Source: an uncultured Bacteroidales bacterium (GTDB lineage: Bacteria > Bacteroidota > Bacteroidia > Bacteroidales > FEN-979). Taken from it: a DNA stretch of 64,000 nt. Positions 1-64,000 of the stretch are shown here, piece after piece. The notes under the pieces are model-generated. The model was not told the origin of the DNA and did no database searches. It worked only from the letters and a program-made list of their open reading frames with translations. The stretch covers positions 5,690-69,689 of the forward strand of contig CAIQUS010000060.1 in assembly GCA_903875045.1 (NCBI GenBank), written 5' to 3'. Positions within the stretch are counted from its first letter, which is position 1; each line of letters opens with the position of its first letter. A program made the translations under genes and the position numbers.

Positions 1-48
1 ATTTGTCGCCTGATATGATCCCAGGTATAAATTTTTGACTTTATTATG

Positions 49-1095
49 CTAAGCCTGTCCATTTTTTTGTTTGTTGAATGAGAGTAAAATCAGTGAAATA
101 CCACCTATAAATAAAATCATGCTGGTTTGGGCAACCCATGAAATCCATCCCAAAGCCAATCCTGTCGTACGAACGATACCATAAAGCAACATGGTTTCCT
201 GGATAATTGCCGGATACAATCCGATACCTCCAGGGGTGACCATAATTCCAACGCTTCCCAGTACCAATGCTGAAAGAGCTGCTCCCGGGCTGAGGGTAGA
301 CGTATCCGCAAAACAGAAAAAGCAGACATAGATCATGAAAAAATAAAGTGCCCAGATGGCGATTGAATAAAAAATGAAAAGCCCGGGTTTGTTGATCTGA
401 CTGAGTGATTTTAGTCCTTCCCAGAAACCAAGGATCAGATTTGTAACTTTATGGAAAATTTTTGAATTCGCGATTTTTCTGCGAAGTAAGTAAACCATGG
501 ATATAATGATGATCCCCAGGGTTACCAATGAAAAAATAAAAACCTTACTGAATATGGGATTGTTGAATTTTTCGGCCAGTTTCGGGTAAATATATGAGTT
601 AAGATAATGTCCGATTGTTCCGGCCTGGGTCACAATCATCAGAAAGAATAACATGATGAATAAGATCATATCAATGGTCCTTTCAGTGATCACCGTGCCA
701 AATGATTTATTGAAAGGAATCTTTTCATAACGTGCAAGAATTCCGCACCTCGTTACTTCTCCCAGTCTGGGGAATGCCATATTCGCGAAATATCCCACCA
801 TTACTGCAAAAAAAGTGTTTTTCAGCGAGGGATGGTATCCCATTGGCTCAAGGAACAACCTCCATCGCAAGGCGCGGAGCAGGTGACTTGTTATACCCAT
901 TAAAATGGTAAGGATTACCCATCTGTATTTGGCAATGCGAAAGGAGTGTATGATTTGAACTCTTTCGTCAGGCGTTAATCCCCTGAGAGATAACCAAATG
1001 ATGAAAATGCCCAGACCTAAGAAAATTGTAAATTTAATAAAGGTTGTAACTTTATTGGTTCCGGGGGGTTCTTCAAGAGTGAATTCGGCCATCAA
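49..1095 (-). CDS. Polytopic membrane protein, UPF0104 / lysylphosphatidylglycerol-synthase TM-region-like (flippase-like) family
   Basis: 348-aa ORF with about 8 hydrophobic segments and an 'LRALRWRLFL'-type motif recalled from this family. Not searched. Confidence 0.55.
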   Translation of the reverse strand: MMAEFTLEEPPGTNKVTTFIKFTIFLGLGIFIIWLSLRGLTPDERVQIIHSFRIAKYRWVILTILMGITSHLLRALRWRLFLEPMGYHPSLKNTFFAVMVGYFANMAFPRLGEVTRCGILARYEKIPFNKSFGTVITERTIDMILFIMLFFLMIVTQAGTIGHYLNSYIYPKLAEKFNNPIFSKVFIFSLVTLGIIIISMVYLLRRKIANSKIFHKVTNLILGFWEGLKSLSQINKPGLFIFYSIAIWALYFFMIYVCFFCFADTSTLSPGAALSALVLGSVGIMVTPGGIGLYPAIIQETMLLYGIVRTTGLALGWISWVAQTSMILFIGGISLILLSFNKQKNGQA

Positions 1096-1204
1096 TGTGT
1101 TTTTTTACCTTTGACGAATGTGTTTTTCCGTCGAAAAAGGTCATACGGCAGTTGATTTATTGCTTCTATGGTTTCACAACCTGAAACAGCATTATCATGC
1201 AAAA

Positions 1205-2056
1205 TTACGAAAAAAGTTCAATATTGTCGATCAGCCTCACCTCACCAAGAAAAACAGCAATAAATGCTACCAGCTGGTTTTTGTATTTCCAGTTCTCAGC
1301 CGGCAACAGGCTCTGCTTATCACCGATTTCAAAGTATTCAACACGCAATGCCGGATTTTCCTGTATTTTTTTTATTCCCCATTCTTTTAATTCACTCACC
1401 GGGATTGTACCTGCTTTTTCTTTAACATCACATAATATCTGATAAATTTTCGGTGCAATGTTCCGTTCAGCGTTTGTAAGTCGCGTATTTCGTGAACTCA
1501 TCGCGAGTCCATCCGGTTCCCTGATCGTTTCGCAGGAGATAATTTCCACTGGCAGTTCCAGTTTTTCAACAAGGTACTTAATGACAGCAAGTTGTTGGAA
1601 ATCTTTCTTGCCGAAATAGGCCCGGGTTGGTTTTACGATGTCAAACAGTTTTTTAACAACGATAGCGACCCCGTTGAAATGCCCCGGACGGAATTTACCC
1701 TCCATCACCTTATCGAGCATACCGAATTCAATGTCAAGCAGGTAAATTTCGCCATCCGGATACATTTCGGCCTTCTCAGGTGCAAAAACCACGTCACAGG
1801 CATGTTCCTCCAGCATTCTCCGGTCCTGTTCAAAAGTTCGGGGATACTTTGCCAGGTCCTCCTGATTGTTGAACTGAATCGGATTAACAAAAATGCTGCA
1901 AACTGTTATGTCGTTCTCCAATTTTGATCGCCGGATCAGTCCCAAATGGCCTTCATGCAAAGCACCCATGGTGGGGACAAATCCAATCGTCAAGCCTTTT
2001 TGAATCTCGGTTTTCAGATAATCCTTAACTTCCTGAATCCTCGTAAATTGTCGCAT
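1205..2056 (-). CDS. panC: Pantoate--beta-alanine ligase
   Basis: 283 aa. N-terminal 'VPTMGALHEGHLGLI' HIGH-type signature and the length are typical of PanC. Confidence 0.93.
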   Translation of the reverse strand: MRQFTRIQEVKDYLKTEIQKGLTIGFVPTMGALHEGHLGLIRRSKLENDITVCSIFVNPIQFNNQEDLAKYPRTFEQDRRMLEEHACDVVFAPEKAEMYPDGEIYLLDIEFGMLDKVMEGKFRPGHFNGVAIVVKKLFDIVKPTRAYFGKKDFQQLAVIKYLVEKLELPVEIISCETIREPDGLAMSSRNTRLTNAERNIAPKIYQILCDVKEKAGTIPVSELKEWGIKKIQENPALRVEYFEIGDKQSLLPAENWKYKNQLVAFIAVFLGEVRLIDNIELFS

Positions 2057-2252
2057 TGTTTGTTTGGTTTAAATTAGTTTCAGGTCTCCAGGCTGAATCC
2101 ATTCCCGAACAACTGGATAGTTATTTCCCTTTTCTTTTTTGGAAGGGTGAGGAGTTTTATGGGACCATTGTCAAAGATAAAGTGAATTTGAAGAGAGACA
2201 TAACATCCGGGGGAAAATAATCATATAAATGTTAAAATCAGTTTATTTTGTC

Positions 2253-2260
2253 TATATTTG
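2253..2260 (+). promoter_or_regulatory. Candidate -7 box (TAtaTTTG) for the orphan response regulator
   Basis: tatatttg lies 36 nt upstream of the ATG at 2296. Confidence 0.35.
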
Positions 2261-2295
2261 ATGTATATTAGCATTATGAAATCATTTAACGGAGC

Positions 2296-2658
2296 ATGTA
2301 TCGAATTTTACAAATAGAAGATCTTCCTTCCGATGCTTATCTGGTGAAACGGGAAGTGAAAAAAGTACTTAATCCCTGCGAATTTCAGATAGTTGAAGAT
2401 AAAGAAACATTTTTAACCGCATTGCAGGAATTCAAACCTGATATCATTATTTCAGATTTTAGTATGCCTGGTTTTGATTGGCGTTCTGCACTCATTTTAC
2501 GGATGGAGCGCGTTCCTGATGTGCCATTTATAGTGGTGACCGGTTCAACTAGCGAAGTGATCAGAAACCAATGTATTGCAGCAGGTGCCACCGATTTTAT
2601 CAGTAAAAATGCGATCCAGGAATTGGGGCCTGCGATATTAAAGGCAATGAAGCAATAG
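2296..2658 (+). CDS. Stand-alone response regulator receiver (CheY-like) domain protein
   Basis: 120 aa. 'DIIISDFSMPGFD' phospho-acceptor region and 'VVTG' and 'K' positions fit a REC domain. No output domain. Confidence 0.8.
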   Translation: MYRILQIEDLPSDAYLVKREVKKVLNPCEFQIVEDKETFLTALQEFKPDIIISDFSMPGFDWRSALILRMERVPDVPFIVVTGSTSEVIRNQCIAAGATDFISKNAIQELGPAILKAMKQ

Positions 2659-2659
2659 A

Positions 2660-3892
2660 TCAGAGGCTTCCTTCATCGTATGCTTTTTCTCCATGCAACG
2701 CCACATCCAGGCCTTGTTTTTCATGTTGTTCCGACACACGCACCTTTGTTACCAGGTTGATCAATGCCAGCATGATGTAGGTGAAAATGAAGGCGTAGGC
2801 TGAAGCGGCAATTACAGTGATCAGTTGTTTAAGGAAAAATGAACTTTGTCCAAACCACAATCCTTCGGTTATAACGGCCGGGTTGATCATTTTTGTGGCG
2901 AAAACGCCAAGCAGAATGGTTCCAAGCACACCGCCGATTCCATGAACTCCCCATACATCGAGCGCGTCATCCCAATTCAACTTGTTTTTTAATTGTACAG
3001 CCAGGTAACATGTCACACCGGCCGCTACTCCGATGATGGGCGCCGACCACATGGGGACAAATCCCGCGCATGGAGTGATGGTTGCCAAACCGGCAATGGA
3101 ACCTGTCAACAGCCCAAGAAGTTTCGGACGCCCTTCGCGGATCCATTCAATGGCCACCCAGGCTGCCGTTGCAAAGGATGCTGCAACATCCGTATTAATA
3201 AATGCCAGCGCTGTGATTTTATCTACCTGTAACTCACTGCCGGCATTGAAACCGTACCATCCAAACCATAATAAACCACTCCCGATGGCAACAAGGGGGA
3301 TACTGTTGGGCGTCGAATTTTTATCTGATCGGGCACCTACATAAAATACCGAAGCCAGGGCTGCAAAACCTGCGGTGGCATGTACTACAATCCCACCTGC
3401 AAAATCAAGAACACCCCATTGCGCGAGCAACCCGTTTCCCCAGATCATGTGCACAAACGGATAGTACACCATGATCTGCCAAACAGTCAGAAAGATCATG
3501 TATGACCTGAAGGTTACACGATTTACAAACGCACCTGTAATGAGGGCCGGGGTGATGATTGCAAACATCATCTGGTAAACAATGAAAACAATTTCGGGGA
3601 TTTTTCCGTTGCCTGAATAAATGGAATCGATCGTAATACCGTTCAGAAAGATTTTATCCAGGTTCCCGAAAATCCCGCCTTCTCCGCCACTGAAACAAAG
3701 CGAATATCCGAATGTGACCCATAAAACAGTTGTCCAACCTAAAGAGGCGAAACTTTGTATCATGATCCCCAATATGTTCCTTTTCGTGGCCAGGCCACCA
3801 TAAAAAAACGCCAGTGCCGGCGTCATTAACATAACCAGGCTTGCCGATAACAGCATAAACCCGGTTGATCCAACATCGATTGTGCCTGTCAT
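2660..3892 (-). CDS. amt: Ammonium transporter (Amt family)
   Basis: 410 aa, 11-12 TM segments. 'FMLLSASLVMLMTPALAFFYGGL' and 'VHATAGFAALA' are classic Amt/AmtB motifs. Confidence 0.95.
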   Translation of the reverse strand: MTGTIDVGSTGFMLLSASLVMLMTPALAFFYGGLATKRNILGIMIQSFASLGWTTVLWVTFGYSLCFSGGEGGIFGNLDKIFLNGITIDSIYSGNGKIPEIVFIVYQMMFAIITPALITGAFVNRVTFRSYMIFLTVWQIMVYYPFVHMIWGNGLLAQWGVLDFAGGIVVHATAGFAALASVFYVGARSDKNSTPNSIPLVAIGSGLLWFGWYGFNAGSELQVDKITALAFINTDVAASFATAAWVAIEWIREGRPKLLGLLTGSIAGLATITPCAGFVPMWSAPIIGVAAGVTCYLAVQLKNKLNWDDALDVWGVHGIGGVLGTILLGVFATKMINPAVITEGLWFGQSSFFLKQLITVIAASAYAFIFTYIMLALINLVTKVRVSEQHEKQGLDVALHGEKAYDEGSL

Positions 3893-3894
3893 AC

Positions 3895-3933
3895 AATTTT
3901 AGATTTACGATTTACGATTTACGATTTATGATC
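3895..3933. repeat. Tandem heptamer array (GATTTAC, ~5 units) in the porin-amt spacer
   Basis: aatttta gatttac gatttac gatttac gatttat gatc. Confidence 0.9.
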
Positions 3934-3948
3934 TCTTTTATTCGCATG

Positions 3949-4776
3949 CTACAGTGATAGACCAAATACCAAAAACACACTCTGCGCCTGAGGATTGGTT
4001 ATTACAGAGCCAAACAGGGGCAGAGAATAATCTTTTGTAATGGTGAGGGATTTGGTAATGGTCAATCCGGCATTGATCACCCCGGCTGATGGCCCGTACC
4101 AGGATGAACCAAAGGGAATTCCGCCGACAAATGGTTTGAGTCCGAAACCTTTGACATTAAACTGGTAAGCTGCTTCAAAATAGGTGGAGTAGTTGTTCTT
4201 GTTTCCGGTTCCGTAAACACCAGTAGAATCTTTCCCTTTATCAGCACCATAAACCAGCGTACCCGCGTAGAGTTGCAGAGGGAATTTTTCAGGACCTGCC
4301 CATGACAGGCAAATCTCGACCGTATGACCGGTTGTTTTATTTTTAAAATTGAAGTATTTGTTTCCGTTATTTGGTTCCAGGGAATTAGGCAAAAAGTAAT
4401 CGTAGGCCATAATGGTGAAGCCTTTTAACGTATAAGAAAGGTAAAAATCAACCTCTGCATAATGGCCCATGTTTGCAATCGTTGAATCGTTGATTTGTCG
4501 GGAATACGCTCCAAGACCGTAAGAACCCCAGAAACCGGCTTTGAACCCCGCAACTGAAAAGGCAATAGCCGGCTGAATGGCAGGTGAATTCCCATAATCG
4601 GTACCCCGCCAGATGTAGCGGCTTACCAGGTCGGCACCAGCGCTAAATGTGGCAGCGCTGCTGGTGGTATCTTCCATTTTGTTTTCATCCTGTAACTGGG
4701 CAAATGAAAGCGATGCAAGCGATATAAAAAAAGCTGCAAGTACAATTGATTTGAAAAAGGCTGTTTCCATTTTCAT
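3949..4776 (-). CDS. Putative outer-membrane beta-barrel porin encoded upstream of amt
   Basis: Start chosen at internal Met giving signal peptide 'MKMETAFFKSIVLAAFFISLASLSFAQ'. Alternating aromatic/Gly-rich beta-strand pattern and a C-terminal aromatic-rich strand. Same strand as amt, 56 nt upstream. Confidence 0.5.
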   Translation of the reverse strand: MKMETAFFKSIVLAAFFISLASLSFAQLQDENKMEDTTSSAATFSAGADLVSRYIWRGTDYGNSPAIQPAIAFSVAGFKAGFWGSYGLGAYSRQINDSTIANMGHYAEVDFYLSYTLKGFTIMAYDYFLPNSLEPNNGNKYFNFKNKTTGHTVEICLSWAGPEKFPLQLYAGTLVYGADKGKDSTGVYGTGNKNNYSTYFEAAYQFNVKGFGLKPFVGGIPFGSSWYGPSAGVINAGLTITKSLTITKDYSLPLFGSVITNPQAQSVFLVFGLSL

Positions 4777-4790
4777 TGCGATGTGTTTTT

Positions 4791-4816
4791 TGTTAATAAT
4801 TTCACATGCAATATTA
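4791..4816 (-). promoter_or_regulatory. TAATATTG box followed by a CRP/FNR-type palindrome (TGTGAAATTATTAACA) just upstream of the porin-amt operon
   Basis: Minus-strand reading is taatattg-ca-tgtgaaattattaaca, ending 14 nt before the porin ATG. There is one half-site mismatch to TGTGA-N6-TCACA. Confidence 0.4.
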
Positions 4817-4985
4817 CCACAGCCGGATTGTTCACACAATCCTGTAAACTACTGAATTTTAATAAGCTAAAACCGGGGGAAATACTACGTGGTTTCCGTA
4901 GGTTCAAAAGGGCAAACTCTTATGCAGCAGGGCGATTTTATATCGGAGATATCGTCAAAAATAATCCTCCGGCTTTCCATCATGG

Positions 4986-5645
4986 TTAAATTTCCACAAT
5001 TTTGTTCCTGATGGCATATTTAATCAGTTCAACGGTCGACTTCAGCTCCAGCTTTTTCATAATATGGTTTTTATGGGTTTCCACCGTACGGATACTGATA
5101 TCCAGCTGATCGCTGATCTCCTTGTTGATAAAACCTTCGGCAAATAGTTTTAGGATTTCTATCTCTCTGGTAGTAAGTGAAATGGAATTCCCAGGGGAAG
5201 TCATGTCATCTTCCTTTGCTTTTCGTACATAACTTTTCAGCATGATACGTGAGATGGAATCCGAAAAAAACTCTTCCCCTTCGTAAATGGCATGAATGGC
5301 ATTCAGGAGTTCCTCCCTGGAGGTGTTTTTTGGCAGGTAACCGCGGGCGCCTGCTTTTACCGAATTAAAAATGAAATCCTCATTGGTGTACATGGAGAGA
5401 ATGAGTACCCTGGTGGCAGGATACTCTGCTGAAATCCGTTTGGTGATCTCAATGCCATTGGTATCAGGTAATGAGATGTCGAGGATAAGGATATCGGGTG
5501 GTTCAATGGCAATTTTTTCAAAACACTCTCTGCCTGAGGAGGCTTCTCCCAGAATATGGAGTTCTTCGGCACTGATCAGCAACGATTTAATTCCATCCCT
5601 GACAAGTTGGTGGTCATCAACGAGAAAAATTCTGATTTTTGGCAT
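4986..5645 (-). CDS. NarL/LuxR-family two-component response regulator (REC + HTH_LuxR)
   Basis: 219 aa. 'IFLVDDHQLVRDG', 'ILILDISLPDTNG' and a C-terminal 'LTTREIEILKLFAEGFINKEISDQLDISIRTVETHKNHIMKKL' LuxR HTH. Confidence 0.9.
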   Translation of the reverse strand: MPKIRIFLVDDHQLVRDGIKSLLISAEELHILGEASSGRECFEKIAIEPPDILILDISLPDTNGIEITKRISAEYPATRVLILSMYTNEDFIFNSVKAGARGYLPKNTSREELLNAIHAIYEGEEFFSDSISRIMLKSYVRKAKEDDMTSPGNSISLTTREIEILKLFAEGFINKEISDQLDISIRTVETHKNHIMKKLELKSTVELIKYAIRNKIVEI

Positions 5646-7422
5646 AAGTTGTAATAATTGGTACTTTTAAAATGATTGTTGTTCCCTGCAAAGGGGTAGA
5701 GCGTATATCTATTTGTCCTTGTAATAAAATTGCCCGTTCACGCATGTTGTGAATTCCGTTTCCACTGTTGTTTACAATGGTTTCGGGTGAGAAACCTTTG
5801 CCGTCATCGCAGATCATCAGGGTCAGCAGGTCAGTGTCAAGGTAAAGGGTAACTTTCACCTCACGGGCTTCGGCATGTTTTACAATGTTATTCAAGGCCT
5901 CCTGTGTTAGTCTGTAAATATAGGTTTTAATCTTCTTATCCAGTTCGTCAAAATTTCCTTTGGCTTCAAAATGAATACGCAAGCCACTGTGTTCTTCCGT
6001 TTCAGAAAAGAGGTTTCTGAAAGCGATTGGTATACTGAAAACTTCAAGAACAGAAGGCATGAGATTGTTCGAAATACGACGGACTTCATCGATAATCTGA
6101 TCAAAATAGTTCTTCAATTCCTGGATGGAGTTCCTGATGTCTTTCCCATCCTGATACAATAAATTTTCCAGTCGTAGTTTGATTGCTATGAGCGACTGCC
6201 CGATACCATCGTGCAGCTCGCGCGACAAACGCTGGCGTTCCATCTCTTCACCGTCAAATACCGATTGAATCCTTCCGAATCTTTCGCTTTGGAGTTCAGT
6301 GGTTTTCTCTTTGATCTGTCGGGCCATGATGTTAAAGGAATTGGTAAGTGACCCGATCTCATCCCGGGTGTTGACAGGGAGGTCGATGTCGTAAGTGCCT
6401 TTTCCCAGGTTAACGGTTGCATCCCGAAGCAGGATCAGTGGTTTGGTGATTCGTCGGGAAATGAACCAAACCAGTGCAAAAAATATGACCATGATGATTA
6501 CGCTCAATAACAGAATACGCGTACGTGTCTCGTAGATCGGGATCATCGCCTCTTTAAGGTCTATTTCGGCCAGAATCGCCCAGTTCAGTCCGGGAACATC
6601 AATCAAACTATAGGATGAAAGCACCGGCACCCCGCGGTAATCATTGGTTGCAATGGCACCCGAAATACCGCTGATTGCATCTGTAGCCGATTGTGTTTTA
6701 ACTAAGGTCCGTAAGATGGAATTTGGCTGGAACCTGGAGGTTGACCGCATCAGATAATCCGGGCCCACCAGGTAAGTCTCACCACTTGACCCAAGGCCAT
6801 TCAAAGGATCATTGTTCAGCATGATGGTGTTAATTGCCTGAATTGAAACCGCAAGAATCAGGATAGTTCCACCAGATTTGTTGTCTTTCGCGGGGCTGTT
6901 AGTTTTGATGGCGATCAACTGAAACGGTTCCCCATTGTGTTTATCTGTTAAGAAGTCGGTAATAACCACGTTCCTGTCGTTCACTTGTGCCCTGAGTGCC
7001 GATAAAATATTTTCTGGGATTACAGGAGGGCAAACAACAAGGGTGTCATTTACGCCACCCTTCATTAAAATCCCTTCTCGCCCCAGGATGTAGAATGCTG
7101 TGAAATAATTTCCCGGCAACCGGAGCGCTGCGATGAGTTTCTCCCACTCCCGGTGGCTCCTGCCTTCATCCGTTAAAGGTGAGGTGGGTGGAATGGAGCC
7201 TGCCATCATGGCCAGCAAGGTGATATCCCTTGTCCTGTCGGCATAGAATTGCCTGATTTGATTTTTTTTTACGATCCGGAGAGAAGTAAGCTGATCAAAG
7301 GTGCGGCTCATCAGCGCTTCCCTGGTGTTGTAAAAGGAGACGGTCGTGATGATCGTGATGGAGCCAATACCCAATAATACAAAGTATAGAATTAGTTTCT
7401 CGGTAAGCGTGCTGACCTTCAT
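5617..7422 (-). CDS. Sensor histidine kinase (extracytoplasmic Cache-like domain, HAMP, HisKA_3, HATPase_c)
   Basis: 601 aa with two TM segments flanking a ~270-aa periplasmic region. 'LSRELHDGIGQSL' HisKA_3 H-box and 'GNGIHNMRERA...GTTIILKVP' ATPase motifs. Overlaps the cognate regulator by 29 nt. Confidence 0.85.
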   Translation of the reverse strand: MKVSTLTEKLILYFVLLGIGSITIITTVSFYNTREALMSRTFDQLTSLRIVKKNQIRQFYADRTRDITLLAMMAGSIPPTSPLTDEGRSHREWEKLIAALRLPGNYFTAFYILGREGILMKGGVNDTLVVCPPVIPENILSALRAQVNDRNVVITDFLTDKHNGEPFQLIAIKTNSPAKDNKSGGTILILAVSIQAINTIMLNNDPLNGLGSSGETYLVGPDYLMRSTSRFQPNSILRTLVKTQSATDAISGISGAIATNDYRGVPVLSSYSLIDVPGLNWAILAEIDLKEAMIPIYETRTRILLLSVIIMVIFFALVWFISRRITKPLILLRDATVNLGKGTYDIDLPVNTRDEIGSLTNSFNIMARQIKEKTTELQSERFGRIQSVFDGEEMERQRLSRELHDGIGQSLIAIKLRLENLLYQDGKDIRNSIQELKNYFDQIIDEVRRISNNLMPSVLEVFSIPIAFRNLFSETEEHSGLRIHFEAKGNFDELDKKIKTYIYRLTQEALNNIVKHAEAREVKVTLYLDTDLLTLMICDDGKGFSPETIVNNSGNGIHNMRERAILLQGQIDIRSTPLQGTTIILKVPIITTYAKNQNFSR

Positions 7423-7500
7423 GGTTTTTTACTACTTTTGAATCCTTTCAATCTGAAAGGGAACAGGATCACCGGACAAACATAATAAAAATAAACATCT

Positions 7501-9870
7501 ATGGGGTCACGATTTGTAAGGGAAACACGTAAATGTTTCTTTATTATCTGTCTGATTTGTATTTTTATCAATCCTGAGAAGTTGGCTGGGCAGCAAAAAA
7601 CTGTTACCTATTATGCTGATCCTTCAGCCATCCCGCCTGATTTGCCGATCACCATCAAGCACCTCAACGCCCATATCAGCTTCAAACCAGAGAAAAACCT
7701 TGTGGTTGGTACTGCAGAATTTTACTTTATTCCAAACCGGCAGCCAATCGATTCCATTGTTTTCCATGCACCGGATTTCAAGGTTACTTCCGTTAAGATA
7801 AATGACAAAGAGGTTAAGTTTCATCAAACCGGCAGCAATCTGGTTGTCCATCCTGATTCAGTGCCATGGAAATCACCTCTTAAACACATGGTATCAAGCC
7901 TGTCTTCCATACTTATCACTTATACCGCCACCCCGCTTGCCGGCCTGATATATTTTATCGGCTGGCAGCCAGGGGAGGAGGGCAAGCGCAAACAGATTTG
8001 GGCACACCGCCCCCATGGCTGGATTCCATACATAGACGGACGCATCACCGTCGATATGTTTATTACGTTTGATAGTAAGTCCAAGGTTTTTTCCAATGGC
8101 GAACGGATGGAGGTAAAGGAAAATCGTGACGGCACCAAAACCTGGCATTATGCCATGAAAAAGGATCACCCGTTTTTTTCCACATCATTGGTTATAGGTG
8201 ATTACAATTTTAAAAGCACAAAAACCTCACGCGGGGTACCACTTGAATTCTGGTACTATTCCGATATGCCCGAACGGGTTGGCACTACCTATATGTACAC
8301 CGAACGAATGTTCGATTTTCTTGAAAAGGAGCTGGGATTCAACTATCCCTATTCACAATACCGCGAAGCGCCTGTGATTGATTATATGTACGGAGCCATG
8401 GAAACCACTACCAGTACCGTATTTGGCGACTATATGCAGATCACACCAAGAGCCTGGTGGCAGCGGAATTATGTAAACGTAAATGTCCATGAACTCGCTC
8501 ATCAGTGGTTTGGAAATTGTGTGGCGCATTACGTGAACAGAGATGTATGGCTTACAGAGAGTTTTGCCACCTATTATGCCAAAATGTTTGAAAAGAGTAT
8601 TTTCGGGGACGATTATTATCAAAATATCCGAAATGATGAAATGCGCCTTACCTTCGAGGCAGCTAAAAATAATGATTATCCCGTTGGTGGAAGCCAGGGC
8701 GGGGTTCAGCGGATATATCAAAAAGGTTCCCTGGTTCTGGAAATGCTTAACACTGTGATGGGTGACCGTGCTTTTCGGGATGCTGTTCAGTCTTATTTGA
8801 ATAAATTTGCCTTCGGGTATGCCGAAACAAGCGATTTTATGCGATGTGTTTATGAGGCATCAGGAAAACCCTATAACTGGTTTTTCGACCAATGGATACT
8901 CCGGGGTGGTGAGCCAGAATACCTTGTGAAGGATTCTGTTTCAAATGATTCACTGGAAAACAGATATACGATCTTTAGGATCTGGCAGGTGCAGAAAGTC
9001 AATGAATTGAATGGACTTTTTAAAATGCCGGTTGAATTTGAAGTCCATTACCAGGATGGTACCAGCGACCGGGTGAAAACGTGGATTGAAAAACAATATT
9101 CGGAGGTTTCTGTGCCAAATCCCCAAAAGAAGCCGATAAGGTTTTTGCTGTTTGACCCAAACCGGAAAATCCTGAAAAAAGTAACATTTGCAAAAACTTT
9201 TGAAAATCTCATTGCCCAGGCAGTGAATGCAGACAACATGGTTGACCGGTATGATGCATGGATGGCGCTGCGGCCAGAGCCGGTAGCCAGAAAATCCGAC
9301 TTTCTTATCTCTGCATTCCGCAAAGAAACATTCTGGTTGATCCGGTCGGAGATCCTACAGCAACTTGCGTACGACAAATCTCCGGAGTCAGTGGAGGTAT
9401 TCCGGCAGGCCTTGCACGACAAGGATGCCAATGTACGGAGAACCGCTCTCATGACGCTAAACCCGGTACCGGAATTGCTTCAGAGCACAGTGGAAGCGTT
9501 GTTGTACGATTCGAGTTATCTGAATGTGGAATATGCACTGCAGGCGCTATGTGTCTCATTTCCAAAAAATGTTGATCAGTATCTTGACCTCACCAGGGAC
9601 ATGGAGGGGTGGCGTGGAAAGAATATCAGGATGATGTGGATTGCTGTTGCCCTTGCCAATGGGAAAACGGAATATCTGCCTGAACTCATCAGCTATAGTA
9701 GCCCTAAGTTCGAATTCGAGACCAGAATGAATGCGTTTAATCTTTTGAAAAAGCTAAAATACAGCGACCCTGAAACAAAAAAATACGCTGAAGGTGCCAG
9801 TAAACATTGGAATTATAAACTGAGTGGCGCTGCAAAGGAATACTTGAAAGAGGTGAAAATTGAAAATTAG
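7501..9870 (+). CDS. M1-family zinc aminopeptidase with C-terminal HEAT-like repeats
   Basis: 789 aa with a signal peptide. 'VHELAHQWFGN' HEXXH plus a downstream 'WLTESFATY' glutamate, which is the gluzincin M1 signature. Confidence 0.85.
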   Translation: MGSRFVRETRKCFFIICLICIFINPEKLAGQQKTVTYYADPSAIPPDLPITIKHLNAHISFKPEKNLVVGTAEFYFIPNRQPIDSIVFHAPDFKVTSVKINDKEVKFHQTGSNLVVHPDSVPWKSPLKHMVSSLSSILITYTATPLAGLIYFIGWQPGEEGKRKQIWAHRPHGWIPYIDGRITVDMFITFDSKSKVFSNGERMEVKENRDGTKTWHYAMKKDHPFFSTSLVIGDYNFKSTKTSRGVPLEFWYYSDMPERVGTTYMYTERMFDFLEKELGFNYPYSQYREAPVIDYMYGAMETTTSTVFGDYMQITPRAWWQRNYVNVNVHELAHQWFGNCVAHYVNRDVWLTESFATYYAKMFEKSIFGDDYYQNIRNDEMRLTFEAAKNNDYPVGGSQGGVQRIYQKGSLVLEMLNTVMGDRAFRDAVQSYLNKFAFGYAETSDFMRCVYEASGKPYNWFFDQWILRGGEPEYLVKDSVSNDSLENRYTIFRIWQVQKVNELNGLFKMPVEFEVHYQDGTSDRVKTWIEKQYSEVSVPNPQKKPIRFLLFDPNRKILKKVTFAKTFENLIAQAVNADNMVDRYDAWMALRPEPVARKSDFLISAFRKETFWLIRSEILQQLAYDKSPESVEVFRQALHDKDANVRRTALMTLNPVPELLQSTVEALLYDSSYLNVEYALQALCVSFPKNVDQYLDLTRDMEGWRGKNIRMMWIAVALANGKTEYLPELISYSSPKFEFETRMNAFNLLKKLKYSDPETKKYAEGASKHWNYKLSGAAKEYLKEVKIEN

Positions 9871-9873
9871 CAA

Positions 9874-11130
9874 TTGAAAACGAAAAAGTTTCTTACCCGG
9901 ACAGTACTGCTCGTATCGTTTGTGAGCCTTTTCACCGATATTGCCAGTGAAATGCTTTATCCGATCATGCCTGTTTACCTTAAATCGATAGGGTTTTCTG
10001 TTTTACTGATAGGGATTCTGGAAGGAGTGGCTGAGGCAACCGCCGGGTTAAGCAAGGGTTATTTCGGGCATCTCTCGGATATCAAAAAACGGCGTGTTCC
10101 ATTTGTGCGTGCCGGTTATATGCTGAGTGCCTTTTCAAAACCCATGATGGCCGTTCTTACCTTCCCGTTATGGATATTTTTTGCCCGGACCCTCGACCGG
10201 TTTGGCAAAGGAATCCGAACAAGTGCCCGCGATGCCATGTTAAGTGACGAAACTACCCCGGAGCACAAAGGAAAAGTGTTTGGCTTTCACCGTTCGATGG
10301 ATACAACCGGCGCTGCCATTGGGCCAATTCTGGCTTTGATCTATCTGTGGTTTTATCCCGGCCAGTACAAATGGATGTTCGTCATAGCATTCGTTCCCGG
10401 CCTCATCGCCATTGCGCTTACATTTTTATTGAAGGATAAGGTTACAGGGTCACAGGGCCACAAGGTCACAGGGCCACAAGGTCACAGGGTCACAAAGTCA
10501 CAAGGTCGCCACATCATCACATCATCAAATCATCATATCGGCTTTTTTTCCTATTTGAAATACTGGTCGCGTGCTTCCTCCGGATTCAGATTTCTGGTTG
10601 CAGGGTTACTTGCGTTTACTCTTTTCAACAGCTCCGATGCTTTCCTTCTGCTGGCACTTAAAGAGCAAAACCTTTCCGATACCATGATGATCGGTGTTTA
10701 TATCTTTTACAATCTTGTTTATGCATTTTTTGCATATCCGGTTGGCGTCCTTGCCGATCGTATCGGGCTCAGAACCATGATGATCATCGGTCTTTTCCTC
10801 TTTGCCTTTGTTTATACAGCCATGGGATTTGCCTCCACCCTGACCATTTTCGGCCTACTCTTTTTTCTATACGGGATTTATGCCGCCTGCACCGAAGGAA
10901 TATCCAAGGCGCTCATCTCGAACATGGCAGATCAGGCCGATACCGCCACCGCCATAGGGTTCTTTAACAGCCTGGCAAGCATATTCACCCTACTTGCAAG
11001 TTCATTGGCCGGGGTGCTGTGGTACTCCATCGGGCCAAAGGCCATGTTTATGATTTCAGGGATCGGGGTTTTTGCGGTGGCGTGTTACCTGTTGTTTGTT
11101 TGGAACCACTTCACAGTGAGAAAGGTATGA
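9874..11130 (+). CDS. MFS transporter carrying a 32-codon repeat-derived insertion in its central loop
   Basis: 418 aa, TTG start, 12 predicted TM segments in a 6+6 layout. The loop segment 'VTGSQGHKVTGPQGHRVTKSQGRHIITSSNHH' is encoded by 12 tandem octamers. Confidence 0.8.
   Translation: MKTKKFLTRTVLLVSFVSLFTDIASEMLYPIMPVYLKSIGFSVLLIGILEGVAEATAGLSKGYFGHLSDIKKRRVPFVRAGYMLSAFSKPMMAVLTFPLWIFFARTLDRFGKGIRTSARDAMLSDETTPEHKGKVFGFHRSMDTTGAAIGPILALIYLWFYPGQYKWMFVIAFVPGLIAIALTFLLKDKVTGSQGHKVTGPQGHRVTKSQGRHIITSSNHHIGFFSYLKYWSRASSGFRFLVAGLLAFTLFNSSDAFLLLALKEQNLSDTMMIGVYIFYNLVYAFFAYPVGVLADRIGLRTMMIIGLFLFAFVYTAMGFASTLTIFGLLFFLYGIYAACTEGISKALISNMADQADTATAIGFFNSLASIFTLLASSLAGVLWYSIGPKAMFMISGIGVFAVACYLLFVWNHFTVRKV
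10441..10536 (+). repeat. Tandem octamer array (12 units, 96 nt) inside the MFS coding sequence, in frame
   Basis: gttacagg gtcacagg gccacaag gtcacagg gccacaag gtcacagg gtcacaaa gtcacaag gtcgccac atcatcac atcatcaa atcatcat, read directly from the sequence. Confidence 0.95.
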
Positions 11131-11155
11131 TGCCTTTATGAAGACTGCGGAGTAA

Positions 11156-12736
11156 TCAATGACAGATCAGTAGTTTCTGGGAGTATTTCTTATTCCTGAC
11201 CTGGGCCTGAATAAAATAAACTCCGTTTGGTCGGGAGTTCAGATTAATCTGTGTCTTGTTGATCATGGGGGTTGATGATTCATAAACGGTATTGCCCATA
11301 ACATCAAATATCTTCAGACTCGTTACAGCTTGTGAACCCGGTTGATCGGCAGTTATCTGAAAATGGCCATCCGATGGATTTGGGTTCACCTTGAACAAGT
11401 TATCATCTGATTCCTTCTCTCCTGCGCCGCCTGTTACTGCTACGCATCCCTCAAAAGTTGACAGCCCTGCATTTGTAACCACAGGATGCGAAGTGGCCAA
11501 AGCTCCGCCTGACACAATGGTTGAGGTAACCGGAGTGATATAGACAGTTATAGTATCCGAAGCTACAATCATTGGCATAACACAATCTAAACCATTTCCC
11601 AATGAATCTGTTTTGATGATTCCGATTTGCGGGTGATCAGTCGGAGCCATTTTGACGCCAGGCACCGGGCCATTTCCCAAAAGAAGAAAACCATGGTCGT
11701 CCGATTCAACAACATCAACCGAAAGGATCACCAGTGATTGTGCCCACTGAATATTTCCGATCGAATCTATTTTTATCATCGGCCCGCCTCCCCAACTTGT
11801 TGTGGCAAATATGAACCCGCCATCGGAAGACGGATTTAATTTCGGTGCAGGCAAATCATTGAACATTGTTCCGAAATACTCCTGATAATTCCTGCCCCAC
11901 ATAAAATCGCCGGAAAAGTTTGTTTTAAGAAGCACGATCCCTTTATCTGCGGTAGATATCTGGCATAAAAAACCTGTTGGCGTTTCGACCACATCAAATC
12001 CTGCCATGTAATTTGAAGTACTGAGGGTCAATTTTTTAACCCAGGAAATGGTACCTGAACCAGTTAGTTTAAGGAGGTATCCTGATGACTTGAAAGGGGA
12101 AAAAGTATCCATTTCACCAGTGAGGATGAAACCTCCATCGGAAGTTTGCCTGATGGAAGATGCATAGGTGGTTTCATTCCCGGCGGATAAAAAATTACAC
12201 CACACGATGTTTCCAGAATTGTTGAGTTTTACCACAACAATTTTTGAATATGGCGCAGTTGCTAAAGAAAGAGATCCTGCAATGACGAACCCATCGTCGC
12301 TGGTTTGCTGAATATCAAAGGGTATGGCTGAATTACCCATATCGAGTATTCGTGTCCACAAGGTATCTCCTGCAGACGTTATTTTGACAACAAAAATATT
12401 AAAACCCCCAAGGATTGAACCAGGTGTACTGCCGCACAACATGAAGCAGGAATCATTTGTGTTAGAGATACATGTAAAACGTGTATAATCCGCACTGCCG
12501 ATCTTGGTGTCCCAGACAATGTTTCCCGCGGTGTTCACTTTCAGCACCAGCGCCTTATTGTCTTTCTCTCCGGCGATCAGATAATTCTGATCGAAGGTTT
12601 TTATCACAGAATAGCCCTGAGCAGAGCCATACGGATCATAAAATACTTTCGTGAATGTCGGTTGTTGCGCTTTCAGTTCAGCTGTGAAACAGTAAAGAAA
12701 TACACATGCTGCGAGAATTCCATATTTTGCCTTCAT
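11156..12736 (-). CDS. Secreted repeat (beta-propeller-like) protein with T9SS C-terminal sorting domain
   Basis: Start reset to 'MKAKYGILAACVFLYCFTAELKAQQ' (signal peptide). About 8 repeats of the '(K)xNxxGNIVW...TSDGGF' type. The C-terminus 'NPNPSDGHFQI...GVYFIQAQV..KYSQKLLI' fits a Por/T9SS CTD. Confidence 0.7.
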   Translation of the reverse strand: MKAKYGILAACVFLYCFTAELKAQQPTFTKVFYDPYGSAQGYSVIKTFDQNYLIAGEKDNKALVLKVNTAGNIVWDTKIGSADYTRFTCISNTNDSCFMLCGSTPGSILGGFNIFVVKITSAGDTLWTRILDMGNSAIPFDIQQTSDDGFVIAGSLSLATAPYSKIVVVKLNNSGNIVWCNFLSAGNETTYASSIRQTSDGGFILTGEMDTFSPFKSSGYLLKLTGSGTISWVKKLTLSTSNYMAGFDVVETPTGFLCQISTADKGIVLLKTNFSGDFMWGRNYQEYFGTMFNDLPAPKLNPSSDGGFIFATTSWGGGPMIKIDSIGNIQWAQSLVILSVDVVESDDHGFLLLGNGPVPGVKMAPTDHPQIGIIKTDSLGNGLDCVMPMIVASDTITVYITPVTSTIVSGGALATSHPVVTNAGLSTFEGCVAVTGGAGEKESDDNLFKVNPNPSDGHFQITADQPGSQAVTSLKIFDVMGNTVYESSTPMINKTQINLNSRPNGVYFIQAQVRNKKYSQKLLICH

Positions 12737-12949
12737 AACTTGATGTTTTAAAAATCTGTTGTGATCTGAATACATTGGTTTGGAAATCAAAGCCTTTTCA
12801 AATTTAATGAATTTGTAAAATGCCAGGTTGTTTTTTTTACATATTTTTTTATTTGTATTTTCGCTAACCATTATGACATGAGATAAACCCATGCATACCC
12901 TGTCACCCTTTTTCTGCAGAAGTGGCGGGGTGAGGTAAAACCCTGCCTT

Positions 12950-15196
12950 ATGAAACATTTTTTTATTTTGTGCTTTGCCCTGGTATTTGCGACTGTTACT
13001 CAATCACAGTCGTACATTCCCCTTACCGATAACATGGTCGTTAGCAGTAACTCCAATATCAAATTTGCGGGAGGGAACTATGTGTTTTCTGATGTCCCGG
13101 CAGATGGTGTGATCCAGCTCAACGGGGTTCAGAATGTTATTCTGGATGGTGACAGTTGTCGTGTAAACGGCGTCGGAAAAGCTGGCTACATGATCAAAAT
13201 CAACAATTCACATAACATTGTGATCAAAAATTTTGATTCTGTATTCAGTTATAAATATGCGGTTTATATCATGAATTCCGACCACATCACGATCAATGGC
13301 AATGTGTTTTGTCGTAACAAGGTTGATTCGGCCGGATGGATCGATGTATGGGCCGACTATACACAAGCCCTCGGTGGAGGTGTGATGATGTATCAGAGCC
13401 GGGCTGCCGATATTTTCGACAACGTGATGACCATGCAAAATGATGGTGTCGCACTCTATCACTGCGACAGCATAAATATCCACAACAATGATTTCTCCTG
13501 GAACACATCTTACGGCATCCGGATGTTCTGGACAGATACCTGCCATATCTATCAGAATAATTGTTCAAATGTTAACCGCCCCAAAACCGACCCCAGCGAC
13601 TGTGCCGCACTGCTTCTGATTATTTCAAATGGAAACAGGGTGGAAAACAATGACTTGTCATATTCAGGAGATGGAGTATTTCTTGGGCAGTACCAGCATT
13701 CCAACACGCCGAACAACAATTACTTTGCTTATAATGAATGCTCCTATTCACCTCACAATGCCATTGAGGCCACGTTTGCTGATGGCAATGTTTACAAACA
13801 CAACAATTGCAACTACAGTCATTATGGTTTGTGGCTTGGATATTCCTTTAACTCAGTGATCGACAGCAATGAGATCATCGGAAATTATCAGTCAGGGATT
13901 GCCATCGACAGGGGGTTCAACAATCAGATAACAAACAACCTGATACAGGATAACCCCATTGGTATCGAGTTGTGGGAGGGTTCCCCGGCCACAGGTTATA
14001 GTTCGTTCCACTCCCAGGATTATCCTGTTCATCATAACCTGTTCGATGGCAATACACGGGCGATTTCATCCATCAATACAAAGCATGCAGTGGTCATGTT
14101 CAATGATTTCAACTACAGTCAGACTGCAAGCCTACACCTTGAAGGAGCTTCCACCACCGATACCATCACAGGAAATACATTCAGAATGCCCACCGGATAC
14201 CATATATATAATAATTCCGCATATTCGAAGTATGCCCCCGGGAATTTATTTTTGCCTTCTGATACGGCCTTGATCAGCGCCAAAATATTTGACAAACGCG
14301 ATAATACAGCGAAGGGGGCAGTTATCTGGCAGCCTGAATTGCCAGGCCAGGTAACAATATTGCAAACGCATCCCCCATGCGATTTGGCAGAACCGGCTTC
14401 TCTCTGGTATGCCTACCCGGAGGTTGGTTATCCTGCAAAAGTGAAGTTTCCCGATTCGGTTTATTTTGACAGTACTGAAAAAAAGATTGGTGCAGCATCG
14501 GTAAAGCTTGTTACAAGCAGGGGATATGACCTCGCACTCAATTATCGCCCTTCGGAAGATTCCCTGTCACGATGGGTCCTTAATGATCTTGACACACTCT
14601 ATTTTTGGGTGCGGACCATCAGGCAACCACAATATGGTTTCCAGTTTTTTTCTGTACGCATAGGCGATGATCATGGGAATTATTACAAATATACTGCATC
14701 CCCAACACTCCTGAATGCAGCAAACCTGATGTGGAAACAATACAAGTTCCCACTTTCCGGTGGAGGTCAGTTCACCCGGTCGGCAGTTGGGGCCATGTCG
14801 TTGGAGCAGGTTAATTATGTGGAAATTCATGCCGATACCTGGGATTATGGTTTTACCCTTTGGGTTGACGGAGTTCAATTTGCGCCATGTTCCCCGATCG
14901 TTGGCATTGCAGCAAATACGCCTTCAGATCAGGATGCCCTTGTGAACTTCCCGAATCCATTCTCAGGAACCACCAGAATTGCATATCGGGTAAAAGATAC
15001 CGGTCCGGTAAAACTGGAAGTTTTTGATTTTCATGGTACCCGGATCATAACCCTGGTCGAGGAGTACCTCCAGGCAGGTGATCATGAAGTAGAATGGAAT
15101 ACCTCTGGGAGCCCGAATCCGGAAAACGGGATTTTCCTGCTTAAATTAACCACATCACAAGGAATCATCACACAAAAAATGGTACAATTAAGATAA
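12950..15196 (+). CDS. Right-handed parallel beta-helix (pectin-lyase-fold/NosD-like) protein with T9SS C-terminal sorting domain
   Basis: 748 aa, signal peptide 'MKHFFILCFALVFATVTQSQ'. Repeated 'N.I..N' beta-helix rungs. The C-terminus 'NFPNPFSGTTRIAY...GIFLLKLTTSQGIITQKMV' fits a T9SS CTD. Confidence 0.7.
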   Translation: MKHFFILCFALVFATVTQSQSYIPLTDNMVVSSNSNIKFAGGNYVFSDVPADGVIQLNGVQNVILDGDSCRVNGVGKAGYMIKINNSHNIVIKNFDSVFSYKYAVYIMNSDHITINGNVFCRNKVDSAGWIDVWADYTQALGGGVMMYQSRAADIFDNVMTMQNDGVALYHCDSINIHNNDFSWNTSYGIRMFWTDTCHIYQNNCSNVNRPKTDPSDCAALLLIISNGNRVENNDLSYSGDGVFLGQYQHSNTPNNNYFAYNECSYSPHNAIEATFADGNVYKHNNCNYSHYGLWLGYSFNSVIDSNEIIGNYQSGIAIDRGFNNQITNNLIQDNPIGIELWEGSPATGYSSFHSQDYPVHHNLFDGNTRAISSINTKHAVVMFNDFNYSQTASLHLEGASTTDTITGNTFRMPTGYHIYNNSAYSKYAPGNLFLPSDTALISAKIFDKRDNTAKGAVIWQPELPGQVTILQTHPPCDLAEPASLWYAYPEVGYPAKVKFPDSVYFDSTEKKIGAASVKLVTSRGYDLALNYRPSEDSLSRWVLNDLDTLYFWVRTIRQPQYGFQFFSVRIGDDHGNYYKYTASPTLLNAANLMWKQYKFPLSGGGQFTRSAVGAMSLEQVNYVEIHADTWDYGFTLWVDGVQFAPCSPIVGIAANTPSDQDALVNFPNPFSGTTRIAYRVKDTGPVKLEVFDFHGTRIITLVEEYLQAGDHEVEWNTSGSPNPENGIFLLKLTTSQGIITQKMVQLR

Positions 15197-15216
15197 CCAG
15201 GCCTGATCGCCGGATT

Positions 15217-15257
15217 TTCTAATTTCTAATTTCCAATTTCAACTTTCCAAATTTCCC
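15217..15257. repeat. Tandem heptamer array (TTCTAAT, ~6 units) between convergent genes
   Basis: ttctaat ttctaat ttccaat ttcaact ttccaaa tttccc. Confidence 0.9.
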
Positions 15258-15258
15258 G

Positions 15259-17682
15259 CTAGAACTTTGCCGTCAGTTTCAGATTAACCATCCTCGGTGT
15301 AAGATAATTAGGTACAGCATATTCTTTTCCATTGATGTCGGTTATCCAGAGGTAGGAAATGGTATTGCTGATTTGCAGCAGGTTGAATACATCAAGCGAT
15401 ATCCACATCGATTCGATGACCCTCAGCGGGTTTTTTGCCGAAAAATTAGTCTGCTGGCCAATTAATTGTTTCGACAACCCGATATCAACACGCCGATAAG
15501 GCGGAATGCGCATAGTTTGTGCACTTCGGGGTGAATCGGGGGGGCCGAATGGCAGCCCTGTCCCATAAACCAGGGTCAGATTCATTTTCCAGGTTGGAAA
15601 TCCGGGAATATAATCCTGGAAGAAGATGGCCAGGTTCATCCTTTGGTCGGTTGGCCTTGGGATCCAGGATCCCTGGAAATACTCCTCTGTTTTGAGAAAG
15701 GATAAACTGGCCCATGATTCAGCCCCCTTGACAAATTCACCATGAACACGAAAATCGATCCCGACCGCATATCCGTGGGCTTCATTGGTACCATAATACC
15801 TGATCTTCATGTTGTCGATTTCGTATGGGATCAGGTTCTGAATGTTTTTATAATATGCTTCCGTGACAAATTTGAACGGACGTCCCCACGCTTTGAAGTA
15901 ATAGTCGCTGCCGGCTACCACCTGTATGGATGTTTGCGCCTTAAGCCCTGGCACAATATTCCCCTGCAAATCTGCCATTTCACGAAAGGTTGGAGGCTGG
16001 GAATAAAAACCGGATGAAAGCCTGAAAACAGTTTCATGCTTCCAATGTGGTTTAAAGGATATATTCACCCTTGGATTGAGCAGGAACTGACCGTTAAAAT
16101 CATAATAGATTGCCCGTATCCCTGCAGTGAGTGAAATGTCGTTCGATTGATTTTTAAAGGTCCATGTATCCTGAATGAATGCTGAGATACGGTTGGTGTT
16201 AACGGTATTATTGCTCCTGATGACATTATAAAGGATCAGGTCCCCTTTGGGAGGATACTGAGCACCCAAAGTGTCGGGAGGCCGGGGAATTGAATACCCG
16301 GCTGAATCCTGCAATTCCCATTCGTCGATGGAATAATTAAACAATTCATGCTGGTATTTTAAACCCCAGGACAAGTTGCTTTTATCCTTATCCCAATATC
16401 CCCGGTGTTCCATGTTAAATACAGTGCCATTCAGGTAATTCCTGGCATGCTGCAGGTATGCTCCAACCCCCATGATCTCAGTGATCTGGCCCTGCCCGCT
16501 GCCCTGGAATACTTCCAGTTTCCCGAGCCAGTATTCCCCGGATATATCATACGTTTCAGCCTCATAAGTCTGGAAAGCGGATGCAATAAGTTTTAAACGG
16601 ATGTTTTGTTTTGGTTTGAAATGGAGTGTAACAGCGCTGAGCCAGTTCTGGTAACGGTCGGATTCGCGCCCGTCAAAGTATATTTTTATTTTATAGGCTT
16701 CATCAATGGTACCGAAACTGGTTTCACGGGTTTCAGGAACCAGGTTATAGGCGTTGTCGGTAAAGGTTCCAAAAACGGAAAGTTCCCACTTCTTGTTGAT
16801 TTCATAATTCAACATTCCCTGTATATCGAAAAACCTTGGTTTGTAATTTCCCTTTGTGTCAAGGCCTTTGAGCAAGTATGTATTTGTTTTATAGCGTGTT
16901 CCGAGAAGAAATGAAAACTTTTTTGTAAAAGTGCCTTCCACATGGGCGGAAGCACCCAGCAAACTTACATCGAACGATGCAGCAAACTCGGTGGGTTTTT
17001 TGTATTTGATATCCAGTACAGATGACATTTTGTCGCCATACTTCGCATCAAAGCCGCCGGAAGAAAATGATATACCAGACACAAGATCAGGATTGAGAAA
17101 ACTCTGGCCTTCCTGTTGACCAGACCGCACCAGGAATGGCCGGTAAATTTCGATATCGTTGACAAATACCAGATTTTCATCGTAATTGCCGCCACGCACA
17201 GAATATTGTGAACTCAGTTCGTTGCGTGATGACACGCCTGGCATGGTTTTAATTAAATCTTCCACGCTGGCATTGATTGTGGGAATGAAGGTAAGCACCT
17301 TTGGATCAAGACGGCTGAATGTGCTTGTGCGCAACTGCTGATCTTTAACTTCAATGGATTCCAGCTGGGTTGAAATTGCCTGGAGGGTATGATCAAGTTT
17401 TTGCCGCTCATTTTCCTTGAGTATGACAGGGATTGAATCGGTTTCATAACCGATATAGGAAAATAAGATCACAACATGCTGGTTTGCAGGCACCGGCAAC
17501 TCAAACCGACCGTCTTTACCGGTCGTAACACCTGCCGTTGTTCCCTTTACCGCGATGTTGACAAACTGAAGTGGCTGATTTTCAACTCCTTTTACAATAC
17601 CTGAAACGCTTGCCTGTTGAGCCAGGACCGCCTCTGCAAGGAAAATGAAAATAACCAGGGTTGTGAAAATGGATTTTCTCAA
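15259..17682 (-). CDS. TonB-dependent outer-membrane receptor with N-terminal CarboxypepD_reg-like domain
   Basis: 807 aa with a signal peptide. 'VSGIVKGVENQPLQFVNIAVKGTTAGVTTGKDGRFEL' carboxypeptidase-regulatory fold, a plug region and a C-terminal beta-barrel ending in an aromatic residue ('LTAKF'). Confidence 0.8.
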   Translation of the reverse strand: MRKSIFTTLVIFIFLAEAVLAQQASVSGIVKGVENQPLQFVNIAVKGTTAGVTTGKDGRFELPVPANQHVVILFSYIGYETDSIPVILKENERQKLDHTLQAISTQLESIEVKDQQLRTSTFSRLDPKVLTFIPTINASVEDLIKTMPGVSSRNELSSQYSVRGGNYDENLVFVNDIEIYRPFLVRSGQQEGQSFLNPDLVSGISFSSGGFDAKYGDKMSSVLDIKYKKPTEFAASFDVSLLGASAHVEGTFTKKFSFLLGTRYKTNTYLLKGLDTKGNYKPRFFDIQGMLNYEINKKWELSVFGTFTDNAYNLVPETRETSFGTIDEAYKIKIYFDGRESDRYQNWLSAVTLHFKPKQNIRLKLIASAFQTYEAETYDISGEYWLGKLEVFQGSGQGQITEIMGVGAYLQHARNYLNGTVFNMEHRGYWDKDKSNLSWGLKYQHELFNYSIDEWELQDSAGYSIPRPPDTLGAQYPPKGDLILYNVIRSNNTVNTNRISAFIQDTWTFKNQSNDISLTAGIRAIYYDFNGQFLLNPRVNISFKPHWKHETVFRLSSGFYSQPPTFREMADLQGNIVPGLKAQTSIQVVAGSDYYFKAWGRPFKFVTEAYYKNIQNLIPYEIDNMKIRYYGTNEAHGYAVGIDFRVHGEFVKGAESWASLSFLKTEEYFQGSWIPRPTDQRMNLAIFFQDYIPGFPTWKMNLTLVYGTGLPFGPPDSPRSAQTMRIPPYRRVDIGLSKQLIGQQTNFSAKNPLRVIESMWISLDVFNLLQISNTISYLWITDINGKEYAVPNYLTPRMVNLKLTAKF

Positions 17683-17691
17683 GGTAAGTTG

Positions 17692-18351
17692 TTATTTCAG
17701 TCGTTCTTTCTGAGATTTGAACTTCCCGTCTTTCCAGGCTTTAATAAATTTCGCCCAGGCAAAAGGGTTAAAAATATTGTAGGGTTGTATTTGTCCGTAA
17801 TAATAAAGTTTGCTTGTTTGGTTGTCGATGTAATTTCTGTAGTTCATGTTGGCATCCATGGGGTATTCCTCCGCACGCATCCTTATATCAGCTGCCAGCA
17901 GGTTTTTACGTGCAATTTCCAGATCATCATCCGGAATTTTTGTTTCAACAAAAGCCCGTTTGAAATCTTCGAGGGTTGGCCATGGAAAAATAAATGCTGC
18001 TGCAAGGGTAAGTGTGTCAGCCGACATCAGTTGAATCAGTGAATATCTTTGTTTGGTAATCGTATCGGGAATGATGAAGGAAACAGGTTTGAATCCCAGG
18101 GCTGTAAAAACCACTGTGTCATGCTGATGGGCAACAAAAGAAAAGTAACCATTTATATCGCTTGTAGTTCCACGGTGGCTGCAGACATCGAAAATTTTTG
18201 CATACGGAACCGGGTTCAGGCTGTCGGCCGTAATGGTGATACCTGAAAATTGAACCAAACTGCTGTTGTCATCCTGATCCTGGGCCTGTAATGAAATGCA
18301 AAAAAAAGTGAAGGTGAGTAAGGAAAAAAAATGGAACAGGCATTTTTTCAT
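17692..18351 (-). CDS. Carboxypeptidase-regulatory-like domain protein (secreted)
   Basis: 219 aa with a signal peptide. 'QFSGITITADSLNPVPYAKIF...TTSDINGYFSF' CarboxypepD_reg-like motif. 9 nt upstream of the TonB receptor on the same strand. Confidence 0.55.
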   Translation of the reverse strand: MKKCLFHFFSLLTFTFFCISLQAQDQDDNSSLVQFSGITITADSLNPVPYAKIFDVCSHRGTTSDINGYFSFVAHQHDTVVFTALGFKPVSFIIPDTITKQRYSLIQLMSADTLTLAAAFIFPWPTLEDFKRAFVETKIPDDDLEIARKNLLAADIRMRAEEYPMDANMNYRNYIDNQTSKLYYYGQIQPYNIFNPFAWAKFIKAWKDGKFKSQKERLK

Positions 18352-18420
18352 TCGTGGGTAGTTGTATTTTAATATCTTAAAACGGAAAAACTCCCGGTTT
18401 ATTTCTCAATGGGGATGGCA

Positions 18421-18453
18421 AAAAAAATGCTGTTACGGCGTAACAGCATTTTT
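18421..18453 (-). terminator. Rho-independent terminator downstream of rpmB
   Basis: Stem gctgttac/gtaacagc (extendable with A/T pairs), 3-nt loop. It is followed on the minus strand by a run of 7 U (plus-strand aaaaaaa 18421-18427). Lies 18 nt after the rpmB stop. Confidence 0.7.
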
Positions 18454-18470
18454 ACCCATGAAAAAAAAAC

Positions 18471-18710
18471 TTACTTAGCAAGATATCCTTTTTCCCTTGC
18501 CTCCTTGATGCAGGTATAAACGCCTTTTTTATTCATGTGGCGTAATCCTTCTGCCGATACTCTTAATTTGATATCGCGGTTTTCTTCCGATACAAAAAAG
18601 GTCTTGGTTTGTATATTCGGGCTGAACCAACGTTTTGATTTCTTATTGGAATGAGAGACTTTATGCCCTTTGATTGCAATCTTTCCGGTAATTTCACAAA
18701 TCCTTGCCAT
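18471..18710 (-). CDS. rpmB: 50S ribosomal protein L28
   Basis: 79 aa. 'MARICEITGK..KGHKVSHSNKKSKRWF.PN' is the canonical L28 N-terminus. Confidence 0.95.
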   Translation of the reverse strand: MARICEITGKIAIKGHKVSHSNKKSKRWFSPNIQTKTFFVSEENRDIKLRVSAEGLRHMNKKGVYTCIKEAREKGYLAK

Positions 18711-18747
18711 GGCTATTTTGATTAAAATGGTATTTCAAAATGGAGTG

Positions 18748-18755
18748 CAAAGATA
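18748..18755 (-). promoter_or_regulatory. Bacteroidota -7 promoter box (TAtcTTTG) upstream of rpmB
   Basis: Minus-strand TATCTTTG matches the TAnnTTTG consensus, 38 nt upstream of the rpmB ATG. Confidence 0.45.
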
Positions 18756-18802
18756 GTTGTATTATTTTAAACCACCAAAGAAATAATAAATCAAAACATT
18801 GT

Positions 18803-20059
18803 TTATTGACTCACAAGATTTTTCCTCAACAAATTTAACGCCTGCAGTGCGGTTCGGCGGATATTCCGTTCTCTGTTGTCCCCAAACAGATACTGCATGG
18901 CGTATACGTCATAGGGTGTGGCAATGGCTATCCAGGTAGTTCCAACCGGTTTATCAGGGCTACCACCATCCGGACCAGCAATTCCAGAGGTTGCAATGGC
19001 ATAGTCTGCCTTGAATTTTGCCCGCACCGATATTGCCATTTCAGTGACCACCTGTTTACTTACAGCGCCATACTCTTTTATGTTTTCTGCATGAACCCCC
19101 AGGATCTGCTCTTTGATCTCATTGGAGTACGCAACGACAGAACCTTTAAAATAGGTTGAACTTCCCGGAATACTGGTAATCATCTGGGCAATGGCACCCC
19201 CGGTACAACTCTCAGCGATAGCCAGGGTTGCGTCTCTTTCCCGCAAAAGCATTCCAACAACCCCTTCAAGCGTTTCATTGTCATAGCCAAAAATATACTC
19301 GGGGATTAATGTCTGTAATTTTAAAACTTCTGTTCCAACCTCATTATGAAGAATGTTTTCCTCGGGGCCCACTCCCGAAAGTCGTAACCTTACCATACCG
19401 GGCTGAGGAAGATATGCCAGTTTAATATGCGATGGCAATGCGTTTTCCCATGATTCGATGCGGTCGGCCAGAAATGATTCTCCGACACCTTGTGTCAGTA
19501 CTGTTTTGTGATAAATGAATGGGGTGTTAAAAGTTTGTTTCAACCACGGAATGACATATTCGGTCATCATGGTTTTCATCTCAAAAGGCACACCGGGCAT
19601 CGACACAAAAATGGTTTTTCCGCCGCCACCACGTTTCTTCTCAAACCACATTCCACGGGCTGTCCCCAGTTTATTCGGAATACCGGTACAATTTTCGGGC
19701 AATTCGGCCTGCTGGCGGTTAAGTTCTGTTACCGGGTATCCACGGCGGGTAAATAACTCTTCCACATCCTGGTAGGCGGCGCTGTTAAATACCAGCTTTG
19801 TATTGAAATATTCACAAAGCGTATGTTTGGTAATATCATCTTTCGTTGGGCCGATACCTCCGGAAATTAAAACAACTTCTACCCGTTTTTCTGCCTCAGC
19901 GAGTGCATCCAGAATATGTTGCCGTGAATCGCTGATAACGGAATACTGATATACACTGAACCCGGAAAGGTTCAATTGCTCTGCCATCCAGGCAGCATTG
20001 GTATTAATGACCTGCCCGATAAGCAGTTCATCCCCGATGTTGATGATCTCTATTTTCAT
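18803..20059 (-). CDS. cinA: CinA-family competence/damage-inducible protein (MoCF-binding + nicotinamide-nucleotide amidohydrolase domains)
   Basis: 418 aa. 'MKIEIINIGDELLIGQVINTNAAWMA', 'GGIGPTKDDITK' and a C-terminal 'ESCTGGAIA...TSGIAGPDGG' PncC-like domain. Confidence 0.9.
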   Translation of the reverse strand: MKIEIINIGDELLIGQVINTNAAWMAEQLNLSGFSVYQYSVISDSRQHILDALAEAEKRVEVVLISGGIGPTKDDITKHTLCEYFNTKLVFNSAAYQDVEELFTRRGYPVTELNRQQAELPENCTGIPNKLGTARGMWFEKKRGGGGKTIFVSMPGVPFEMKTMMTEYVIPWLKQTFNTPFIYHKTVLTQGVGESFLADRIESWENALPSHIKLAYLPQPGMVRLRLSGVGPEENILHNEVGTEVLKLQTLIPEYIFGYDNETLEGVVGMLLRERDATLAIAESCTGGAIAQMITSIPGSSTYFKGSVVAYSNEIKEQILGVHAENIKEYGAVSKQVVTEMAISVRAKFKADYAIATSGIAGPDGGSPDKPVGTTWIAIATPYDVYAMQYLFGDNRERNIRRTALQALNLLRKNLVSQ

Positions 20060-20063
20060 TTTG

Positions 20064-20071
20064 CAAATTTA
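20064..20071 (-). promoter_or_regulatory. Candidate -7 box (TAaaTTTG) for cinA
   Basis: Minus-strand TAAATTTG lies only about 5 nt before the ATG, implying a very short or absent leader. Confidence 0.3.
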
Positions 20072-20137
20072 GTGAAATTGGTGTATCCTGACCTAATACT
20101 GTCATTGAGTGCCTTCCCCGATTGACCGGCTTTTTAT

Positions 20138-20145
20138 TACCTTTG
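20138..20145 (+). promoter_or_regulatory. Candidate -7 box (TAccTTTG) for the nucleoside phosphorylase gene
   Basis: TACCTTTG lies 17 nt upstream of the ATG at 20162. Confidence 0.4.
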
Positions 20146-20161
20146 CAAAAAACCAACTATC

Positions 20162-21037
20162 ATGCCCTTTCTTGCAGAACCAGACCTGATCGTTAATGAC
20201 AACGGAAGTGTTTACCATATTTGTATGAGGCCTGAAGACCTCGCTGATACCGTTATTGTGGTGGGTGACCCGCAAAGGGTCCATGAAATATCTGATCATT
20301 TCACCGGAATTGACCATCGCGCCTCGAATCGGGAGTTCATCTCTCAAACAGGGTATTTCAATGGGAAACGGATCACGGCTTTGTCAACCGGGATTGGCAC
20401 CGACAATTGTGACATTGTGATGCACGAACTTGACGCCCTCGCAAATTTCGATTTGAAAACCAGGGTCCAGAAACCGGTTCAGCGTTCGTTGAGCATTATC
20501 CGTATCGGAACTTCGGGTTCGATACAAGCCGATGTCCCGGTGAACAGTTTTGGGTTATCCACCCATGCTGTGGGGCTCGACAATTTGCTCCATTTTTACA
20601 AAGGAACCCCGGGTATCATTGATCATGGAATGACCGAAGCGTTCGCTGAACATGCCGCATGGCCGGTGGATCTTTCAAAACCATATTTTATAAAGGGATC
20701 TGACAGGCTGATTGATTTGTTCAGACCTTATGCCGTGGCAGGCATTACCGCTACGGCACCGGGGTTTTACGGACCGCAGGGGCGGTTTTTAAGATTGCCC
20801 CTTACCGATCCCGACATGATTAAGAAACTTCAGAGTTTCAGATATCAGGGGCATCGCATTGTGAATTTCGAAATGGAAACCTCTGCATTGTATGGCCTTG
20901 GAGCCCTCATGGGACATGAAATGGTCACCATTTGTACCCTGATTGCAAATCGTGCCACCGGCGATTATAATCCTGATCACAAAAAAGTGGTCAATTCATT
21001 GATTGCATTGGTTCTGCAACAAATTACCCTGTCGTAG
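20162..21037 (+). CDS. Nucleoside phosphorylase (PNP_UDP_1 family, uridine-phosphorylase-like)
   Basis: 291 aa. 'VVGDPQRV', 'STGIG', 'IRIGTSGS' and 'NFEMETSALY' motifs of the PNP/UDP phosphorylase fold. Confidence 0.75.
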   Translation: MPFLAEPDLIVNDNGSVYHICMRPEDLADTVIVVGDPQRVHEISDHFTGIDHRASNREFISQTGYFNGKRITALSTGIGTDNCDIVMHELDALANFDLKTRVQKPVQRSLSIIRIGTSGSIQADVPVNSFGLSTHAVGLDNLLHFYKGTPGIIDHGMTEAFAEHAAWPVDLSKPYFIKGSDRLIDLFRPYAVAGITATAPGFYGPQGRFLRLPLTDPDMIKKLQSFRYQGHRIVNFEMETSALYGLGALMGHEMVTICTLIANRATGDYNPDHKKVVNSLIALVLQQITLS

Positions 21038-21061
21038 AGACACACTGCAGTGCGTCTCTAC
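21034..21061 (+). other. 28-nt near-perfect palindrome overlapping the phosphorylase stop codon
   Basis: gtagagacAcactg/cagtgCgtctctac: 13 of 14 positions pair. No U-tract follows. Confidence 0.5.
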
Positions 21062-21099
21062 CCTGCGTAAATAAATGTAGGATCCAAAACGAACAATCC

Positions 21100-21969
21100 A
21101 TGTCCACACCAACAGATAACGCTACCCTTAATGCCCTGATCAACCTAATGGATGAGCCTGATGAATCAGCGTTCAACCTGATCAGGCAACAGATTTTATT
21201 ACGGGGCACAAGGGCCCTTGCACCATTGGAAAGAGCCCTGGACAACACTTTCGATACGATTGTCCAGGATCGTATTAAGGCCATTATCCGGATTATTTTT
21301 CGGGAAGATATGTTTGCGGAATTTTCAAACTGGTTCCATTATGAATCCTCCGATTTGCTCAAAGGGTTTATGCTGGTTACAAAAACTGAATTTCCATCGT
21401 TGAACCAGGAGGAAATTGTGATCAAAATCGAACAGATGAAAATGGACATCTGGATTGAACTGCATGAGAACCTCACCGCCTTTGAAAATGTTAAAGTAAT
21501 CAATCACCTGCTTTTCGACATTCATCATTTTGAGGGGAATAAAAGTGATTTGACCTCGCCTCAAAACAGCTATATCAACTCATTGCTTGAAAGTAAAAAG
21601 GGAAGTCCGTTATCTTTGGGGATGCTTATCATCATCCTGGCACAAAGACTTGGATTACCGATTTACGGGGTAAACCTGCCACAGCATTTTATCTTGGCAT
21701 ATCTCACTGATACAGGCATCGATCATCCCGGTGAAAATGATGTGCTTTTTTATATCAATCCGTTCAACAACGGGGCTATATTTACACGGCGTGAAATCGA
21801 ATTGTTTATCGGACAAATGAAGATCAAGCCTGAAACATCCTTTTTTACCCCGTGTACCAATACCGACATCATACGCCGGCTGATCAACAACCTGATTTAT
21901 TCATACAAACAATCAGGAAATTTGGATAAAATCGAAGATTTGGAAACAATGTTAATTGCCTTTAAATGA
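21100..21969 (+). CDS. Transglutaminase-like / SirB1-like family protein
   Basis: 289 aa. The central 'KKGSPLSLGMLIIILAQRLGLPIYGVNLPQHFIL' resembles the Transglut_core2 (SirB1 N-terminal) family. Recalled, not searched. Confidence 0.5.
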   Translation: MSTPTDNATLNALINLMDEPDESAFNLIRQQILLRGTRALAPLERALDNTFDTIVQDRIKAIIRIIFREDMFAEFSNWFHYESSDLLKGFMLVTKTEFPSLNQEEIVIKIEQMKMDIWIELHENLTAFENVKVINHLLFDIHHFEGNKSDLTSPQNSYINSLLESKKGSPLSLGMLIIILAQRLGLPIYGVNLPQHFILAYLTDTGIDHPGENDVLFYINPFNNGAIFTRREIELFIGQMKIKPETSFFTPCTNTDIIRRLINNLIYSYKQSGNLDKIEDLETMLIAFK

Positions 21970-23081
21970 AAAATAAACTATATGTACTCCTGCTAATCCC
22001 TGTCGTCTTGTTACTTTCTGGCTGGGGTTCAAAGGGGCATCGGAAAATAAGCCAGAACATGGCCATCTGCCTGCCAGCCCAGATGTCATTTCTGAAGCCT
22101 GTTTGGACAAATTTCATCTCCACCCATGCAAGCGATGCCGATTACCGTAAGGACCAGGATCCCAACGAATCCCCCCGGCATTATATTGACATCGACAACT
22201 ACCCTGAATTCATACAAACCGGGCGCATTATTCAAACGTATGATTCTATTGTTGAAAAATTCGGTAATGCCTTCGTGGTTGACCAGGGGATACTTCCATG
22301 GGCTACATTGAGAACGTTTGATTCATTGAAGAACTGCTTTCAGCGGAGGGATTGGAACAGATCAGCTTTATTTGCGGCAGACCTGGGCCATTATGTGGCT
22401 GATGGTCACATGCCCCTGCACATCACTAAGAACTACAACGGAGGAATGACAGGCCAAACCGGAATTCATTCGCGGTATGAATCAAATTTGGTTAGCCGGT
22501 ATGAAGCACAAATTGTTTACCCGGCCGATTCCGCCCATTATATTGAAAATCCAGGTGCATTTATTTTTAATTATCTGTATGGTGATTACAAATATGTTGA
22601 CAGTTTGCTACTTGCTGATCAATATGCGACCAATTTGGCGGGTAATACGAGCTCCGATGCTTATTATCAGGCTTTATGGGCAAAATCGGGCGATTTTACC
22701 ATCCTGCTGATGCGAAATGGTTCCACTCATCTGGCCGATTTGATTTATACCGCCTGGGTGCAGGCTGGCAGTCCGGTGATGTATCCCAATGGGATTGATG
22801 AAGCTGATAATGCTGATCATTTGCGGTTTCTTCAGGTTTTCCCAAATCCGGCCTCACAAACAGTCAATTTCCCGATTGTCGTCACAGATGACCGCAAAAT
22901 GGTATCGTTGACAGTGTATGATACCAGCGGAACGCTGAAAGACACGGTGTTAAACAAGGAAATGGCCGAGGGATATCATAAAATAACCTGGGATGTTAAG
23001 GGACTTGATCCGGGTGTTTATTTTTGTAAGATGGAGTCTGGAAATATTTCGGCCACCCAGCGATTCGTTGTGGTACGATGA
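21966..23081 (+). CDS. S1/P1-nuclease-family protein with T9SS C-terminal sorting domain
   Basis: 371 aa. The mature N-terminus 'GWGSKGHRKIS' (W-G-x-x-G-H), 'HYIDID' and 'DLGHYVADGHMPLH' metal ligands are typical of S1/P1 nucleases. The C-terminus 'FPNPASQTVNF...GVYFCKMESG..ATQRFVVV' fits a T9SS CTD. Confidence 0.65.
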   Translation: MKNKLYVLLLIPVVLLLSGWGSKGHRKISQNMAICLPAQMSFLKPVWTNFISTHASDADYRKDQDPNESPRHYIDIDNYPEFIQTGRIIQTYDSIVEKFGNAFVVDQGILPWATLRTFDSLKNCFQRRDWNRSALFAADLGHYVADGHMPLHITKNYNGGMTGQTGIHSRYESNLVSRYEAQIVYPADSAHYIENPGAFIFNYLYGDYKYVDSLLLADQYATNLAGNTSSDAYYQALWAKSGDFTILLMRNGSTHLADLIYTAWVQAGSPVMYPNGIDEADNADHLRFLQVFPNPASQTVNFPIVVTDDRKMVSLTVYDTSGTLKDTVLNKEMAEGYHKITWDVKGLDPGVYFCKMESGNISATQRFVVVR

Positions 23082-23097
23082 TTGGTTCCGACCCTTG

Positions 23098-23688
23098 TCA
23101 TTTTACGAGCAGTTTACAGAATGTTTTCCACAGGATGGTAAAGTATTCCCCAACATTCATGTGATCAATATACCTTCTGTTGATCATTATTTTTGCGGGC
23201 ATCACCTCTTCAATGTATGTTTTTTCGGGGTTAGAAGATCGACCAAGTAATTCATTCTCATTGATATACTCAATGGAGGCATAATCGGTGATGCCGGGCT
23301 TTACCATGAGTACTATCCGCTGTTCCGGGGTATAGCAATCGACATATTTTCGGATTTCCGGGCGCGGGCCAACCAGACTCATCTGTCCCTTTAAAACGTT
23401 AATCAGTTGAGGCAATTCATCAAGTTTGAATTTTCTGAGAAAATACCCGGCACGGGTGATGCGGCTGTCTCTTGCACCGATGGTAAGACCACCTTGTTTT
23501 TCCGCATTGGTGGCCATTGTCCGGAATTTTAATAACCTGAAGTCCACCCCGTTCTTACCAACCCTTGATTGAGCATAAAAAACCCCGCCACGCGAATCGG
23601 CCATGATAATTAGACAAATTATCAGTAAAACCGGTAAAAGCAGGATGAGCCCGACCAAAGAAAAAAGAAAATCAAAAAACCGGATCAT
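23098..23688 (-). CDS. Undecaprenyl-phosphate sugar phosphotransferase (Bac_transf, PglC/WbaP-like small type)
   Basis: 196 aa with an N-terminal re-entrant helix. 'LKFRTM', 'DELPQLINVLKGQMSLVGPRP' are signature motifs. Confidence 0.9.
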   Translation of the reverse strand: MIRFFDFLFSLVGLILLLPVLLIICLIIMADSRGGVFYAQSRVGKNGVDFRLLKFRTMATNAEKQGGLTIGARDSRITRAGYFLRKFKLDELPQLINVLKGQMSLVGPRPEIRKYVDCYTPEQRIVLMVKPGITDYASIEYINENELLGRSSNPEKTYIEEVMPAKIMINRRYIDHMNVGEYFTILWKTFCKLLVK

Positions 23689-24908
23689 TTTGACGTATAA
23701 TATACCACCTTCAACACCGACTCAACCACGGCATTGACAACTGTATCCACCATTTCATCCGTGAGATCGTAGTATACCGGTAAACTGATTTCCCGTGAAA
23801 AATTATCATAAGCCACCGGAAAATCAAGGATGTCATATCCCTCATTGCAGTAATAGGTCATCATGGGGAGAGGCACAAAATGCACATTGACGGCTACTTC
23901 ACGGTTAAAAATTTCCTGGATCACCTGGTCCCGCTGCTGTTCATTAATCCCGTTGATGCGAAGCAAAAAAACATGGAAGGATGATTTTTTCTCATCGTTC
24001 TCATATTCCGGGATCTGCGCCCAATCATATTTTGCAAAGGCTCCGGCATATTTATCAAAGATTTGTTTACGCCTGACCAGCATGTCGCTGTCATATCGGG
24101 CTATCTCAACTAAACCGATTGAGGCCTGGATGTCGGTCATATTATATTTGTATCCAGGTTCAATGATATCATAACGCCACCCTCCGATCTGGGTTTTTGC
24201 CAGAGCGTCTTTGGTTTGCCCATGCAACGACTTGGCATTCAACTCGCGGTAAATGGCATCATGATCAAAAGGTTCTGGCAGGTTCAGGCAAACAGCTCCA
24301 CCTTCGGCAGTCGTGAGGTTTTTTACGGCATGAAACGAATAAACTGTGATATCAGTAAGATTTCCCACTTTTTTTTCATGATATTGCCCGCCGATGGAAT
24401 GTGCGGCATCCGACAGCACCAGAATCCGGTTCAGCAAATGTTGTTCTTTGGTTAAAGGACAGAAATGCTCCTGAATTTCAGGCCGTCGTACCAATGCATT
24501 GATGGCGTCGTAATCGCATGGCCAACCTGCAATATCAACCGGGATAATTACCTTTGTTCGTGGAGTAATTGCTTTTTCAATGGCTTCTACTGAGATGTTG
24601 AAATCATCATCTGCATCCACGAAAACGACCTTTGCACCGCAATGGACCACAACGTTGGCGGTTGCCGCATAGGTGTAGGCTGGAACGATCACCTCATCGC
24701 CCTCCTTCACCCCATACCAGCGAAGCATCAGCTCGAGTCCTGCCGAAGCCGAACTCACGCAAAGCGTTACTTTGTGGCCTCCATAAGCAGTGAGCAGGTT
24801 CTCAAATCTCTTGGTCTTCGGTCCGGTGGTAATCCAGCCTGAATGGAGCGTGTCAACAACCTCATCCACAATCTTCTGGTCAATCCGGGGCGGACTAAAT
24901 GGGATCAT
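23685..24908 (-). CDS. DegT/DnrJ/EryC1/StrS-family sugar aminotransferase
   Basis: 407 aa. '[10 protein letters not shown]', 'DAAHSIG' and '[14 protein letters not shown]' (PLP lysine region). 4-nt overlap with the sugar transferase. Confidence 0.9.
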
Positions 24909-25861
24909 AGATTATTGGAATGAAGAAAATTCAGGATGTTTGTTTCGATTCGCCGGAGAATGTTTGAATCATCGGCTTTAACAAATTTTTCGCCGGTAAT
25001 GCCTTCATAGAGCTCGATGTAGCGGTCGGATATTTCTTTGACCCAGGCATCGCCCATTTCAGGGACCTGCTGGCCCTCTTTTCCCATAAAACCATTGGCC
25101 ATAAGCCATTCGCGCACAAATTCCTTCGAAAGCTGACGTTGTTGTTCACCACTGGCCTGGCGTTCTTCATATCCGTAAAGGTAAAAATACCTGGAAGAAT
25201 CAGGAGTGTGGATTTCATCGCACAGATAGATTTTTCCATCGGCACCTTTCCCGAACTCATATTTTGTATCTACGAGAATCAGTCCTTTCTGAGCGGCCAT
25301 TTCAGTGCCACGTTTGAACAATGCAAAAGTGTATTTTTTAATAAGGTCATATTCTGCTGCCGGAATCAATCCCTGGGCAAGAAGCTCTGATTCTGTAATA
25401 TCTTCATCATGACCTTCGGCGGCTTTGGTAGTAGGCGTAATGATCGGCTCAGGAAACCGCTGATGCTCTTTCATCCCGTCGGGGACAGGCACACCACAAA
25501 TTTCCCGTGAACCTTTTTGATAGGTTCGCCATGAACTTCCGGTAAGATATCCGCGGATGATCATCTCTACCGGATAAATCCTGCAGAAGCGCCCGATGGT
25601 AACATTGGGGTCGGGAGAGGCTATTTTCCAGTTCGGACAAATATCTGCAGTGGCATCCAGAAATTTTGAAGCAATCTGGTTGAGAACTTGTCCCTTATAG
25701 GGGATCCCCCTTGGAAGGACGACGTCGAAGGCCGAAATCCGGTCGCTGGCAACCATCACAAGAAATTGATCATTAATGTTATATACATCACGGACTTTCC
25801 CTGTATAGAGATTTTTCTGGCCTGGGAAAGTGAAACTGGTTTTTTGAAGAACGTTGGTCAT
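24905..25861 (-). CDS. purC: Phosphoribosylaminoimidazole-succinocarboxamide synthase
   Basis: 318 aa. '[10 protein letters not shown]', 'ASDRISAFD' and 'LVDTKYEFG' are SAICAR synthetase motifs. Confidence 0.93.
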
Positions 25862-25884
25862 GGCTCGTTTTTTTTTTTGATGAG

Positions 25885-25892
25885 CAAAGATA
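25885..25892 (-). promoter_or_regulatory. Candidate -7 box (TAtcTTTG) for purC
   Basis: Minus-strand TATCTTTG lies 24 nt upstream of the purC ATG. Confidence 0.45.
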
Positions 25893-25951
25893 AGGCAAAT
25901 TGAGTTATGGTATAATCAATAAAAATATATTTATAATATGTAAATACTAAT

Positions 25952-25972
25952 TATCTTTGTAAGCTAAATTTG
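25952..25972 (+). promoter_or_regulatory. Two adjacent candidate -7 boxes (TAtcTTTG, TAaaTTTG) upstream of the toxin-antitoxin pair
   Basis: tatctttg at 25952-25959 and taaatttg at 25965-25972. The ATG is at 25978. Confidence 0.4.
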
Positions 25973-25977
25973 CAACG

Positions 25978-26238
25978 ATGACGAAGAAAGTAACTTATAC
26001 CAGTACATTGCCTGAGGATGTTATGGAGACAGTTAATGATTATTCGGAAAAAAATAACATCTCAAAAAACAAGGTCGTTGAAAACGCCCTTCGGCAATTT
26101 TTTTTCGGTATAAAGCAAAACGATTTCAGGGAGGGGTTTAAGCGTGCAGCCAATGATATTGAGATGAGATTAATTGCTGAGGAGGGGATGGATGACTATT
26201 CCGAAATCCTACAACAGAACGAAAAGAAAAGGAAATGA
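25978..26238 (+). CDS. Putative antitoxin (small acidic C-terminus, RHH/MazE-like position)
   Basis: 86-aa ORF that overlaps the downstream MazF-like gene by 4 nt (ATGA). Called from size and genetic position, not from a recognised motif. Confidence 0.55.
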   Translation: MTKKVTYTSTLPEDVMETVNDYSEKNNISKNKVVENALRQFFFGIKQNDFREGFKRAANDIEMRLIAEEGMDDYSEILQQNEKKRK

Positions 26239-26567
26239 GGCAGTGCGACATATACATGGCCTCTCTTGATCCTGCAATGGGTGCGGAACAGCAGGGGACC
26301 AGACCTGTACTAATCATCAGTGGTGATGCCTTGAACGAGATGACAGATCTTTGCATTGTATGCCCACTGACTACTAAAATAAAAAATTATCCCGGATCGG
26401 TTATATTATTGAAAAATAAACAAAACGGACTTACTGACGACTCAGAGGTACTTGCTTTTCAGGTGAGGGTCATGTCAAAAAATCGTCTGATCAGGAAAGT
26501 TGGCACTATTTCCAAAGTGGAATTGGACCGCATCAAATCAGGGTTGATAAACGTATTGACCTTTTGA
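26235..26567 (+). CDS. mazF: Type II toxin, MazF/PemK-family endoribonuclease
   Basis: 110 aa. 'CDIYMASLDPAMGAEQQGTRPVLIIS' and 'VCPLTTK' match the PemK/MazF fold signature. Confidence 0.85.
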   Translation: MRQCDIYMASLDPAMGAEQQGTRPVLIISGDALNEMTDLCIVCPLTTKIKNYPGSVILLKNKQNGLTDDSEVLAFQVRVMSKNRLIRKVGTISKVELDRIKSGLINVLTF

Positions 26568-26584
26568 GGGTTAATATTTCCGCT

Positions 26585-27529
26585 CTAATTCTCACCACTA
26601 TACGCTTCAATAATCCTGCTTACCAGTTTATGCCTGATAATGTCGGATTTGTCGAGGTAAACAAAGTCAATCCCGGGGATGTTGGCAAGGACTTTTTGAG
26701 AATGCATCAACCCGCTGGTTTGGTTTTTCGGCAGGTCAATCTGGGTGATGTCGCCTGTAACAATGAACTTTGCAGATGAACCCATCCGCGTGAGAAACAT
26801 CTTTAACTGGCTGGGGGTGGTGTTCTGGGCTTCATCAAGAATTGCAAAGGCATTGTTGAGTGTCCTGCCACGCATGAAAGCCAGTGGTGCGATTTCAATA
26901 ATGCGCTCTTCAATATACTGGAGAAGTTTTTGAGTGGGCAGCATGTCCCCGAGTGCATCATACAGTGGTTGCATGTAAGGATCAAGTTTCTCTTTTAAAT
27001 CACCCGGCAGAAAACCCAGGTTTTCACCCGCTTCCACGGCCGGCCGGGTGAGAATGATCCTCTGAATCTCCTTGTTTTTCAAGGCGCGCACTGCCATGGC
27101 AACTGCGGTATAGGTCTTTCCGGTTCCGGCCGGGCCAATCGCGAACACCAGGTCATTTTTCAGGCTGCTTTCAACGAGTTTGCGCTGGTTGGCTGTTCGT
27201 GCCCTGATCAACAAGCCATTTTTGCCATGGACAAGTACATCATTTTGACCTTCAGGTGCCATGACAGGACCATTTGAATCCGGGTTCAGCAATAACCCGA
27301 TATCTGTTTTTGTCAGTTTGCCGAATTTTTCAAAATGTAGCAGCAGCGAAGTGAACTTGTCTTCAAAATCAAGCAGATCCGATTCTTCGCCAAATATTTT
27401 GATAAAATTATCCCTTGAAACGATTTTTATTTTCGGAAAAAAATTGCGTATTACCTCCAGATTCTGGTCATTGGCGCCAAAAATATCAAGCGGATGAAAG
27501 GATTCAATGTTAATTAGCTTCTCGCTCAT
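26585..27529 (-). CDS. phoH: PhoH-family ATPase
   Basis: Start reset to 'MSEKLINIE'. 'GPAGTGKTYTAVAMAV' Walker A, 'ILDEAQNTT' and 'TGDITQIDLP' are PhoH motifs. Confidence 0.9.
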   Translation of the reverse strand: MSEKLINIESFHPLDIFGANDQNLEVIRNFFPKIKIVSRDNFIKIFGEESDLLDFEDKFTSLLLHFEKFGKLTKTDIGLLLNPDSNGPVMAPEGQNDVLVHGKNGLLIRARTANQRKLVESSLKNDLVFAIGPAGTGKTYTAVAMAVRALKNKEIQRIILTRPAVEAGENLGFLPGDLKEKLDPYMQPLYDALGDMLPTQKLLQYIEERIIEIAPLAFMRGRTLNNAFAILDEAQNTTPSQLKMFLTRMGSSAKFIVTGDITQIDLPKNQTSGLMHSQKVLANIPGIDFVYLDKSDIIRHKLVSRIIEAYSGEN

Positions 27530-27572
27530 GAAAAATTTATACCTTTGAATACGCAAATGTACGAATATTTCC

Positions 27573-28352
27573 ATGGCTATTATCACACTTACAACCGACT
27601 GGGGGCTGAAAGATCACTATACCGGGGCTGTCAAAGGCGCGATCCTCCGGATGTTGCCCGATGCACAAATTGTTGATATTTCGCACCACATTCCTGCATT
27701 TGATCTCAACCAGGCGGCCTTTATCATTCGAAATGTTTACCGCAACTTTCCCGATGGGACCATCCATATCCTGGCAATAAATACGGAGGCAGCTGTTGAT
27801 ACCCCTCATACCCTTGTTTTTCATCACGGTCATTATTTCATCGGGGCCGATAATGGGATTTTTTCGTTGTTGTTTGATGATAAACCAACCAAAATCATTG
27901 AGTTGGACATCATGCAGGATTCAGATTATTTTACATTTTCAACTCGCGATGTATTTGTAAAAGTTGCGTGTCATATTGCCAGCGGTCAGCCCATGGAAAA
28001 ACTGGGGTTCCTCAAACAAAACCTCATGCAGAAAATGGCCTTCCAGCCGGTAATTCAGGGCGATCTGCTCAAAGGGAAGGTTATTTATATTGACAATTAC
28101 GAGAATGTTTTTATCAACATCACAGAGGCATTGTTTAAATCTGCTGTTAAGACCCGCAAATTTGCAATCACTTTTCGCTCACTGAACTATCGAATTACTG
28201 AAATCAGTAAATCATATAAGGATGTAAGCCAGGGCGAAATGCTTGCACTTTTTTCGACCAGCGGGTATATAGAAATTGCCATCCGAGAAGGCAAGGCAAG
28301 CAGTCTGCTGGGGTTAAAGATGGATCAGCTGGTAACGGTTGAATTGCTTTAA
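27573..28352 (+). CDS. SAM hydrolase / SAM-dependent chlorinase-fluorinase family protein (DUF62)
   Basis: 259 aa. 'IITLTTDWGLKDHYTGAVKGAI' and 'VDISHHIPAFD' are characteristic of S-adenosyl-L-methionine hydroxide adenosyltransferases. Confidence 0.8.
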   Translation: MAIITLTTDWGLKDHYTGAVKGAILRMLPDAQIVDISHHIPAFDLNQAAFIIRNVYRNFPDGTIHILAINTEAAVDTPHTLVFHHGHYFIGADNGIFSLLFDDKPTKIIELDIMQDSDYFTFSTRDVFVKVACHIASGQPMEKLGFLKQNLMQKMAFQPVIQGDLLKGKVIYIDNYENVFINITEALFKSAVKTRKFAITFRSLNYRITEISKSYKDVSQGEMLALFSTSGYIEIAIREGKASSLLGLKMDQLVTVELL

Positions 28353-28391
28353 AAAACATTTGAAAATATCTTTACCAAATAACTAACACTC

Positions 28392-28874
28392 TTGGAAAAA
28401 TCAAAAAATATTGCACTTGTTGGCCATGATAACCGTAAGAAAGACCTGGTAGAATGGGTCGAATTCAATTATAAAACCCTGTTGGGGCATCACCTGATCT
28501 GTACGGGCACAACAGGCAAACTTGTGGAGGAGACGATTCTCAATAAACTGGAGGAGGAAGAGAAGATCACCTTCGATATCGTCAAACTCAAATCCGGGCC
28601 CCTTGGCGGCGATCAGCAATTGGGTGCCATGATTGCTGAAGGCAAGATCGACCTGCTTATCTTTTTCTGGGATCCCATGCAACCTCAGCCCCACGATGTG
28701 GATGTAAAAGCGCTTCTTAGAATTACGGTCGTTTATAATATCCCTACAGCCTGTAATCGGTCAACCGCCGATTTCATGATTTCATCCCACCTTCTGAAGG
28801 AGCCTTATGAACCACGTCTCGCTGATTATTCAGGTTATGTTTCGCGGCAGATCCCCGGAAATGTTCCTGCCTGA
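28392..28874 (+). CDS. mgsA: Methylglyoxal synthase
   Basis: 160 aa, TTG start. 'IALVGHDNRKKDLV', 'ICTGTTG', 'SGPLGGDQQ' and 'PHDVDVKALLR' motifs. Confidence 0.9.
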   Translation: MEKSKNIALVGHDNRKKDLVEWVEFNYKTLLGHHLICTGTTGKLVEETILNKLEEEEKITFDIVKLKSGPLGGDQQLGAMIAEGKIDLLIFFWDPMQPQPHDVDVKALLRITVVYNIPTACNRSTADFMISSHLLKEPYEPRLADYSGYVSRQIPGNVPA

Positions 28875-28929
28875 TGCAATTTGATGGCTGAAAAATGCTA
28901 ATTTTGCACGCCCTTAAATCAACGAGTAA

Positions 28930-29661
28930 ATGCTGACGCTTTTTAAAAAAGAGATCAATGGTTTCCTGAACTCCCTCATTGGCTATATCGTTATCATGGT
29001 ATTCCTGCTGATGACTGGGCTTTTCCTTTGGGTTTTTCCGCTTGAATTCAATGTGCTCGATTTCGGTTTTGCAGGGTTAGACGGCCTTTTTATCATTGCC
29101 CCTTTTGTGTTTCTATTTCTGATCCCTGCGATCACCATGCGGTCGTTTGCAGATGAGAAGAAAAGTGGAACGCTGGAATTGCTGATGACCCAGCCACTTA
29201 CCGACCTTCAGGTCATTTTAGCCAAATATGCTGCCGGGGTCGTGTTGGTACTATTCTCCTTATTACCAACATTGGTATACTACTTTTCGGTTTACCGGCT
29301 GGGACTTCCTCCGGGAAATCTCGACTCAGGCAGTATCTGGGGATCCTATATCGGCCTGTTTTTCCTTGGCGCCAGTTTTGTTGCAATAGGAATATTTGCC
29401 TCCTCACTGACCGATAATCAAATTGTTTCCTTTATTCTGGCTGTATTTATCAGTTTTATTCTCTACATGGGGTTTGAGTTTGTCTATTCATTCCTGGTTT
29501 CTGGAAAAACCGGACTGATGATCCAGTCATTGGGGCTTAGTGCCCATTACTCCTCGATGAGTCGTGGTGTGGTCGATACCCGCGACCTTGTGTATTTTAT
29601 CAGTGTCACAGCCATCTTTATTCTGATGACAAAATTATCTCTGGAGACCAGGAAATGGTAA
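28930..29661 (+). CDS. gldF: Gliding-motility-associated ABC transporter permease
   Basis: 243 aa with 6 TM segments. 'FADEKKSGTLELLMTQP' is an ABC-2 permease motif. It is followed by a gldG-like gene. Confidence 0.75.
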   Translation: MLTLFKKEINGFLNSLIGYIVIMVFLLMTGLFLWVFPLEFNVLDFGFAGLDGLFIIAPFVFLFLIPAITMRSFADEKKSGTLELLMTQPLTDLQVILAKYAAGVVLVLFSLLPTLVYYFSVYRLGLPPGNLDSGSIWGSYIGLFFLGASFVAIGIFASSLTDNQIVSFILAVFISFILYMGFEFVYSFLVSGKTGLMIQSLGLSAHYSSMSRGVVDTRDLVYFISVTAIFILMTKLSLETRKW

Positions 29662-31421
29662 AACCTGAAATGACAGATAAAAAGAAAAGCATAAAAAGAG
29701 GTAATATAACCGGGCTTCTGCTGGGGTTGGCCATTATTGTTCTGATCAATGTGATCTCTGCATTTATTTTTACCCGGATTGACCTTACCGCCGAAAAACG
29801 TTATTCACTTTCCCCGGCTACCAAAAAGTTGCTTAAAAAACTCGATGATGTTGTTTTTTTCAAGGTTTACCTTTGCGGCGATTTACCTCCCGGATTTCAA
29901 CGTTTGTCGAATGAAACACGCGAGATGCTTGATGAATTCAGGGCTTACAGCGATAACATTCAATATCAATTCATAGATCCGTCTGAAAATCCAAACACCA
30001 AGGAAAGGAATGATGGATTTCGATTGCTTGCCGAACGTGGTTTGCAACCTACCGATTTGAGGGTCAATAAAAAAGGAGAGTCGTCACAAATTATTATTTT
30101 CCCCGGGGCTATGGTTTCATACCATGGAAAAGAGCTTCCGGTACAGTTGCTGATGGCACAATTACAGGAGGATCCAAACAAGGTGCTGAACAACAGCATT
30201 CAGTCCCTGGAGTATAACCTGGCAAGTGTGATCAAGAACCTGACCACGCCTATTAAACCACGTGTGGCCATTATCGAAGGTCAGGGAGAACTTAATCAGC
30301 TGGAAACAATTGATTTGCAAACATCACTTTCTGAATTCTATAACGTTGACCGGATTACCCTCAATAAAAAAATAACAAGCCTGGCAATTCGCATCAAATC
30401 TGACTCAACACACGATGTGCTGATCAACAAGTATCGGGCGATCATCATCGCAAAGCCGACTACCCCATTTGATGAACGCGATAAATTTCTGATCGACCAG
30501 TTTATTATGCGGGGCGGAAAAGTTCTCTGGCTGCTTGATCCCGTTTTTGCAAGCATGGATAGTTTGCAGCGGTACAACTCAACCATGGGCATCCCAAATG
30601 ATATCAACCTGGAGGATATGCTCTTTAATTATGGCGTTCGATTGAATGTCAACCTGGTTCAGGATCTGAATGCACTGCCTATTCCTGTGAAAACCGGCCA
30701 GGTCGGAAACCAGCCGCAGTTTGACTTTTTTAAATGGTATTTTTTTCCTGTACTGATGCCATCGGTTAACCATCCTGTGGTAAACGGGCTTAATGCCATT
30801 AAAACAGAATTTTTAAGTACCCTTGATACGGTAACTGCCCCTGGGATAAAAAAGACCATTCTCCTTGAAACCTCGCCTTATGCCCGAACGGTGAATGCTC
30901 CGGCTTTTATTGACCTTGAAATATTAAAGAAACAACCAAATGAACGAATGTTCAATCAGGGTCCAATGCCTGTTGCAGTTCTGCTTGAAGGAGAATTTCC
31001 ATCTTCTTTCCTGTTCCGGATACCGCCAGAACTTGCAGACAATGCTTCACTTGGCTATAAAGACAAGAGTAAGAAAACAAAAATGATCATCATTTCCGAT
31101 GGCGATATTGTTAAAAATCAATTCCATTTTTCACAGGGATATCCTATGCCTTTGGGATATGATCAATATACAAAACAAACATTCGGGAATAAGGATCTGG
31201 CTTTGAATGCCGTTAATTATTTGTGTGATGATTCCGGATTGATATCAGTACGTTCCCGTGAATTGAAGCTCAGGATGCTCGATACAGCGAAGGTCTCAAA
31301 GCAACGGATTCTGTGGCAATTACTCAATATTCTGCTTCCGATCTTTTTAATCACAATTTTCGGCTTTGTAAAATACCGGCTGCGTAAAAGAGCTTATGCA
31401 GGTCCGGTCCGCAAAAGTTAA
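29655..31421 (+). CDS. gldG: Gliding-associated ABC transporter auxiliary component
   Basis: 588 aa with N- and C-terminal TM anchors. 'RIDLTAEKRYSLS' is a typical GldG N-terminus. Overlaps gldF by 7 nt. Confidence 0.75.
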   Translation: MVKPEMTDKKKSIKRGNITGLLLGLAIIVLINVISAFIFTRIDLTAEKRYSLSPATKKLLKKLDDVVFFKVYLCGDLPPGFQRLSNETREMLDEFRAYSDNIQYQFIDPSENPNTKERNDGFRLLAERGLQPTDLRVNKKGESSQIIIFPGAMVSYHGKELPVQLLMAQLQEDPNKVLNNSIQSLEYNLASVIKNLTTPIKPRVAIIEGQGELNQLETIDLQTSLSEFYNVDRITLNKKITSLAIRIKSDSTHDVLINKYRAIIIAKPTTPFDERDKFLIDQFIMRGGKVLWLLDPVFASMDSLQRYNSTMGIPNDINLEDMLFNYGVRLNVNLVQDLNALPIPVKTGQVGNQPQFDFFKWYFFPVLMPSVNHPVVNGLNAIKTEFLSTLDTVTAPGIKKTILLETSPYARTVNAPAFIDLEILKKQPNERMFNQGPMPVAVLLEGEFPSSFLFRIPPELADNASLGYKDKSKKTKMIIISDGDIVKNQFHFSQGYPMPLGYDQYTKQTFGNKDLALNAVNYLCDDSGLISVRSRELKLRMLDTAKVSKQRILWQLLNILLPIFLITIFGFVKYRLRKRAYAGPVRKS

Positions 31422-31423
31422 TT

Positions 31424-32491
31424 ATGAAAAAAAACAAAACTATTTTTATTGTCTTTATCGCGCTGGCACTGATTGCATTGGTATTGTGGCTTACCCAGTC
31501 TGCAACAACATTCAGGCGATCGTTGAGTGATTTTAGCGTCAGTGACACTTCAACTATCACCAGGATCTTTATGTCCGATAAAAATAACAATAGTGTTACC
31601 CTGAATAAAAAATCACCCGGTCTTTGGATGGTAAATGATAAATATCTTGCACAAAACCAAAGTGTCGGCCTGCTGCTGAAAACAATGCTGCAACTCGAAG
31701 TCCAGCAGCCTGTTGCCAAGGCTGCACATGATAATATCATCAAGGAACTTGCCGTAAATTCTGTAAAGGTTGAAATTTACCAGATGGTTTATCGGATCGA
31801 TCTGTTTGGGGCCATTCGGTGGTTCCCTCATGAAAAGCTGACCAAAGTGTATTATGTGGGTGGCGCCACCCCAAGCAACCAGGGTTGTTTCATGCTGATG
31901 CAGAATTCCTCTGAACCATTCATCGTATGCCTGCCGGGGTTCAGGGGTTTTGTTTCCCCGAGATATAGCCCGATTGAAAAATACTGGCGGAATTACAATG
32001 TTTTCAAAAAAACCATTCCTGAAATTGCCGTTGTGAAAGTTGATATCCCGTCAACCCCCGATTATTCTTATGAAGTCAGGAATAACGGGAATAACAAATT
32101 TGTGTTGATCTCACTGGCCGATCAAAAGGAAGTGGAAAACTATGACACACTCAAACTATTGAATTTTCTATCCGGTTTCAGGAACCTGAACTACGAGGCG
32201 CTGTTGAATGATATGGACAAAGCCCGTAAAGATTCCATCCTGAATTCTCAGCCGTTTATCATTATAACCCTTACCGATACGGCAGGGGTGAGTAAAACAA
32301 TCACTACTTTTCATAAACAGGGTCCATCAGGCCAGCTGGATCCCAAAGGGGCACCCTTGCCGTATGACCTTGACAGGTTGTATGCTTCAGTGAATGATGG
32401 CCAGGATTTTACGATCATTCAATATTTTACTTTTGATAAAGTATTACGGCCAAAACCATTTTTTTTCAAAGATGCCCCATCGAAAAAGTAA
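31424..32491 (+). CDS. DUF4340-like protein (conserved partner downstream of gldG)
   Basis: 355 aa with a single N-terminal TM segment. Called from position 2 nt after gldG. Family assignment from memory. Confidence 0.45.
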   Translation: MKKNKTIFIVFIALALIALVLWLTQSATTFRRSLSDFSVSDTSTITRIFMSDKNNNSVTLNKKSPGLWMVNDKYLAQNQSVGLLLKTMLQLEVQQPVAKAAHDNIIKELAVNSVKVEIYQMVYRIDLFGAIRWFPHEKLTKVYYVGGATPSNQGCFMLMQNSSEPFIVCLPGFRGFVSPRYSPIEKYWRNYNVFKKTIPEIAVVKVDIPSTPDYSYEVRNNGNNKFVLISLADQKEVENYDTLKLLNFLSGFRNLNYEALLNDMDKARKDSILNSQPFIIITLTDTAGVSKTITTFHKQGPSGQLDPKGAPLPYDLDRLYASVNDGQDFTIIQYFTFDKVLRPKPFFFKDAPSKK

Positions 32492-32511
32492 TCTGGTTAA
32501 GAGGATAGGCC

Positions 32512-33762
32512 TTGCCTGCCATGAATAAAGAAGTCATCAAATATCTTACCGGACGATTTATCCCTGCCATTGTAAATGTGGCAGTAATCGTTCTTGCCAT
32601 CAGGTTTCTCGGTCCGGTCGAGTATGGTAAGTATTCTTTGCTGATATACACAGTTTTACTGGTTATTACCCTAAGTTTTAACTGGGTGCAGGTTAGTATT
32701 CTCCGGTTTCTTGCTGGTATGCCCCGTGAAACAAATGTTGTAATGAGCAGGTTTTTCGACCTGACCATCTTTAGCGCTTTATTTTCAACCTTGATTGTTA
32801 TTCTTCTGGGTATATGGTATTTTCATTTGTCGTGGTTGGAATTATTGCTGATCGCCCTTTTTGCCTTTCTTAACCATTTCTACCTGTTTCATCAGGCAAT
32901 CCTGCAGGCATACCATAAAACCATTCGAACCGCAATTTTGGAAGGTTCAGACCAATTGATCATACTTATTGTGCTTCTTGTCGGCCTCTTCTTCTTTGAA
33001 TGGAGATCCTCATTACTGTTGTTCAGTTCACTTGTGATCGGAGTGGCAGGTGTGCTGATTTTGCGGTCACTTATCAGGGTTAAAGGGCTTCTTACCATTG
33101 ATTTGACACATATATACTGGGATTCGAGATTTTCAGCGAAAGTTGCCGAGTTTGGTTACGGAATCACCTTATGGCTCTTCCTTTCACACTTGCTCATGGC
33201 CATGGACCGTTTTATTATTATGGAGTATCTGGGCTATCGGGATGCGGGAATGTATTCGGCGTTAAAAGACCTCCTGTTTAAATGTATTTCGTTCGCAAGT
33301 TTTCCGATTTATATTTCATATCAGGCTAAAATACATGAACAATGGAATTCACGGCATCACAGAGAAGCCTGGGTGGCGATCAAGGAGGCACTTAGTTTTG
33401 AGATTCTTATTTTTATCATTTTCTTTATTGCCTTCATGGTTGTTAAACAGATGTTGCTTGAGGAAGTTCTGAAAATCCCTGAAGTTGACATCTGGCTGAT
33501 TTATCTTCCTGTGCTTCTGGCTGCTTTTCTATGGCAGGCAGGCCTTCTTTTTCAAAGGTTTGCCGAACTTGTTTTCCGGTCAGCATATATGCTTGGTGCC
33601 ATTGGGATTGTCGTAGCACTGAACCTGATACTTAACCTTGTTTTCGTACCTGTTTACGGGTTGATAGCCTCTTCCCTGGCACTTTTGTTTACCTCACTGT
33701 TATATGCTGGTTTTATCGTGCTCCTTTCTTTCATTGCTGGTCAGCGACTTTCAAAAGAATAA
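32512..33762 (+). CDS. Polysaccharide/oligosaccharide flippase (MOP/Wzx-like)
   Basis: 416 aa with about 12 TM segments. The N-terminal 'GRFIPAIVNVAVIVLAIRFLGPVEYGKYSLL' resembles Wzx-type flippases. Confidence 0.6.
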   Translation: MPAMNKEVIKYLTGRFIPAIVNVAVIVLAIRFLGPVEYGKYSLLIYTVLLVITLSFNWVQVSILRFLAGMPRETNVVMSRFFDLTIFSALFSTLIVILLGIWYFHLSWLELLLIALFAFLNHFYLFHQAILQAYHKTIRTAILEGSDQLIILIVLLVGLFFFEWRSSLLLFSSLVIGVAGVLILRSLIRVKGLLTIDLTHIYWDSRFSAKVAEFGYGITLWLFLSHLLMAMDRFIIMEYLGYRDAGMYSALKDLLFKCISFASFPIYISYQAKIHEQWNSRHHREAWVAIKEALSFEILIFIIFFIAFMVVKQMLLEEVLKIPEVDIWLIYLPVLLAAFLWQAGLLFQRFAELVFRSAYMLGAIGIVVALNLILNLVFVPVYGLIASSLALLFTSLLYAGFIVLLSFIAGQRLSKE

Positions 33763-33816
33763 CCAGGGGAGTTTGTCGAATTGTACTATTTTTGAACTCC
33801 TGTAAAATGATATTGC

Positions 33817-35061
33817 ATGCGACACCACGTTCATGAACGTATATTTTGGATTTCCTGCATTGCCATTGCATTTTTTCAACCTGTTTTTGGACGGATCGTG
33901 CCCCTGTGCATCGGGATAATGGTGTTGAACTGGCTGGTTGATGGCCGCTTTGTACATAATTTGCTGAGAGTCCTCAGCGAACCAATGCGTAAATATACCC
34001 TGGGTTTTGCCTCATTATATCTTCTGTATCTGATTGGACTTCTCTATACGACAAACTTTGATTATGGCTGGTTTGACCTTGAGGTAAAATTGTCGCTCCT
34101 TGTGTTTCCATTGGTTTTTGCCACCTCTCCATGGCCTTTGTTTTCACCACAACGTTTAAATTTTATCCTCTGGGGTTTTGTGACAGGTTGCCTGGCAGGG
34201 GCGCTGATCTTTTTGGGACATGCATCTGTGAATGAATATTCCTACCGGATCCCCAACTCTTTTTATTACATGAAGCTGGCCTGGTTTTTTCATCCAAGCT
34301 ATTTGTCCATGTATTATAATTTTGCTATTGCGGTGCTTATATTGAAGATGTTAAAAGGTTTAAATGGACATTTTGTGAAATCCTTGTTCATGGTTGGCTT
34401 GATTTTATTTCTTGCCGTGATGATTTTGCTTCTCTCCTCAAAAGCGGGGGTTTTTACACTTGGGGCGATTATTCTTCTTGCAGCTCTTTACTCATGGAAA
34501 AAGATGAAGTCAAAATTGACGGGCCTGTTGATTGTTGGAAGTGGTGTGGCTCTGTTTGGAATTAGTTATTGGCTGGCACCGGTAGCTTTTTCGCGCATTT
34601 CTGCGGCGGGACACGCTGTTTCTTCTCAACCTTCCTCTGCACGATTGCAATCAGAAAGCAACGCCGACCGAATGGCCGTATGGGTAACAGCAATAGGTAT
34701 TCTGAAAGAAAACTATTTGACAGGTGTTGGCACGGGAGATGTCAAGGATGCCCTGCTTGACGGCTACAAAAAAAATAATATGATTCCTGCCTTTGAACAT
34801 CAATTCAACGCTCACAATCAATACCTTCAAACCTTTGTTACCCTGGGAATCGGGGGCTTTCTGCTTTTGGTTGTTCTAATGGTTCATCCGGCCTTATGGG
34901 CATTTCGAAACGGCCAGGTTCTTTACTTCGCTTTTTTATTGATATTCGGGATGAATATTTTAGTTGAATCAATGCTGGAAGTTCAGGCGGGAGTCGTCTT
35001 TTATGCTTTTTTTAATATTTTACTCTTCACGGCAAAAAGAAACGGGGACACAGTTTCCTGA
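33817..35061 (+). CDS. O-antigen ligase/polymerase family (Wzy_C) membrane protein
   Basis: 414 aa, polytopic. A large loop with 'SSKAG', 'GVGTGD' and 'AHNQYLQTFVTLGIGG' is typical of Wzy_C proteins. Confidence 0.65.
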   Translation: MRHHVHERIFWISCIAIAFFQPVFGRIVPLCIGIMVLNWLVDGRFVHNLLRVLSEPMRKYTLGFASLYLLYLIGLLYTTNFDYGWFDLEVKLSLLVFPLVFATSPWPLFSPQRLNFILWGFVTGCLAGALIFLGHASVNEYSYRIPNSFYYMKLAWFFHPSYLSMYYNFAIAVLILKMLKGLNGHFVKSLFMVGLILFLAVMILLLSSKAGVFTLGAIILLAALYSWKKMKSKLTGLLIVGSGVALFGISYWLAPVAFSRISAAGHAVSSQPSSARLQSESNADRMAVWVTAIGILKENYLTGVGTGDVKDALLDGYKKNNMIPAFEHQFNAHNQYLQTFVTLGIGGFLLLVVLMVHPALWAFRNGQVLYFAFLLIFGMNILVESMLEVQAGVVFYAFFNILLFTAKRNGDTVS

Positions 35062-35095
35062 GCCCCCGTTTGAATCAAAATGAACTGGTCGGTTC

Positions 35096-36469
<1,374 letters not shown>

Positions 36470-36515
36470 TTAATAATTGAGTGTGGTATACCAATAGAAT
36501 ATGATACCTTGAGTA

Positions 36516-36537
36516 TGTGAAATAATTCACAATATTA
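36516..36537 (-). promoter_or_regulatory. TAATATTG box overlapping a perfect CRP/FNR-type palindrome TGTGA-N6-TCACA upstream of gdhA
   Basis: Plus strand tgtgaaataattcaca at 36516-36531. On the minus strand a taatattg box overlaps the palindrome by 2 nt. The site is 62-77 nt upstream of the gdhA ATG. Confidence 0.45.
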
Positions 36538-36633
36538 AATAAAATTTCTGACAGCAAAGTTATAAAATTGATTTTTTTTTTGATAAAGATTTATAATTCA
36601 ATTTGATAAGAAATATACGTACCGTAAATACGT

Positions 36634-36651
36634 AATACACGTATGTGTATT
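36634..36651. promoter_or_regulatory. Small hairpin/inverted repeat within a cluster of ACGTA motifs in the gdhA-hydrogenase intergenic region
   Basis: aatacac-gtat-gtgtatt gives a 7-bp stem. tacgta occurs at 36616 and 36629 and cacgta at 36638. Confidence 0.3.
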
Positions 36652-36832
36652 AAGGGAAAAAATCATTTTCAATGAAGGTGTCCATTTATCAGAAGGGCTA
36701 TCCGTCTAAAACCATTGAAAACATAATGGCTCCCATTATTTAGAATTCATATAAATTAGCATCGACCTATTGACATATAGCAAATATGATATATTTTTAC
36801 AAATCAATGTAACCATTTAAACCGATCGTGTT

Positions 36833-37942
36833 ATGGAGAATCAGAGACCTTCTTTTTACGAGGAAGCCATAGGGAAAGGTGTGTCCCGACGGGATTTCCT
36901 TAAGTTTTGCGCCACCATGGCAGCCTTTCTTGGATTGGAAGCCAGTGGCGTGAGCCAAATAGTGAAAGCACTTGAATCAAAGCCCAGGCTTCCTGTGATT
37001 TGGTTCCATTTTCAGGAATGTACATGCTGCAGTGAGTCTTTCATCCGGGCATCGCATCCGTTGGTTGCAGATATTGTTCTGAATAAAATTTCCCTCGACT
37101 ATCAGGAAACATTGATGGCCGCCTCCGGAGTTCAGGCTGAAGATGCATACAAAGCGGTGATGCAGAAATACCCCGGTGAATACATTGTAATGGTTGAAGG
37201 TTCCATCCCTACTGAAAATGAGGCCTATTGTTGTATCGGAGGCCGAAGTGCGCTTCAGATTCTTCAGGAAGCTGTAAAAAATTGCAAGGCTGTGGTGGCC
37301 TGGGGTAATTGCGCTTCTGCCGGATGTGTTCAGGCTGCAAGCCCCAATCCAACCGGTGCAAAACCAGTTCATAAAGTTATCAGCGGCAAACCGGTTATCA
37401 ATGTGCAGGGCTGTCCGCCTATTGCCGATGTTATGGCTGGTGTTGTTGTCCACTTGCTTACATTCGACCGCATTCCACAGTTAGACGGATTAGGCCGCCC
37501 GAAAGCCTTTTATTCGCGCAGGGTGCACGACACTTGCTACCGCAGGGCCAATTTCGATGCCGGTTTATTTGTTGAATCATTCGATGATGAAGGTGCAAAG
37601 CGTGGTTATTGCCTCTATAAAATGGGATGCAAAGGTCCTGTTACCTACAACGCATGCGGAATTATCAAATGGAACGACAGTGTTAGTTACCCTATTCAGT
37701 CGGGGCATCCCTGTATAGGATGTGCAGAAGCCGGATTTTGGGACAACGGCCCGTTCTATCAGCACCTGCCTGAAGTCGCAGGATTCGGTATCGAAACCAC
37801 TGCCGACAAAATTGGAGTGGGTCTCGGAGTTGCTACGGCGGTCGGTATTGCCGGCCATGCCATTGTAACCAACATCCGCAAACATAAAGAGATTATAAAT
37901 GAAGAACCTGAAGCAGGTTCCACAGTTGAAACCAAGAAATAA
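36833..37942 (+). CDS. hyaA: [NiFe] hydrogenase small subunit (Tat-exported)
   Basis: 369 aa. 'SRRDFLKFCATMAA' twin-arginine signal, Cys clusters for three Fe-S centres ('CTCCSES', 'GCPP', 'CIGCAE') and a C-terminal TM anchor. Confidence 0.95.
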   Translation: MENQRPSFYEEAIGKGVSRRDFLKFCATMAAFLGLEASGVSQIVKALESKPRLPVIWFHFQECTCCSESFIRASHPLVADIVLNKISLDYQETLMAASGVQAEDAYKAVMQKYPGEYIVMVEGSIPTENEAYCCIGGRSALQILQEAVKNCKAVVAWGNCASAGCVQAASPNPTGAKPVHKVISGKPVINVQGCPPIADVMAGVVVHLLTFDRIPQLDGLGRPKAFYSRRVHDTCYRRANFDAGLFVESFDDEGAKRGYCLYKMGCKGPVTYNACGIIKWNDSVSYPIQSGHPCIGCAEAGFWDNGPFYQHLPEVAGFGIETTADKIGVGLGVATAVGIAGHAIVTNIRKHKEIINEEPEAGSTVETKK

Positions 37943-37950
37943 TCATAGCC

Positions 37951-39669
37951 ATGGCAGAAAGAATCGTAATAGATCCCATCACCCGCATTGAAGGTCACCT
38001 GCGGGTTGAAATTGAAATCCAGGATGGTAAAATCACCGATGCCTTCAGTGCAGGCACCATGGTGCGAGGCATCGAAACTATTTTAAAAGGCCGCGATCCG
38101 AGGGATGCATGGGCTTTTGTAGGCCGGGTATGCGGAGTTTGTACTTCAACCCATTCACTAACCTCTGTGAGAACGGTCGAAAACGCCTTAGGCATTGCTG
38201 TACCTCCCAATGCTGAACTCATCCGGAACCTGATGGCCAACGCATTGTACATTCAGGACCATGTTGTTCATTTTTACCAGCTGCATGCCCTCGACTGGGT
38301 GGATGTGGTGTCGGCACTCAAAGCCAATCCGGCCGAAGCATCGCGGATCGCACAAAGCATATCCCCCTGGGCTAAAAGTTCTGTTGGTTATTTCACGGAC
38401 ATCCAGAAGAAATTTAAAAATTTCGTCGACAGCGGCCAGTTGGGCATTTTTGCCAATGGATACTGGGGGCACAAGGCTTACAAACTACCCCCTGAAGTGA
38501 ACCTCATTGCGGTTGCACATTATCTTGAAGCACTCGAATGGCAAAAAGAACTTGTGAAGGTCCATACCGTTTTTGGCGGAAAAAACCCTCATCCCAACTA
38601 CCTGGTTGGTGGCGTTCCCTGCTCAATCAATATTGATGAGGCCAATGCAGTGAATGCAGAACGCCTTGCGTTTGTCGGCAAACTGTTTGAGGATGCCAAG
38701 ACCTTCGTTGATCAGGTTTATATTCCGGATTTACTGGCAATTGCTTCCTTTTATAAAGACTGGGGCGCAATTGGCGGAGGTTTGACGAATTATTTGTCTT
38801 TCGGTGATTTCCCGTCCAATGGCTATAACAATCCTGAGAGTTTCAAAATGCCACGCGGTGCCATATTGGGACGTGACCTCAGCAAAATCCATGAAGTTAA
38901 GGCTGAAGACCCTGAACAGATTCAGGAGTACATCAACAATTCGTGGTATGAATATTCCAAGGGTGACAAAACCGGACTGCATCCCTGGGATGGAGAAACC
39001 AAATTTAACTATACCGGGCCCAAACCTCCGTATGAACAACTGGATGTTTCACAGAAGTACAGTTGGGTGAAAACCCCGCGCTGGAAAGGAAACCCGATGG
39101 AAGTTGGACCACTGTCACGCATGCTTGTGGGCTACGCTTCCGGCAGGGCAGATTACAAGGAGGTAATCGAAAGCACCTTGAAAACACTTGATGTACCAGT
39201 TGCCGCTTTATTCTCAACACTTGGCAGAACAGCCGCCAGGGGGCTTGAAACCAAGTTGGTGTGCGGATGGGCGCTGGAGTTTTATCAACAACTTCTTGCC
39301 AACATCAAGAATGGTGATTCCCGTACCCAAAATAACGCAAAATGGGAACCTGAATCCTGGCCTAAACAGGCAAAAGGCATTGGTATGGTGGAAGCTCCCC
39401 GCGGTGCTTTGTCGCATTTCATTGTCATCGAAGACAAAAAAATTGCGAATTATCAATTGGTTGTGCCTACTACCTGGAATGCTTCACCCCGCGATTTAAA
39501 GGGTCAACGCTCGGCCTTCGAGGAATCCCTGATCGGAACTCCGGTAGCTGATCCGAAAATTCCGCTTGAGGTGCTTCGTACCATTCACTCCTTCGATCCT
39601 TGCCTGGCTTGTGCCGTGCATTTGTATGACGAAAATGGAACTACCATTCATGACCTGAAAACCTATTAA
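37951..39669 (+). CDS. hyaB: [NiFe] hydrogenase large subunit
   Basis: 572 aa. 'RIEGHLR', N-terminal 'RVCGVCTSTH' and C-terminal 'DPCLACAVH' Ni-binding motifs, followed by a 15-aa extension typical of protease-processed large subunits. Confidence 0.95.
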   Translation: MAERIVIDPITRIEGHLRVEIEIQDGKITDAFSAGTMVRGIETILKGRDPRDAWAFVGRVCGVCTSTHSLTSVRTVENALGIAVPPNAELIRNLMANALYIQDHVVHFYQLHALDWVDVVSALKANPAEASRIAQSISPWAKSSVGYFTDIQKKFKNFVDSGQLGIFANGYWGHKAYKLPPEVNLIAVAHYLEALEWQKELVKVHTVFGGKNPHPNYLVGGVPCSINIDEANAVNAERLAFVGKLFEDAKTFVDQVYIPDLLAIASFYKDWGAIGGGLTNYLSFGDFPSNGYNNPESFKMPRGAILGRDLSKIHEVKAEDPEQIQEYINNSWYEYSKGDKTGLHPWDGETKFNYTGPKPPYEQLDVSQKYSWVKTPRWKGNPMEVGPLSRMLVGYASGRADYKEVIESTLKTLDVPVAALFSTLGRTAARGLETKLVCGWALEFYQQLLANIKNGDSRTQNNAKWEPESWPKQAKGIGMVEAPRGALSHFIVIEDKKIANYQLVVPTTWNASPRDLKGQRSAFEESLIGTPVADPKIPLEVLRTIHSFDPCLACAVHLYDENGTTIHDLKTY

Positions 39670-39672
39670 GCC

Positions 39673-40395
39673 ATGAGAAACCGATCTGTCCCTTTGCGTG
39701 AGGTGCATGTGTGGGAGATGCCTGTCCGTGTCTACCATTGGATCAATGCACTGTGTATAACCACGCTGTGTGTTACCGGTTACTTAATCGGTGACCCTCT
39801 TGCCTTGATGAATGGCACAGAAGCCTATTTCAACTATTGGTTCGGAACTGTCAGGTTCATTCATTTTATCAGCGCTTTCCTGTTCTTTTTCAATTTCATT
39901 TTTCGGTTATATTGGGGTTTTACAGGGAATGAATTTTCACGGTGGTACAATTATATCCCACTCAAACGCTGTCAATGGAAAGAGATGCTTGATGTAATTA
40001 AAGTTGATGTGCTTCAGGTAACCAATAAAAAGATTGATTCAATTGGCCATAATTCTCTGGCTAGTTTTATCTATTTTATTACTTTCCTTATCTTCCTGCT
40101 GCAATGTCTTACCGGTTTCGGAATGTATGCTGCCATGAGTAATGCTTTTCTGCCTAAACTATTTGCCTGGGTGGTTCCATTTCTCGGGGGAGACATGAAT
40201 GTACGTCAAATCCATCATATCCTGATGTGGGCTTTCATCCTCTTCGCGATGGTGCACATGTATCTGGTATTTTATCATGATTATATCGAACGTCGCGGAG
40301 TTACATCTTCCATGATCGGTGGCTGGAAATTCATCGAAGAAGATGTGATTGAGCGTCACGATAACAAATCGGAAGATTGCCCTAAAAAGTTATAA
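39673..40395 (+). CDS. hyaC: Ni/Fe-hydrogenase b-type cytochrome subunit
   Basis: 240 aa with 4 TM segments. 'RVYHWINALCI' and conserved His residues of the CybH/HyaC family. Confidence 0.85.
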   Translation: MRNRSVPLREVHVWEMPVRVYHWINALCITTLCVTGYLIGDPLALMNGTEAYFNYWFGTVRFIHFISAFLFFFNFIFRLYWGFTGNEFSRWYNYIPLKRCQWKEMLDVIKVDVLQVTNKKIDSIGHNSLASFIYFITFLIFLLQCLTGFGMYAAMSNAFLPKLFAWVVPFLGGDMNVRQIHHILMWAFILFAMVHMYLVFYHDYIERRGVTSSMIGGWKFIEEDVIERHDNKSEDCPKKL

Positions 40396-40414
40396 CTTCT
40401 AAATAGCAGCGCGT

Positions 40415-40903
40415 TTGTCTGACCTGCAAAATGATATCCTGGTTCTCGGGATCGGTAATTTATTGATGAATGATGAAGGTGTGGGAATCCATGCAGTTAC
40501 CCGTTTGGAAAAGGAGGGGATAAAGGGGGCCGACACAATGGATGGTGGTACAGGCGGGTTTCATCTGCTGGCTTTTATACAGTCCTATAAGATTATCATC
40601 ATCATTGATGCCTCACTTGATCAGTTTCCTCCCGGGCATGTGAGGGTTTTACAACCGCGTTACGCAAAAGATTTCCCAAAGCAGTTGAGTGCCCATGAAA
40701 TAGGGCTTAAAGACTTGATCGATTCAGCTATTTTATTGGGAAATATGCCTGAACTTCACCTGGTTGCCATTTCTGTGAATGATTTTCAGGATATGGGAAT
40801 GGATCTTTCACCGGAAGTGGAAGGTGCAATCCCATTGGCAATCAGGCATGTCAGGGCAATTGTTGAAAAGAACTCTTCATCCCGTCCCAACCCTGCGCAG
40901 TGA
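40415..40903 (+). CDS. hyaD: Hydrogenase maturation endopeptidase
   Basis: 162 aa, TTG start. 'ILVLGIGNLLMNDEGVGIHA', 'IIIIDA' and 'SAHE' motifs of the HyaD/HybD family. Confidence 0.85.
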   Translation: MSDLQNDILVLGIGNLLMNDEGVGIHAVTRLEKEGIKGADTMDGGTGGFHLLAFIQSYKIIIIIDASLDQFPPGHVRVLQPRYAKDFPKQLSAHEIGLKDLIDSAILLGNMPELHLVAISVNDFQDMGMDLSPEVEGAIPLAIRHVRAIVEKNSSSRPNPAQ

Positions 40904-41936
40904 CAGGTATTGATTTCCCGTCGGGGGTAATCATATATTTTCCTTCTGAGGAGGCAGTCATGTGACCGATAATGGTGATCTCGGAAATGTCTTTAATCTT
41001 TTCGTAATCATCCTGTTTTATAGTAAAAAGCAGTTCATAATCTTCACCGCCACTCAGTGCAGCCACACTTGGGATAATTTTATACTCCTTGGCAAGTTCA
41101 CGGGTATGGGCATCTATTGGAATTTTCCCCTCAAATAGCTTGCAACCCACACCGGATTGTTTGCAGATATGGAGGATCTCGGAAGCCAATCCGTCGGAAA
41201 TATCAATCATGGAGGTTGGCCTGACACCAATTCCGAGAAGAAGATTGCGGATATCGGTCCTTGCTTCGGGTTTTAACTGCCGGCCAACCTGATAGTCGAA
41301 CCCGGATAGTTCGGGCTGCATATTCGGGTCAACCTTGAATACCGACTTCTCACGTTCGAGGATGAGCAGGCCTATGAATGCACTGCCTAAATCTCCTGTT
41401 ACGCACAGGAGATCACCTGACCTGGCACCGCTCCGGTAGGTTACCTCTTCTTTTTTAGCTTCCCCGATAATGGAAACGGAAATCATCAGCCCTTTTACAT
41501 TCGAGCTTGTATCGCCACCTACCAGGTCAACTTTATATTTTTCACACGCCATCAGAATACCGGCGTAAATTTCATCAAGCGCCTCGGCCGAAAATCTGCT
41601 GGAAACAGCCAGTGAAACGGTCATTTGCTTCGGAATACCGTTCATGGCTGCAATATCAGAAAAGTTCACCACCGCAGCTTTGTATCCCAAGTGTTTGAAA
41701 GGAACGTAGGTAAGGTCGAAATGGATTCCCTCCACCAGGAGGTCGGTTGAAAGTAAAATTACCTTATCCCCGGCCTCAATCACCGCCGCATCATCGCCAA
41801 TACCTTTCAGTGTTTCCGGATGAAAGTGCTTTACATTTCTGGTCAACCGGTCAATCAGGCCAAATTCTCCCAGCGATGCCAGCGAAGTGAGCCCTGTTTT
41901 GGCTTCAGAAGATTTTTTGTTTCTTTTTTCGTACAT
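40851..41936 (-). CDS. thiL: Thiamine-monophosphate kinase
   Basis: Start reset to 'MYEKRN...'. 'LGEFGLIDRL', 'GIGDDAAV', 'STDLLVEGIHF' and 'GGDTS' are AIR-synthase-related ThiL motifs. Confidence 0.9.
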   Translation of the reverse strand: MYEKRNKKSSEAKTGLTSLASLGEFGLIDRLTRNVKHFHPETLKGIGDDAAVIEAGDKVILLSTDLLVEGIHFDLTYVPFKHLGYKAAVVNFSDIAAMNGIPKQMTVSLAVSSRFSAEALDEIYAGILMACEKYKVDLVGGDTSSNVKGLMISVSIIGEAKKEEVTYRSGARSGDLLCVTGDLGSAFIGLLILEREKSVFKVDPNMQPELSGFDYQVGRQLKPEARTDIRNLLLGIGVRPTSMIDISDGLASEILHICKQSGVGCKLFEGKIPIDAHTRELAKEYKIIPSVAALSGGEDYELLFTIKQDDYEKIKDISEITIIGHMTASSEGKYMITPDGKSIPVTAQGWDGMKSSFQQLP

Positions 41937-42038
41937 GAAAATCTGTTTGGAGTTTTGAATATGGGACTTCTCAGTCGACAAAATTACAACTAAAAGGCAA
42001 AAGGAGCAGGATTTCAGCGTTCAAGAAACATTTTTGTC

Positions 42039-42046
42039 TAATTTTG
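42039..42046 (+). promoter_or_regulatory. Candidate -7 box (TAatTTTG) for the downstream T9SS cargo gene
   Basis: taattttg lies 18 nt upstream of the ATG at 42064. Confidence 0.4.
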
Positions 42047-42063
42047 GAAAACTGATTTATACA

Positions 42064-43311
42064 ATGAATATTTTGCGTCTCTGTTTCATTTTGATTCTGG
42101 CGATCCAGCCTTCCCTCTCCGGTTTTTCGCAGGATACAACCAAAGTTCTTTTTATCGGCAACAGTTTTATGAGTTTTAATGATTTGCCCACGCTGTTCAG
42201 CCAACTCGCGGAGGGTTCCGGAGAGCATGTGGTTGTTGCCTCCCATGTCCCGGGAGGCGCTTCGGTGGGAGACACCATCCAGGGAACTTTTGCACACATG
42301 TATAACCCGGAGGTATATGCATTGATCAAAAGCAACGATTGGGATTATCTTTTCCTGCAGGACAGACAAAGCCGTTTTGCCATGAGCCGCGGTATTTTTC
42401 CGGGTGACAGCAAAGTCATTGAAGGCCATATTAAAATCAGGGATTCCCTTTTGTTTTACCATCCATGCTCCCATCTGATCTGGTTTGCCGGGTTCGGAAC
42501 AAAAAACGGATATCCCCCATATTCGACAACGGGAGTTGGATTAATTGATAGTATATATCAGAATTACAGGTGTTTAATAGATACAGCCGGACAAGTCATT
42601 GCACCCATTGGCCCCGCATATTTAAGAATAATTGCCAATTTTCCTGCCATCGATCTCTGGGGCCCTGATGAAGAACATCCTTCGATGAAAGGATCGATGT
42701 TAATTGCAAGTGTGCTTTATACTACTGTTTTCAAATCTTCTCCGGTTGTAAGCAGTTTTAATCCCGGGATACCTGTTGAAGAGGATTCCATTTTAAATAT
42801 GACAGGTTATCAAACCACCATAGACAGTTTATCTTTTACAGGCCTGGCAGGTATTACACCTCCAGTGATTCAGGATGGAGATTCGTTGTATGTTTTTGGT
42901 TATCAGGACTGCAATTGGTTTTTCAATGGTTCGCCATTTCCTTCCGATAATTGTGGGGCATTTATGACTCAGCCCGGATACTATTATGCTGTGGTAACTG
43001 ATGCACACGGATGTACATTCAGAACCCGGGAACAATATTATTCAGTTTTTACCGGAACCGATGAACTGCCTGATGAAGCAGGTGCTTTTTTTGTATTCCC
43101 TGATCCGGTGTTTACAAAGCTTAAAGTCATTTCTGAAGTCCCATTGAAAAAACTGAGCTTTTATAACGCTTCGGGTGTCATGATGCAAGAACTTATGGAT
43201 CCTTCAAATCAGACAGAACTGGATGTCTCCGGCTGGTCAAAGGGGTTATATCTTATTATCGGGGTCCGGGAAGATGGAACACGCTATCAAAAAAAAGTGT
43301 TCAAGAGATGA
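42064..43311 (+). CDS. Secreted SGNH/DUF4886-like hydrolase-fold protein with T9SS C-terminal sorting domain
   Basis: Start reset to the signal peptide 'MNILRLCFILILAIQPSLSGFSQ'. 'VLFIGNSF' is an SGNH block-I-like motif. The C-terminus 'FVFPDPVFTKLKV...GLYLIIGVREDGTRYQKKVFK' fits a T9SS CTD. Confidence 0.5.
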   Translation: MNILRLCFILILAIQPSLSGFSQDTTKVLFIGNSFMSFNDLPTLFSQLAEGSGEHVVVASHVPGGASVGDTIQGTFAHMYNPEVYALIKSNDWDYLFLQDRQSRFAMSRGIFPGDSKVIEGHIKIRDSLLFYHPCSHLIWFAGFGTKNGYPPYSTTGVGLIDSIYQNYRCLIDTAGQVIAPIGPAYLRIIANFPAIDLWGPDEEHPSMKGSMLIASVLYTTVFKSSPVVSSFNPGIPVEEDSILNMTGYQTTIDSLSFTGLAGITPPVIQDGDSLYVFGYQDCNWFFNGSPFPSDNCGAFMTQPGYYYAVVTDAHGCTFRTREQYYSVFTGTDELPDEAGAFFVFPDPVFTKLKVISEVPLKKLSFYNASGVMMQELMDPSNQTELDVSGWSKGLYLIIGVREDGTRYQKKVFKR

Positions 43312-43371
43312 CAGGACCAATATTCTGTAATAACTGCCCACTAGAGAAATGAAAACCTGACAATATACAAA

Positions 43372-44682
43372 ATGGTAAAAAAAATCCTTGAAAATTTCAA
43401 GATAGCGTCTCTCAATAAGATGCAGCTGGCGGCCATTGAAACGGCCAAAAAATCGGCTGACATCGTGCTGCTTTCTCCCACCGGATCGGGAAAAACCCTG
43501 GCTTTCTTGTTACCTGTTTTAACCAATTTAAAGTCCGACGGAATAGGGGTCCAGGCATTGATCCTGGTTCCTTCACGGGAATTGGCCATGCAGATTGAGC
43601 AGGTTTTCAAGCAAATGAACACCGGTTTCAAGGTGAACTGCTTTTATGGCGGACATGCCACAAAAACAGAACGGAATAATTTATCCCATCCTGCTGCCGT
43701 AGTTGTTGGAACACCTGGCAGGATTGCCTTTCATCTGCGAAACGATCATTTTGAAACTGATAACATCCACACCTTAATACTGGATGAATTTGACAAAGCC
43801 CTTGAATTCGGATTTGCAGCAGAAATGTCGTTCATTATCAGTCAATTGAAAAAGGTTAAACAGCGTATTCTGACCTCTGCAACCAACATGTCCGAGCTGC
43901 CTGGATTCACCGGAATTAAAAACCCGGTTAAACTCAATTTTTTAAACAGCGAATCTCCGACCACAGCGGGATTAAAGGTGAAGTATCTGAAAGCTGCAGA
44001 TGCTGACAAATTGCAACTCTTATTTGCGCTTGTATGCAAGCTGCAAAATAAACCAACCCTGATCTTTTGCAACCACAGGGAGGCTGTTGAGCGCATCGGA
44101 GTTTTGCTACTGGACAAAGGTTTGGCTCACGGCATTTTTCATGGTGGACTGGAACAGGAAGATCGTGAACGTGCGCTGATAAAATTCAGAAACGGAAGTC
44201 ATCGGGTACTCATTACCACCGATCTTGCTTCCCGCGGATTGGATATCCCCGAAATAGAAGCTGTTATACATTACCAGTTACCTGGCACATCAGACATTTT
44301 CACCCACAGGAATGGCAGGACTGCCAGGATGAATGCGAAAGGAACCTCCTACTTGCTGCTGGCTGCCTATGACCACCTGCCTCCATTCCTGACGGAACAA
44401 CCTGAGTTGGAAACCCTGCCGGAAAAAACCATATTGCCCGGAAAAGCACCATGGAGAACCCTGTTCATTGGTGCCGGGAAAAAGGAGAAGATTAATAAGA
44501 TGGATGTAGTGGGACTGATTTTACAAAAAGGAAAACTTGCACGGGAAGAACTTGGACTGGTGGAAGTTCTCGATCATGCCGCCTATGCCGCTGTGCATTC
44601 CGGAAAAATTGAAAAGGTTGTCAGTTTACTAAAAGATGAAAAGATAAAAAACAAGAAGGTGAAAATAGAGATTTCGTGGTGA
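43372..44682 (+). CDS. DEAD-box ATP-dependent RNA helicase with DbpA-like C-terminal RNA-binding domain
   Basis: 436 aa. 'SPTGSGKT' (motif I), 'DEFD' (II), 'SAT' (III), 'HRNGRTAR' (VI) and a C-terminal ~75-aa DbpA-type domain. Confidence 0.9.
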   Translation: MVKKILENFKIASLNKMQLAAIETAKKSADIVLLSPTGSGKTLAFLLPVLTNLKSDGIGVQALILVPSRELAMQIEQVFKQMNTGFKVNCFYGGHATKTERNNLSHPAAVVVGTPGRIAFHLRNDHFETDNIHTLILDEFDKALEFGFAAEMSFIISQLKKVKQRILTSATNMSELPGFTGIKNPVKLNFLNSESPTTAGLKVKYLKAADADKLQLLFALVCKLQNKPTLIFCNHREAVERIGVLLLDKGLAHGIFHGGLEQEDRERALIKFRNGSHRVLITTDLASRGLDIPEIEAVIHYQLPGTSDIFTHRNGRTARMNAKGTSYLLLAAYDHLPPFLTEQPELETLPEKTILPGKAPWRTLFIGAGKKEKINKMDVVGLILQKGKLAREELGLVEVLDHAAYAAVHSGKIEKVVSLLKDEKIKNKKVKIEISW

Positions 44683-45272
44683 TGTATGATAGTAAAATGA
44701 ATTTGAAATCAGACGATATGACAATGACAACCATTTCTGGCCGGGAGGTACTGTTTTCGGTATTTGAATTGAAGGATGCAGATCAACTCACCGAATATTA
44801 TGAGCATTTGAGTGAGTTATCAAGAAAACGATATGGGCCTCATCAGTTTGATAAACAATCAATTATTGACTTATACGGTAAAAGGGGCGGTCATCAGGGT
44901 TACATAGCCAGGGAACCAGGTTCGCCGACGATAATTGCCTATTCAATCATCAGATTTGGATGTCTGGAGCACGATCTCGGAAGGCTGAAATCCTACGGAC
45001 TGAATATGGATGTTGAAACAGATTCGGTGTACGCACCCTCTGTTGCCGATGCGTGGCAAAGTTGCGGAGTTGGCAATAGCATGTTCCTTTTCATCCTGGA
45101 AGACTTGAAACGGATCGGAATAACCAGGGTCATTTTATGGGGTGGGGTGCAGGCAGACAATGAAAAGGCGGTAGGCTTTTATAAAAAAAATGGTTTTCAA
45201 AAGCTTGGTGAGTTCGAACACAACGGCAATAATATTGATATGATGCTTGAAATTAAGCAGGTAACTGCTTAA
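44676..45272 (+). CDS. GNAT-family N-acetyltransferase
   Basis: 198 aa. 'WQSCGVGNSMF' (Q/RxxGxG/A acetyl-CoA loop) and 'NEKAVGFYKKNGF' motifs. Confidence 0.7.
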   Translation: MVMYDSKMNLKSDDMTMTTISGREVLFSVFELKDADQLTEYYEHLSELSRKRYGPHQFDKQSIIDLYGKRGGHQGYIAREPGSPTIIAYSIIRFGCLEHDLGRLKSYGLNMDVETDSVYAPSVADAWQSCGVGNSMFLFILEDLKRIGITRVILWGGVQADNEKAVGFYKKNGFQKLGEFEHNGNNIDMMLEIKQVTA

Positions 45273-45284
45273 TTTCAAGCATCA
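45241..45284. terminator. Perfect 20-bp inverted repeat (4-nt loop) spanning the GNAT stop codon; candidate bidirectional terminator
   Basis: tgatgcttgaaattaagcag-gtaa-ctgcttaatttcaagcatca checked base by base. It lies between convergent genes. No clean U-tract. Confidence 0.55.
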
Positions 45285-45310
45285 TAAATAATAATGAATG
45301 TTGACGCTTG

Positions 45311-45412
45311 TTATTTCTTGGCTTTCTTCTCTTTTTTCTCAAGCCTTTTTTCCTTCAACGTCTTTGTGGGTTCTTTTTTGACCTCTTTTTTCTGATCTTG
45401 TCCTTTTGACAT
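45311..45412 (-). CDS. Possible 33-aa lysine-rich small protein (below the ORF-track cut-off)
   Basis: Hand translation gives MSKGQDQKKEVKKEPTKTLKEKRLEKKEKKAKK*. It sits 42 nt downstream of the DUF3127-like gene on the same strand. There is no other support. Confidence 0.25.
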   Translation of the reverse strand: MSKGQDQKKEVKKEPTKTLKEKRLEKKEKKAKK

Positions 45413-45454
45413 AGCTTTTGGTGTTTAAGGTTGGTTCACTTGATTGACTGTTCA

Positions 45455-45799
45455 TTAAAAGGGCATGTTGTCGCCTGATGGCATTTCGTAATATCCCGGA
45501 GGGGGTTCGTGTTCCGGCGGAATGGATTGCACAGTACTTTTCTTAGCGATTTTCCAGGCTTTGGCTTCGGTATACCATCTGTTATTGAATTCCCTGCTCT
45601 CGAGGTCGAAAGAGACCTCGGCATCTTCGCCTTCCGCCAGTTTGAACTGGTCTATTTTGTCTCCCCACAGTGAAAAACAGATTTTTCGCGGTATCTGGGC
45701 CGACGTTTCAATGATAAATTCCTGTTTTTTCCAGATACCGTTCTTCCCTTCGCCCGACTGGAGAGGTAAAATTTTGATAACTCTTCCTGTTATTTCCAT
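45455..45799 (-). CDS. DUF3127-family (OB-fold-like) small protein
   Basis: Start reset to 'MEITGRVIKILPLQSGEGKNGIWKKQEFIIET', the typical N-terminus recalled for DUF3127. Confidence 0.55.
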   Translation of the reverse strand: MEITGRVIKILPLQSGEGKNGIWKKQEFIIETSAQIPRKICFSLWGDKIDQFKLAEGEDAEVSFDLESREFNNRWYTEAKAWKIAKKSTVQSIPPEHEPPPGYYEMPSGDNMPF

Positions 45800-45999
45800 G
45801 ATAAACAACTACTTAAAATGCAAAAAAGATGATGATTTTTATTGAACTAAATTAAAACAATTTGATATACGAAAACCGTTTGTTGATAATTTTGGGTTAG
45901 TTCGAAAAAATACTCCGGTATTTTGCAGTTTTATCGGTTATTCATTTTGGTTGATATGTTCAGATTATAATTATATATAACTTTATAAAAAAAATCATC

Positions 46000-47667
46000 A
46001 TGAAAGCAATTATACATAGGCTCAGCTTTATTCATGACATTTGGAAAACATCAGGAAAGGCTCTTTTACTTCTTTTTGTGTTTTTAAATACTTTTTCAGT
46101 TTATTCACAGAGTTGGGCTCCTGTTGGTGGCGGGATGAACAACTGGGTTTATGCCACGACTATTTTTAATGGGGAACTCATTGCAGGTGGTCTTTTTACT
46201 TCGGCTGGCGGGGTGGCCGCCAACCATGTTGCCCGATGGAATGGAACTACATGGGCGCCATTGGGCTCAGGTGTAAATGGCAAAGTGAATGCACTGATTG
46301 TTTACAAAGGGAGCCTGGTTGCAGCAGGTGAATTTACCAATGCCGGCGGGCTTGATGTTAATTTCATTGCCCAATGGGACGGGACGGCCTGGGATGACCA
46401 ACTGGGCGGGGTTGGAAATACTGTCACATCTCTGGCGGTTATTGGAACTGATCTGTTTGTTGGTGGTTATTTTACCGAAGCTGATAATACTCCCGTGAAT
46501 TATATTGCCAAACGCAATTCAACCGGGTGGCACTCTCTGGGTGGCGGGATGGGAGGGGTGGGGTTGTCTGAAAAGGCAGTTATGGGTTTAACTGTTTATA
46601 ACGGAGAACTTTATGCCGGTGGATTTTTTACGACCGCCGGTGGCATACCTGCCAATCATATTGCCAAATGGGATGGCACCTCGTGGTCGGCTTTGGGAAC
46701 AGGTGTCGGAAATGTTGTTTATTCGCTGGCCGGTTATAATGGCAACCTGGTTGCCGGCGGACTTTTTATAAGTGCCGGCGGCAATCCTGCCAACTATATC
46801 GCTTCCTGGGATGGTACCTCCTGGTCGGCGATGGGCAGTGGCATGAGTGGCACATTTTATCAATATGTATTAACCTTGACCGTTTATAACAACAATCTGA
46901 TCGCAGGGGGCTATTTCACACATTCAGATGGCTTACAAACCAATGGCATTGCCAAGTGGAATGGTTCAGCGTGGAGTGCGATGGGGGGAGGTTTTTTTTA
47001 CCCCGCCAATGTATATGGCGCCCATACACTTTGCCTTTATGGCAGCGAATTAATTGTTGGCGGATTATTTTCATCTGCCGGTGGAACAGGCGCATCGCAT
47101 ATAGCGAGCTGGACTGAGCCCATTGTACCTGTTACGCTCAGCATTCAGGATGAAATTGTTCCAAACGGAACCACGATTTGCTACGATGCAACCCAAACAA
47201 TTACGGTTGCCGGCAACGGAACATCCTGTTTTGTTCAGGATGGAGGCATGGCTACCATGATTGCGGGACAAAATATAGTCTACCTCCCTGGAACGAAAGT
47301 CGATTCAGGGGGTTATCTGCTCGGTTATATAACCAATGCTGCACAATATTGCCTTTCCCCGTTCTCCCCAATGTCGGGCTTTTCGGTTGGAAAGGATAAC
47401 CAGTTGGTAAGTTCAGCCAAACCGGAATGTAAGGTTTATCCAAATCCCTCCGGCGGGCTTTTTAATGTTGAGTTAACCAACCTTCAGAAATCCCAAATGG
47501 TAAAAATGGAAGTCTTTAATATCCATGGCAAACCGGTGTTATCCTTGGAATTAAGAGATGAAAAGAACCATCAGCTTTCGCTGTCTGACAATCCTCCCGG
47601 AGTCTATTATGTCCGTCTGATCTCTTCAACAGGAACAGAAACCATAAAAATACTCCGGCAACAATAA
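46000..47667 (+). CDS. Secreted seven-repeat (beta-propeller-like) protein with T9SS C-terminal sorting domain
   Basis: 555 aa. Seven ~47-aa repeats 'W(D/N)GT.W..LG.G....V..L..Y.G.L.AGG.F..AGG..AN.IA'. The C-terminus 'VYPNPSGGLFNV...GVYYVRLISSTGTETIKIL' fits a T9SS CTD. Confidence 0.65.
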   Translation: MKAIIHRLSFIHDIWKTSGKALLLLFVFLNTFSVYSQSWAPVGGGMNNWVYATTIFNGELIAGGLFTSAGGVAANHVARWNGTTWAPLGSGVNGKVNALIVYKGSLVAAGEFTNAGGLDVNFIAQWDGTAWDDQLGGVGNTVTSLAVIGTDLFVGGYFTEADNTPVNYIAKRNSTGWHSLGGGMGGVGLSEKAVMGLTVYNGELYAGGFFTTAGGIPANHIAKWDGTSWSALGTGVGNVVYSLAGYNGNLVAGGLFISAGGNPANYIASWDGTSWSAMGSGMSGTFYQYVLTLTVYNNNLIAGGYFTHSDGLQTNGIAKWNGSAWSAMGGGFFYPANVYGAHTLCLYGSELIVGGLFSSAGGTGASHIASWTEPIVPVTLSIQDEIVPNGTTICYDATQTITVAGNGTSCFVQDGGMATMIAGQNIVYLPGTKVDSGGYLLGYITNAAQYCLSPFSPMSGFSVGKDNQLVSSAKPECKVYPNPSGGLFNVELTNLQKSQMVKMEVFNIHGKPVLSLELRDEKNHQLSLSDNPPGVYYVRLISSTGTETIKILRQQ

Positions 47668-47710
47668 CCCTTTACCATTTCACCATTTCGCCATTTCGCC
47701 ATTTTTCCCC
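47667..47710 (+). repeat. Tandem octamer array (CCATTTCG type, ~5 units) starting at the stop codon of the upstream gene
   Basis: ccatttca ccatttcg ccatttcg ccattttt cccc, read directly. Confidence 0.9.
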
Positions 47711-47740
47711 CAAACAGGCATTCCAATACCTGAATTGTTG

Positions 47741-47748
47741 TATCTTTG
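47741..47748 (+). promoter_or_regulatory. Candidate -7 box (TAtcTTTG) for sufBCD
   Basis: tatctttg lies 68 nt upstream of the sufB ATG, immediately after the octamer array. Confidence 0.4.
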
Positions 47749-47815
47749 CCCGACAATGGATTTATCCTCTTTTATTGGCTTAAAAATGACTAGATTTGTT
47801 CTAAATTATTGATCA

Positions 47816-49273
47816 ATGGAATCCCCATCAAACAAAATCCTGGATGAAGTAACGCAGGGTGATTACAAATATGGATTTGTCACGGATATCGAAACGGAAT
47901 TTGCCCCCATCGGACTTTCTGAGGATACCGTCCGTTATATCTCTCAAAAGAAAAACGAACCTGAATTTATGCTTCAATTCAGGTTAAAGGCTTACCGTCA
48001 CTGGCTTACCATGTCGCAGCCCCATTGGGCACACCTGAACATTGAACCGATCAAATTTCAGGATATTATTTTTTACGCAGCCCCAAAGAAAAAGCAGGAG
48101 TTGTCGAGTCTCGATGAGGTTGACCCTGAATTACTGGCAACCTTCAACAAACTGGGGATTTCACTGGATGAACAAAAAAAACTGGCCGGTGTGGCCGGTG
48201 TGGCAGTGGATGCTGTTATTGACAGTGTGTCGGTTAAAACGACGTTTTCAGAGACCCTGTCAAAGCATGGAATTATCTTTTGCTCTTTCAGTGAAGCAGT
48301 TCAAAACCATCCCGACCTGGTGAAACAATACATGGGGTCGGTGGTTCCTTACACGGATAACTATTTTGCCGCGCTCAATTCTGCTGTTTTCAGCGACGGC
48401 TCTTTCTGCTTTATTCCCAAAGGTGTGCGCTGCCCTATGGAATTGTCGACCTACTTTCGTATCAATGCTGCCAATACAGGTCAATTTGAACGTACGCTTA
48501 TTGTTGCAGAGGAGGGGGCTTATGTGAGTTATATGGAAGGTTGTACGGCACCCCAGCGTGATGAAAACCAGCTTCATGCCGCCATTGTCGAAATTGTGGC
48601 CATGAAAGATGCTGAAGTAAAGTATTCAACCGTGCAAAACTGGTATCCCGGCGACAAAAACGGGTTGGGCGGGATTTATAATTTTGTGACGAAACGTGGC
48701 ATCTGCAAGGGGAATAATTCCAAAATCAGCTGGACACAGGTGGAGACAGGCTCATCGATCACCTGGAAATATCCAAGCTGCATCCTGCTTGGAGATCATT
48801 CGGTAGGGGAGTTCTATTCCGTAGCTGTTACCAACAACCACCAGCAGGCCGATACAGGTACAAAAATGATGCACCTTGGTAAAAATACACGCAGTACCAT
48901 CATCTCCAAAGGAATTTCGGCCGGCAAGAGCAATAACTCTTACCGCGGACTGGTACGTATTTCGAAGAATGCGGTCAATTCCCGGAATTACAGCCAATGT
49001 GATTCACTCCTTCTTGGTGCCAAATGCGGGGCACATACCTGGCCGTACATACAGGTTGACAATAAATCATCTATTGTGGAACATGAGGCCACCACTTCGA
49101 AAATATCCGAAGATCAGCTCTTTTATTGCCAGCAACGCGGTATCTCGGCAGAAAGCGCCATCGGCCTCATTGTAAACGGTTATGCAAAGGAGGTGTTGAA
49201 ACAACTGCCCATGGAATTCGCAGTGGAAGCTCAGAAACTGCTGTCTATTTCACTGGAAGGGAGTGTGGGGTAA
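47816..49273 (+). CDS. sufB: Fe-S cluster assembly scaffold protein SufB
   Basis: 485 aa. 'YKYGF', '[14 protein letters not shown]', 'VQNWY' and '[21 protein letters not shown]' are SufB hallmarks. Confidence 0.95.
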
Positions 49274-49326
49274 TGTGATGATGTGATAATGTGATGATGT
49301 GATAATTTGAAGATTTGAGTTTTTTT
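49271..49326 (+). repeat. Tandem octamer array (16-nt super-period) in the sufB-sufC spacer, beginning in the sufB stop codon
   Basis: taatgtga tgatgtga taatgtga tgatgtga taatttga agatttga gttttttt. Confidence 0.9.
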
Positions 49327-49339
49327 TTAATTTAAAAGT

Positions 49340-50092
49340 ATGTTGCTACAGATTAAAAATTTACATGCCAGTATCAATGGCAAAGAGATTCTTCGGGGGG
49401 TTAACCTCGAGGTAAACAAGGGTGAAGTTCATGCGATCATGGGGCCGAATGGAACCGGGAAAAGCACGTTGGCTTCGGTGATTGCCGGTCGGGAGGTATT
49501 TGATGTCACCGCCGGGGAGATTCGCTATAACGGCAAAGATCTTCAAAAGCTTTCCATCGAGGACCGTGCCCGTGAAGGGATATTTCTCGGGTTTCAATAC
49601 CCGGTGGAAATTCCCGGGGTAAGTATAACCAATTTTATGCGTACTGCCGTAAATGAGATTCGCAAATTTAAAGGTCTTGATCCATTACCGGGAGGCGAAT
49701 TTCTCCGCTTGATGGAAGAGAAAAAAAGGTTGGTGGAGATTACCTCGAACCTTACGAATCGCTCAGTCAATGAAGGTTTTTCAGGGGGTGAAAAGAAAAA
49801 AAATGAAATTTTCCAGATGGCGATGCTTGAACCCATGCTGGCAATTCTCGATGAAACGGATTCGGGCCTCGACATCGATGCCCTTCGCATCGTGGCCAAT
49901 GGCGTGAACAAACTACGTCGCCCCGATAACGCTTTTGTGGTGATCACACACTACCAGCGTCTGCTCGATTATATCATTCCAGACTTTGTGCATGTTTTGT
50001 TCGAAGGTAAAATTGTAAAATCGGGGGGGAAGGAACTGGCACTCGAACTCGAAGAGAAAGGTTACGACTGGATAAAGAAGGAACAAGGATAA
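49340..50092 (+). CDS. sufC: Fe-S cluster assembly ATPase SufC
   Basis: 250 aa. 'GPNGTGKST' Walker A, '[11 protein letters not shown]' ABC signature and '[10 protein letters not shown]' Walker B. Confidence 0.95.
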
Positions 50093-50095
50093 CAA

Positions 50096-50141
50096 TCTTC
50101 CCGTCCCCCTCTCCCCGGGAAGAGGGGGACGGGGGGAGAGG
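50096..50141 (+). other. GC-rich stem-loop with two mutually exclusive pairings in the sufC-sufD spacer
   Basis: Pairing A is cccgtccccctct (50100-50112) with agagggggacggg (50121-50133). Pairing B is cctctcccc (50108-50116) with ggggagagg (50133-50141). The sufD ATG is at 50156. Confidence 0.6.
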
Positions 50142-50155
50142 TAAAAAAACATTCA

Positions 50156-51565
50156 ATGCAAACCAACATAAAAGAACCCATCACACTGGAGCGGTTTACC
50201 GGTCTTTATCAAAAGAACCGGGCCTTCCTGATGGTAAACGATACGCCGATGCTGGCCGGAAAAAGGGACCGTGCCTTTGAAGCTTTCTCCACGCTGGGCT
50301 TTCCTGATACAAGCATGGAAACCTGGCGTTTGACCAACCTGGATGAGAGTTTCAGCCGTGGCTACGATTATCACCTCCGTCCCATGGAGGAGGTAGATAT
50401 TCAGAAAGTTTTCCGCTGCAACATCCCACATCTGGATACAGCAGTCATCGGACAGCTCAACGGGTGGTATGTCTCGAAAGATGTTCCGCTGATGGAGCTT
50501 GGCAACGGGATCATCATGGGCAGCCTGGCTGAGGCCCGCAAGAAATATCCTCAGCTGGTTGAAAAATATTTTGGCACCATGGCCGATGATACAAGCGATG
50601 GGTTTACTGCGCTGAATACAGCTTTTGTTCAGGACGGGGTGTTTATTTATGTGCCCGACAATGTGAAAAGCCCAAAACCCGTTCAGCTGATCAATGTCAT
50701 CCATCATGAGGAGAACCTTTTCCTGCAATCCCGGAACCTGATCCTGGTGGGTGCAAATGCCAAACTTTCACTGGTTCATTGCGATGATTCGTATAACCAC
50801 CAGGCCAGTTTTTCAAATATCGTCACCGAAATCCATGTCGGCGAACATGGGGTCATGGACCATTATAAATTACAAAACCTCAACAACAACAGTACGCTTA
50901 TCAGTTCGGTCTTTTTCCGTCTGGAAGCATCCGCCAGCCTTGATTCACATTACATCTCACTCAACGGTGGTTTGTTAAGGAACAATATCTGGGTACTTTT
51001 CAATGGCCCGCACGGAAATGCAAACATTTATGGCATTTACCTGATGGACCGCAAGCAGCATGTTGACAACCAGGTTTTTGTTGACCACGCCTGGCCAGAT
51101 TGTTCGAGTAATGAAACATTCAAAGGAATTCTTGATGAACATGCACGTGCCATCTTCAACGGGCATGTGCTCGTTCGCCGTGATGCCACCAAAACCGATG
51201 CACGCCAGAGTAATAAGAACATATTATTGACAGATACGGCAAGGGTAAATTCCAAACCTTTCCTGGAGATTTACAATGATGATGTTAAGTGTTCGCATGG
51301 CTCGACAACAGGTCAGCTCGATCAGGAGTCGATGTTTTATCTGAGGCAGCGCGGTATTGGTGAGGAAACTGCACGAATGTTGCTGATGTTTGCATTTGCT
51401 GATGAAATAGTTGCGAAAATATCCATCCCGCAATTGCGTCAGCGCATCGAAGACATGGTGAAGAAACGGTTGCAGGGCGAACTCCAGATTTGCGAACAGT
51501 GTGTGCTTCACTGCAGTACCCCAGAGCACCCTGTGGAGTTTTTTATTGACATGAGCAAAGTTTAG
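50156..51565 (+). CDS. sufD: Fe-S cluster assembly protein SufD
   Basis: 469 aa. Beta-helix repeats and a C-terminal 'KCSHGSTTGQLDQESMFYLRQRGI' motif shared with SufB/SufD. Confidence 0.9.
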   Translation: MQTNIKEPITLERFTGLYQKNRAFLMVNDTPMLAGKRDRAFEAFSTLGFPDTSMETWRLTNLDESFSRGYDYHLRPMEEVDIQKVFRCNIPHLDTAVIGQLNGWYVSKDVPLMELGNGIIMGSLAEARKKYPQLVEKYFGTMADDTSDGFTALNTAFVQDGVFIYVPDNVKSPKPVQLINVIHHEENLFLQSRNLILVGANAKLSLVHCDDSYNHQASFSNIVTEIHVGEHGVMDHYKLQNLNNNSTLISSVFFRLEASASLDSHYISLNGGLLRNNIWVLFNGPHGNANIYGIYLMDRKQHVDNQVFVDHAWPDCSSNETFKGILDEHARAIFNGHVLVRRDATKTDARQSNKNILLTDTARVNSKPFLEIYNDDVKCSHGSTTGQLDQESMFYLRQRGIGEETARMLLMFAFADEIVAKISIPQLRQRIEDMVKKRLQGELQICEQCVLHCSTPEHPVEFFIDMSKV

Positions 51566-51600
51566 CGAATATAGAATAACCCATTACGAAATGTTTTTTA

Positions 51601-51679
51601 CCACTTAGGCACTAAGAACACGCAGAGACACTGAGAATAAGAAACTTAGTGATTCTTAGTGTTCTTAGTGTCTTAGTGG
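51601..51679 (+). terminator. Long imperfect hairpin built from inverted short-period repeats, followed by TTTTATT; candidate terminator after sufD
   Basis: ccacttaggcactaagaacac (51601-51621) pairs with gtgttcttagtgtcttagtgg (51659-51679) at 19 of 21 positions. Both arms are arrays of cacNNaga / tcttagtg units. Confidence 0.55.
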
Positions 51680-51696
51680 TTTTATTGTATGAATTA

Positions 51697-53541
51697 ATGA
51701 AGGCCCGCATGAACTCCCCTGTATCTGTATATACGAAACGAATTGAGGATTTCACCTCCGGAATCGACCAGTTGAGGAAGCCGCTTCTGTGGATTCCATG
51801 GCTGAGGCTTTTGTTATTCGTGGGTACAGGTGTTTCAATTTATTATTCTTTCCGGTTCCCGGGACCGCTGTTTGTGGTTGTTTCTGTTTTATCATTCATT
51901 GGCTTTCTAATAGCGGGATTTGTTGACGGTGACTTTAAAAAACGGATCAAACGGTTTGAAAATCTCATCCGGATCAATGAGCTGGAAATTCTGGCGATTG
52001 GCGGAAACTATGCAGGATTTGACCCCGGAAACAGGTTTGTCGACCAGGACCATCCTTATACCCACGATCTTGATATTTTTGGCGAGGGATCTTTATTTCA
52101 ATATGTCAACCGTACGTCAACCATTTTTGGAAGTGAAAGGCTGGCAGATTATTTCAGCAATGCCTTTCATTTCAGTGATAAAATCCTGGAACGTCAGCAA
52201 GCCATCGCAGAACTCACTGACAAGATTGAATTCAGGCAGCAATTCCAACTGATTTTCCATGAACAGGATACCTCCCGCAACGATCTTGCTGCCATGAATG
52301 ATTGGCTGCAAGGACGTGAAAATACAAAGTGGCTCAACCTCATAAAAGTTGTATCCTTCGTTCTTCCGCTGATAACCCTGAGTATACTGCTACTCTCAGT
52401 TGCAGGAAAGCTTCCATATCAGATACCGGTGATCATGGTAACGATGCAAATGTTCATTGTATTCGCCTTCAGCCGCAAAACGCAGTTGGTTCATCAGGCA
52501 GTAACATCTCAGGTTAAGATATTGAAAAAGTATGCGCTGGCACTTTCGCTTATCGAAGAAATATCGTTCACTGCAGACCTCAATATCAAATTACAAAACA
52601 ACCTGAGACATGATCCTTATACCAAGCCGGGCAGAATTATTAAACGGTTTTCAAATTTGCTGAACATGATGGATTCAAACCTGAACCTTCTGGTATCGGT
52701 GATTATGAACGGTTTATTTATGTTCAATATCCATGTGATGATGGCGGTGGAAAGGTGGCGTTTGACTTACCGTGAACTGGTTCCGGTTTGGTTTGATGTA
52801 TTGGCGGAAATCGATGCCCTTTCGAGCCTTGGCACATTTGCGTTTAATAACCCTCAATATATTTATCCGGTTCCCGTATCGGAGGGTTTTCAATTCGTGG
52901 CTGAAAAGATTGGTCATCCGCTTATTCCGACCGAAACACGGGTTGTCAACGACATTGAGATTTCGGGGTGGAACCAATTCCGGATCATCACCGGCGCCAA
53001 CATGTCGGGGAAGAGTACTTTCCTGCGAACGGTCGGCATTAATTTACTGCTGGCCATGACGGGGGCACCGGTTTGCGGAAAGCGACTCATTTTTTATCCG
53101 ATCGAAATACACAGCAGCATTCGCACCAATGATTCGCTGACAAAACGTGAATCGTACTTTTATGCAGAACTCAAACGGCTGAAGGAGATCATTGCCGAAC
53201 TTGAAAGTGGTAATCAGAAGCTGATTTTACTGGATGAAATCCTGAAAGGGACCAATTCCTCCGACAAACAAACCGGATCGATCGCCTTGATCAAACAACT
53301 GATGAAATACAAACTGGCAGGATTATTTGCCACCCATGATCTTGCGTTGGGCGATCTGATCAACCATTATCCCGACAACATCCGGAATCTTTGTTTTGAA
53401 ATTCACATTTCAGGTGATAAAATGGAGATTGATTACAAACTTTCCCCTGGAGTGTGCCGCAACCTGAATGCTTCCTTCCTGATGAAAAACATGGGGATCA
53501 TTCTGGATGAAGATCCTCTGAAAATGAAAGGTGCCATTTGA
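51697..53541 (+). CDS. MutS-related ATPase (MutS domain V) with N-terminal membrane segments
   Basis: Start reset to 'MKARMNSP' (alternative Met at 51709). Hydrophobic helices near the N-terminus and mid-protein. 'ITGANMSGKSTFLRTVG' Walker A, 'LILLDEILKGTNS' Walker B and 'ATHD' motifs. Confidence 0.75.
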   Translation: MKARMNSPVSVYTKRIEDFTSGIDQLRKPLLWIPWLRLLLFVGTGVSIYYSFRFPGPLFVVVSVLSFIGFLIAGFVDGDFKKRIKRFENLIRINELEILAIGGNYAGFDPGNRFVDQDHPYTHDLDIFGEGSLFQYVNRTSTIFGSERLADYFSNAFHFSDKILERQQAIAELTDKIEFRQQFQLIFHEQDTSRNDLAAMNDWLQGRENTKWLNLIKVVSFVLPLITLSILLLSVAGKLPYQIPVIMVTMQMFIVFAFSRKTQLVHQAVTSQVKILKKYALALSLIEEISFTADLNIKLQNNLRHDPYTKPGRIIKRFSNLLNMMDSNLNLLVSVIMNGLFMFNIHVMMAVERWRLTYRELVPVWFDVLAEIDALSSLGTFAFNNPQYIYPVPVSEGFQFVAEKIGHPLIPTETRVVNDIEISGWNQFRIITGANMSGKSTFLRTVGINLLLAMTGAPVCGKRLIFYPIEIHSSIRTNDSLTKRESYFYAELKRLKEIIAELESGNQKLILLDEILKGTNSSDKQTGSIALIKQLMKYKLAGLFATHDLALGDLINHYPDNIRNLCFEIHISGDKMEIDYKLSPGVCRNLNASFLMKNMGIILDEDPLKMKGAI

Positions 53542-53565
53542 AAAACATTTATTTATGTGGCTAAA

Positions 53566-53708
53566 GCCACAGATGTAATTTGCAATCCAAAACAGTTGGC
53601 TAAAGCCAACTGCAATAGATGAAGTGCTCAGAATGATGAATATCTATTGCAGCCAACTTCAGCTGACTGTTTGCAATGACAGCTTATGAGAATAGGGGCT
53701 TTAGCCCC
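53566..53708. repeat. Cluster of nested palindromes sharing a GGCTAAAGCC core in a convergent intergenic region
   Basis: tgtggc-taaa-gccaca (53566-53581), cagttggc-taaa-gccaactg (53593-53612), ctgcaatagat...atctattgcag (53610-53620 with 53642-53652) and ggggc-ttta-gcccc (53695-53708, the same core on the minus strand). Confidence 0.8.
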
Positions 53709-53717
53709 ATTTATATG

Positions 53718-56522
53718 TTATTTTTTATTCACCAGTTCCGGTTTCCCAAAACCAATTTTATCCAGTGGGGCCAGTTGCGTTTTGGCATCCCCGGCAATCA
53801 CATAATACATTTTTAACGGGTCGATGTATTTAGTTGCCAGTGCTTTGAGTTGGTCGATGGTCATGTTTTGCACGATGGCTTGTTCATTTTTCACATAATC
53901 CACAGGCATGTTGTACAAACTGATGTCACTCAACATCCCTATTTTCGCACCGAGCGTTTCAAATTGCCTGGCGTAACCCCTGATGAGGGAATTGCGTGTA
54001 AAATCAAGGTCATCCGCTTTGATCTCCGGTCCGTATCTTGCCATCAGGTCCTTGAAAATTGCCACAGATTCTTCTGTAGCTGATGAACGAACGTTGGCAC
54101 TGGCCATGAAAAATCCGGGAACAATGCCACCGGCAAAACCGGTACGTGCACCATAAGTGTAGCCTTTTTCTTCGCGCAATACCAGGTTAACATTGCCATT
54201 GAAAGATCCGCCCAGTTTGTAATTCATCACAGTTGCAGGAAAATAGTCTTTGTCCTGACGGGCGAGACTCAGGCACCCGATGTTGATCACAGATTGCTTG
54301 GCTCCGGGAACATCGATAAAGTAAATTTTCGACTGTTGCAAAGGCGCGGGCAGGGGGTACGCGGGGAAATTTACTGTCTTTGCTTTCCATTCAGCAGCAA
54401 GTGGCTGAAGGGATGCGGTCACCTTATCTTTTGTGATACTGCCGGCAACCAGGAATGATGCAATGGATGGTGAAAAAGTTTTAGCGTAAAAGGCTTTGAG
54501 GTCGTCGATGGTAATGGCTGCAATGGATTCTTCTGTTCCAGTCCGGTCGGTGGCGAGGATATGGCCTTTACCATAGACCAATTCATTGAATTCATTTCGG
54601 GCAAGTGTTGTCGGACTGGCTTTCTGGCGTTTAATGTTGTTGAGCAAGCGGGTTTTTATCATTGTAAATTCTTCCATATCCCACCTTGGCTCCAGAAGAA
54701 TTTCCTTCGCCAGTGCCAGTACTTCAGTATAGTTTCTGGTAAGCGAATTGGCTGAAAGTGTAATAGAATTGTTCGAAGCATTCAGGTTGATGGATGCTCC
54801 CAGTTTGTCGATCGCTTCTTCAAGTTCGAGAGGTGTTTTGTTTTTGGTACCCTCCATCATCAATTCGCACACAAAATTTGCCACGCCTGGTTTTTCAATC
54901 GGGTCCAGTAAATGGCCTCCCTTCATTTCCACCGAAAACTGGACAAGAGGAAGTTCATCCTGCTCGATGCCAAATATCTGCATGCCATTTGAAAGTTTGG
55001 AATTCCATACCAAAGGAAGATTAAGGGCCGGGTCAGGTCCGTCTGCCGGCATGACGGAACGGTCGATCAGGGTAGGTGTTTTGGTGATCGTCTCATCCAT
55101 TTTGGCCTTAATGTCAACCTGAGCTGCATCAGCAATACTTTCTTCCTTTACAGCGGCTTTCGTTGATCCGTCAACGGCCATGTTCAGTTGTCCTTTTGGC
55201 ACAAAGCTGGTTACGAGAAAAGGCTTGTCTTTGATATATTTGCCATAAACCCTCAGAATATCAGATTTGGTGACAGATTTTAACTTCTCAATGTCTGTTT
55301 TGTAATAGGCAGGATCACCTTTGTCTTCATTATAGGATGCCAACTGAAACGATTTTCCCAGGATGCTGCTGATACCGTTGTAGAAATCGGTCTCCTGGCT
55401 TGCCTTGATGCGTTCCACATCTTCATTGGTAAAACTCTCTTTTTCAAACATGTTAAAGGCTTCAAACACGCCTTTTTCAATGTCATTCAGGTTCACTCCC
55501 TCATTGGCAGTGGCGCTGATCACGAAAGTGCCGGCTATTTCCTGCGAGCCGTTATAAGCGCGTTGGCTGGAAGAGAGTTTTTTCTCTTTTTCAAGAATTT
55601 TATACAGGGGGGCTTTCTTTCCACGGGATAAGATCTGGGCAAGGTATTCCAGTGCATAAGAATCATCCTGGTATGCTTCAACCGTTGGCCAGATCATCCT
55701 GATCTGGGAGGCTTTTGCAAAATTATCTTCATGGTAAATCTTTTTTGTCTTGTCAAGGGTAACCGGGACCGGTTTGGGATCGGCGACAGTTTTGCCGGGT
55801 TTGATCTCGCCAAAATATTTTTCAATGAGCTTTTTTGCCGTTTTTATGTCAAAATCACCTGCCAAAACCAGTGTGGAATTATTTGGAACATAATAGGTGT
55901 CGTGAAACGCTTTTACGTCGGCAACTGTGGCATTTTTGAGATCATCCATCTCGCCGATAACCGTCCAGCTGTATGGATGTCCTTTTGGGTAGAGGTTCGT
56001 GGCCACCACCCAGCTGGTAAATCCATAAGGCTGGTTGTCGTACGATTGCCGTTTCTCGTTCTGAACCACATTCTGCTGGATGTTGAAAGCATTGTCGGTC
56101 ACGGTGTTGATCATATAACCCATACGGTCCGATTCCATCCACAGGATCTTCTCCAGGGCGTTTTTGGGAACTATTTCATAATAGGTTGTCGCATCATTGC
56201 TGGTGCCGCCATTCAGTGTTCCGCCTGCATTCTGGATAATCTTGAAAAACTGGTCTTCCGGAACATTCTCCGACCGCTGGAACATCATGTGCTCAAAAAG
56301 ATGGGCAAAGCCGGTGCGGCCTTCAACTTCGCGGTTTGATCCCACATGGAAGCGGATGGCAAGCGCCACAATGGGGTCGGAACGATCGACATGGAGAATG
56401 ACATCAAGTCCGTTGGACAAGGTGTATTTTTCGAATTCAATTTTCAGTTCAGTCTTTGGCTGGCCAATAGCCAGCTGCATCAGACCTGCAATCGCAAATA
56501 ACAGAAGGAACATTTTTTTCAT
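53718..56522 (-). CDS. Tandem M16-family (pitrilysin/insulinase-like) zinc peptidase, secreted
   Basis: Start reset to the signal peptide 'MKKMFLLLFAIAGLMQLAIGQ'. 'HLFEHMMFQ' is the inverted HxxEH zinc motif. The ~930-aa length is consistent with two fused M16 halves. Confidence 0.85.
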   Translation of the reverse strand: MKKMFLLLFAIAGLMQLAIGQPKTELKIEFEKYTLSNGLDVILHVDRSDPIVALAIRFHVGSNREVEGRTGFAHLFEHMMFQRSENVPEDQFFKIIQNAGGTLNGGTSNDATTYYEIVPKNALEKILWMESDRMGYMINTVTDNAFNIQQNVVQNEKRQSYDNQPYGFTSWVVATNLYPKGHPYSWTVIGEMDDLKNATVADVKAFHDTYYVPNNSTLVLAGDFDIKTAKKLIEKYFGEIKPGKTVADPKPVPVTLDKTKKIYHEDNFAKASQIRMIWPTVEAYQDDSYALEYLAQILSRGKKAPLYKILEKEKKLSSSQRAYNGSQEIAGTFVISATANEGVNLNDIEKGVFEAFNMFEKESFTNEDVERIKASQETDFYNGISSILGKSFQLASYNEDKGDPAYYKTDIEKLKSVTKSDILRVYGKYIKDKPFLVTSFVPKGQLNMAVDGSTKAAVKEESIADAAQVDIKAKMDETITKTPTLIDRSVMPADGPDPALNLPLVWNSKLSNGMQIFGIEQDELPLVQFSVEMKGGHLLDPIEKPGVANFVCELMMEGTKNKTPLELEEAIDKLGASINLNASNNSITLSANSLTRNYTEVLALAKEILLEPRWDMEEFTMIKTRLLNNIKRQKASPTTLARNEFNELVYGKGHILATDRTGTEESIAAITIDDLKAFYAKTFSPSIASFLVAGSITKDKVTASLQPLAAEWKAKTVNFPAYPLPAPLQQSKIYFIDVPGAKQSVINIGCLSLARQDKDYFPATVMNYKLGGSFNGNVNLVLREEKGYTYGARTGFAGGIVPGFFMASANVRSSATEESVAIFKDLMARYGPEIKADDLDFTRNSLIRGYARQFETLGAKIGMLSDISLYNMPVDYVKNEQAIVQNMTIDQLKALATKYIDPLKMYYVIAGDAKTQLAPLDKIGFGKPELVNKK

Positions 56523-56575
56523 GACAGGGGCAGTTTTTGTGAGTGTTAAATCGGCCATAAAGCTACGACTTTTTT

Positions 56576-56651
56576 CTGATCCTGCGCACCTGATCCCACG
56601 CACCTGGCATCGCGCACCCCATGGGCCTGGCATCGCGCACCTAACCCCACG
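56576..56651. repeat. 14-nt (2x7) tandem repeat array in the divergent M16 / sufS promoter region
   Basis: ctgatcctgcgcac ctgatcccacgcac ctggcatcgcgcac [cccatgggc] ctggcatcgcgcac ctaaccccacg. Confidence 0.85.
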
Positions 56652-56668
56652 ATTAAGCGTGGGGTTAG
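56641..56668. other. 11-bp stem hairpin at the end of the 14-nt array
   Basis: ctaaccccacg-attaag-cgtggggttag checked base by base. Confidence 0.7.
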
Positions 56669-56694
56669 ACACAGTCCGCTATCTCTAACTTTCG

Positions 56695-56702
56695 TACTTT
56701 TG
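56695..56702 (+). promoter_or_regulatory. Candidate -7 box (TActTTTG) for sufS
   Basis: tacttttg lies 18 nt upstream of the ATG at 56720. Confidence 0.45.
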
Positions 56703-56719
56703 CAATCTAATCCCAAAGC

Positions 56720-57940
56720 ATGAGTTTAAACATCGAGCAAATAAGAGCTGACTTCCCGATTCTCCACCAGCAGATATACCGGCGCCCGCTGATCTATTTC
56801 GACAACGCGGCATCGACACAGAAACCTAGACTGGTCATTGACGCCATCCGGCACTATTACGAACACGATAACTGCAACATCCACCGCGGGGTGCATTACC
56901 TGAGCGTGAAAGCAACCGAGGCCTATGAGGAAGCACGAAAGGAGATCCAAAGATTTATCAACGCGAAAAGCACACATGAGATCATATTCACCAAGGGCGC
57001 CACGGAATCATTGAACCTCGTGGCTTCCTCTTTTGGGAAACGGTACATCCAAAGGGGTGATGAGGTGATTACCAGCATCATGGAACACCACTCAAACTTT
57101 GTTCCATGGCAGCAGATGTGCCTTGAACGCGGGGCTACTTTGCGTGTATTGGGTATCAATGAACATGGTGAGCTTGATCTGGATGAGCTGAAAGACCTGT
57201 TGAATGAAAAAACCCGGCTGATCGCGGTAACCCATGTGTCAAATGTGCTCGGAACCATCAATCCTGTAAAGGAAATCGTTGGTTTGGCGCATCAGCATGG
57301 CATCCCGGTACTGCTCGACGGTGCGCAGGGTGTTTCACATCTGCCGGTGGATGTGCAGGATCTTGATTGCGACTTCTATTGTTTCTCCGGGCATAAGATG
57401 TATGCCCCTATGGGAACAGGCGTGATGTATGGCAAGGAAAAATATCTTGAGGAATTGCCACCATACCAGCTTGGAGGCGAAATGATTAAAGATGTTTATC
57501 TCGATCATACCACCTTTAATGAATTGCCCTTCAAATTTGAAGCTGGTACACCCAACGTGGAAGGGGTGATGGGGATGAAGGCCGCCATTGCTTACCTGCA
57601 GCAACTCGGAATGGATAATATTGCGGCTTATGAGGAGCGGTTACTGAAATATGCAACCGAGCAATTGTCGGCAATCGAAGGAATTAAATTTTACGGTACT
57701 GCTCCGCACAAGGCCAGCCTGGTTTCATTTATCATCGGGGATATTCATCCTTATGATGCAGGTATGATCATCGATAAAATGGGAATAGCGGTCCGTACAG
57801 GTCATCATTGCGCCATGCCACTGATGGATTTCCTTAAAATTCCCGGAACGGTGAGAGCTTCTTTCGCATTTTACAATACCATGGAAGAGGTTGACCAATT
57901 GATCGCAGCCATTCATAAAGCGAAGGCGATGCTCACTTAA
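56720..57940 (+). CDS. sufS: Cysteine desulfurase, SufS subfamily (class V aminotransferase)
   Basis: 406 aa. 'FPIL......IYFDNAASTQKP', 'HHSN', 'SGHKMYAPMGTGV' (PLP lysine) and 'RTGHHCA' (catalytic Cys). Confidence 0.9.
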   Translation: MSLNIEQIRADFPILHQQIYRRPLIYFDNAASTQKPRLVIDAIRHYYEHDNCNIHRGVHYLSVKATEAYEEARKEIQRFINAKSTHEIIFTKGATESLNLVASSFGKRYIQRGDEVITSIMEHHSNFVPWQQMCLERGATLRVLGINEHGELDLDELKDLLNEKTRLIAVTHVSNVLGTINPVKEIVGLAHQHGIPVLLDGAQGVSHLPVDVQDLDCDFYCFSGHKMYAPMGTGVMYGKEKYLEELPPYQLGGEMIKDVYLDHTTFNELPFKFEAGTPNVEGVMGMKAAIAYLQQLGMDNIAAYEERLLKYATEQLSAIEGIKFYGTAPHKASLVSFIIGDIHPYDAGMIIDKMGIAVRTGHHCAMPLMDFLKIPGTVRASFAFYNTMEEVDQLIAAIHKAKAMLT

Positions 57941-57959
57941 AGGGGTTCCCCTGTGATCT

Positions 57960-59591
57960 TTATTTTCTGATCGTTTCCGCAGATACAGAATCTGCTTTGG
58001 CTTTGCGCTCATCAGCACCCTGATTCACTTCAATCCCGTTTTCGGTCATTTGAAAAGTGGATTCATCTGAGGAATTTATCATGTAATACCAAAATAATTT
58101 AAGTTTTTGGAACTCGGGGGTGAAATGGATGTATTTCCCCCTGGGAACCCTGATAATCACATCGATGATTTGACCACGCCAGCATTCTTCCTTGGGAAGT
58201 CGCAGAAACGGACTGATTTTCAGTGTTGACCCTGATGTGGCTGATTGGAAACGGAGCGCAGTGAGGTGTTGATGTGCCTCCAGCCTGGATTTTCCGCGGG
58301 CCATGGCAACTTGTGTAATGGAAAACAGGCTGTCATTCGATTCTTCAATCTGAATTTTTGGCAAAACATACAACTCCTTGTCTTCTGAAATGATCGTTTT
58401 CCAGTCAGCGAGTAAAATATATTGATCGTTGTCGAGATACTTCATGCCGGGATCATCCTGGAACATAGAAACGAACAGGGTATCGCAATCCGGTTTTTCA
58501 AGTGCGATATCAATTTGTTTTTTGTCATCAAATTTATATAGGTTGTAAATTTTCAGCGCCGATGATGCAAGGAAAAAGAGGGCCAAAACCCAGATGTTGA
58601 ACATGGTAAGCCCAAGATGCCTGATCCGGTCAAAACGGAATACCATCCGCAGTCCGTTGTAAAAAAGCATCAATAATGGAATGCCCAATACCATCAGAAG
58701 GATTACCTGCAAAAACCCAACAGGCATATTGCATCCGATCAATAATTTTGCGAGTTCAGGAAAGGCAAGAACAGTGAACTCATTATCAGAATAAAGTCCG
58801 CCGGTCCATCCAAGTGTGTAGGCAAGCAGGGCGACAAGTAAACTAAGCCCGATGATGATCAGGATTATACCGGAAAGGATAACCAGTCCTCTCCCGAAAA
58901 AAGCCAGAACCTCAACAACTCCTTTTCCGATTACTTCAAAAAAGGATCGTGACCCTGCCCCGGCCCGTTTGACTGTTGCGGCAGATTCACTGGCCATTTG
59001 TCCGATCTGACCGCGAAGTGCAGAGATCTCTTTCCGCATGGATTCTTCGATGCTGGAGATGTTGACTTTTTTGCCACGCATCTCCAGTTTGTCGGTGGTT
59101 GACTGAGCTTCCGGGATGACAAACCAGAGAACGAGGTACAACAGGAAGCCGGAACCTCCGGCCGCAATAAATATGATGAAAATCAACCTTACCCATACCG
59201 GATCAAGGTGGAAGTATGCTGCAATACCAGAGCAAACACCGGCGATGATCTTTTCATCGGGATTCCTGAAAAACCGCTTATTTCCTTTTTCTGTGTCTGG
59301 TGATTGATTGTTGGACTGTGGGTTCTCCTCCGGGTCAATTTCAACCGGTTGTCCCATAATGGCAATGACCTCCGCCACCTCTTCCAGGGTAATAACCTGT
59401 TTCGTTTCTGAGCGTTTCTCATTCAGTATCTCAGCGATACGCGATTCGATGTCATTCAGGATATCCTGGTATCCTTCCTCCTGGCTGAAATGTTTTTTCA
59501 GGTTTTCAAGATATTGGTTCAAGGAAATATAGGCATCCTCATCAATGTGGAACACAATCCCGCCAAGGTTTATCGTCAGTGTTTTTTTCAT
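57960..59591 (-). CDS. PspC-domain membrane protein
   Basis: 543 aa. 'RFFRNPDEKIIAGVCSGIAAYFHLDPVWVRLIFIIF' is a PspC domain, followed by several TM segments and a long C-terminal region. Immediately downstream of padR. Confidence 0.75.
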   Translation of the reverse strand: MKKTLTINLGGIVFHIDEDAYISLNQYLENLKKHFSQEEGYQDILNDIESRIAEILNEKRSETKQVITLEEVAEVIAIMGQPVEIDPEENPQSNNQSPDTEKGNKRFFRNPDEKIIAGVCSGIAAYFHLDPVWVRLIFIIFIAAGGSGFLLYLVLWFVIPEAQSTTDKLEMRGKKVNISSIEESMRKEISALRGQIGQMASESAATVKRAGAGSRSFFEVIGKGVVEVLAFFGRGLVILSGIILIIIGLSLLVALLAYTLGWTGGLYSDNEFTVLAFPELAKLLIGCNMPVGFLQVILLMVLGIPLLMLFYNGLRMVFRFDRIRHLGLTMFNIWVLALFFLASSALKIYNLYKFDDKKQIDIALEKPDCDTLFVSMFQDDPGMKYLDNDQYILLADWKTIISEDKELYVLPKIQIEESNDSLFSITQVAMARGKSRLEAHQHLTALRFQSATSGSTLKISPFLRLPKEECWRGQIIDVIIRVPRGKYIHFTPEFQKLKLFWYYMINSSDESTFQMTENGIEVNQGADERKAKADSVSAETIRK

Positions 59592-59614
59592 GGATTATTA
59601 TATTGTATGTAAAG

Positions 59615-59944
59615 TCAGTTAATTCCGATTATTTTTTCTACCGATCCGATCAAATCCTGCCAATCGGCGGTCAGCCCTGCCAGGTATTTCATACCCGTTT
59701 CGGTAATCTGGTGGTATTTTCGCGGAGGCCCCGATTTCGACTCTTCCCAGCGATACACCGTGAGCCCGTCGTTTTTCAGCCGTGTGAGCAACGGGTACAA
59801 GGTTCCTTCAACAACGATGAGTTTTGCTTCCTTTAACTTCGTGATGATGTCGGAAGCATAAGCGTCCTGTTTTGCGATGATCGCCAGGATACAGAGTTCG
59901 AGGACTCCTTTTCGCATCTGGGCATTTTGGTTTTCTGTGTTCAT
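59615..59944 (-). CDS. PadR-family transcriptional regulator
   Basis: Start reset to 'MNTENQNAQMRKGVLELCILAII'. 'GTLYPLLTRLKNDGL' is a winged-helix PadR signature. Confidence 0.85.
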   Translation of the reverse strand: MNTENQNAQMRKGVLELCILAIIAKQDAYASDIITKLKEAKLIVVEGTLYPLLTRLKNDGLTVYRWEESKSGPPRKYHQITETGMKYLAGLTADWQDLIGSVEKIIGIN

Positions 59945-60015
59945 GCGGCAAAGGTAATATAATTTTAGTACTATGCAATGCAAGGTAGTATAATTTATGA
60001 TTTTTTAACAGAAGA

Positions 60016-60141
60016 GTGGGCGAGTGGACGAGTGGGCGAGTGGGCAGGTGAACGGGTTGACGGGTGAACGGGTGAACGGGTAAACGGGTAGACGGGCGAA
60101 CGGGTAAACGGGTAAACAGGTGGACGGGTGAACAGGTGTGG
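60016..60141 (+). repeat. Tandem octamer array, G-rich orientation, ~15.75 units (left arm of the four-helix-bundle cassette)
   Basis: gtgggcga gtggacga gtgggcga gtgggcag gtgaacgg gttgacgg gtgaacgg gtgaacgg gtaaacgg gtagacgg gcgaacgg gtaaacgg gtaaacag gtggacgg gtgaacag gtgtgg. Confidence 0.95.
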
Positions 60142-60205
60142 ATAAAAGTTATTAACAAAGGGCTTACTTTAATCATTTTTTCTGATAAAGCATTAAATAA
60201 AAGCA

Positions 60206-60556
60206 ATGTATGCACATAAAAAGTTATCTTTATGGCAGGGGAGTATGGATCTTGCGGTAATTGTTTATCGGGTTACAGCCGGATTCCCGAAATCCGAAAT
60301 GTTTGGATTATCAAGCCAGGTCAGGAGATCCGTAGTATCAATTCCAGCAAACATCAGTGAAGGAGCAGGCCGTGGCAGACCGAGAGAATTTATCAGGTTT
60401 CTAAGAATATCAAATGGTAGTCTTTCCGAACTTGATACACATTTGGATCTGGCTTTCCGACTCAATTATATCGAAGCGGAGACCTTTAACGATCTCACGG
60501 GCAAAATGAGAAAAATCAGTGCACAAATTTCCGGTTTGATCAGATCACTGGAATAA
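60206..60556 (+). CDS. Four-helix-bundle protein (23S rRNA intervening-sequence protein / S23p family, the fold family of DGR Avd)
   Basis: 116 aa. 'LAVIVYRVTAGFPKSEMFGLSSQVRRSVVSIPANISEGAGR....EFIRFLRISNGSLSELDTHL' is the characteristic signature of this family. Confidence 0.85.
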   Translation: MYAHKKLSLWQGSMDLAVIVYRVTAGFPKSEMFGLSSQVRRSVVSIPANISEGAGRGRPREFIRFLRISNGSLSELDTHLDLAFRLNYIEAETFNDLTGKMRKISAQISGLIRSLE

Positions 60557-60573
60557 AAACCAAAATATCATTT

Positions 60574-60645
60574 CACCCGTTTACCTGTTTACCTGTTTAC
60601 CTGTTTACCTGTTTACTTGTTCACTCGCCCACTCGTCCACACATT
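60574..60645 (+). repeat. Tandem octamer array, C-rich orientation, 9 units (right arm, mirror image of 60016-60141)
   Basis: cacccgtt tacctgtt x4 tacttgtt cactcgcc cactcgtc cacacatt. 60622-60640 is the exact reverse complement of 60024-60042 (19 nt). Confidence 0.95.
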
Positions 60646-60650
60646 TTCCT

Positions 60651-60658
60651 TAACTTTG
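60651..60658 (+). promoter_or_regulatory. Candidate -7 box (TAacTTTG) for sufE
   Basis: taactttg lies 21 nt upstream of the ATG at 60679, directly after the array. Confidence 0.4.
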
Positions 60659-60678
60659 CTCCTTAAATATAGCCTCCT

Positions 60679-61104
60679 ATGACCATCCCAGAAAAAGAAT
60701 CCCAAATCATCACCGAGTTCGCCATGTTCGACGACTGGATTGATAAATACAATTACCTTATTGAACTTGGGAAAACACTTAACGTGATCGAAGAACAGTA
60801 TAAAACAGACCAATACCTGATTACCGGATGCCAGTCGAAGGTGTGGCTTCACGCATCCATCAGGGAAGGCAAGGTGGTTTTCACCGGCGACAGCGATGCC
60901 ATCATCACAAAAGGGATTGTGAGCCTGCTGATACAGGTGCTTTCCGATCAAACCCCCGATGAAATCATCCAGGCAAAACTGGAATTTATCGACAAGATCG
61001 GTTTGCAGGAACACCTCTCACCAACCCGCAGCAACGGACTTTCGGCGATGATCAAACAGATGAAACTTTATGCCACTGTATTTAAAATGAAACGCGGAAA
61101 CTAA
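60679..61104 (+). CDS. sufE: SufE-family cysteine desulfuration (sulfur acceptor) protein
   Basis: 141 aa. 'DWIDKYNYLIELGK' and 'ITGCQSKVWL' (persulfide-accepting Cys) motifs. Confidence 0.85.
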   Translation: MTIPEKESQIITEFAMFDDWIDKYNYLIELGKTLNVIEEQYKTDQYLITGCQSKVWLHASIREGKVVFTGDSDAIITKGIVSLLIQVLSDQTPDEIIQAKLEFIDKIGLQEHLSPTRSNGLSAMIKQMKLYATVFKMKRGN

Positions 61105-61108
61105 CTAA

Positions 61109-61150
61109 AACCGTTCACACCTTTATCTCCACCCGTTACCCGTCCACCCT
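61109..61150 (+). repeat. Degenerate C-rich octamer array after the sufE stop
   Basis: ccgttcac acctttat ctccaccc gttacccg tccaccct. The 8-nt phase is weak but recognisable and the words are shared with neighbouring arrays. Confidence 0.5.
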
Positions 61151-61156
61151 ATAATT

Positions 61157-61240
61157 CCGTACCTACGGCACGGAAAATGGTTATGATCTATGACTGGCTA
61201 CCAAAAGTTGGCTCCTACGGAGCCGGAAGGTAAATTTGCC
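61157..61240 (+). repeat. 84-nt double-hairpin element, copy 1
   Basis: Hairpin 1 is ccgtacc-tac-ggcacgg and hairpin 2 is ggctcc-tac-ggagcc, 53 nt apart. 72 of 84 positions are identical to copy 2, and both hairpins are 100% conserved. Confidence 0.85.
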
Positions 61241-61242
61241 TG

Positions 61243-61346
61243 CCACTCGTCCACTCGTCCACTTGCCCACTCGTCCACTCGTCCACTTGCCCACTCGCCC
61301 ACTCGTCCACTCGCCCACTTGCCCACTCGCCCACTCGCCCAACTGA
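61243..61346 (+). repeat. Tandem octamer array, C-rich, 13 units, abutting the ATPase stop codon
   Basis: ccactcgt x2 ccacttgc ccactcgt x2 ccacttgc ccactcgc ccactcgt ccactcgc ccacttgc ccactcgc x2 ccaactga. Confidence 0.95.
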
Positions 61347-62470
61347 TCACCCTAAAACCTCCGGATAATTCTTCCGATTAACTTCCCTGAATGTGAAAGG
61401 TTGATATTCTTTGCTAAAACTTTCAGGTATCCGGATTCTCTTTGATGGACTCCATTTAAACTCAAAAGCCTCAAATTCGGCATTTTTTTCCCGCACCAGG
61501 TCAACTTCCTGTTGCTGGTGTGTCCGCCAGAAATAATAAGAGGCGATATTGTCCTCATATTGATCTTTCTTGATGATTTCGCTAACGAGGTAGTTCTCCC
61601 ACAATTTTCCGGTATCATCACGTAATGCAAGTGGGTTGAACTGATTGATCAGGGCGTTTCTTATACCGTTGTCCCAAAAATAGACCTTTCGGGATTTCTT
61701 TATTTCATTGCGTTGATTCCTTGCAAGTGATGGCAGTGTGAAAATTACAAACGACTTTTCCAGAAGATCGAGGTAGCGGATCACGGTATTCCGGTCGCAT
61801 CCTGCAGTTTCTCCCAATTCGGTGAGGGAAACTTCACCGGTGATCTGGAGTGCAAGTGCTTTCAATATTTTGGGAATGATGCTGGGTTTTCTGACCGAAT
61901 CCAATGACAAAATATCCTTGTACAGGTAATCTCCTGCAAGTTCATGAAGGAGCTTTGGCTTTTCCAGTTGTGAAAGAACAATTTCCGGATACATGCCGTA
62001 AATTAGCCGCTGTTCAAGCAGCCGGTTTTCTTCCATTTCCGAAAAAGCCCCGGTCAGTTCTGAATAAGAAAACGGGTGAAGTTGAAACTCAAGTTTTCTT
62101 CCGGTAAGCGGCTCGTGAATAGTGTCCCGTAACCCCAGTGCAGAGGATCCTGTGACAATCAGTTGAATATCCTTCAGATGATCAGTAATCAGTTTTAGTG
62201 TAACGCCAATGTTTTGAATCCGCTGTGCTTCATCGATGATCAGCAATTCCTTGTTTCCAATCCTGTGCTTGAGTTCTGTCGAACCTGGACGGTTGAGAAA
62301 CTGTTCCACATCCGGTTCATCACAATTCAGGAATAAAAATGATTTTCCGATGATTTTGCCAATTCCAGCGCCAGTGTTGTTTTCCCGACCTGCCGTGCAC
62401 CGGTGATGTGAACTGCTTTCCCACTGAAAAGGTATTTTTCAATGACCGCCTGAAGCTTCCTCTGAATCAT
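61347..62470 (-). pseudogene. AAA+ ATPase (AAA_14 + DUF4143 type) interrupted by a -1 frameshift in a homopolymer
   Basis: The N-terminal 47 codons 'MIQRKLQAVIEKYLFSGKAVHITGARQVGKTTLALELA...' (Walker A) stop at 62327-62329. The +2 frame continues 'KIIGKSFLFLNCDEPDVEQFLN...IIDEAQRI...' into the 320-aa ORF. The switch maps to the A4 run at 62354-62357. Confidence 0.75.
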
Positions 62471-62532
62471 AATATATGAATTAATTCACAAGTTTAATAT
62501 AAAATTCATGAATAGGTTCCTATATTTTAATA

Positions 62533-62572
62533 AATGGCGAAATGTCGAAATGGCGAAATAGCGAAATCAGAT
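62533..62572 (+). repeat. Tandem octamer array (AATGGCGA type, 5 units)
   Basis: aatggcga aatgtcga aatggcga aatagcga aatcagat. This is the reverse complement of the CCATTTCG word family. Confidence 0.9.
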
Positions 62573-62587
62573 TTCCTGTAAATAATC

Positions 62588-62671
62588 CCGTACCTACGGC
62601 ACGGAAAATCATTATAATTACTGACCGGCTATCAATATTTGGCTCCTACGGAGCCGAAAGGTAAATTCGCC
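62588..62671 (+). repeat. 84-nt double-hairpin element, copy 2
   Basis: Same two hairpins with the same 53-nt spacing as copy 1. It is flanked by inverted arrays (62533-62572 and 62663-62694). Confidence 0.85.
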
Positions 62672-62766
62672 ATTTCGCCATTTTCCCATTTTCCCTGTTT
62701 ACCCGTTCACCTGTTTCCCTTTCCACCTGCCCACTCGCCCACTTGCCCACTTGCCCACCTGGTCAC
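62663..62766 (+). repeat. Tandem octamer array, 13 units, with a stepwise gradient of unit types, abutting the oxidoreductase stop codon
   Basis: aaattcgc catttcgc cattttcc x2 ctgtttac ccgttcac ctgtttcc ctttccac ctgcccac tcgcccac ttgcccac x2 ctggtcac. Confidence 0.95.
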
Positions 62767-63407
62767 CTCCTCAACAATTTAAACGCATGTCCCCACTCAT
62801 TCCTGAGAAATCCCGGGATACACCACAACATACACAGTGGTTCAATAGCTCTTGCAGCCTCAACCGCACCCATATCCTCAGTTTCCCAGCCAAACTGGCC
62901 GAGGATGGCAGTTACCTGTCTTTTTGCCTCCGGATCGTTACCGCATATAAACATGGATGGTTTGATCCCGCCGAAATCGGGGTTGATCATAAAGTTGTTT
63001 CCCACGCTGTTAAAGGCTTTAACAAACCGTGCTTCGGGCACCACCAACTGCAACTGTTCCATCTGGGAACTGCCGAGATTGGTGTAATATTGCAGTACTC
63101 CGTTCACGGGGGCAGCATCGGCAATAGGATTCGTGGTATCAATCACGATCTTTCCTCGAAAATTGGTAATACCCGCAAGTTGGAGGGCTGCTTCTGCCAT
63201 GTTTCCTTTTACGGCAAGGACGATGATTTCTCCGAATGCAGCAGCATCTCTGAAGCTCCCTGTAACGGCATTGTTCGTTTTGAGCCATTCAGCCAGTTTC
63301 GAAATGTCTCTTGTGCCCAGCATTACGTCATATCCGTGTTTCAGGAAGCCACTTCCCAGCATCTGGGCGACAACGCCTGAACCTAAAATTCCGATTTTTG
63401 TTTTCAT
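62763..63407 (-). CDS. NAD(P)-binding oxidoreductase (NADPH-dependent F420 reductase / ProC-like Rossmann family)
   Basis: 214 aa. The N-terminal 'KIGILGSGVVAQMLGSGFLKHGYDV' dinucleotide fold and overall similarity recalled to NpdG-like proteins. Confidence 0.7.
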   Translation of the reverse strand: MKTKIGILGSGVVAQMLGSGFLKHGYDVMLGTRDISKLAEWLKTNNAVTGSFRDAAAFGEIIVLAVKGNMAEAALQLAGITNFRGKIVIDTTNPIADAAPVNGVLQYYTNLGSSQMEQLQLVVPEARFVKAFNSVGNNFMINPDFGGIKPSMFICGNDPEAKRQVTAILGQFGWETEDMGAVEAARAIEPLCMLWCIPGFLRNEWGHAFKLLRR

Positions 63408-63456
63408 TGTTTTTGAAGGTTTGGTTTATGATTGGTTAGTATACTTGGGTTTGTTG

Positions 63457-63507
63457 GCAAGTGGGCGAGTGGGCGAGTGGACAAGTGGACGAGTGGGCGG
63501 GTGGGGG
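63457..63507 (+). repeat. Tandem octamer array, G-rich orientation, ~6 units
   Basis: gcaagtgg gcgagtgg gcgagtgg acaagtgg acgagtgg gcgggtgg ggg. Confidence 0.9.
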
Positions 63508-63630
63508 AAATTAGTTGTTCCTGGATTTCCACCCGGCAATTACCTCTTTCAAATGAACCCTTCTCTGTTGGCAAAGGAGGAGAGTTTTTGGGGTAAAGTG
63601 TTGTATGTCCTTCCGAGCGCATGGATCGAT

Positions 63631-64000
63631 TCATGAAGAAGTATTATTATCCCCATGTGTCCACCTGCCCACTCGTCCACTCGCCCACTTGCCCACCTTT
63701 TTCCTTATCCTCCCGACCACCGAAAACCTCGACATATCTATCAGTTTATGATTCAGCAGATAGGTAATCACCCTTTTTTCGATTTCATGGTGGAGCGGAA
63801 GGAGGATTGCTATGAGAAAAATTTTAATAAGCAGTACTTTCCAGGGTTCGCCATGAGTGATCTCTTCTATCCTGTGATCAGCCAGTAAAATAATGAACTC
63901 AAAGAGGAAGATGAATGAGAAGAAACCCAGCATCCTGATGATCCACTCGGGAACCTTCAGGCTCCCAAGCATGATCAATAATACAAATGCCGAAAGGATC
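63631..64000 (-). CDS. C-terminal fragment of a membrane protein; reading frame is open to the window edge and its last ~16 codons lie in an octamer array
   Basis: There is no in-frame stop between 63978 and 64000. Two hydrophobic helices are visible. The tail '...KKVGKWASGRVGRWTHGDNNTSS' is translated from the array at 63653-63700. Confidence 0.35.
   Translation of the reverse strand, partial: ILSAFVLLIMLGSLKVPEWIIRMLGFFSFIFLFEFIILLADHRIEEITHGEPWKVLLIKIFLIAILLPLHHEIEKRVITYLLNHKLIDMSRFSVVGRIRKKVGKWASGRVGRWTHGDNNTSS
63653..63700 (+). repeat. Tandem octamer array, C-rich orientation, 6 units (inverted partner of 63457-63507)
   Basis: ccatgtgt ccacctgc ccactcgt ccactcgc ccacttgc ccaccttt. Its reverse complement has the same unit order as 63457-63507. 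Confidence 0.9.

Follow-up and report, generated by a model that had tools for sequence, protein, structure and literature searches.

A family of strand-asymmetric short tandem repeat arrays in a Bacteroidales genome segment

The tandem arrays of the 64-kb window (the whole stretch of DNA analysed, 64,000 nucleotides) form a single family of strand-asymmetric short tandem repeats. On balance it seems likely that they are slippage arrays that evolve in concert, that their working unit is a hairpin and that their units are copied between loci.

Arrays and their units

At a TRF score of at least 40 the window contains 17 tandem arrays, eleven with a period of 8 nt and three with a period of 7 or 14 nt, against a chance level of 1.58 arrays, 0.14 of them with a period of 8, 16 or 24 nt (maximum 1), in fifty third-order Markov simulations. 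Four YYYACYYG units in succession occur 22 times and never in 100 shuffles. All arrays listed in a first-pass annotation were recovered, at most a few bases from where they had been placed, and an assembly artefact is ruled out by the array at 60014–60138, which is base-for-base equal in three independent metagenome assemblies. The arrays had been called dispersed; they are indeed many, but nine of them are clustered between 60.0 and 63.7 kb. Outside the gene cassette treated below, the features are as follows.

3892–3932, unstranded: heptamer array GATTTAC/TTTACGA ×5 in the spacer between the ammonium-transporter and Gcw_chp genes, both on the minus strand (TRF)
10438–10539, plus strand: octamer arrays, AAGGTCAC ×9 then CACATCAT ×4 (Pfam MFS_1; translation)
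15216–15255, unstranded: heptamer/14-mer array TTTCTAA between convergent genes for a T9SS-tail beta-helix protein and a TonB-dependent receptor (TRF; Pfam)
47667–47706, plus strand: octamer array RCCATTTC ×4, plus strand pyrimidine-rich, just past the stop of gene 46000–47667
49271–49318, plus strand: octamer array TAATGTGA/TGATGTGA ×6 filling the sufB–sufC spacer; its first unit opens with the sufB stop TAA, and the purine-rich, stop-rich strand is the mRNA strand
51601–51678, unstranded: inverted pair of ~9-nt repeats, CACTAAGAA... / TTCTTAGTG..., between sufD and a MutS2-like gene
56576–56668 (including the hairpin), unstranded: 14/23-nt array of units with CCCACG, upstream of sufS (TRF)
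56641–56668, unstranded: REP-type hairpin CTAACCCCACGattaagCGTGGGGTTAG with an 11-bp stem, abutting the sufS-upstream array (hairpin scan)
61105–61150, plus strand: degenerate pyrimidine-rich octamer tract past the sufE stop
61243–61341, plus strand: (YCCACTYG) ×12, the longest array, abutting the stop (61347) of a minus-strand DUF4143 gene
62532–62567, plus strand: purine-rich arm AAATGGCG ×4.5, pairing with 62666–62691 around copy 2 of an 85-nt element
62663–62770, plus strand: composite pyrimidine-rich array, TTCGCCAT to TTTCCCTG to TTYACCYG to CCCACTYG
63446–63511, plus strand: purine-rich arm GGCGAGTG ×6 of an inverted pair (TRF; inverted-repeat matches I24 and I25)
63650–63704, plus strand: pyrimidine-rich arm GCCCACTC ×4, pairing with 63446–63511 across a loop of ~140 nt

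Three entries amend the earlier description. The array reported at 10441 is present and lies within an MFS gene, in frame with it; the irregular array at 51601 is an inverted pair of 9-nt repeats; and the array at 56576 (56576–56641) adjoins the 11-bp-stem hairpin.

Read in the 8-nt register, most octamer units match YYYACYYG on the pyrimidine strand, broadly six purines to two pyrimidines on the other, and A4, C5 and G8 are almost invariant. The statement that unit words differ widely was thus too strong, as most are variants of this consensus and the array at 62663–62770, which ends in the stop (TGA, minus strand) of gene 62763–63407, grades in register from one word to the next. In an unbiased set of 42 arrays the octamer units were nearly all 0.75 or 0.25 purine, with a mean asymmetry of 0.221 against 0.143 for the null.

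Of 161 pairs of array segments separated by over 400 nt in the window, 21 share an exact 8-mer on either strand; permuting the unit columns gives 3.2 such pairs on average and at most 9, so that the word sharing first proposed from a few examples is above chance. Those examples (ATCATCAC/GTGATGAT; CCATTTCG at 47.7 and 62.67 kb with its complement at 62.53 kb) are correct, and complement words do occur at unlinked loci, but in many cases the two words belong to opposite arms of an inverted pair of fixed polarity. Within one genome, unlinked arrays have the same dominant unit in 18 of 23 pairs, compared with 5.2% between genomes (p = 2e-19), which points to a genome-level copying or homogenising process. 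Together with the common consensus and period, this concordance bears out the suggestion of one family with a common process and not of independent accidents.

The composition of the units also bears on the proposal that arrays form non-B DNA (G-quadruplex, i-motif or H-DNA) acting on replication or transcription. Purine/pyrimidine asymmetry tends to make DNA prone to triplex formation. With its G3-N5 spacing the window has five G4 motifs where 0.5 are expected, four of the five within arrays, and heptamers of Xanthomonas and Nostoc form G4 in vitro (PMC4692102). The dominant units of many genomes (CAAGTAGA, CAGGTAGA, CAAGTAAA, TAGCGAA) are, however, free of G-runs, so that G4 is not the common denominator of the arrays and a non-B role is extremely unlikely to explain them.

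Copy number and turnover at orthologous sites

Whole units are gained and lost faster than point substitutions build up, as slipped-strand mispairing predicts. The comparison of unit gain and loss at orthologous loci that the first-pass annotation had called for reveals indels of three sizes. Over 21,236 nt, loci L119 and L122, from two populations, show 0 mismatches and a single gap, of 24 nt, which lies in the MFS array; L128 lacks one TTTACCTG unit of the array at 60569–60645, and this 8-nt gap is its sole difference from the window across 652 nt, with 0 mismatches; and L215 and L216 differ by one 7-nt unit. Inside a gene the changes seen all preserve the frame (three units), and in 30 orthologues of the MFS gene the array site is occupied by other in-frame 8-aa repeats or by a short loop.

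The arrays are long-lived at orthologous sites, where the unit and even the period (7 or 8) are replaced and homogenised, a pattern of concerted evolution. In L119 the orthologous amt/Gcw spacer has a related array, (TTTACAATTTTAGA)2.4; at a peptidase/MFS junction the array is kept and its unit has turned over; a series of coxIII junctions has 7- and 8-nt units at one orthologous site; and the arms of the PF05635 cassette described below are kept with turnover in the window, L130 and L133.

Since slippage is clearly active and the period drifts between 7 and 8 at one site, each locus might have slipped independently, period and composition reflecting the motifs on which the polymerase slips most easily. 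According to Mrazek, as summarised in PMC4679880, 7 nt may match the stretch of DNA that contacts the polymerase. A mutational bias could also account for the recurrence of purine/pyrimidine asymmetry in lineages that are not related. Independent slippage without a common cause is nevertheless already disfavoured by the concordance of dominant units within genomes, by the exact words common to unlinked arrays, by the strict polarity of inverted pairs and by the non-array cores that recur beside arrays (both below), and is regarded as very improbable.

Inverted pairs and the PF05635 cassette

An inverted partner is present for about one quarter of arrays, and the arms nearly always run in the order purine-rich arm, loop, pyrimidine-rich arm. 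Partners of the pyrimidine arm lie on its 5' side in 23 cases and on its 3' side in one (distant control 1/118); within 3 kb the same polarity is favoured by 23 to 3; and among 31 hairpins the 5' arm is purine-rich in 27 and pyrimidine-rich in none. For about three quarters of arrays no partner was detectable within 300 nt, and hairpins are therefore not the whole story. The two arms change together between species: complementarity is 82% and 79% within a genome and 73% across genomes, and orthologous arms are merely 66–67% identical. Loops range from a few nucleotides through terminator-like hairpin modules to a PF05635 gene, and the weak Rfam matches of the pair at 63446–63704 to miRNA precursors arise because it is a long hairpin. 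The PF05635 hairpin of the window is composed as follows.

60014–60138, plus strand: purine-rich 5' arm, GAGTGGGC ×4 (outer) and GGTGAACG/GGTAAACG ×11 (inner)
60164–60191, plus strand: leader/promoter-like motif TTACTTT-N13-GATAAAGC upstream of the IVP start, a single match in the window
60206–60556, plus strand: gene for a PF05635 '23S rRNA intervening-sequence protein' (IVP, four-helix-bundle; Pfam E = 1e-36)
60569–60645, plus strand: pyrimidine-rich 3' arm, TTTACCTG ×5 (inner) and YCCACTCG ×2 (outer)

This small gene, of a kind otherwise known from the intervening sequences of ribosomal RNA, thus forms the loop, or cargo, of the hairpin, and it occupies the same PadR–SufE position in L130 and L133. 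The 5' arm is 82% complementary to 60575–60640 (inverted repeat I5), and the predicted stem has an MFE of -234.8 kcal/mol (z = -8.8), with 65 of 66 positions predicted to pair in the IVP-sense RNA (54 Watson-Crick and 11 G.U). Elsewhere, 29 of 40 PF05635 genes lie inside tandem-repeat hairpins compared with 11% of controls. In a precedent, RNase III cleaves a stem of tandem purine-rich heptamers around a PF05635 ORF (PMC4990558).

The nearly invariant positions of the unit, its genome-specific dominant form and the array-type repeats that flank PF05635 genes would also suit phased binding sites for a nucleic-acid-binding protein, with one 7–8-nt unit per subunit and a unit that tracks the specificity of the protein. 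Candidates would be a pentameric PF05635 ring or, on the pyrimidine-rich strand, a protein of the cold-shock-domain or S1 type; the S23p homologue is, as cited in PMC4990558, a homopentameric toroid, and for TAACTGA arrays MacGregor suggested that S1, Csp or Csr binds (PMC4679880). A conserved binding specificity is hard to reconcile with units and periods that differ between related genomes at one orthologous site; moreover, arrays are translated inside a gene and a PF05635 gene is found near just 1 of 115 array loci. Binding sites are accordingly judged improbable.

Stop codons and strand orientation

The adjacency of arrays to stop codons reported at 47667, 49271, 61346 and 62766 is real, and in three of the four the stop lies within or beside the first unit of the purine-rich strand. 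It needs no special mechanism, because the purine-rich strand has T-R-R (TGA, TAG or TAA) in nearly every unit and an array that abuts a gene end will supply the stop. Gene ends face the stop-rich strand in 35 cases and the other strand in 12 (p = 0.001); the stop is inside the first array units in 15 gene-end cases, and the bias is not significant (20 against 12) when just stops located before the array are counted. Within the MFS transporter gene (9874–11130) the coding strand is the stop-free strand, and the array encodes an in-frame insert of 35 aa in the central loop.

A translational filter is proposed to set, at least in part, both the fixed polarity and the way in which arrays face gene ends. 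The purine-rich strand, with a stop in every frame within 24 nt, would be tolerated against gene 3' ends, and the stop-free pyrimidine-rich strand would be the sole one tolerated inside genes. Such a filter alone may fail to explain the 27:0 polarity.

Repeated cores, REP hairpins and Y1 transposases

Two copies of a double-hairpin element lie among the arrays of the window.

61151–61240, minus strand: copy 1 of an 85–90-nt double-hairpin element with the tips CC-TAC-GG, lying downstream of the DUF4143 ATPase gene
62582–62671, minus strand: 85–90-nt double-hairpin element, copy 2, downstream of an F420-type oxidoreductase gene

The copies are 86% identical (direct repeat D4), each is followed by the same type of array, and their hairpins score as terminators on the strand (minus) that carries the upstream genes. 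Recurrence of this kind would be expected of small mobile fold-back elements (REPIN- or MITE-like) whose arms are the arrays. A trans-acting enzyme, for example a RAYT-like Y1 (HUH) transposase, would copy a REP-type hairpin or PF05635 core together with its tandem-repeat arms into new intergenic positions, and hairpins without cargo and solo arrays would be decayed copies. Several further observations fit, among them the PF05635 genes inside tandem-repeat hairpins and the unit shared by unlinked loci of one genome. In Gemmatimonadota, non-array cores of 50–300 nt, 0–30 nt from arrays, recur between loci and genomes, and L048 has the order G-arm, core, C-arm in two tandem copies. In L133 a Y1 transposase sits amid REP hairpins just downstream of sufE, and the hairpin stems (GTGGAC, GCGGAC) match octamer unit words. 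REP hairpins bracket Y1 relatives in 21 of 61 loci compared with 11 of 122 controls, and the type that abuts the window array at 56641–56668 also brackets Y1 transposase genes in related metagenomes. The leader motif of the IVP gene is common to Y1 transposase genes of related genomes, and in Geobacter a constant distance separates IS elements from paired octanucleotide sites (PMC2700814).

Against mobility, arrays are not enriched near Y1 genes (one within 500 nt and 15 farther), no Y1 gene was found within 8 kb of any of 115 array loci or in the window, and the 85-nt core was absent from the 124 loci searched. Neither target-site duplications nor precise empty sites turned up for arrays; L132, considered as an empty site, was rejected as a deletion derivative. 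The arrays and the IVP cassette remain at orthologous sites in different species and evolve there, which fits residents better than recent insertions. Mobile fold-back elements are therefore considered an unlikely, though not negligible, explanation.

Relation to known systems and proposed role

The window arrays belong to the prokaryotic long SSRs with motifs of 5–11 nt, of which the cyanobacterial STRR are the classic case, and are best seen as a variant of this known class, which includes STRR, HOOF-Prints and the Xanthomonas heptamers. The analogy to STRR first drawn was thus apt, but the phenomenon is neither specific to Bacteroidota nor without a characterised equivalent there: TAACTGA heptamer arrays have been described in five Bacteroidetes (PMC4679880), and at least eight phyla contain the same octamer arrays, in a sample picked by the YYYACYYG pattern from which a preference over other octamers cannot be inferred. 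Among other described equivalents, Brucella has octamer arrays (PMC1183211), Geobacter has its paired octanucleotide sites (PMC2700814), and the heptamers of Xanthomonas form convergent pairs that are transcribed (PMC4692102).

In the favoured reading, slippage arrays in concerted evolution with a hairpin as the working unit, transcription of paired arms would give long dsRNA stems in intercistronic positions and at the ends of genes. Their action would be comparable to that of REP/BIME elements or of the stems of rRNA intervening sequences: they could be cut by RNase III, protect 3' ends or terminate transcription. The hairpins probably function as RNA structures of the RNase III or terminator type. 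The 9 hairpins compared give 3 G.U and 15 A.C on the sense strand, non-independent counts whose per-hairpin split of 7 to 2 is not significant, and RNA-level selection in general is unsupported by this test; terminator-like sites between 59.9 and 64 kb show no excess (5 against 4.4 in shuffles). The sharing of units across a genome would come from inter-locus copying, by the movement of small hairpin modules or by ectopic conversion between arrays, and not from a dedicated synthesising enzyme. Overall, repeats of this general kind were already known, and what is added here is their range across phyla, their strict polarity and their being the usual home of the PF05635 gene.

Short-period arrays of the window

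Tandem Repeats Finder (TRF) recovers every short-period array named in the first-pass annotation, with the sequences described there. A TRF score of at least 40 is reached by 17 arrays in the 64 kb, of which 11 have a period of 8. In fifty simulated windows (3rd-order Markov) the mean was 1.58 arrays, and 0.14 with a period of 8, 16 or 24. A head-to-tail unit of 5-11 nt and a length beyond composition (11 period-8 arrays against 0.14) are the features of long SSRs. Four consecutive copies of the octamer consensus of the pyrimidine strand, YYYACYYG, match 22 times in the window and not once in shuffles. An assembly artefact is ruled out, as three independent metagenome assemblies carry the identical 125-nt array 5' of the gene at 60206-60556. 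Judged by Pfam gene placement the arrays are intergenic with a sole exception. Most have period 8, and period 7 is limited to two:

10438-10539, octamer array lying in frame within the MFS transporter gene 9874-11130
3892-3932, array of period 7
15216-15255, array of period 7

CRISPR arrays consist of direct repeats of 24-48 nt with unique spacers of similar length between them. The units here are 7-9 nt long and contiguous, without spacers, and the arrays were rejected as CRISPR. A 25-nt direct repeat at 22473-22524 (2.1 copies, 82 % match) within the ORF 21966-23081 has no sequence relationship to the arrays of short period.

The sharing of unit words between unlinked loci is above chance as claimed: among 161 pairs of array segments separated by more than 400 nt, 21 have a common exact 8-mer, against a mean of 3.2 and a maximum of 9 when unit columns were permuted. 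The words had been described as widely different, which is overstated: the octamers of the 60-64 kb cluster, placed in an 8-nt register, are all variants of YYYACYYG (TTCACCCG, TTTACCTG, CCCACTCG and TCCACTTG). One array grades between words, with the register kept, from TTCGCCAT through TTTCCCTG and TTCACCTG to CCCACTCG.

Strand asymmetry and stop codons

In nearly all octamer units one strand has six purines to two pyrimidines. This was counted on an unbiased set of 42 arrays, made up of the window arrays and those in loci fetched for other reasons. The pyrimidine-rich strand is free of stop codons in all frames because its two purines are never adjacent, and the purine-rich strand contains T-R-R (TGA, TAG, TAA or TGG) in each unit. 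The adjacency of arrays and stop codons noted in the first pass holds at the end of sufB (49271) and at the minus-strand gene ends at 61347 and 62763, where the stop lies in the first unit of the purine strand. Likewise, in a series of related cox loci the stop codon of the upstream gene always falls within the first unit of the purine-rich strand. Among 71 arrays from genomes of at most 62 % G+C, 35 gene ends face the purine-rich side and 12 the other (p = 0.001), and in 15 cases a stop codon lies within the first three units. When only stops that precede the array were counted in these 71, the bias was not significant (20 versus 12). Most simply, an array that grows up to the end of a gene would supply a terminator when its stop-rich strand faces the gene, and within a gene only the stop-free strand would survive, for example in the MFS loop.

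At the 4-nt junction of the M1-peptidase and MFS genes an array of (AAATAGCG)n (window 9854-9880; ~9975-10010 in the comparison loci L119, L122 and L124) contributes TAG as the stop codon of the peptidase gene, and in the form AAATGGCG it contributes the ATG with which the MFS gene starts. Many MFS orthologues therefore start with MAK.

Inverted pairing and hairpin polarity

The recurrence of complementary words is real, although the first reading missed that polar arrays are paired in inverted orientation. Such pairs in the window are:

60014-60138 with 60575-60640, 82 % complementary
62532-62567 with 62666-62691
63446-63511 with 63650-63704

The purine-rich arm comes first in each of these pairs, an order that is identical when read from either strand. 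The same polarity is seen in the comparison loci. Of the inverted partners within 300 nt, 23 lie 5' to the pyrimidine arm and one lies 3' to it; distant control segments matched in 1 of 118. Among the hairpins located by a TRF-based search, the 5' arm is purine-rich in 27 and pyrimidine-rich in none. The loop is shorter than 100 nt in most paired arrays; about three quarters of arrays have no partner within 300 nt.

Some loops hold structured non-coding modules. In the window an element of 85-90 nt is present in two copies that are 86 % identical, each comprising two hairpins tipped by CC-UAC-GG:

61151-61240, minus strand, 85-nt double-hairpin element
62582-62671, minus strand, 85-nt double-hairpin element

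Both hairpins score as terminators on the minus strand, downstream of the DUF4143 and F420-type reductase genes. Rfam recognised no family at gathering thresholds anywhere in the window, this element included, and at relaxed thresholds miRNA-precursor models alone match, reflecting the long hairpin of the 63446-63704 pair. As a widespread core the element was discarded, being confined to its two window copies and absent from 124 other loci searched. In Gemmatimonadota, non-coding cores of 50-300 nt adjoining arrays recur between loci and between genomes, and L048 carries two tandem [arm]-core-[arm] copies at 1200-2000. The cores seen there (L048, L015, L016, L049, L064, L078, L093 and L103) are ~80-300 nt long, with GGGCtaaaGCCC-type hairpins and TTCACCCG-type arms.

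MITEs are defined by terminal inverted repeats and a target-site duplication and show presence/absence polymorphism. Inverted arms and, in Gemmatimonadota, recurrent cores are present here; neither a target-site duplication nor a precise empty site was seen.

Unit turnover at fixed sites

The gain or loss of units between strains that the first pass had proposed to look for at orthologous loci is found in otherwise identical sequence. L119 and L122, from different metagenomes and syntenic with window 1-11 kb, are identical over 21,236 nt bar one 24-nt gap, which corresponds to three octamer units of the MFS-loop array and keeps the frame. Between L128 and the window there are zero mismatches over 652 nt and a difference of one 8-nt unit, located in the 60575-60621 arm, and the co-occurring strains represented by L215 and L216 differ by one 7-nt unit. 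As these indels are the sole differences, unit number changes faster than substitutions accumulate, and whole-unit change in copy number is as predicted for slipped-strand mispairing.

Over longer distances the site persists and the unit is replaced. In MFS orthologues of 70-84 % identity the same position holds other in-frame 8-aa repeats or a short loop, and related arrays occur in L119 and L124 at the amt/Gcw spacer and at the peptidase-stop/MFS-start junction. The junction between the coxIII stop and the next gene was compared in eleven related genomes (L145, L147-L152, L154, L157, L158 and L164/L165, positions ~230-345). It is occupied by (TAGCGAA)n, (AAATAGCG)n, (TAGTGAA)n, (GTGAATC)n or (AAATGGTG)n, so that the period is 7 or 8 at one orthologous site; a full hairpin is present in about half, and L150 is almost empty. 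The arrays are thus old residents whose position is conserved and whose unit is replaced and homogenised, which is concerted evolution.

In L125 (1-114) and L127 (1-22), both of the same species as the window, the sufE-proximal arm (window 60586 onward) is joined to different left flanks, that of L125 consisting of the end of a histidine-kinase-like gene and a short purine-rich arm. These junctions reflect either ectopic recombination between arrays or chimeric assembly.

Distribution across genomes

One genome per species from 185,579 species was scanned with a probe of four and a half consensus units, which gave at least 115 matching stretches. The matches listed include, within Bacteroidota, Bacteroidales, Saprospiraceae, Prolixibacteraceae and a Hymenobacter plasmid and, beyond these, Rubrivirga, Chloroflexota, Gemmatimonadota, Planctomycetota, Cyanobacteria, Betaproteobacteria, Acidobacteriota and Verrucomicrobiota. 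Octamer arrays of the YYYACYYG type therefore occur in at least eight phyla among the matches listed, with 5-30 units and a host G+C of 34-74 %, and in genomes of moderate GC they are packed tightly between genes. The scan shows that this type of array is widespread; as the probe imposed the consensus, it does not establish a preference over other octamers. Among genomes represented by several loci, the dominant unit is identical in 18 of 23 within-genome pairs compared with 5.2 % of pairs between genomes (p = 2e-19). Each genome has its own dominant unit.

PF05635 genes inside tandem-repeat hairpins

One inverted pair of the window encloses a gene, and together they form a cassette (IVP):

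60014-60138, purine-rich arm
60206-60556, gene encoding a PF05635 '23S rRNA intervening-sequence protein' (Pfam E = 1e-36)
60569-60645, pyrimidine-rich arm

The arms are 82 % complementary over 66 nt, and the ORF is thus enclosed by terminal inverted repeats in the manner of rRNA intervening sequences (IVS). A stem of ~66 bp is predicted to close around the whole ORF (fold z = -8.8), with 65 of 66 positions paired in the sense-strand RNA. IVS are inserted in helix 9, 25 or 45 of 23S rRNA. The cassette is placed in a protein-coding region between padR and sufE, and the window contains no rRNA.

The gene is found at the orthologous padR-sufE position in two related species (L130 and L133), where its arms comprise 22 and 12 units of another octamer in L130 and just 2-5 degenerate units in L133. 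Orthologous arms are 66-67 % identical and their complementarity is higher within a genome (82 % and 79 %) than across genomes (73 %); therefore, the arms co-vary. L132 was considered as an empty site and rejected, since a larger deletion has removed pspC, padR and the IVP gene; of these parts a 5' remnant of pspC is left, as is a remnant of the pyrimidine-rich arm. Each relative (L130, L132 and L133) has other genes downstream of sufE, which marks an array-rich rearrangement hot spot. In the window the suf genes are scattered over 47816-61104 in the order sufB-sufC-sufD, a MutS2-like gene and an M16 peptidase gene (minus strand), sufS, pspC-padR (minus strand), IVP and sufE. The DUF4143/AAA_14 ATPase gene at 61347-62470 (minus strand) is split by a frameshift near 62310-62345, which puts the N-terminal 40 residues and with them the Walker A motif in another frame; it is either a pseudogene or the result of a sequencing error in an A-run.

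Three distant PF05635 relatives sit next to EF-G, between cheY and cheA and between rmlB and rmlA, contexts unrelated to one another, and are flanked by (GGTGACTG)n/(CAGTCACC)n, (GGAGTAA)n/(TTACTCC)n and (GTTATG.)n/(CATAAC.)n, respectively. They are lone small genes wedged into housekeeping operons, as at padR-sufE. A scan of viral contigs with the single IVP sequence gave no match, but a profile scan of IMG/VR contigs did, and complementary flanks scoring at least 14 surround the PF05635 gene in 29 of 40 non-redundant loci. Mismatched locus pairs reached this score in 13 of 120 cases (11 %) and same-orientation matching in 9 of 40. The arms at these IMG/VR loci are plainly tandem repeats of 7-9 nt, usually purine-rich upstream. 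The PF05635 genes for which enclosure by such arms is the rule are located as follows:

Window 60014-60645
L130 5166-5963
L214 1339-1910
L215/L216 1459-1964
L217 1450-1896
L218-L262

The association is asymmetric, in that PF05635 genes usually lie within tandem-repeat hairpins and array loci rarely contain PF05635. With profiles built from two or from 26 sequences alike, a PF05635 gene was detected in one of the 115 array loci listed (817 kb), and the family was rejected as a general neighbour or generator of arrays.

The closest parallel is the 23S rRNA IVS of Coxiella burnetii, in which an S23p ORF lies inside a stem of terminal inverted repeats whose 5' side contains two or three tandem GACAGAT heptamers, the number varying with the strain; the first of these repeats is where RNase III cleaves (PMC4990558). 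The cassette shares with it the PF05635 ORF in the loop, a 5' arm of tandem purine-rich short repeats and a copy number that varies between strains, and differs in its place outside rRNA, between padR and sufE; cutting by RNase III is known for the Coxiella stem (PMC4990558). The arms are also longer, with 9-22 octamer units compared with 2-3 heptamers. By this parallel the cassette is an IVS-like module outside rRNA. A literature search of incomplete coverage found no description of hairpin-embedded PF05635 copies outside rRNA. To our knowledge, no function has been established for the very common PF05635 'four-helix-bundle' genes, which have been recorded chiefly in rRNA intervening sequences.

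REP hairpins and the Y1 transposase

REPs are single imperfect palindromes of 20-40 nt, and this lineage possesses REP-type hairpins together with a RAYT-like gene, as in REP/BIME-RAYT systems. In L133 a Y1 transposase gene (PF01797) of this RAYT-like HUH type lies just downstream of sufE amid REP-type hairpins, whose stems GTGGAC and GCGGAC are words of octamer units. In 21 of 61 loci the relatives of Y1 lie between inverted REP hairpins, compared with 11 of 122 controls. One hairpin of the type that brackets Y1 genes in related metagenomes is present in the window, where it abuts an array:

56576-56641, array whose units repeat the hairpin arm word CCCACG
56641-56668, REP-type hairpin CTAACCCCACGattaagCGTGGGGTTAG with an 11-bp stem

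A second hairpin, GGCtaaaGCC, is located at 53593-53612 between the convergent genes at 53.6 kb.

The Y1 and IVP genes of this clade also have an upstream motif in common, TAT[TC]AC[CT]TTT followed after ~12 nt by GGATTAAG[CT]A and after a further ~10 nt by ATG. Its strict core occurs in 16 of 70 Y1 loci against a background of 0.01 per 60 nt, and its one occurrence in the window is at the IVP gene. The leader or promoter-like motif is found at:

Window 60164-60191
L130 ~5395-5440
L133 ~5510-5550 and ~6650-6685
L134-L158, ~40 nt upstream of the Y1 starts

The arrays resemble REP/BIME sequences in being extragenic, hairpin-forming and dispersed, and in forming mosaics of alternating orientation at gene ends. 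They differ in that the units are tandem rather than single palindromes and that they were not found next to Y1 genes. The arms consist of tandem 7-9-nt repeats instead of one 20-40-nt palindrome, with one REP-type hairpin present at 56641-56668, and it is REP hairpins and not arrays that flank the Y1 relatives. Among 73 Y1 genes, arrays lay within 500 nt in one case and farther away in 15, a depletion rather than an enrichment, and no Y1 gene was found in the window or near any of the 115 array loci listed. A connection of the arrays to REP/RAYT is treated as a lead and not as a result.

Relation to described repeat classes

Short non-triplet tandem arrays have been recorded in bacteria since 1990 without, as far as we know, an accepted mechanism or function. 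The arrays described here belong to this known class and constitute no new category.

Long SSRs have motifs of 5-11 nt, heptamers being the commonest (Mrazek 2007, in the summary given by PMC4679880). The window arrays resemble STRRs and long SSRs (PMC4679880, PMC4692102) in being dispersed and mostly intergenic, with a short non-triplet unit and one or a few units per genome, and further in purine/pyrimidine strand asymmetry, a length beyond chance and slippage as the proposed mechanism. STRRs are heptanucleotide repeats of a heterocyst-forming cyanobacterium, whereas the window arrays have a period of mainly 8, a YYYACYYG unit, a distribution over at least eight phyla and an uncultured host in Bacteroidota (the closest proteins are named as those of Bacteroidales/Bacteroidota MAGs). 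Dispersed intergenic arrays with few unit types are common to both; the heptanucleotide unit and the cyanobacterial host are not. Strict hairpin polarity and gene cargo are absent from the accessible portions of the STRR descriptions.

The heptamer arrays of Xanthomonas (GGGAATC) and Nostoc (GGGGA(T/C)T) number in the hundreds, lie between genes and have 2-26 units each (Rehm et al. 2015, PMC4692102); they are transcribed and without linkage to IS elements (PMC4692102). In Xanthomonas 70-75 pairs are in 'convergent orientation' on opposite strands (PMC4692102), equivalent to the [G-rich arm]...[C-rich arm] arrangement of the window. These heptamers differ in that their G-runs are read as G-quadruplex formers and that gene cargo is unreported (PMC4692102); most octamer units elsewhere lack G-runs.

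TAACTGA heptamers are known from Beggiatoaceae, Cyanobacteria and five Bacteroidetes (MacGregor 2015, PMC4679880), so that the initial statement that no equivalent had been characterised in Bacteroidota was not quite right. Like the window arrays they are intergenic, present in Bacteroidetes and tight against start or stop codons, and as their forward strand gives stops in three frames, overlap is limited to the very end of a gene (PMC4679880). They are unlike them in having one fixed heptamer, mostly 2-6 copies and one inverted case only, and have been proposed as sites for a translational regulator upstream of start codons (PMC4679880).

The HOOF-Prints of Brucella share one 8-bp unit at eight or more loci, with hypervariable copy number and 8-bp steps, and differ in belonging to Alphaproteobacteria, in their purine/pyrimidine spacing and in serving as typing markers only (PMC1183211). 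Hairpin pairing as in the window is not described for them in the accessible part of that source (PMC1183211). Paired octanucleotide sites are known from Geobacter (PMC2700814).

Compared with the accessible parts of these sources, several features appear to go beyond earlier descriptions: the octamer consensus with its six-to-two purine/pyrimidine rule across many phyla, the near-absolute hairpin polarity, the replacement of both unit and period while the orthologous site stays the same, the quantified sharing of units within genomes and the regularity with which PF05635 genes are embedded in hairpins of this kind.

Possible function and significance

A putative role of the arrays as structural RNA is compatible with the strict pairing and co-variation of arms, the placement of arrays in the gaps separating cistrons and beside gene ends, the modules that resemble terminators and the RNase III precedent. 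The three quarters of arrays that are unpaired are against or neutral to such a role, and the comparison of G.U and A.C mismatches on sense strands shows no significant split per hairpin and points, if anything, away from selection at the RNA level. Terminator-like sites in 59.9-64 kb are not enriched above shuffles, although both 85-nt elements score. G-quadruplex motifs number five in the window compared with 0.5 expected, but were rejected as a common denominator since the units of many other genomes are unable to form them.

It is conceivable, though improbable, that the PF05635 cassette is an autonomous IVS-like element, of which cargo-less hairpins and solo arrays would be the far commoner non-autonomous or decayed derivatives. 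A pentameric four-helix-bundle protein related to Avd would recognise the 7-8-nt units, one per subunit, and propagate or homogenise arrays genome-wide, possibly together with the Y1 that shares its leader motif in this clade. If true, STRR-type repeats, rRNA intervening sequences and the 'four-helix-bundle protein' genes of many phyla would have a common origin.

In practical terms, the arrays interrupt the assembly of short reads, lead to excess ORF calls on their stop-free strand and create in-frame repeat inserts in proteins, and they are ready-made strain markers of high resolution. To the study of such repeats they add testable regularities, namely a cross-phylum octamer consensus, hairpin polarity, positional persistence with unit turnover and a single unit genome-wide. 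Overall, two orphan phenomena are connected, the STRR-like repeats and the PF05635 genes that are now found in tandem-repeat hairpins outside rRNA, and the role of both the repeats and the IVS proteins therefore becomes directly approachable.

Follow-up and report, generated by a model that had tools for sequence, protein, structure and literature searches.

A conserved MFS transporter encoded in the genome of an uncultured Bacteroidales bacterium carries twelve 8-nt repeat units, translated in frame, in the linker between its two six-helix halves. We consider this array, with a probability of roughly 70%, to be a tolerated, lineage-specific tandem-repeat expansion at the DNA level that was filtered by selection for the reading frame. 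The underlying process would be the one that builds arrays of 8-nt period in the intergenic DNA of this freshwater Bacteroidales clade, presumably replication slippage or unequal exchange on 8-nt units and on 16- and 24-nt higher-order repeats, and it would have lengthened a native linker of ~10 aa to 32 aa. The linker is likely the only part of the gene in which the products of such expansion survive, because it is disordered, the units are free of stop codons in the three sense frames, and frame-breaking lengths would be removed by selection. The expected outcome is a hypervariable, hydrophilic, low-complexity linker that would change quickly, by unit substitution, in-frame gain or loss, and the swap of one unit family for another, with the transporter intact throughout. 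Positions refer to the window, which is the whole 64-kb stretch of DNA that was analysed.

The host gene (9874..11130, + strand, listed with a TTG start) encodes a protein of 418 aa. By profile it is a member of MFS_1 (PF07690, E 7e-39, 134 bits, cut-off 33.4), and it also matches MFS_1_like (PF12832, 47 bits, cut-off 25.2); no NCBIfam subfamily model reached its cut-off, and matches in the PDB were distant ones only (QacA and MdfA). More than 8000 homologs were found, orthologs across Bacteroidota share 57–89% core identity, and the gene is still ~60% identical as far out as Flavobacterium and Chitinophaga. Modeling with AlphaFold2 (model m2f44df1be558, pTM 0.84, mean pLDDT 85) predicted the MFS fold, with two six-helix bundles (residues 9–183 and 226–417) separated by a coil at residues 184–225 (10423..10548, +). 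Secondary structure assigned to the model by DSSP places the sixth transmembrane helix at residues 166–183 (10369..10422, +), where the strongest Kyte-Doolittle peak is also found (residues 172–182). This helix extends up to the conserved left anchor LTFLLKDK, in which L182, T183, F184, and L186 are invariant in our alignment (A1). On the other side of the linker, a helix at residues 226–233, which belongs to the conserved right anchor GFFSYLKYW (F225, Y230, and W231 invariant), precedes the seventh transmembrane helix at residues 236–263 (DSSP helices 236–251 and 255–263; the whole segment is encoded at 10549..10662, +). The linker itself has no predicted secondary structure, its pLDDT is below 50 over residues 192–215, and residues 186–235 include eight Lys or Arg and one Asp or Glu; canonical MFS topology would put it on the cytoplasmic side.

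The array (10441..10536, +; residues 190–221) lies within this coil, between helix 166–183 and helices 226–233 and 236–251. The first-pass annotation, which was made from the sequence alone, had described twelve octamers, 96 nt and 32 codons long, in the TM6-TM7 loop of an otherwise ordinary MFS protein, and both the anatomy and the placement are confirmed. The twelve phase-locked units follow one another in the order GTTACAGG GTCACAGG GCCACAAG GTCACAGG GCCACAAG GTCACAGG GTCACAAA GTCACAAG GTCGCCAC ATCATCAC ATCATCAA ATCATCAT and are translated in the frame of the ORF as VTGSQGHKVTGPQGHRVTKSQGRHIITSSNHH. Sixty-eight of 88 positions match at lag 8, a count reached by none of 100,000 shuffles (shuffle maximum 40) and by four regions of the window, the other three of which are intergenic octamer arrays. 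TRF called period 8/16 at 10438–10507 and period 8 at 10510–10539, with units that are degenerate (79% matches at period 8).

Two unit families make up the array. Sub-array A (10441..10512, +) comprises nine GTCACAGG-like octamers that encode VTGSQGHK VTGPQGHR VTKSQGRH; it has a higher-order period of 16 nt, and its neighbouring units differ by 13 transitions and two transversions. Sub-array B (10513..10536, +) comprises three ATCATCAC-like octamers that encode IITSSNHH and fall within the second TRF call (unit CACATCAT). The longest perfect tract at period 8 is 18 nt (2.25 units), and the longest one overall has period 16 and spans 42 nt, consisting of 2.6 copies of GGTCACAGGGCCACAA (10448..10489, +; the longest exact lag-16 run). 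This tract is the most slippage-prone part of the array, and a slip of 16 nt shifts the frame. Stop codons are absent from all plus-strand frames and present in all three minus-strand frames. The periodicity is one of 8 nt, more than of 24 nt alone, and each unit is read in all three codon phases; as a selected peptide repeat would have no need of such all-phase reading, this supports an origin at the DNA level.

Alignment of orthologs shows that the array has expanded the TM6-TM7 linker in frame and is not an ancestral loop. Among 153 distinct orthologous loci, the linker measures 27–42 nt in 111 (mode 30 nt) and is expanded to 45–174 nt, mostly with an 8-nt period, in 42. Array-free orthologs have 27–36 nt between the same anchors (mode 30 nt), and 9–12 residues make up the linker in most orthologs. 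When loops of at least 40 nt (n = 44) were scored for periodicity, 20 had a lag-8 p < 0.01, and lag 8 was the best lag in 25. The frame of the linker is under selection: all 42 expanded loops keep it. As 8 nt cannot be divided into whole codons, gain or loss of one or two units would truncate the protein at aa 223–268. The first-pass annotation had proposed both that the transporter is selected to be intact and that a single-unit change disables the gene, and these proposals stand; the one recent copy-number change seen, which is in a sister species and described below, is exactly three units long. Its rule that the frame survives only changes in multiples of three units does not hold generally, as the length is a multiple of 24 nt in only five of the 42 expanded loops, and elsewhere it is partial units together with unique spacer that keep the frame.

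At 89% core identity, the nearest relatives have other arrays at the same site, with CGGACARG and CATCAGCN units. One of them has (CGGACARG)x13+(CATCAxCA)x7 in its linker (L002), and the other has unique sequence followed by (ATCAGCMC)x8.5 (L051); in the 3' part of both loops, CATCAGCN and CATCAACA arrays are related to sub-array B. The sub-array A family recurs at this site in eight other loci (L001, L126, L093, L092, L095, L088, L084, and L085), and linkers of further relatives have CACCAGTT, CTCGCCAA, or 16-mers. Since many orthologs bear arrays of different unit families there, the linker is a clade-wide recurrent hotspot in which arrays of differing unit sequence arise and replace one another. 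The first-pass annotation had suggested that intergenic arrays colonise coding DNA where the protein tolerates it; the predicted disorder of the linker agrees with this, but, given the diversity of unit families among orthologs, there was no single colonisation event. The leading unit of the array is similar to the native GTCAC... codons (Val-Thr) that open the loop, and in-situ amplification therefore seems to fit at least as well as import. A search for VTGSQGHR-type repeats in other proteins, insensitive to short arrays, retrieved only seven ORFs of 57–110 aa without Pfam domains, which are most likely spurious ORFs over intergenic arrays; nothing therefore indicates that units of this family have spread to other real genes.

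Octamer arrays are widespread in the window. Eleven of its 17 TRF regions have a period of 8, 16, or 24, and all except the one in the MFS gene are found between genes or at the ends of ORFs. Autocorrelation identified seven arrays of period 8, one of period 7, and none of periods 5, 6, or 9–12, which shows period-8 arrays to be a genome-wide feature. Seven intergenic arrays cluster at 60014..63698 (60014–60138, 60575–60640, 61243–61341, 62532–62567, 62666–62761, 63456–63505, and 63659–63698), and another, with the unit ATGTGATG, is located between sufB and sufC (49271..49318). The latter belongs to the unit family of sub-array B on the opposite strand: CACATCAT is the reverse complement of its unit, and it is the only unit common to the MFS loop and an intergenic array of the window. 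The window has six or more unit consensus sequences, with best rotation/strand distances of 3–4 of 8 to GTCACAGG and 3–5 of 8 among each other; the idea of a core motif common to all unit families was dropped. Flanking octamer arrays (autocorrelation and TRF) were present at 5/42 loci with expanded loops and at 10/111 of the others, a difference that is not significant (Fisher p = 0.56), in flanks of 1.5–3 kb that are mostly coding and give the comparison low power. Scanning the whole window with Rfam gave no family match. Footprints left by target-site duplications of transposons were considered as a source of the 8-nt period; the window has no transposase linked to the arrays.

Plain slippage does not explain the dominance of period 8. 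It is conceivable, though we would bet against it, that the clade has a hitherto undescribed mutational process, with an 8-bp "ruler", by which octamer arrays of diverse sequence are started and extended genome-wide, and that the MFS linker is its natural in-gene reporter, whose 16-nt tract yields frameshifted, transporter-null cells at a measurable rate. Linker arrays would then turn over between species and gain or lose three units between genomes that are identical elsewhere, and the resulting transporter-null heterogeneity of the population may or may not be exploited.

Length changes were sought among assemblies, where they bear on the proposal that the array is a contingency locus, in which slippage of 8- or 16-nt units toggles the transporter at high frequency and switching is the selected function. 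Several observations are in keeping with this: the 8-nt units lie inside an ORF and are not a multiple of three, so that changes by one or two units truncate the protein, the perfect 42-nt tract slips out of frame, and in a sister species the length of the homologous array varies between genomes that are identical otherwise. The two sister-species alleles (P0004 and P0011, from L001 and L165) have no mismatches over 7.2 kb, and their sole difference is an array indel of 24 nt, or three units (contigs of 235,557 and 235,533 nt; the short allele is present in three assemblies), which makes the locus polymorphic at 78 versus 102 nt. Copy number therefore changes quickly, and this change, the only recent one in length that was seen, keeps the frame. 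The array of the source species is nucleotide-identical in three assemblies from other samples (L161, L162, and L163; 0–2 differences over 2.3–4.3 kb), and four strain variants of another sister species all retain 418 aa and differ by substitutions, not length. Searching the called proteins with a +2-unit frameshift product retrieved no OFF allele of the source species. Public assemblies include three orthologs whose frameshift falls exactly in the loop, but at the DNA level none is a clean unit change: in one, neighbouring genes on the contig are split too; another has an array-free loop of 31 nt with +1 nt; and in the third, the whole loop is deleted between TTCTTCTC direct repeats.

The array also differs in form from a switch. 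Typical contingency genes are of the surface, restriction-modification, or adaptive type, and this host gene is conserved across Bacteroidota. A long tract of identical units is missing (18 nt at period 8, 42 nt at period 16). Its units are degenerate, and it occupies codons 190–221 of 418, in the middle of the gene. As cited in PMC4692102, Lin and Kussell found SSRs tied to phase variation to be enriched near the N-terminus and suppressed mid-gene. No ON/OFF alleles that differ by unit number were seen in the consensus assemblies, which are blind to minority variants. The possible contingency or phase-variation locus of the first-pass annotation is thus unsupported, and we regard it as improbable.

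The sequence of the linker could instead be what is selected, with the His/Gln/Ser/Thr/Gly-rich peptide kept for, e.g., metal binding, regulation, or partner docking and the octamers being only the route by which it was built. Metal transporters of the CDF and ZIP families are known to have cytosolic loops rich in His, and similar richness is seen in peptides encoded by sub-array B and its relatives, for instance HQHISTSAHQH. Expanded linkers persist in the 42 loci across the clade, and the motif VTGxQGxK reappears in orthologs at 79–87% core identity. Yet the peptides at this site in the closest relatives are unrelated (RTGGQADK repeats, HQPISPSA repeats, or no repeat), 9–12 residues suffice in most orthologs, AlphaFold2 predicts no structure for the loop, and what is conserved is the 8-nt unit, not the codon. 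Strain-level variation is concentrated in the loop, as expected of weak constraint: one pair of alleles (L051 and L164) has 3/96 differences in the array and 6/1161 elsewhere (Fisher p = 0.026), and in several pairs of proteins with 100% identical cores the differences are confined to the loop. We consider selection for the peptide as unlikely as the switch. An assembly or sequencing artefact, such as a collapsed repeat or the chimeric join considered in the first-pass annotation, has virtually no chance of being correct: tandem repeats are prone to mis-assembly and a related protein (P0137) stops inside an array, probably at a contig end, but the identical array in three assemblies from other samples rules out a chimera as far as consensus assemblies can show, the 96 nt fit within a single read, the ORF is unbroken and in frame, and homologous arrays occur in many independent MAGs.

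For tolerated expansion at the DNA level, we assume the peptide to be neutral, although His/Gln/Ser/Thr-rich repeats could be co-opted. The array is not harmless, as a slip of its perfect 16-nt x 2.6 tract would give frameshifts. Non-triplet repeats in bacterial genes are usually taken as phase-variation switches, and this locus shows another outcome: a non-triplet array that is long-lived and in frame in the sole disordered segment of a conserved membrane protein, and that is rebuilt repeatedly with different units. It offers a clean natural system for measuring how fast and in what ways octamer arrays change, because in-frame and out-of-frame events can be told apart through the frame filter, and it is useful for asking what determines the period of 8 nt in genomes of this kind and for calibrating calls that equate an SSR in an ORF with contingency in metagenome-assembled genomes. 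For annotators, the length and sequence of the linker carry no orthology signal.

We found no description of octamer arrays in Bacteroidetes or Bacteroidales in the literature, and the analogues are from other phyla only. In 12-TM MFS proteins, no part is longer or less conserved than the TM6-TM7 linker, which tolerates insertions. Like other MFS central loops, the one described here is variable, coiled, and low in pLDDT, but its length is varied by a non-triplet DNA repeat with turnover at the level of species and strains, not by slow indel divergence. As in coding VNTRs, which give low-complexity protein segments, translation of the tandem DNA repeat yields a peptide with a period of 8 aa (24 nt), and copies are gained or lost in frame. 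Coding VNTR units are normally divisible by three; with a primary unit of 8 nt, as in this array, each unit is read in three phases, so that only stop-free units in one orientation can persist. With the SSR contingency loci of Haemophilus, Neisseria, and Campylobacter, the array shares a non-triplet unit in an ORF, where a single-unit change shifts the frame, and length polymorphism in a sister species; it differs in its degenerate units, in its position mid-gene rather than in the 5' part or promoter, in its conserved transporter host, and in having no observed ON and OFF alleles that differ in unit number. For H. influenzae, octanucleotide SSRs are on record (PMC2651432), and as described these lie upstream of genes, not inside them as here.

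Parallels also exist with dispersed repeats of fixed, non-triplet unit length. In those systems as here, one unit length is dominant at many loci, mainly intergenic and near ORF ends, arrays are rare in coding DNA, and copy number varies between close strains; the dominance is seen here in the 11 of 17 TRF regions of the 64-kb window, and the variation in the 24-nt indel between L001 and L165. The STRR heptamers of cyanobacteria also occur within a functional gene, that for the RNase P RNA of heterocystous cyanobacteria. Other repeats of this kind are the GGGAATC-type heptamers of Xanthomonas and Nostoc (PMC4692102) and the octameric "HOOF-Print" VNTR loci of Brucella (PMC1183211). Unlike these, the octamers described here appear to have many unit sequences of one period, not one or a few consensus units, and in this Bacteroidales host one of their arrays is translated in frame within a conserved membrane protein.

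The MFS_1 gene of the window (ORF 9874..11130, + strand, 418 aa) contains twelve phase-locked, contiguous octamers at 10441-10536 (+ strand, 96 nt), which run GTTACAGG GTCACAGG GCCACAAG GTCACAGG GCCACAAG GTCACAGG GTCACAAA GTCACAAG GTCGCCAC ATCATCAC ATCATCAA ATCATCAT and are translated, as 32 codons of the ORF, into VTGSQGHKVTGPQGHRVTKSQGRHIITSSNHH. This array, reported in the first-pass annotation, is real and statistically solid: 68 of 88 positions match at lag 8, the maximum in 100,000 shuffles being 40, and only three other regions of the window reach its value, each an intergenic octamer array. It resolves into two unit families of nine (sub-array A, 10441-10512) and three units (sub-array B, 10513-10536), and GTCACAGG gives way to ATCATCAC with the 8-nt register unbroken. 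In the first family a higher-order period of 16 nt is superimposed, which runs without mismatch for 42 nt (10448-10489); at period 8, no perfect tract is longer than 18 nt. TRF reports a period-8/16 tract at 10438-10507 and a period-8 tract at 10510-10539. At lag 24, self-matches amount to 48/72, so that the 8-nt period is dominant and every unit is translated in each of the three codon phases. The repeat is DNA-level rather than peptide-level, because an 8-aa peptide repeat under protein selection would need a 24-nt period only. All three sense frames of the array are open, and every antisense frame contains stop codons; an octamer array can survive within a gene only if its sense frames are stop-free.

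The host protein matches MFS_1 with 134 bits, could not be assigned to a subfamily, and has only distant relatives among solved structures. Its gene lies between those of an M1-peptidase/HEAT protein and a T9SS-tailed protein, and the genomes closest to the window are freshwater Bacteroidales MAGs. An AlphaFold2 model built from 49 orthologs (mean pLDDT 85, pTM 0.84) has helices at residues 9-183 and 226-417 and coil at 184-225, with pLDDT <50 at 192-215. Because the helices end at 183 and restart at 226 with coil between, the array (residues 190-221) is predicted to fill the central linker after the sixth helix, in line with its earlier placement between TM6 and TM7. The linker is basic (8 K+R vs 1 D+E, residues 186-235), which agrees with the cytoplasmic side, where canonical MFS topology places it.

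Using the anchors …LTFLLKDK and IGFFSYLKYW…, we located 160 orthologous loci, 153 of them distinct, in genome and metagenome collections. The inter-anchor DNA measures 27-42 nt in 111 loci (most commonly 30 nt) and 45-174 nt in 42. Since most orthologs fall in the shorter range, the 96 nt of the window are an expansion by roughly 60-66 nt over the basal length. Array-free orthologs, including those of Flavobacterium and Chitinophaga, lack a homologous 32-residue loop; the presence of one would have refuted the insertion by the first-pass annotation's own standard. The frame is intact in all 153 distinct loci.

Arranged along a neighbour-joining tree built from the flanking core of the protein, the loops of many relatives proved to have octamer arrays at exactly the same linker site, with differing unit sequences. 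At 89% core identity, L002 has (CGGACARG)x13 followed by (CATCAxCA)x7 (174 nt in total), and in L051 an (ATCAGCMC)x8.5 array comes after 28 nt of unique sequence, the total being 96 nt as in the window. Eight loci at 79-87% (L001, L126, L093, L092, L095, L088, L084, and L085) have GTNACARG arrays resembling sub-array A; the unit is CACCAGTT in L003 and L017, CTCGCCAA in L107, and a 16-mer in L019. Lag-8 periodicity is significant (p<0.01) in 20 of 44 loops of at least 40 nt, and in 25 of the 44 lag 8 outscores every other lag between 3 and 12. An ATCAKCAC-type 3' array is common to the window and its two nearest relatives and therefore probably predates their split; the 5' array is different in each of the three. 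Array-free loops frequently start with GTCAC… (Val-Thr; L010, L005, and L006), so sub-array A may have grown in place from native codons rather than having been imported. The idea that intergenic arrays had colonised coding DNA is thus better replaced by recurrent in-situ array formation at a hotspot, with the same site and different units in many relatives.

In the closest relatives, an octamer array also lies between the peptidase and MFS genes, directly before the MFS start codon, with a different unit in each (L001 2954-2989, L002 2930-2976, L003 2930-2971, L004 2957-2983, L005 2975-2999, and L006 2965-2992). The spacer of the window is 3 nt long and has no octamer array; a weak heptamer, TGAAAAT x 3.9 (70% matches), spans the M1-peptidase stop codon and the MFS TTG start at 9854-9880. 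Flank arrays showed no significant excess with expanded loops in relatives (p=0.56; short flanks).

The window array is nucleotide-identical in three further assemblies from other samples (L161, L162, and L163; 0-2 differences over 2.3-4.3 kb), a comparison with little power because these populations are almost clonal; a fourth contig encodes the same protein (protein-level match). Two alleles of a sister species, P0004 (419 aa; L001 and L081) and P0011 (411 aa; L165-L167, three assemblies), encode proteins that are 100% identical except for an 8-aa gap. Their DNA has 0 mismatches in 7.2 kb and is distinguished only by an indel of three octamers (24 nt), which falls in a perfect 2 x 24-nt higher-order repeat of the homologous array (contigs of 235,557 and 235,533 nt, 24 apart). 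As these alleles differ by the indel alone, array copy number changes before any substitution accumulates, and the observed variant preserves the frame. This exact three-unit change, along with the open frames of the 153 loci, bears out the proposed selection for an intact transporter. In a second sister species, four strain variants are all 418 aa long and five of six variable residues are in the loop. L051 and L164 differ at 3 positions in the 96-nt array vs 6 positions of the remaining 1161 nt (Fisher p=0.026), and among protein pairs with core identity of at least 97% the differences are concentrated in the loop, several pairs having 100% identical cores.

The first-pass annotation also considered a contingency locus. 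Its frame arithmetic holds, as gain or loss of one or two units terminates the protein at residue 223-268, and a slip of the perfect 16-nt x 2.6 tract would break the frame. A dedicated phase-variation role is nevertheless improbable: we found no ON/OFF polymorphism by unit number, the frame is kept in 153/153 loci, the units are degenerate and sit mid-gene, and the gene is conserved (about 60% identity out to Flavobacterium). A query with the +2-unit frameshift product against about 5.8 billion clustered proteins recovered no OFF allele (a truncating array-length variant) of the window species. Three loop-frameshifted orthologs surfaced, none with a clean unit change. L168 (97-nt loop) is likely a sequencing error, because neighbouring genes on its contig are also split, and the 31-nt loop of L169 contains no array. 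In L170 (JGI 3300063112, around 800-830), a deletion bounded by two copies of the direct repeat TTCTTCTC (8 nt) has removed the entire linker; the copies derive from the conserved LTFLL and GFFSY codons flanking the loop, and the frameshifted gene is split into 238- and 150-aa ORFs. Published surveys associate phase variation with 1-5-nt units and report an excess of SSRs close to the N-terminus and a deficit mid-gene (PMC4692102); in H. influenzae, octanucleotide SSRs are described upstream of genes (PMC2651432), whereas the window array is mid-gene. Incidental generation of null alleles by the array is plausible.

Tandem repeats in the window characteristically have a period of 8: TRF assigns period 8, 16, or 24 to 11 of its 17 regions, and an autocorrelation scan found seven arrays of period 8, one of period 7, and none of periods 5, 6, or 9-12. 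The octamer arrays other than that of the MFS gene lie between genes or at ORF ends, including just upstream of sufB (47674-47704), between sufB and sufC (49271-49318), and in nearly every spacer at 60-64 kb. The sufB-sufC array, whose unit is the reverse complement of the sub-array B unit, overlaps the stop codon of sufB, and none of its three + frames is free of stops.

Single unbroken 8-nt registers at 62663-62766 and 60569-60640 drift stepwise through several unit 'families' (TTCGCCAT > TTTCCCTG > TTCACCTG > CCCACTCG > GTCACCTC) and resemble the MFS array in retaining the period while the sequence changes. An element of ~90 nt occurs twice (61151-61240 and 62582-62671, 86% identity), with two CCTACGG-containing hairpins (RNA fold -29.8 kcal/mol, z -2.0) and no Rfam match. 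An octamer array immediately follows each copy. The second copy also has one in front of it (62532-62567, AAATGGCG), the reverse complement of the array behind that copy (TTCGCCAT). The ~90-nt sequence may be a small mobile or REP-like element linked to the arrays. ORF 63631-63978 (- strand, 115 aa, no Pfam match) takes its last ~25 codons from a GCCCACTC-type array (63659-63698), which makes it either another example of an array in coding DNA, as a C-terminal tail, or an over-called ORF. The AAA_14/DUF4143 ATPase ORF 61347..62309 (- strand) lacks the first ~60 AAA_14 profile positions, and a Walker-A-like stretch lies upstream of and outside it, around 62380-62420 (61347-62470 region); this gene of the array-rich 60-64 kb segment may be frameshifted or split. 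(GGTCACAG)n arrays exist elsewhere in public metagenomes, where seven ORFs (P0147-P0153, 57-110 aa, no Pfam domains) consist largely of VTGSQGHR-type repeats. Being open in every sense frame, such arrays get annotated as genes and are a likely source of spurious 'hypothetical proteins'.

We favour, at a probability of roughly 70%, a mechanism that takes the 8-nt preference as given and in which a genome-wide 8-nt process, a tolerant linker, and frame selection act together. A repeat-generating process of 8-nt period would be active across these genomes, presumably because octamers, and the 16- and 24-nt super-units they form, slip or undergo unequal exchange, and its products within genes would nearly always be lost. 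Persistence in the disordered MFS linker would need units that are stop-free in the sense orientation, a hydrophilic peptide, and a frame-keeping total length. The only changes to pass selection would be in-frame ones, the three-unit indel among them, or frame-restoring combinations; point changes and unit replacement would wear the arrays down and build them up anew. Of the original interpretation, the tolerant linker expanded in frame is thus retained, together with selection for frame; the contingency locus is not supported, and colonisation gives way to recurrent array formation in place.

Our literature searches turned up no account of octamer arrays in Bacteroidetes. The nearest analogues are the heptamer families of cyanobacteria and Xanthomonas (PMC4692102) and the octameric VNTRs of Brucella (PMC1183211). 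Dispersed fixed-period SSRs and variable MFS linkers are kinds already known; what is new is the combination of a non-triplet array that is translated and turnover across the clade, in a lineage for which no such arrays seem to have been described.

Follow-up and report, generated by a model that had tools for sequence, protein, structure and literature searches.

Two conserved promoter elements at the ammonium transporter and glutamate dehydrogenase genes of uncultured Bacteroidales: a putative start-site operator and a probable upstream two-component site

Background

The glutamate dehydrogenase gene of an uncultured Bacteroidales bacterium is preceded by a perfect palindrome of the kind bound by CRP/FNR-family regulators, and a closely similar sequence lies in front of the ammonium transporter operon on the same stretch of DNA. 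Are the two a single regulatory element and, if so, what kind of protein would bind it, and to what effect? A sequence-only reading of this DNA had proposed a shared operator for a nitrogen-responsive regulator analogous to NtcA, in a phylum whose nitrogen control was said to be poorly characterised. Literature searches agree with the latter remark, in that no nitrogen-assimilation transcription regulator or motif was found to be described for Bacteroidota, nor was a TGTGA-type CRP motif. In Prevotella ruminicola, amtB, an adjacent membrane protein gene and gdhA are strongly co-regulated by a regulator that is not named, and both amt and gdhA are up on ammonium relative to peptides (PMC5552732).

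The window considered here is the whole stretch of 64,000 nucleotides that was analysed. Its gdhA gene (35096..36454, minus strand) encodes an NADP-specific glutamate dehydrogenase by Pfam and by NCBIfam (767 bits, cutoff 536), and the protein is 97% identical to GdhA of the metagenome-assembled contig CAIYES010000017. The porin-amt operon (2660..4776, minus strand) consists of a Gcw_chp/TorF-type porin gene (3949-4776; Pfam, with NCBIfam hits below cutoff) and a gene for an Amt-family ammonium transporter (2660-3892; Pfam and NCBIfam). Pfam and NCBIfam thus uphold the earlier view that the two targets serve ammonium uptake and assimilation. The operon includes no glnK, and the 64-kb window holds no nitrogen-assimilation genes other than gdhA and amt.

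For comparison, 80 gdhA loci were taken from species-representative genomes and 33 porin-amt loci from metagenomes, and more were added by exact-protein look-up; the looked-up porin homologues come from other assemblies than the gdhA loci.

The palindrome and the promoter box

At gdhA the palindrome TGTGAA-N4-TTCACA occupies positions 36516..36531 (palindromic sites are given here and below without a strand) and reads TGTGAAATAATTCACA, a perfect TGTGA-N6-TCACA with a position weight matrix (PWM) score of 23.9. A box of the Bacteroidota sigma-A type, TAATATTG, lies at 36530..36537 on the minus strand (caatatta on the plus strand) and shares 2 nt with the palindrome; bases and coordinates of both are as first reported from the letters. 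Read along the minus strand, box through palindrome is TTTAATATTGTGAATTATTTCACA, which is followed by 61 nt to the ATG at 36454.

In front of the porin-amt operon the putative operator, TGTGAAATTATTAACA on the coding strand (4791..4806), stands 2 nt 3' of the -7 box (4809..4816, minus strand), which is TAATATTG in the window and TAACATTG in relatives. The segment 4791-4816 as a whole is the reverse complement of TAATATTG-CA-TGTGAAATTATTAACA, and 14 nt separate its end from the porin ATG (4776). This arrangement had been called the same composite as that of gdhA. Both elements are indeed present, and at the distance from the ATG that was given, but their register differs: the 2-nt overlap at gdhA is a 2-nt gap at amt, a shift of 4 nt. 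The "composite" consists of two parts, a promoter box and a putative operator, and is not a single fixed unit.

The primary sigma factor of Bacteroidota has the -7 consensus TAnnTTTG, usually with TTTG near -33, and 5' untranslated regions in Bacteroides have a modal length of 23 nt (PMC7366714). From this -7 consensus TAATATTG differs solely in its fifth base, which is A in place of T, and TAACATTG likewise has one mismatch. Of the 80 gdhA loci, 13 have an exact copy of TAATATTG between -49 and -70 relative to the gene start, and the description of the box as a near -7 element is borne out both by its match to the consensus and by its retention there. Eight of these 13 promoters lack the palindrome and have unrelated sequence 3' of the box. 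A candidate -33 element, TTTG, lies at 36555..36558 (minus strand), 17 nt 5' of the gdhA box, in a region where CTTTGCTGTCAGAAA is found in L001, the locus of one of the closest relatives, too. At porin-amt a near-invariant block, TTAAAATTCAGTAGTTTACAGGATTG (4837..4866, minus strand), contains ATTG as a candidate -33 element, lying 20 nt 5' of the -7 box. With the start predicted from the box, the amt 5' untranslated region would be about 25 nt long, near the modal 23 nt, and the gdhA leader about 68 nt. The features of a Bacteroidota sigma-A promoter are therefore all found, namely a near-consensus -7 box, a TTG-type -33 element 17-21 nt upstream and, at amt, a short untranslated region. Because it also occurs without the palindrome, stands close to consensus and fits both the -33 element and the untranslated region, TAATATTG (or TAACATTG) appears to be the -7 box of a housekeeping-sigma promoter, independent of the operator rather than part of it. 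A sigma-54 promoter within the invariant amt block was considered and rejected, as inspection by eye found no match to TGGCAC-N5-TTGCA.

At gdhA the palindrome starts within the -7 box, and at amt it follows the box after 2 nt; from this assignment of the box it is predicted to span the transcription start at both genes.

Conservation and specificity of the palindrome

Within the window, enrichment of the motif is no more than suggestive. TGTKA-N6-TMACA is found twice where 0.30 matches are expected, a count that 5 of 100 shuffles reach, and 4 matches against 2.56 expected are obtained with at most one mismatch to TGTGA-N6-TCACA. Among related loci the picture is far more decisive: TGTKA-N6-TMACA is present upstream of the porin gene in 15 of 29 loci and upstream of gdhA in 4 of 80, for which dinucleotide shuffles give expectations of 0.03 and 0.19 sites, respectively. 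The idea was to be abandoned if the motif proved similarly frequent in random AT-rich intergenic DNA; the remaining non-ORF DNA of the same loci has 1 match in 144.5 kb. A PWM made from 20 sites and run over 757 kb returns, at scores of at least 18, the training sites and one pair (L102/L103), and nothing else. This pair, L102/L103:2410, was rejected as a CRP-like site and taken for a half-site of the second motif described below, and a near-match in the window at 62475 (TATGAATTAATTCACA, score 17.0), which lacks the key G and lies 5' of a DUF4143 ATPase gene, was judged to be due to chance.

In 17 porin-amt promoters the palindrome is found at an identical position, although the porins themselves are only 69-80% identical. 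Their alignment carries 1.95 bits per position in the left half-site (TGTGAA) and 1.85 in the right half-site (TTAACA), compared with 0.96 for the four central bases and 0.88 for the promoter spacer; with information this high in the halves and low in centre and spacer, unconstrained positions have been randomised and the half-sites have not. Conservation across related loci, taken with the shuffle expectations, argues against a chance match, and the palindrome by this comparison is evidently a genuine and highly specific element. Cross-species conservation, PWM and shuffles also agree that the gdhA and porin-amt sites are one shared dyad-symmetric element, as the sequence-only reading had it.

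The four closest species retain the gdhA palindrome together with its fusion to TAATAT: as TGTGAATTATTTCACA in L001, the same as in the window; as TGTGAAAGAATTCACA in L002 (centre region AAGAAT); as TGTGAAAAATTTCACA in L004 (centre region AAAATT); and in L005 as TGTGAAATTATTAACA, identical to the amt site of the window. It is found neither in L003, with 92% GdhA identity, nor in any more distant species among the 80 gdhA loci, so that gdhA would appear to be a recent and minor target of the palindrome's regulator, recruited only in the immediate relatives of the window. The start-site operator is limited to a single clade of uncultured Bacteroidales, of family level, across which it is conserved at amt. 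A divergent NiFe hydrogenase operon was discarded as the target of the palindrome, since apart from the window it is a neighbour in L001 only and the palindrome is kept in L002, L004 and L005.

The operator reading and its alternatives

The reading favoured here, with a probability of roughly 0.6, is that TGTKAA-N4-TTMACA serves as operator for a dimeric regulator of the helix-turn-helix type, and that the promoters combine two inputs, a start-site repressor and an upstream activator. A dimeric binder is suggested by the dyad-symmetric 16-mer with its invariant TGT and ACA triplets and free, AT-rich centre; such a protein would contact TGTKAA-N4-TTMACA at triplets 10 bp apart. From an operator on the start site it would block RNA polymerase and so repress porin-amt and, in the narrow clade, gdhA. 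The location of the operator on the predicted start favours steric repression of this kind over NtcA-style activation, and suggests that the operator acts in repression. A 4-nt shift relative to the box would also be tolerable to an occluding repressor, but not to a fixed core-promoter element.

As to the protein, all of the sites, at least 20, have the TGT-N10-ACA spacing and N6 that make up the dyad of CRP/FNR operators; the gdhA sites are perfect TGTGA-N6-TCACA and the amt sites TGTGA-N6-TAACA. On account of this 16-bp spacing the CRP/NtcA family is preferred to GlnR/TnrA, and a member of it is our best guess for the binder of the palindrome. A nitrogen signal for this regulator is plausible from the co-targeting of amt and gdhA. 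Pfam finds no CRP/FNR gene in the 64-kb window, and Pfam and phmmer find none beside gdhA or amt in about 120 loci, the phmmer search of 1165 ORFs with E. coli CRP and FNR as queries being of limited sensitivity. The flanks of L001-L005 contain no ORF of regulator size (~200 aa).

That no such gene was found nearby gives some room to another binder of what would still be a real operator, namely a GlnR/TnrA-like, MerR-type nitrogen repressor or a protein of some other helix-turn-helix family that recognises TGTNA...TNACA. The GlnR/TnrA box is TGTNA-N7-TNACA, 17 bp long (PMC3412718), and the fourth half-site position of the present motif is degenerate in the same manner (G/T, with C/A opposite); moreover, GlnR represses nitrogen genes, amtB among them, through promoter-overlapping sites. 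Against such a binder, the spacer is 6 nt and not 7 in every one of the at least 20 sites (16 bp), the TGT-N10-ACA spacing belongs to CRP and NtcA sites, and a MerR-type gene was likewise not seen nearby. A regulator of this sort is unlikely, yet it is the competitor that survives best.

Operator or not, part of the conservation of the left half-site could reflect promoter constraint, because at amt that half runs straight into the invariant stretch TAACATTGCA. Carried to its end, this thought would make the left half (TGTGAA) part of an initiation region or of an extended core promoter and the right half (TTAACAAA) part of an A-rich untranslated leader required for translation without a Shine-Dalgarno sequence, with the dyad incidental. 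The amt promoters lend themselves to it, as TAACATTGCATGTGAA is there a single unbroken invariant stretch and the leader 3' of the palindrome is partly conserved (AAAnCACAT). The gdhA promoters do not: perfect 6+6 palindromes with differing centres occur in four independent ones, the spacing between palindrome and -7 box differs by 4 nt from that at amt, eight promoters share the box yet have unrelated sequence behind it, and the palindrome, in a leader of ~68 nt, lies far from the start codon. We regard an incidental dyad as improbable, and more so than a different binder.

Much weaker is the proposal that the palindrome works by forming a hairpin in RNA or DNA, such as an attenuator or a stem that stabilises the 5' end of the mRNA. 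While the gdhA versions can pair into a stem of 6 bp closed by a loop of 4 nt (-3.9 to -4.8 kcal/mol), every amt version has a conserved G-A mismatch and a folding energy of 0 kcal/mol, compensatory changes are absent, the predicted transcription start falls inside the palindrome, and an Rfam scan of the whole window gave no family at gathering score; with amt-type sites unable to fold, a hairpin is largely refuted and very hard to credit. Weakest of all, two chance occurrences in AT-rich intergenic DNA would suit the modest enrichment within the window (4 matches against 2.56) and the third near-match 5' of an unrelated ATPase gene, but the same promoter position is conserved across more than 20 loci and the PWM scan, shuffles and control DNA given above rule chance out, leaving it a negligible probability.

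A second motif and the adjacent two-component system

The operator reading supposes an upstream activator, and the amt and gdhA promoters have in common a further palindromic motif that lies some 70-100 bp upstream of the start-site operator. It was searched as TAMG-N7-CKTA, and its symmetrised consensus is TAMGTR-WWW-YACKTA (TAMGTR-N3-YACKTA); positions that the pattern leaves free show a bias as well (T 69%, R 94%). There are 62 matches in 757 kb, 49 of them in target promoters. Within 300 nt 5' of gdhA, 27 sites are found where about 1 is expected, in 20 of the 80 loci and including distant ones, and within 300 nt 5' of the porin gene there are 19, nearly always at -122, in 17 of 29 loci (0.29 expected). 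The whole window has 6 matches against 1.34 expected, a number that none of 100 shuffles reaches, and three of its sites are in the corresponding promoters (4886, 36607 and 36629). At gdhA, site B (TACGTATATTTCTTA on the gdhA strand) is at 36607..36621 and site A (TACGTGTATTACGTA on the same strand) at 36629..36643; paired sites 22-23 nt apart also occur in L001-L005. The porin-amt site, TACGGAAACCACGTA on the coding strand, occupies 4886..4900; its equivalents in relatives sit at roughly -122 with respect to the porin ATG.

Directly 5' of porin-amt, a two-gene operon (4986..7422, minus strand; Pfam) encodes a two-component system. The histidine kinase (5617-7422, minus strand) has HAMP, HisKA_3 and HATPase domains and an unassigned periplasmic domain of ~275 residues, and the response regulator (4986-5645, minus strand) is of the NarL/LuxR type by Pfam and by its relatives in the PDB. 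The PDB relatives of the pair are VraR, NarL and DesK, the closest solved relatives of the regulator being VraR and NarL. For the sensor domain, Pfam gives nothing meaningful at E values up to 10, a sequence search of the PDB returns the kinase core only, and a single-sequence AlphaFold model has a mean pLDDT of 29.5, which is unusable. NCBIfam has no specific family for kinase, regulator or porin, all hits being below cutoffs. The first reading of this DNA mentioned neither the second motif nor the two-component system beside amt.

The kinase operon has a second-motif site of its own at 7517..7531, ~95 nt 5' of the kinase start codon and of the type expected for autoregulation, with a perfect -7 box, TATGTTTG, at 7477-7484, 3' of that site. 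In all five species in which this region is covered, the motif lies ~95-110 nt 5' of the kinase gene. The kinase-regulator-porin-amt gene order is conserved across related loci, and the response regulator is 86-92% identical among amt loci. In ten other species a homologue of the regulator (37-46% identical, with an invariant recognition helix) is encoded directly 5' of gdhA, and six of these ten also have the second motif 5' of gdhA. Receiver and GerE domains, a HisKA_3 kinase, and palindromic sites both at the targets and at its own promoter, all of them found here, are what a regulon of the NarL/FixJ type comprises. Co-localisation, the autoregulation-type site and precedent in the family make it fairly probable, somewhat more so than the operator reading as a whole, that the adjacent NarL-type response regulator binds the second motif, presumably as an activator; it would do so at amt, gdhA and its own operon and raise their transcription.

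A possible ammonium circuit

At amt and gdhA two inputs seem to converge, with one or two probable two-component sites upstream and a CRP-like operator on the predicted start site. The upstream sites are broadly conserved and the start-site operator is narrower in its distribution; the second motif, the more widely shared of the two, and the two-component system beside amt are together the stronger candidates for a main nitrogen regulon. In sister lineages the regulator encoded directly 5' of gdhA no longer has a phospho-acceptor aspartate, and its partner is a PPDK_N (ATP-grasp) protein rather than a kinase, which hints at a non-canonical mechanism of input. It is tempting, if quite speculative, to assemble these parts into an undescribed two-tier ammonium circuit of environmental Bacteroidales, for which no system of the NtrC, NtcA or GlnR type is known to be described. 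In such a circuit the kinase, with its novel periplasmic sensor, would drive the NarL-type regulator, a CRP/NtcA-like repressor would act in addition, and the Asp-less, PPDK_N-paired form would be a variant.

It is important to be clear about scope. Phylogenetic footprinting of operators is a routine approach, and the regulon prediction, new as it is, is in kind an ordinary transcription-factor operator obtained by footprinting at two known targets. The outcome consists of two conserved cis-elements, a candidate regulator with the kinase beside it, and the defined operator of a putative second, CRP-like repressor, and it turns nitrogen sensing in Bacteroidota into a question open to EMSA, DAP-seq and reporter experiments.

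Comparison with known systems

A CRP precedent in the same phylum is the predicted Bacteroides Crp (BT4338), for which the motif TATGTTnTAnAACATA, a sugar-catabolism regulon and activation have been predicted (PMC3878776). Phylum, the TGT and ACA cores and presumably the family are shared with the present element; in BT4338 sites, however, the triplets are merely 6 bp apart (TGTT-N4-AACA), and sugar genes would be activated. Bacillus GlnR and TnrA have nitrogen targets including amtB, the same outer triplets and a degenerate fourth position, and GlnR is a repressor, but these are MerR-family regulators of Firmicutes with a spacer 1 bp longer (17 against 16 bp).

Operators of E. coli CRP have the same 16-bp dyad, with a consensus identical to that of the gdhA sites, the same TGT-N10-ACA spacing and an AT-rich, variable centre; where its sites overlap a promoter CRP can repress, which is comparable to the role suggested here. 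The C:G pair of the TCACA half is the most important one for E. coli CRP, and the amt sites differ from CRP operators in that the right half is always TAACA, with the C lost. The targets differ as well, being nitrogen genes, and the host phylum uses another sigma factor and promoter type.

NtcA of cyanobacteria, a CRP-family regulator responsive to 2-oxoglutarate, has sites with equivalent spacing (TGTA-N8-TACA, against TGTK-N8-MACA here) and targets that include amt and nitrogen-assimilation genes, and it is also able to repress from promoter-overlapping sites. Its core GTA-N8-TAC is found in none of the present sites, all of which are GTG/GTT-N8-CAC/AAC, position 4 being G or T here and A in NtcA. 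Class II activation by NtcA, moreover, works from a site centred near -41.5, in place of the -35 element, whereas the present site lies on the predicted start, its near end falling within the -7 box at gdhA and 2 nt past the box at amt. The analogy to NtcA that had been drawn for this DNA can thus be kept for spacing and choice of targets but not for position and mechanism, as the operator occupies the place of a start-site repressor and not ~-41.5.

For the second motif the comparison is with regulators of the NarL and GacA type. NarL sites are inverted TACYYMT heptamers, and the GacA/UvrY box is TGTAAG-N6-CTTACA. The TAMG-N7-CKTA spacing, the gdhA and amt targets and the ~275-residue periplasmic domain of the kinase set the Bacteroidales system apart from these, but the motif is likewise palindromic, its outer bases being TAC/TAAG...GTA/CTTA, the neighbouring regulator is a member of the same family, and a site of the autoregulation type precedes its operon.

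A second palindrome at the gdhA and porin-amt promoters

A second palindromic motif, TAMGTR-N3-YACKTA, shows strong enrichment 5' of gdhA, the porin-amt operon and the adjoining kinase/regulator operon; together these promoters account for 49 of the 62 matches in the 757 kb scanned. The window carries it at 4886-4900, 7517-7531, 36607-36621 and 36629-36643, and in the related loci compared (numbered with the prefix L) its sites fall among the upstream regions of L001-L066 and L081-L122. Its conservation is broader than that of the CRP-like site, the 16-bp palindrome on the predicted transcription starts of gdhA and porin-amt. About 100-150 nucleotides 5' of gdhA in one subgroup (L010, L014, L022 and L024), TACGT-N5-ACGTA is replaced by a variant motif, TGCGTGTTTTACTGA, a substitution that suggests co-evolution of the motif with the regulator subfamily.

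The NarL-type regulator and its neighborhood

The candidate binder of the second motif is a NarL-type response regulator encoded beside porin-amt, in a gene order that is kept in relatives: M1 peptidase / histidine kinase - NarL-type regulator - porin - amt / stand-alone 120-aa receiver / panC (window 4986-7422, - strand, and 2296-2658, + strand). For the roughly 275-residue periplasmic domain of the histidine kinase (within 4986-7422), neither Pfam nor PDB sequence search gave a match, and single-sequence structure prediction returned a pLDDT of 29.5, too low to be usable.

In other Bacteroidales a homologous regulator is encoded directly 5' of gdhA (L027:29-2543 and L042:140-2877; also L010, L013, L014, L015, L022, L024, L031 and L059). 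These homologues have an invariant recognition helix, but carry N, V or S in place of the phospho-acceptor aspartate. The regulator's upstream partner in L027 and L042 is not a histidine kinase but a 618-692-aa PPDK_N (ATP-grasp, PEP-synthase-like) protein.

Intergenic regions

Divergent from gdhA is a group 1-type NiFe hydrogenase operon (window 36833-40903, + strand) encoding small subunit, large subunit, cytochrome b and HycI protease; L001 is the sole locus besides the window in which gdhA and this operon share the 378-nt intergenic region. Elsewhere, imperfect repeats of short period (~7-8 nt), among them GGCGAAAT, TAGGCAA and TTTGTCA, make up intergenic stretches, at window 62530-62760, where they take opposite orientation about a central segment, and 5' of the porin in L081, L089, L092 and L093. 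These may represent a family of intergenic repeat elements. A near-match to the CRP-like site, TATGAATTAATTCACA (window 62475-62490; PWM score 17.0), lies 5 nt 5' of a DUF4143/AAA_14 ATPase gene and is judged to be due to chance.

Further elements of the porin-amt promoter

Directly 5' of the porin-amt -33 promoter element is a block of about 25 nucleotides, TTAAAATTCAGTAGTTTACAGG (window 4841-4866, - strand), near-invariant in 17 species; it lacks dyad symmetry and resembles none of the CRP-like site, the second motif and a sigma-54 promoter. The amt promoter spacer holds a perfect inverted repeat, GGATTGT-GTGA-ACAATCC (window 4826-4843), containing an additional TGTGAA half-site 30 nt 5' of the main TGTGAA. 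This repeat is window-specific, the spacer sequence in relatives being unrelated. In more distant porin-amt promoters (L098:2440-2475; L097, 5' of the porin), other palindromes occupy the position after the -7 box, as with GTCAA-N8-TTGAC in L098, and the start-site operator may have changed in specificity rather than been lost.
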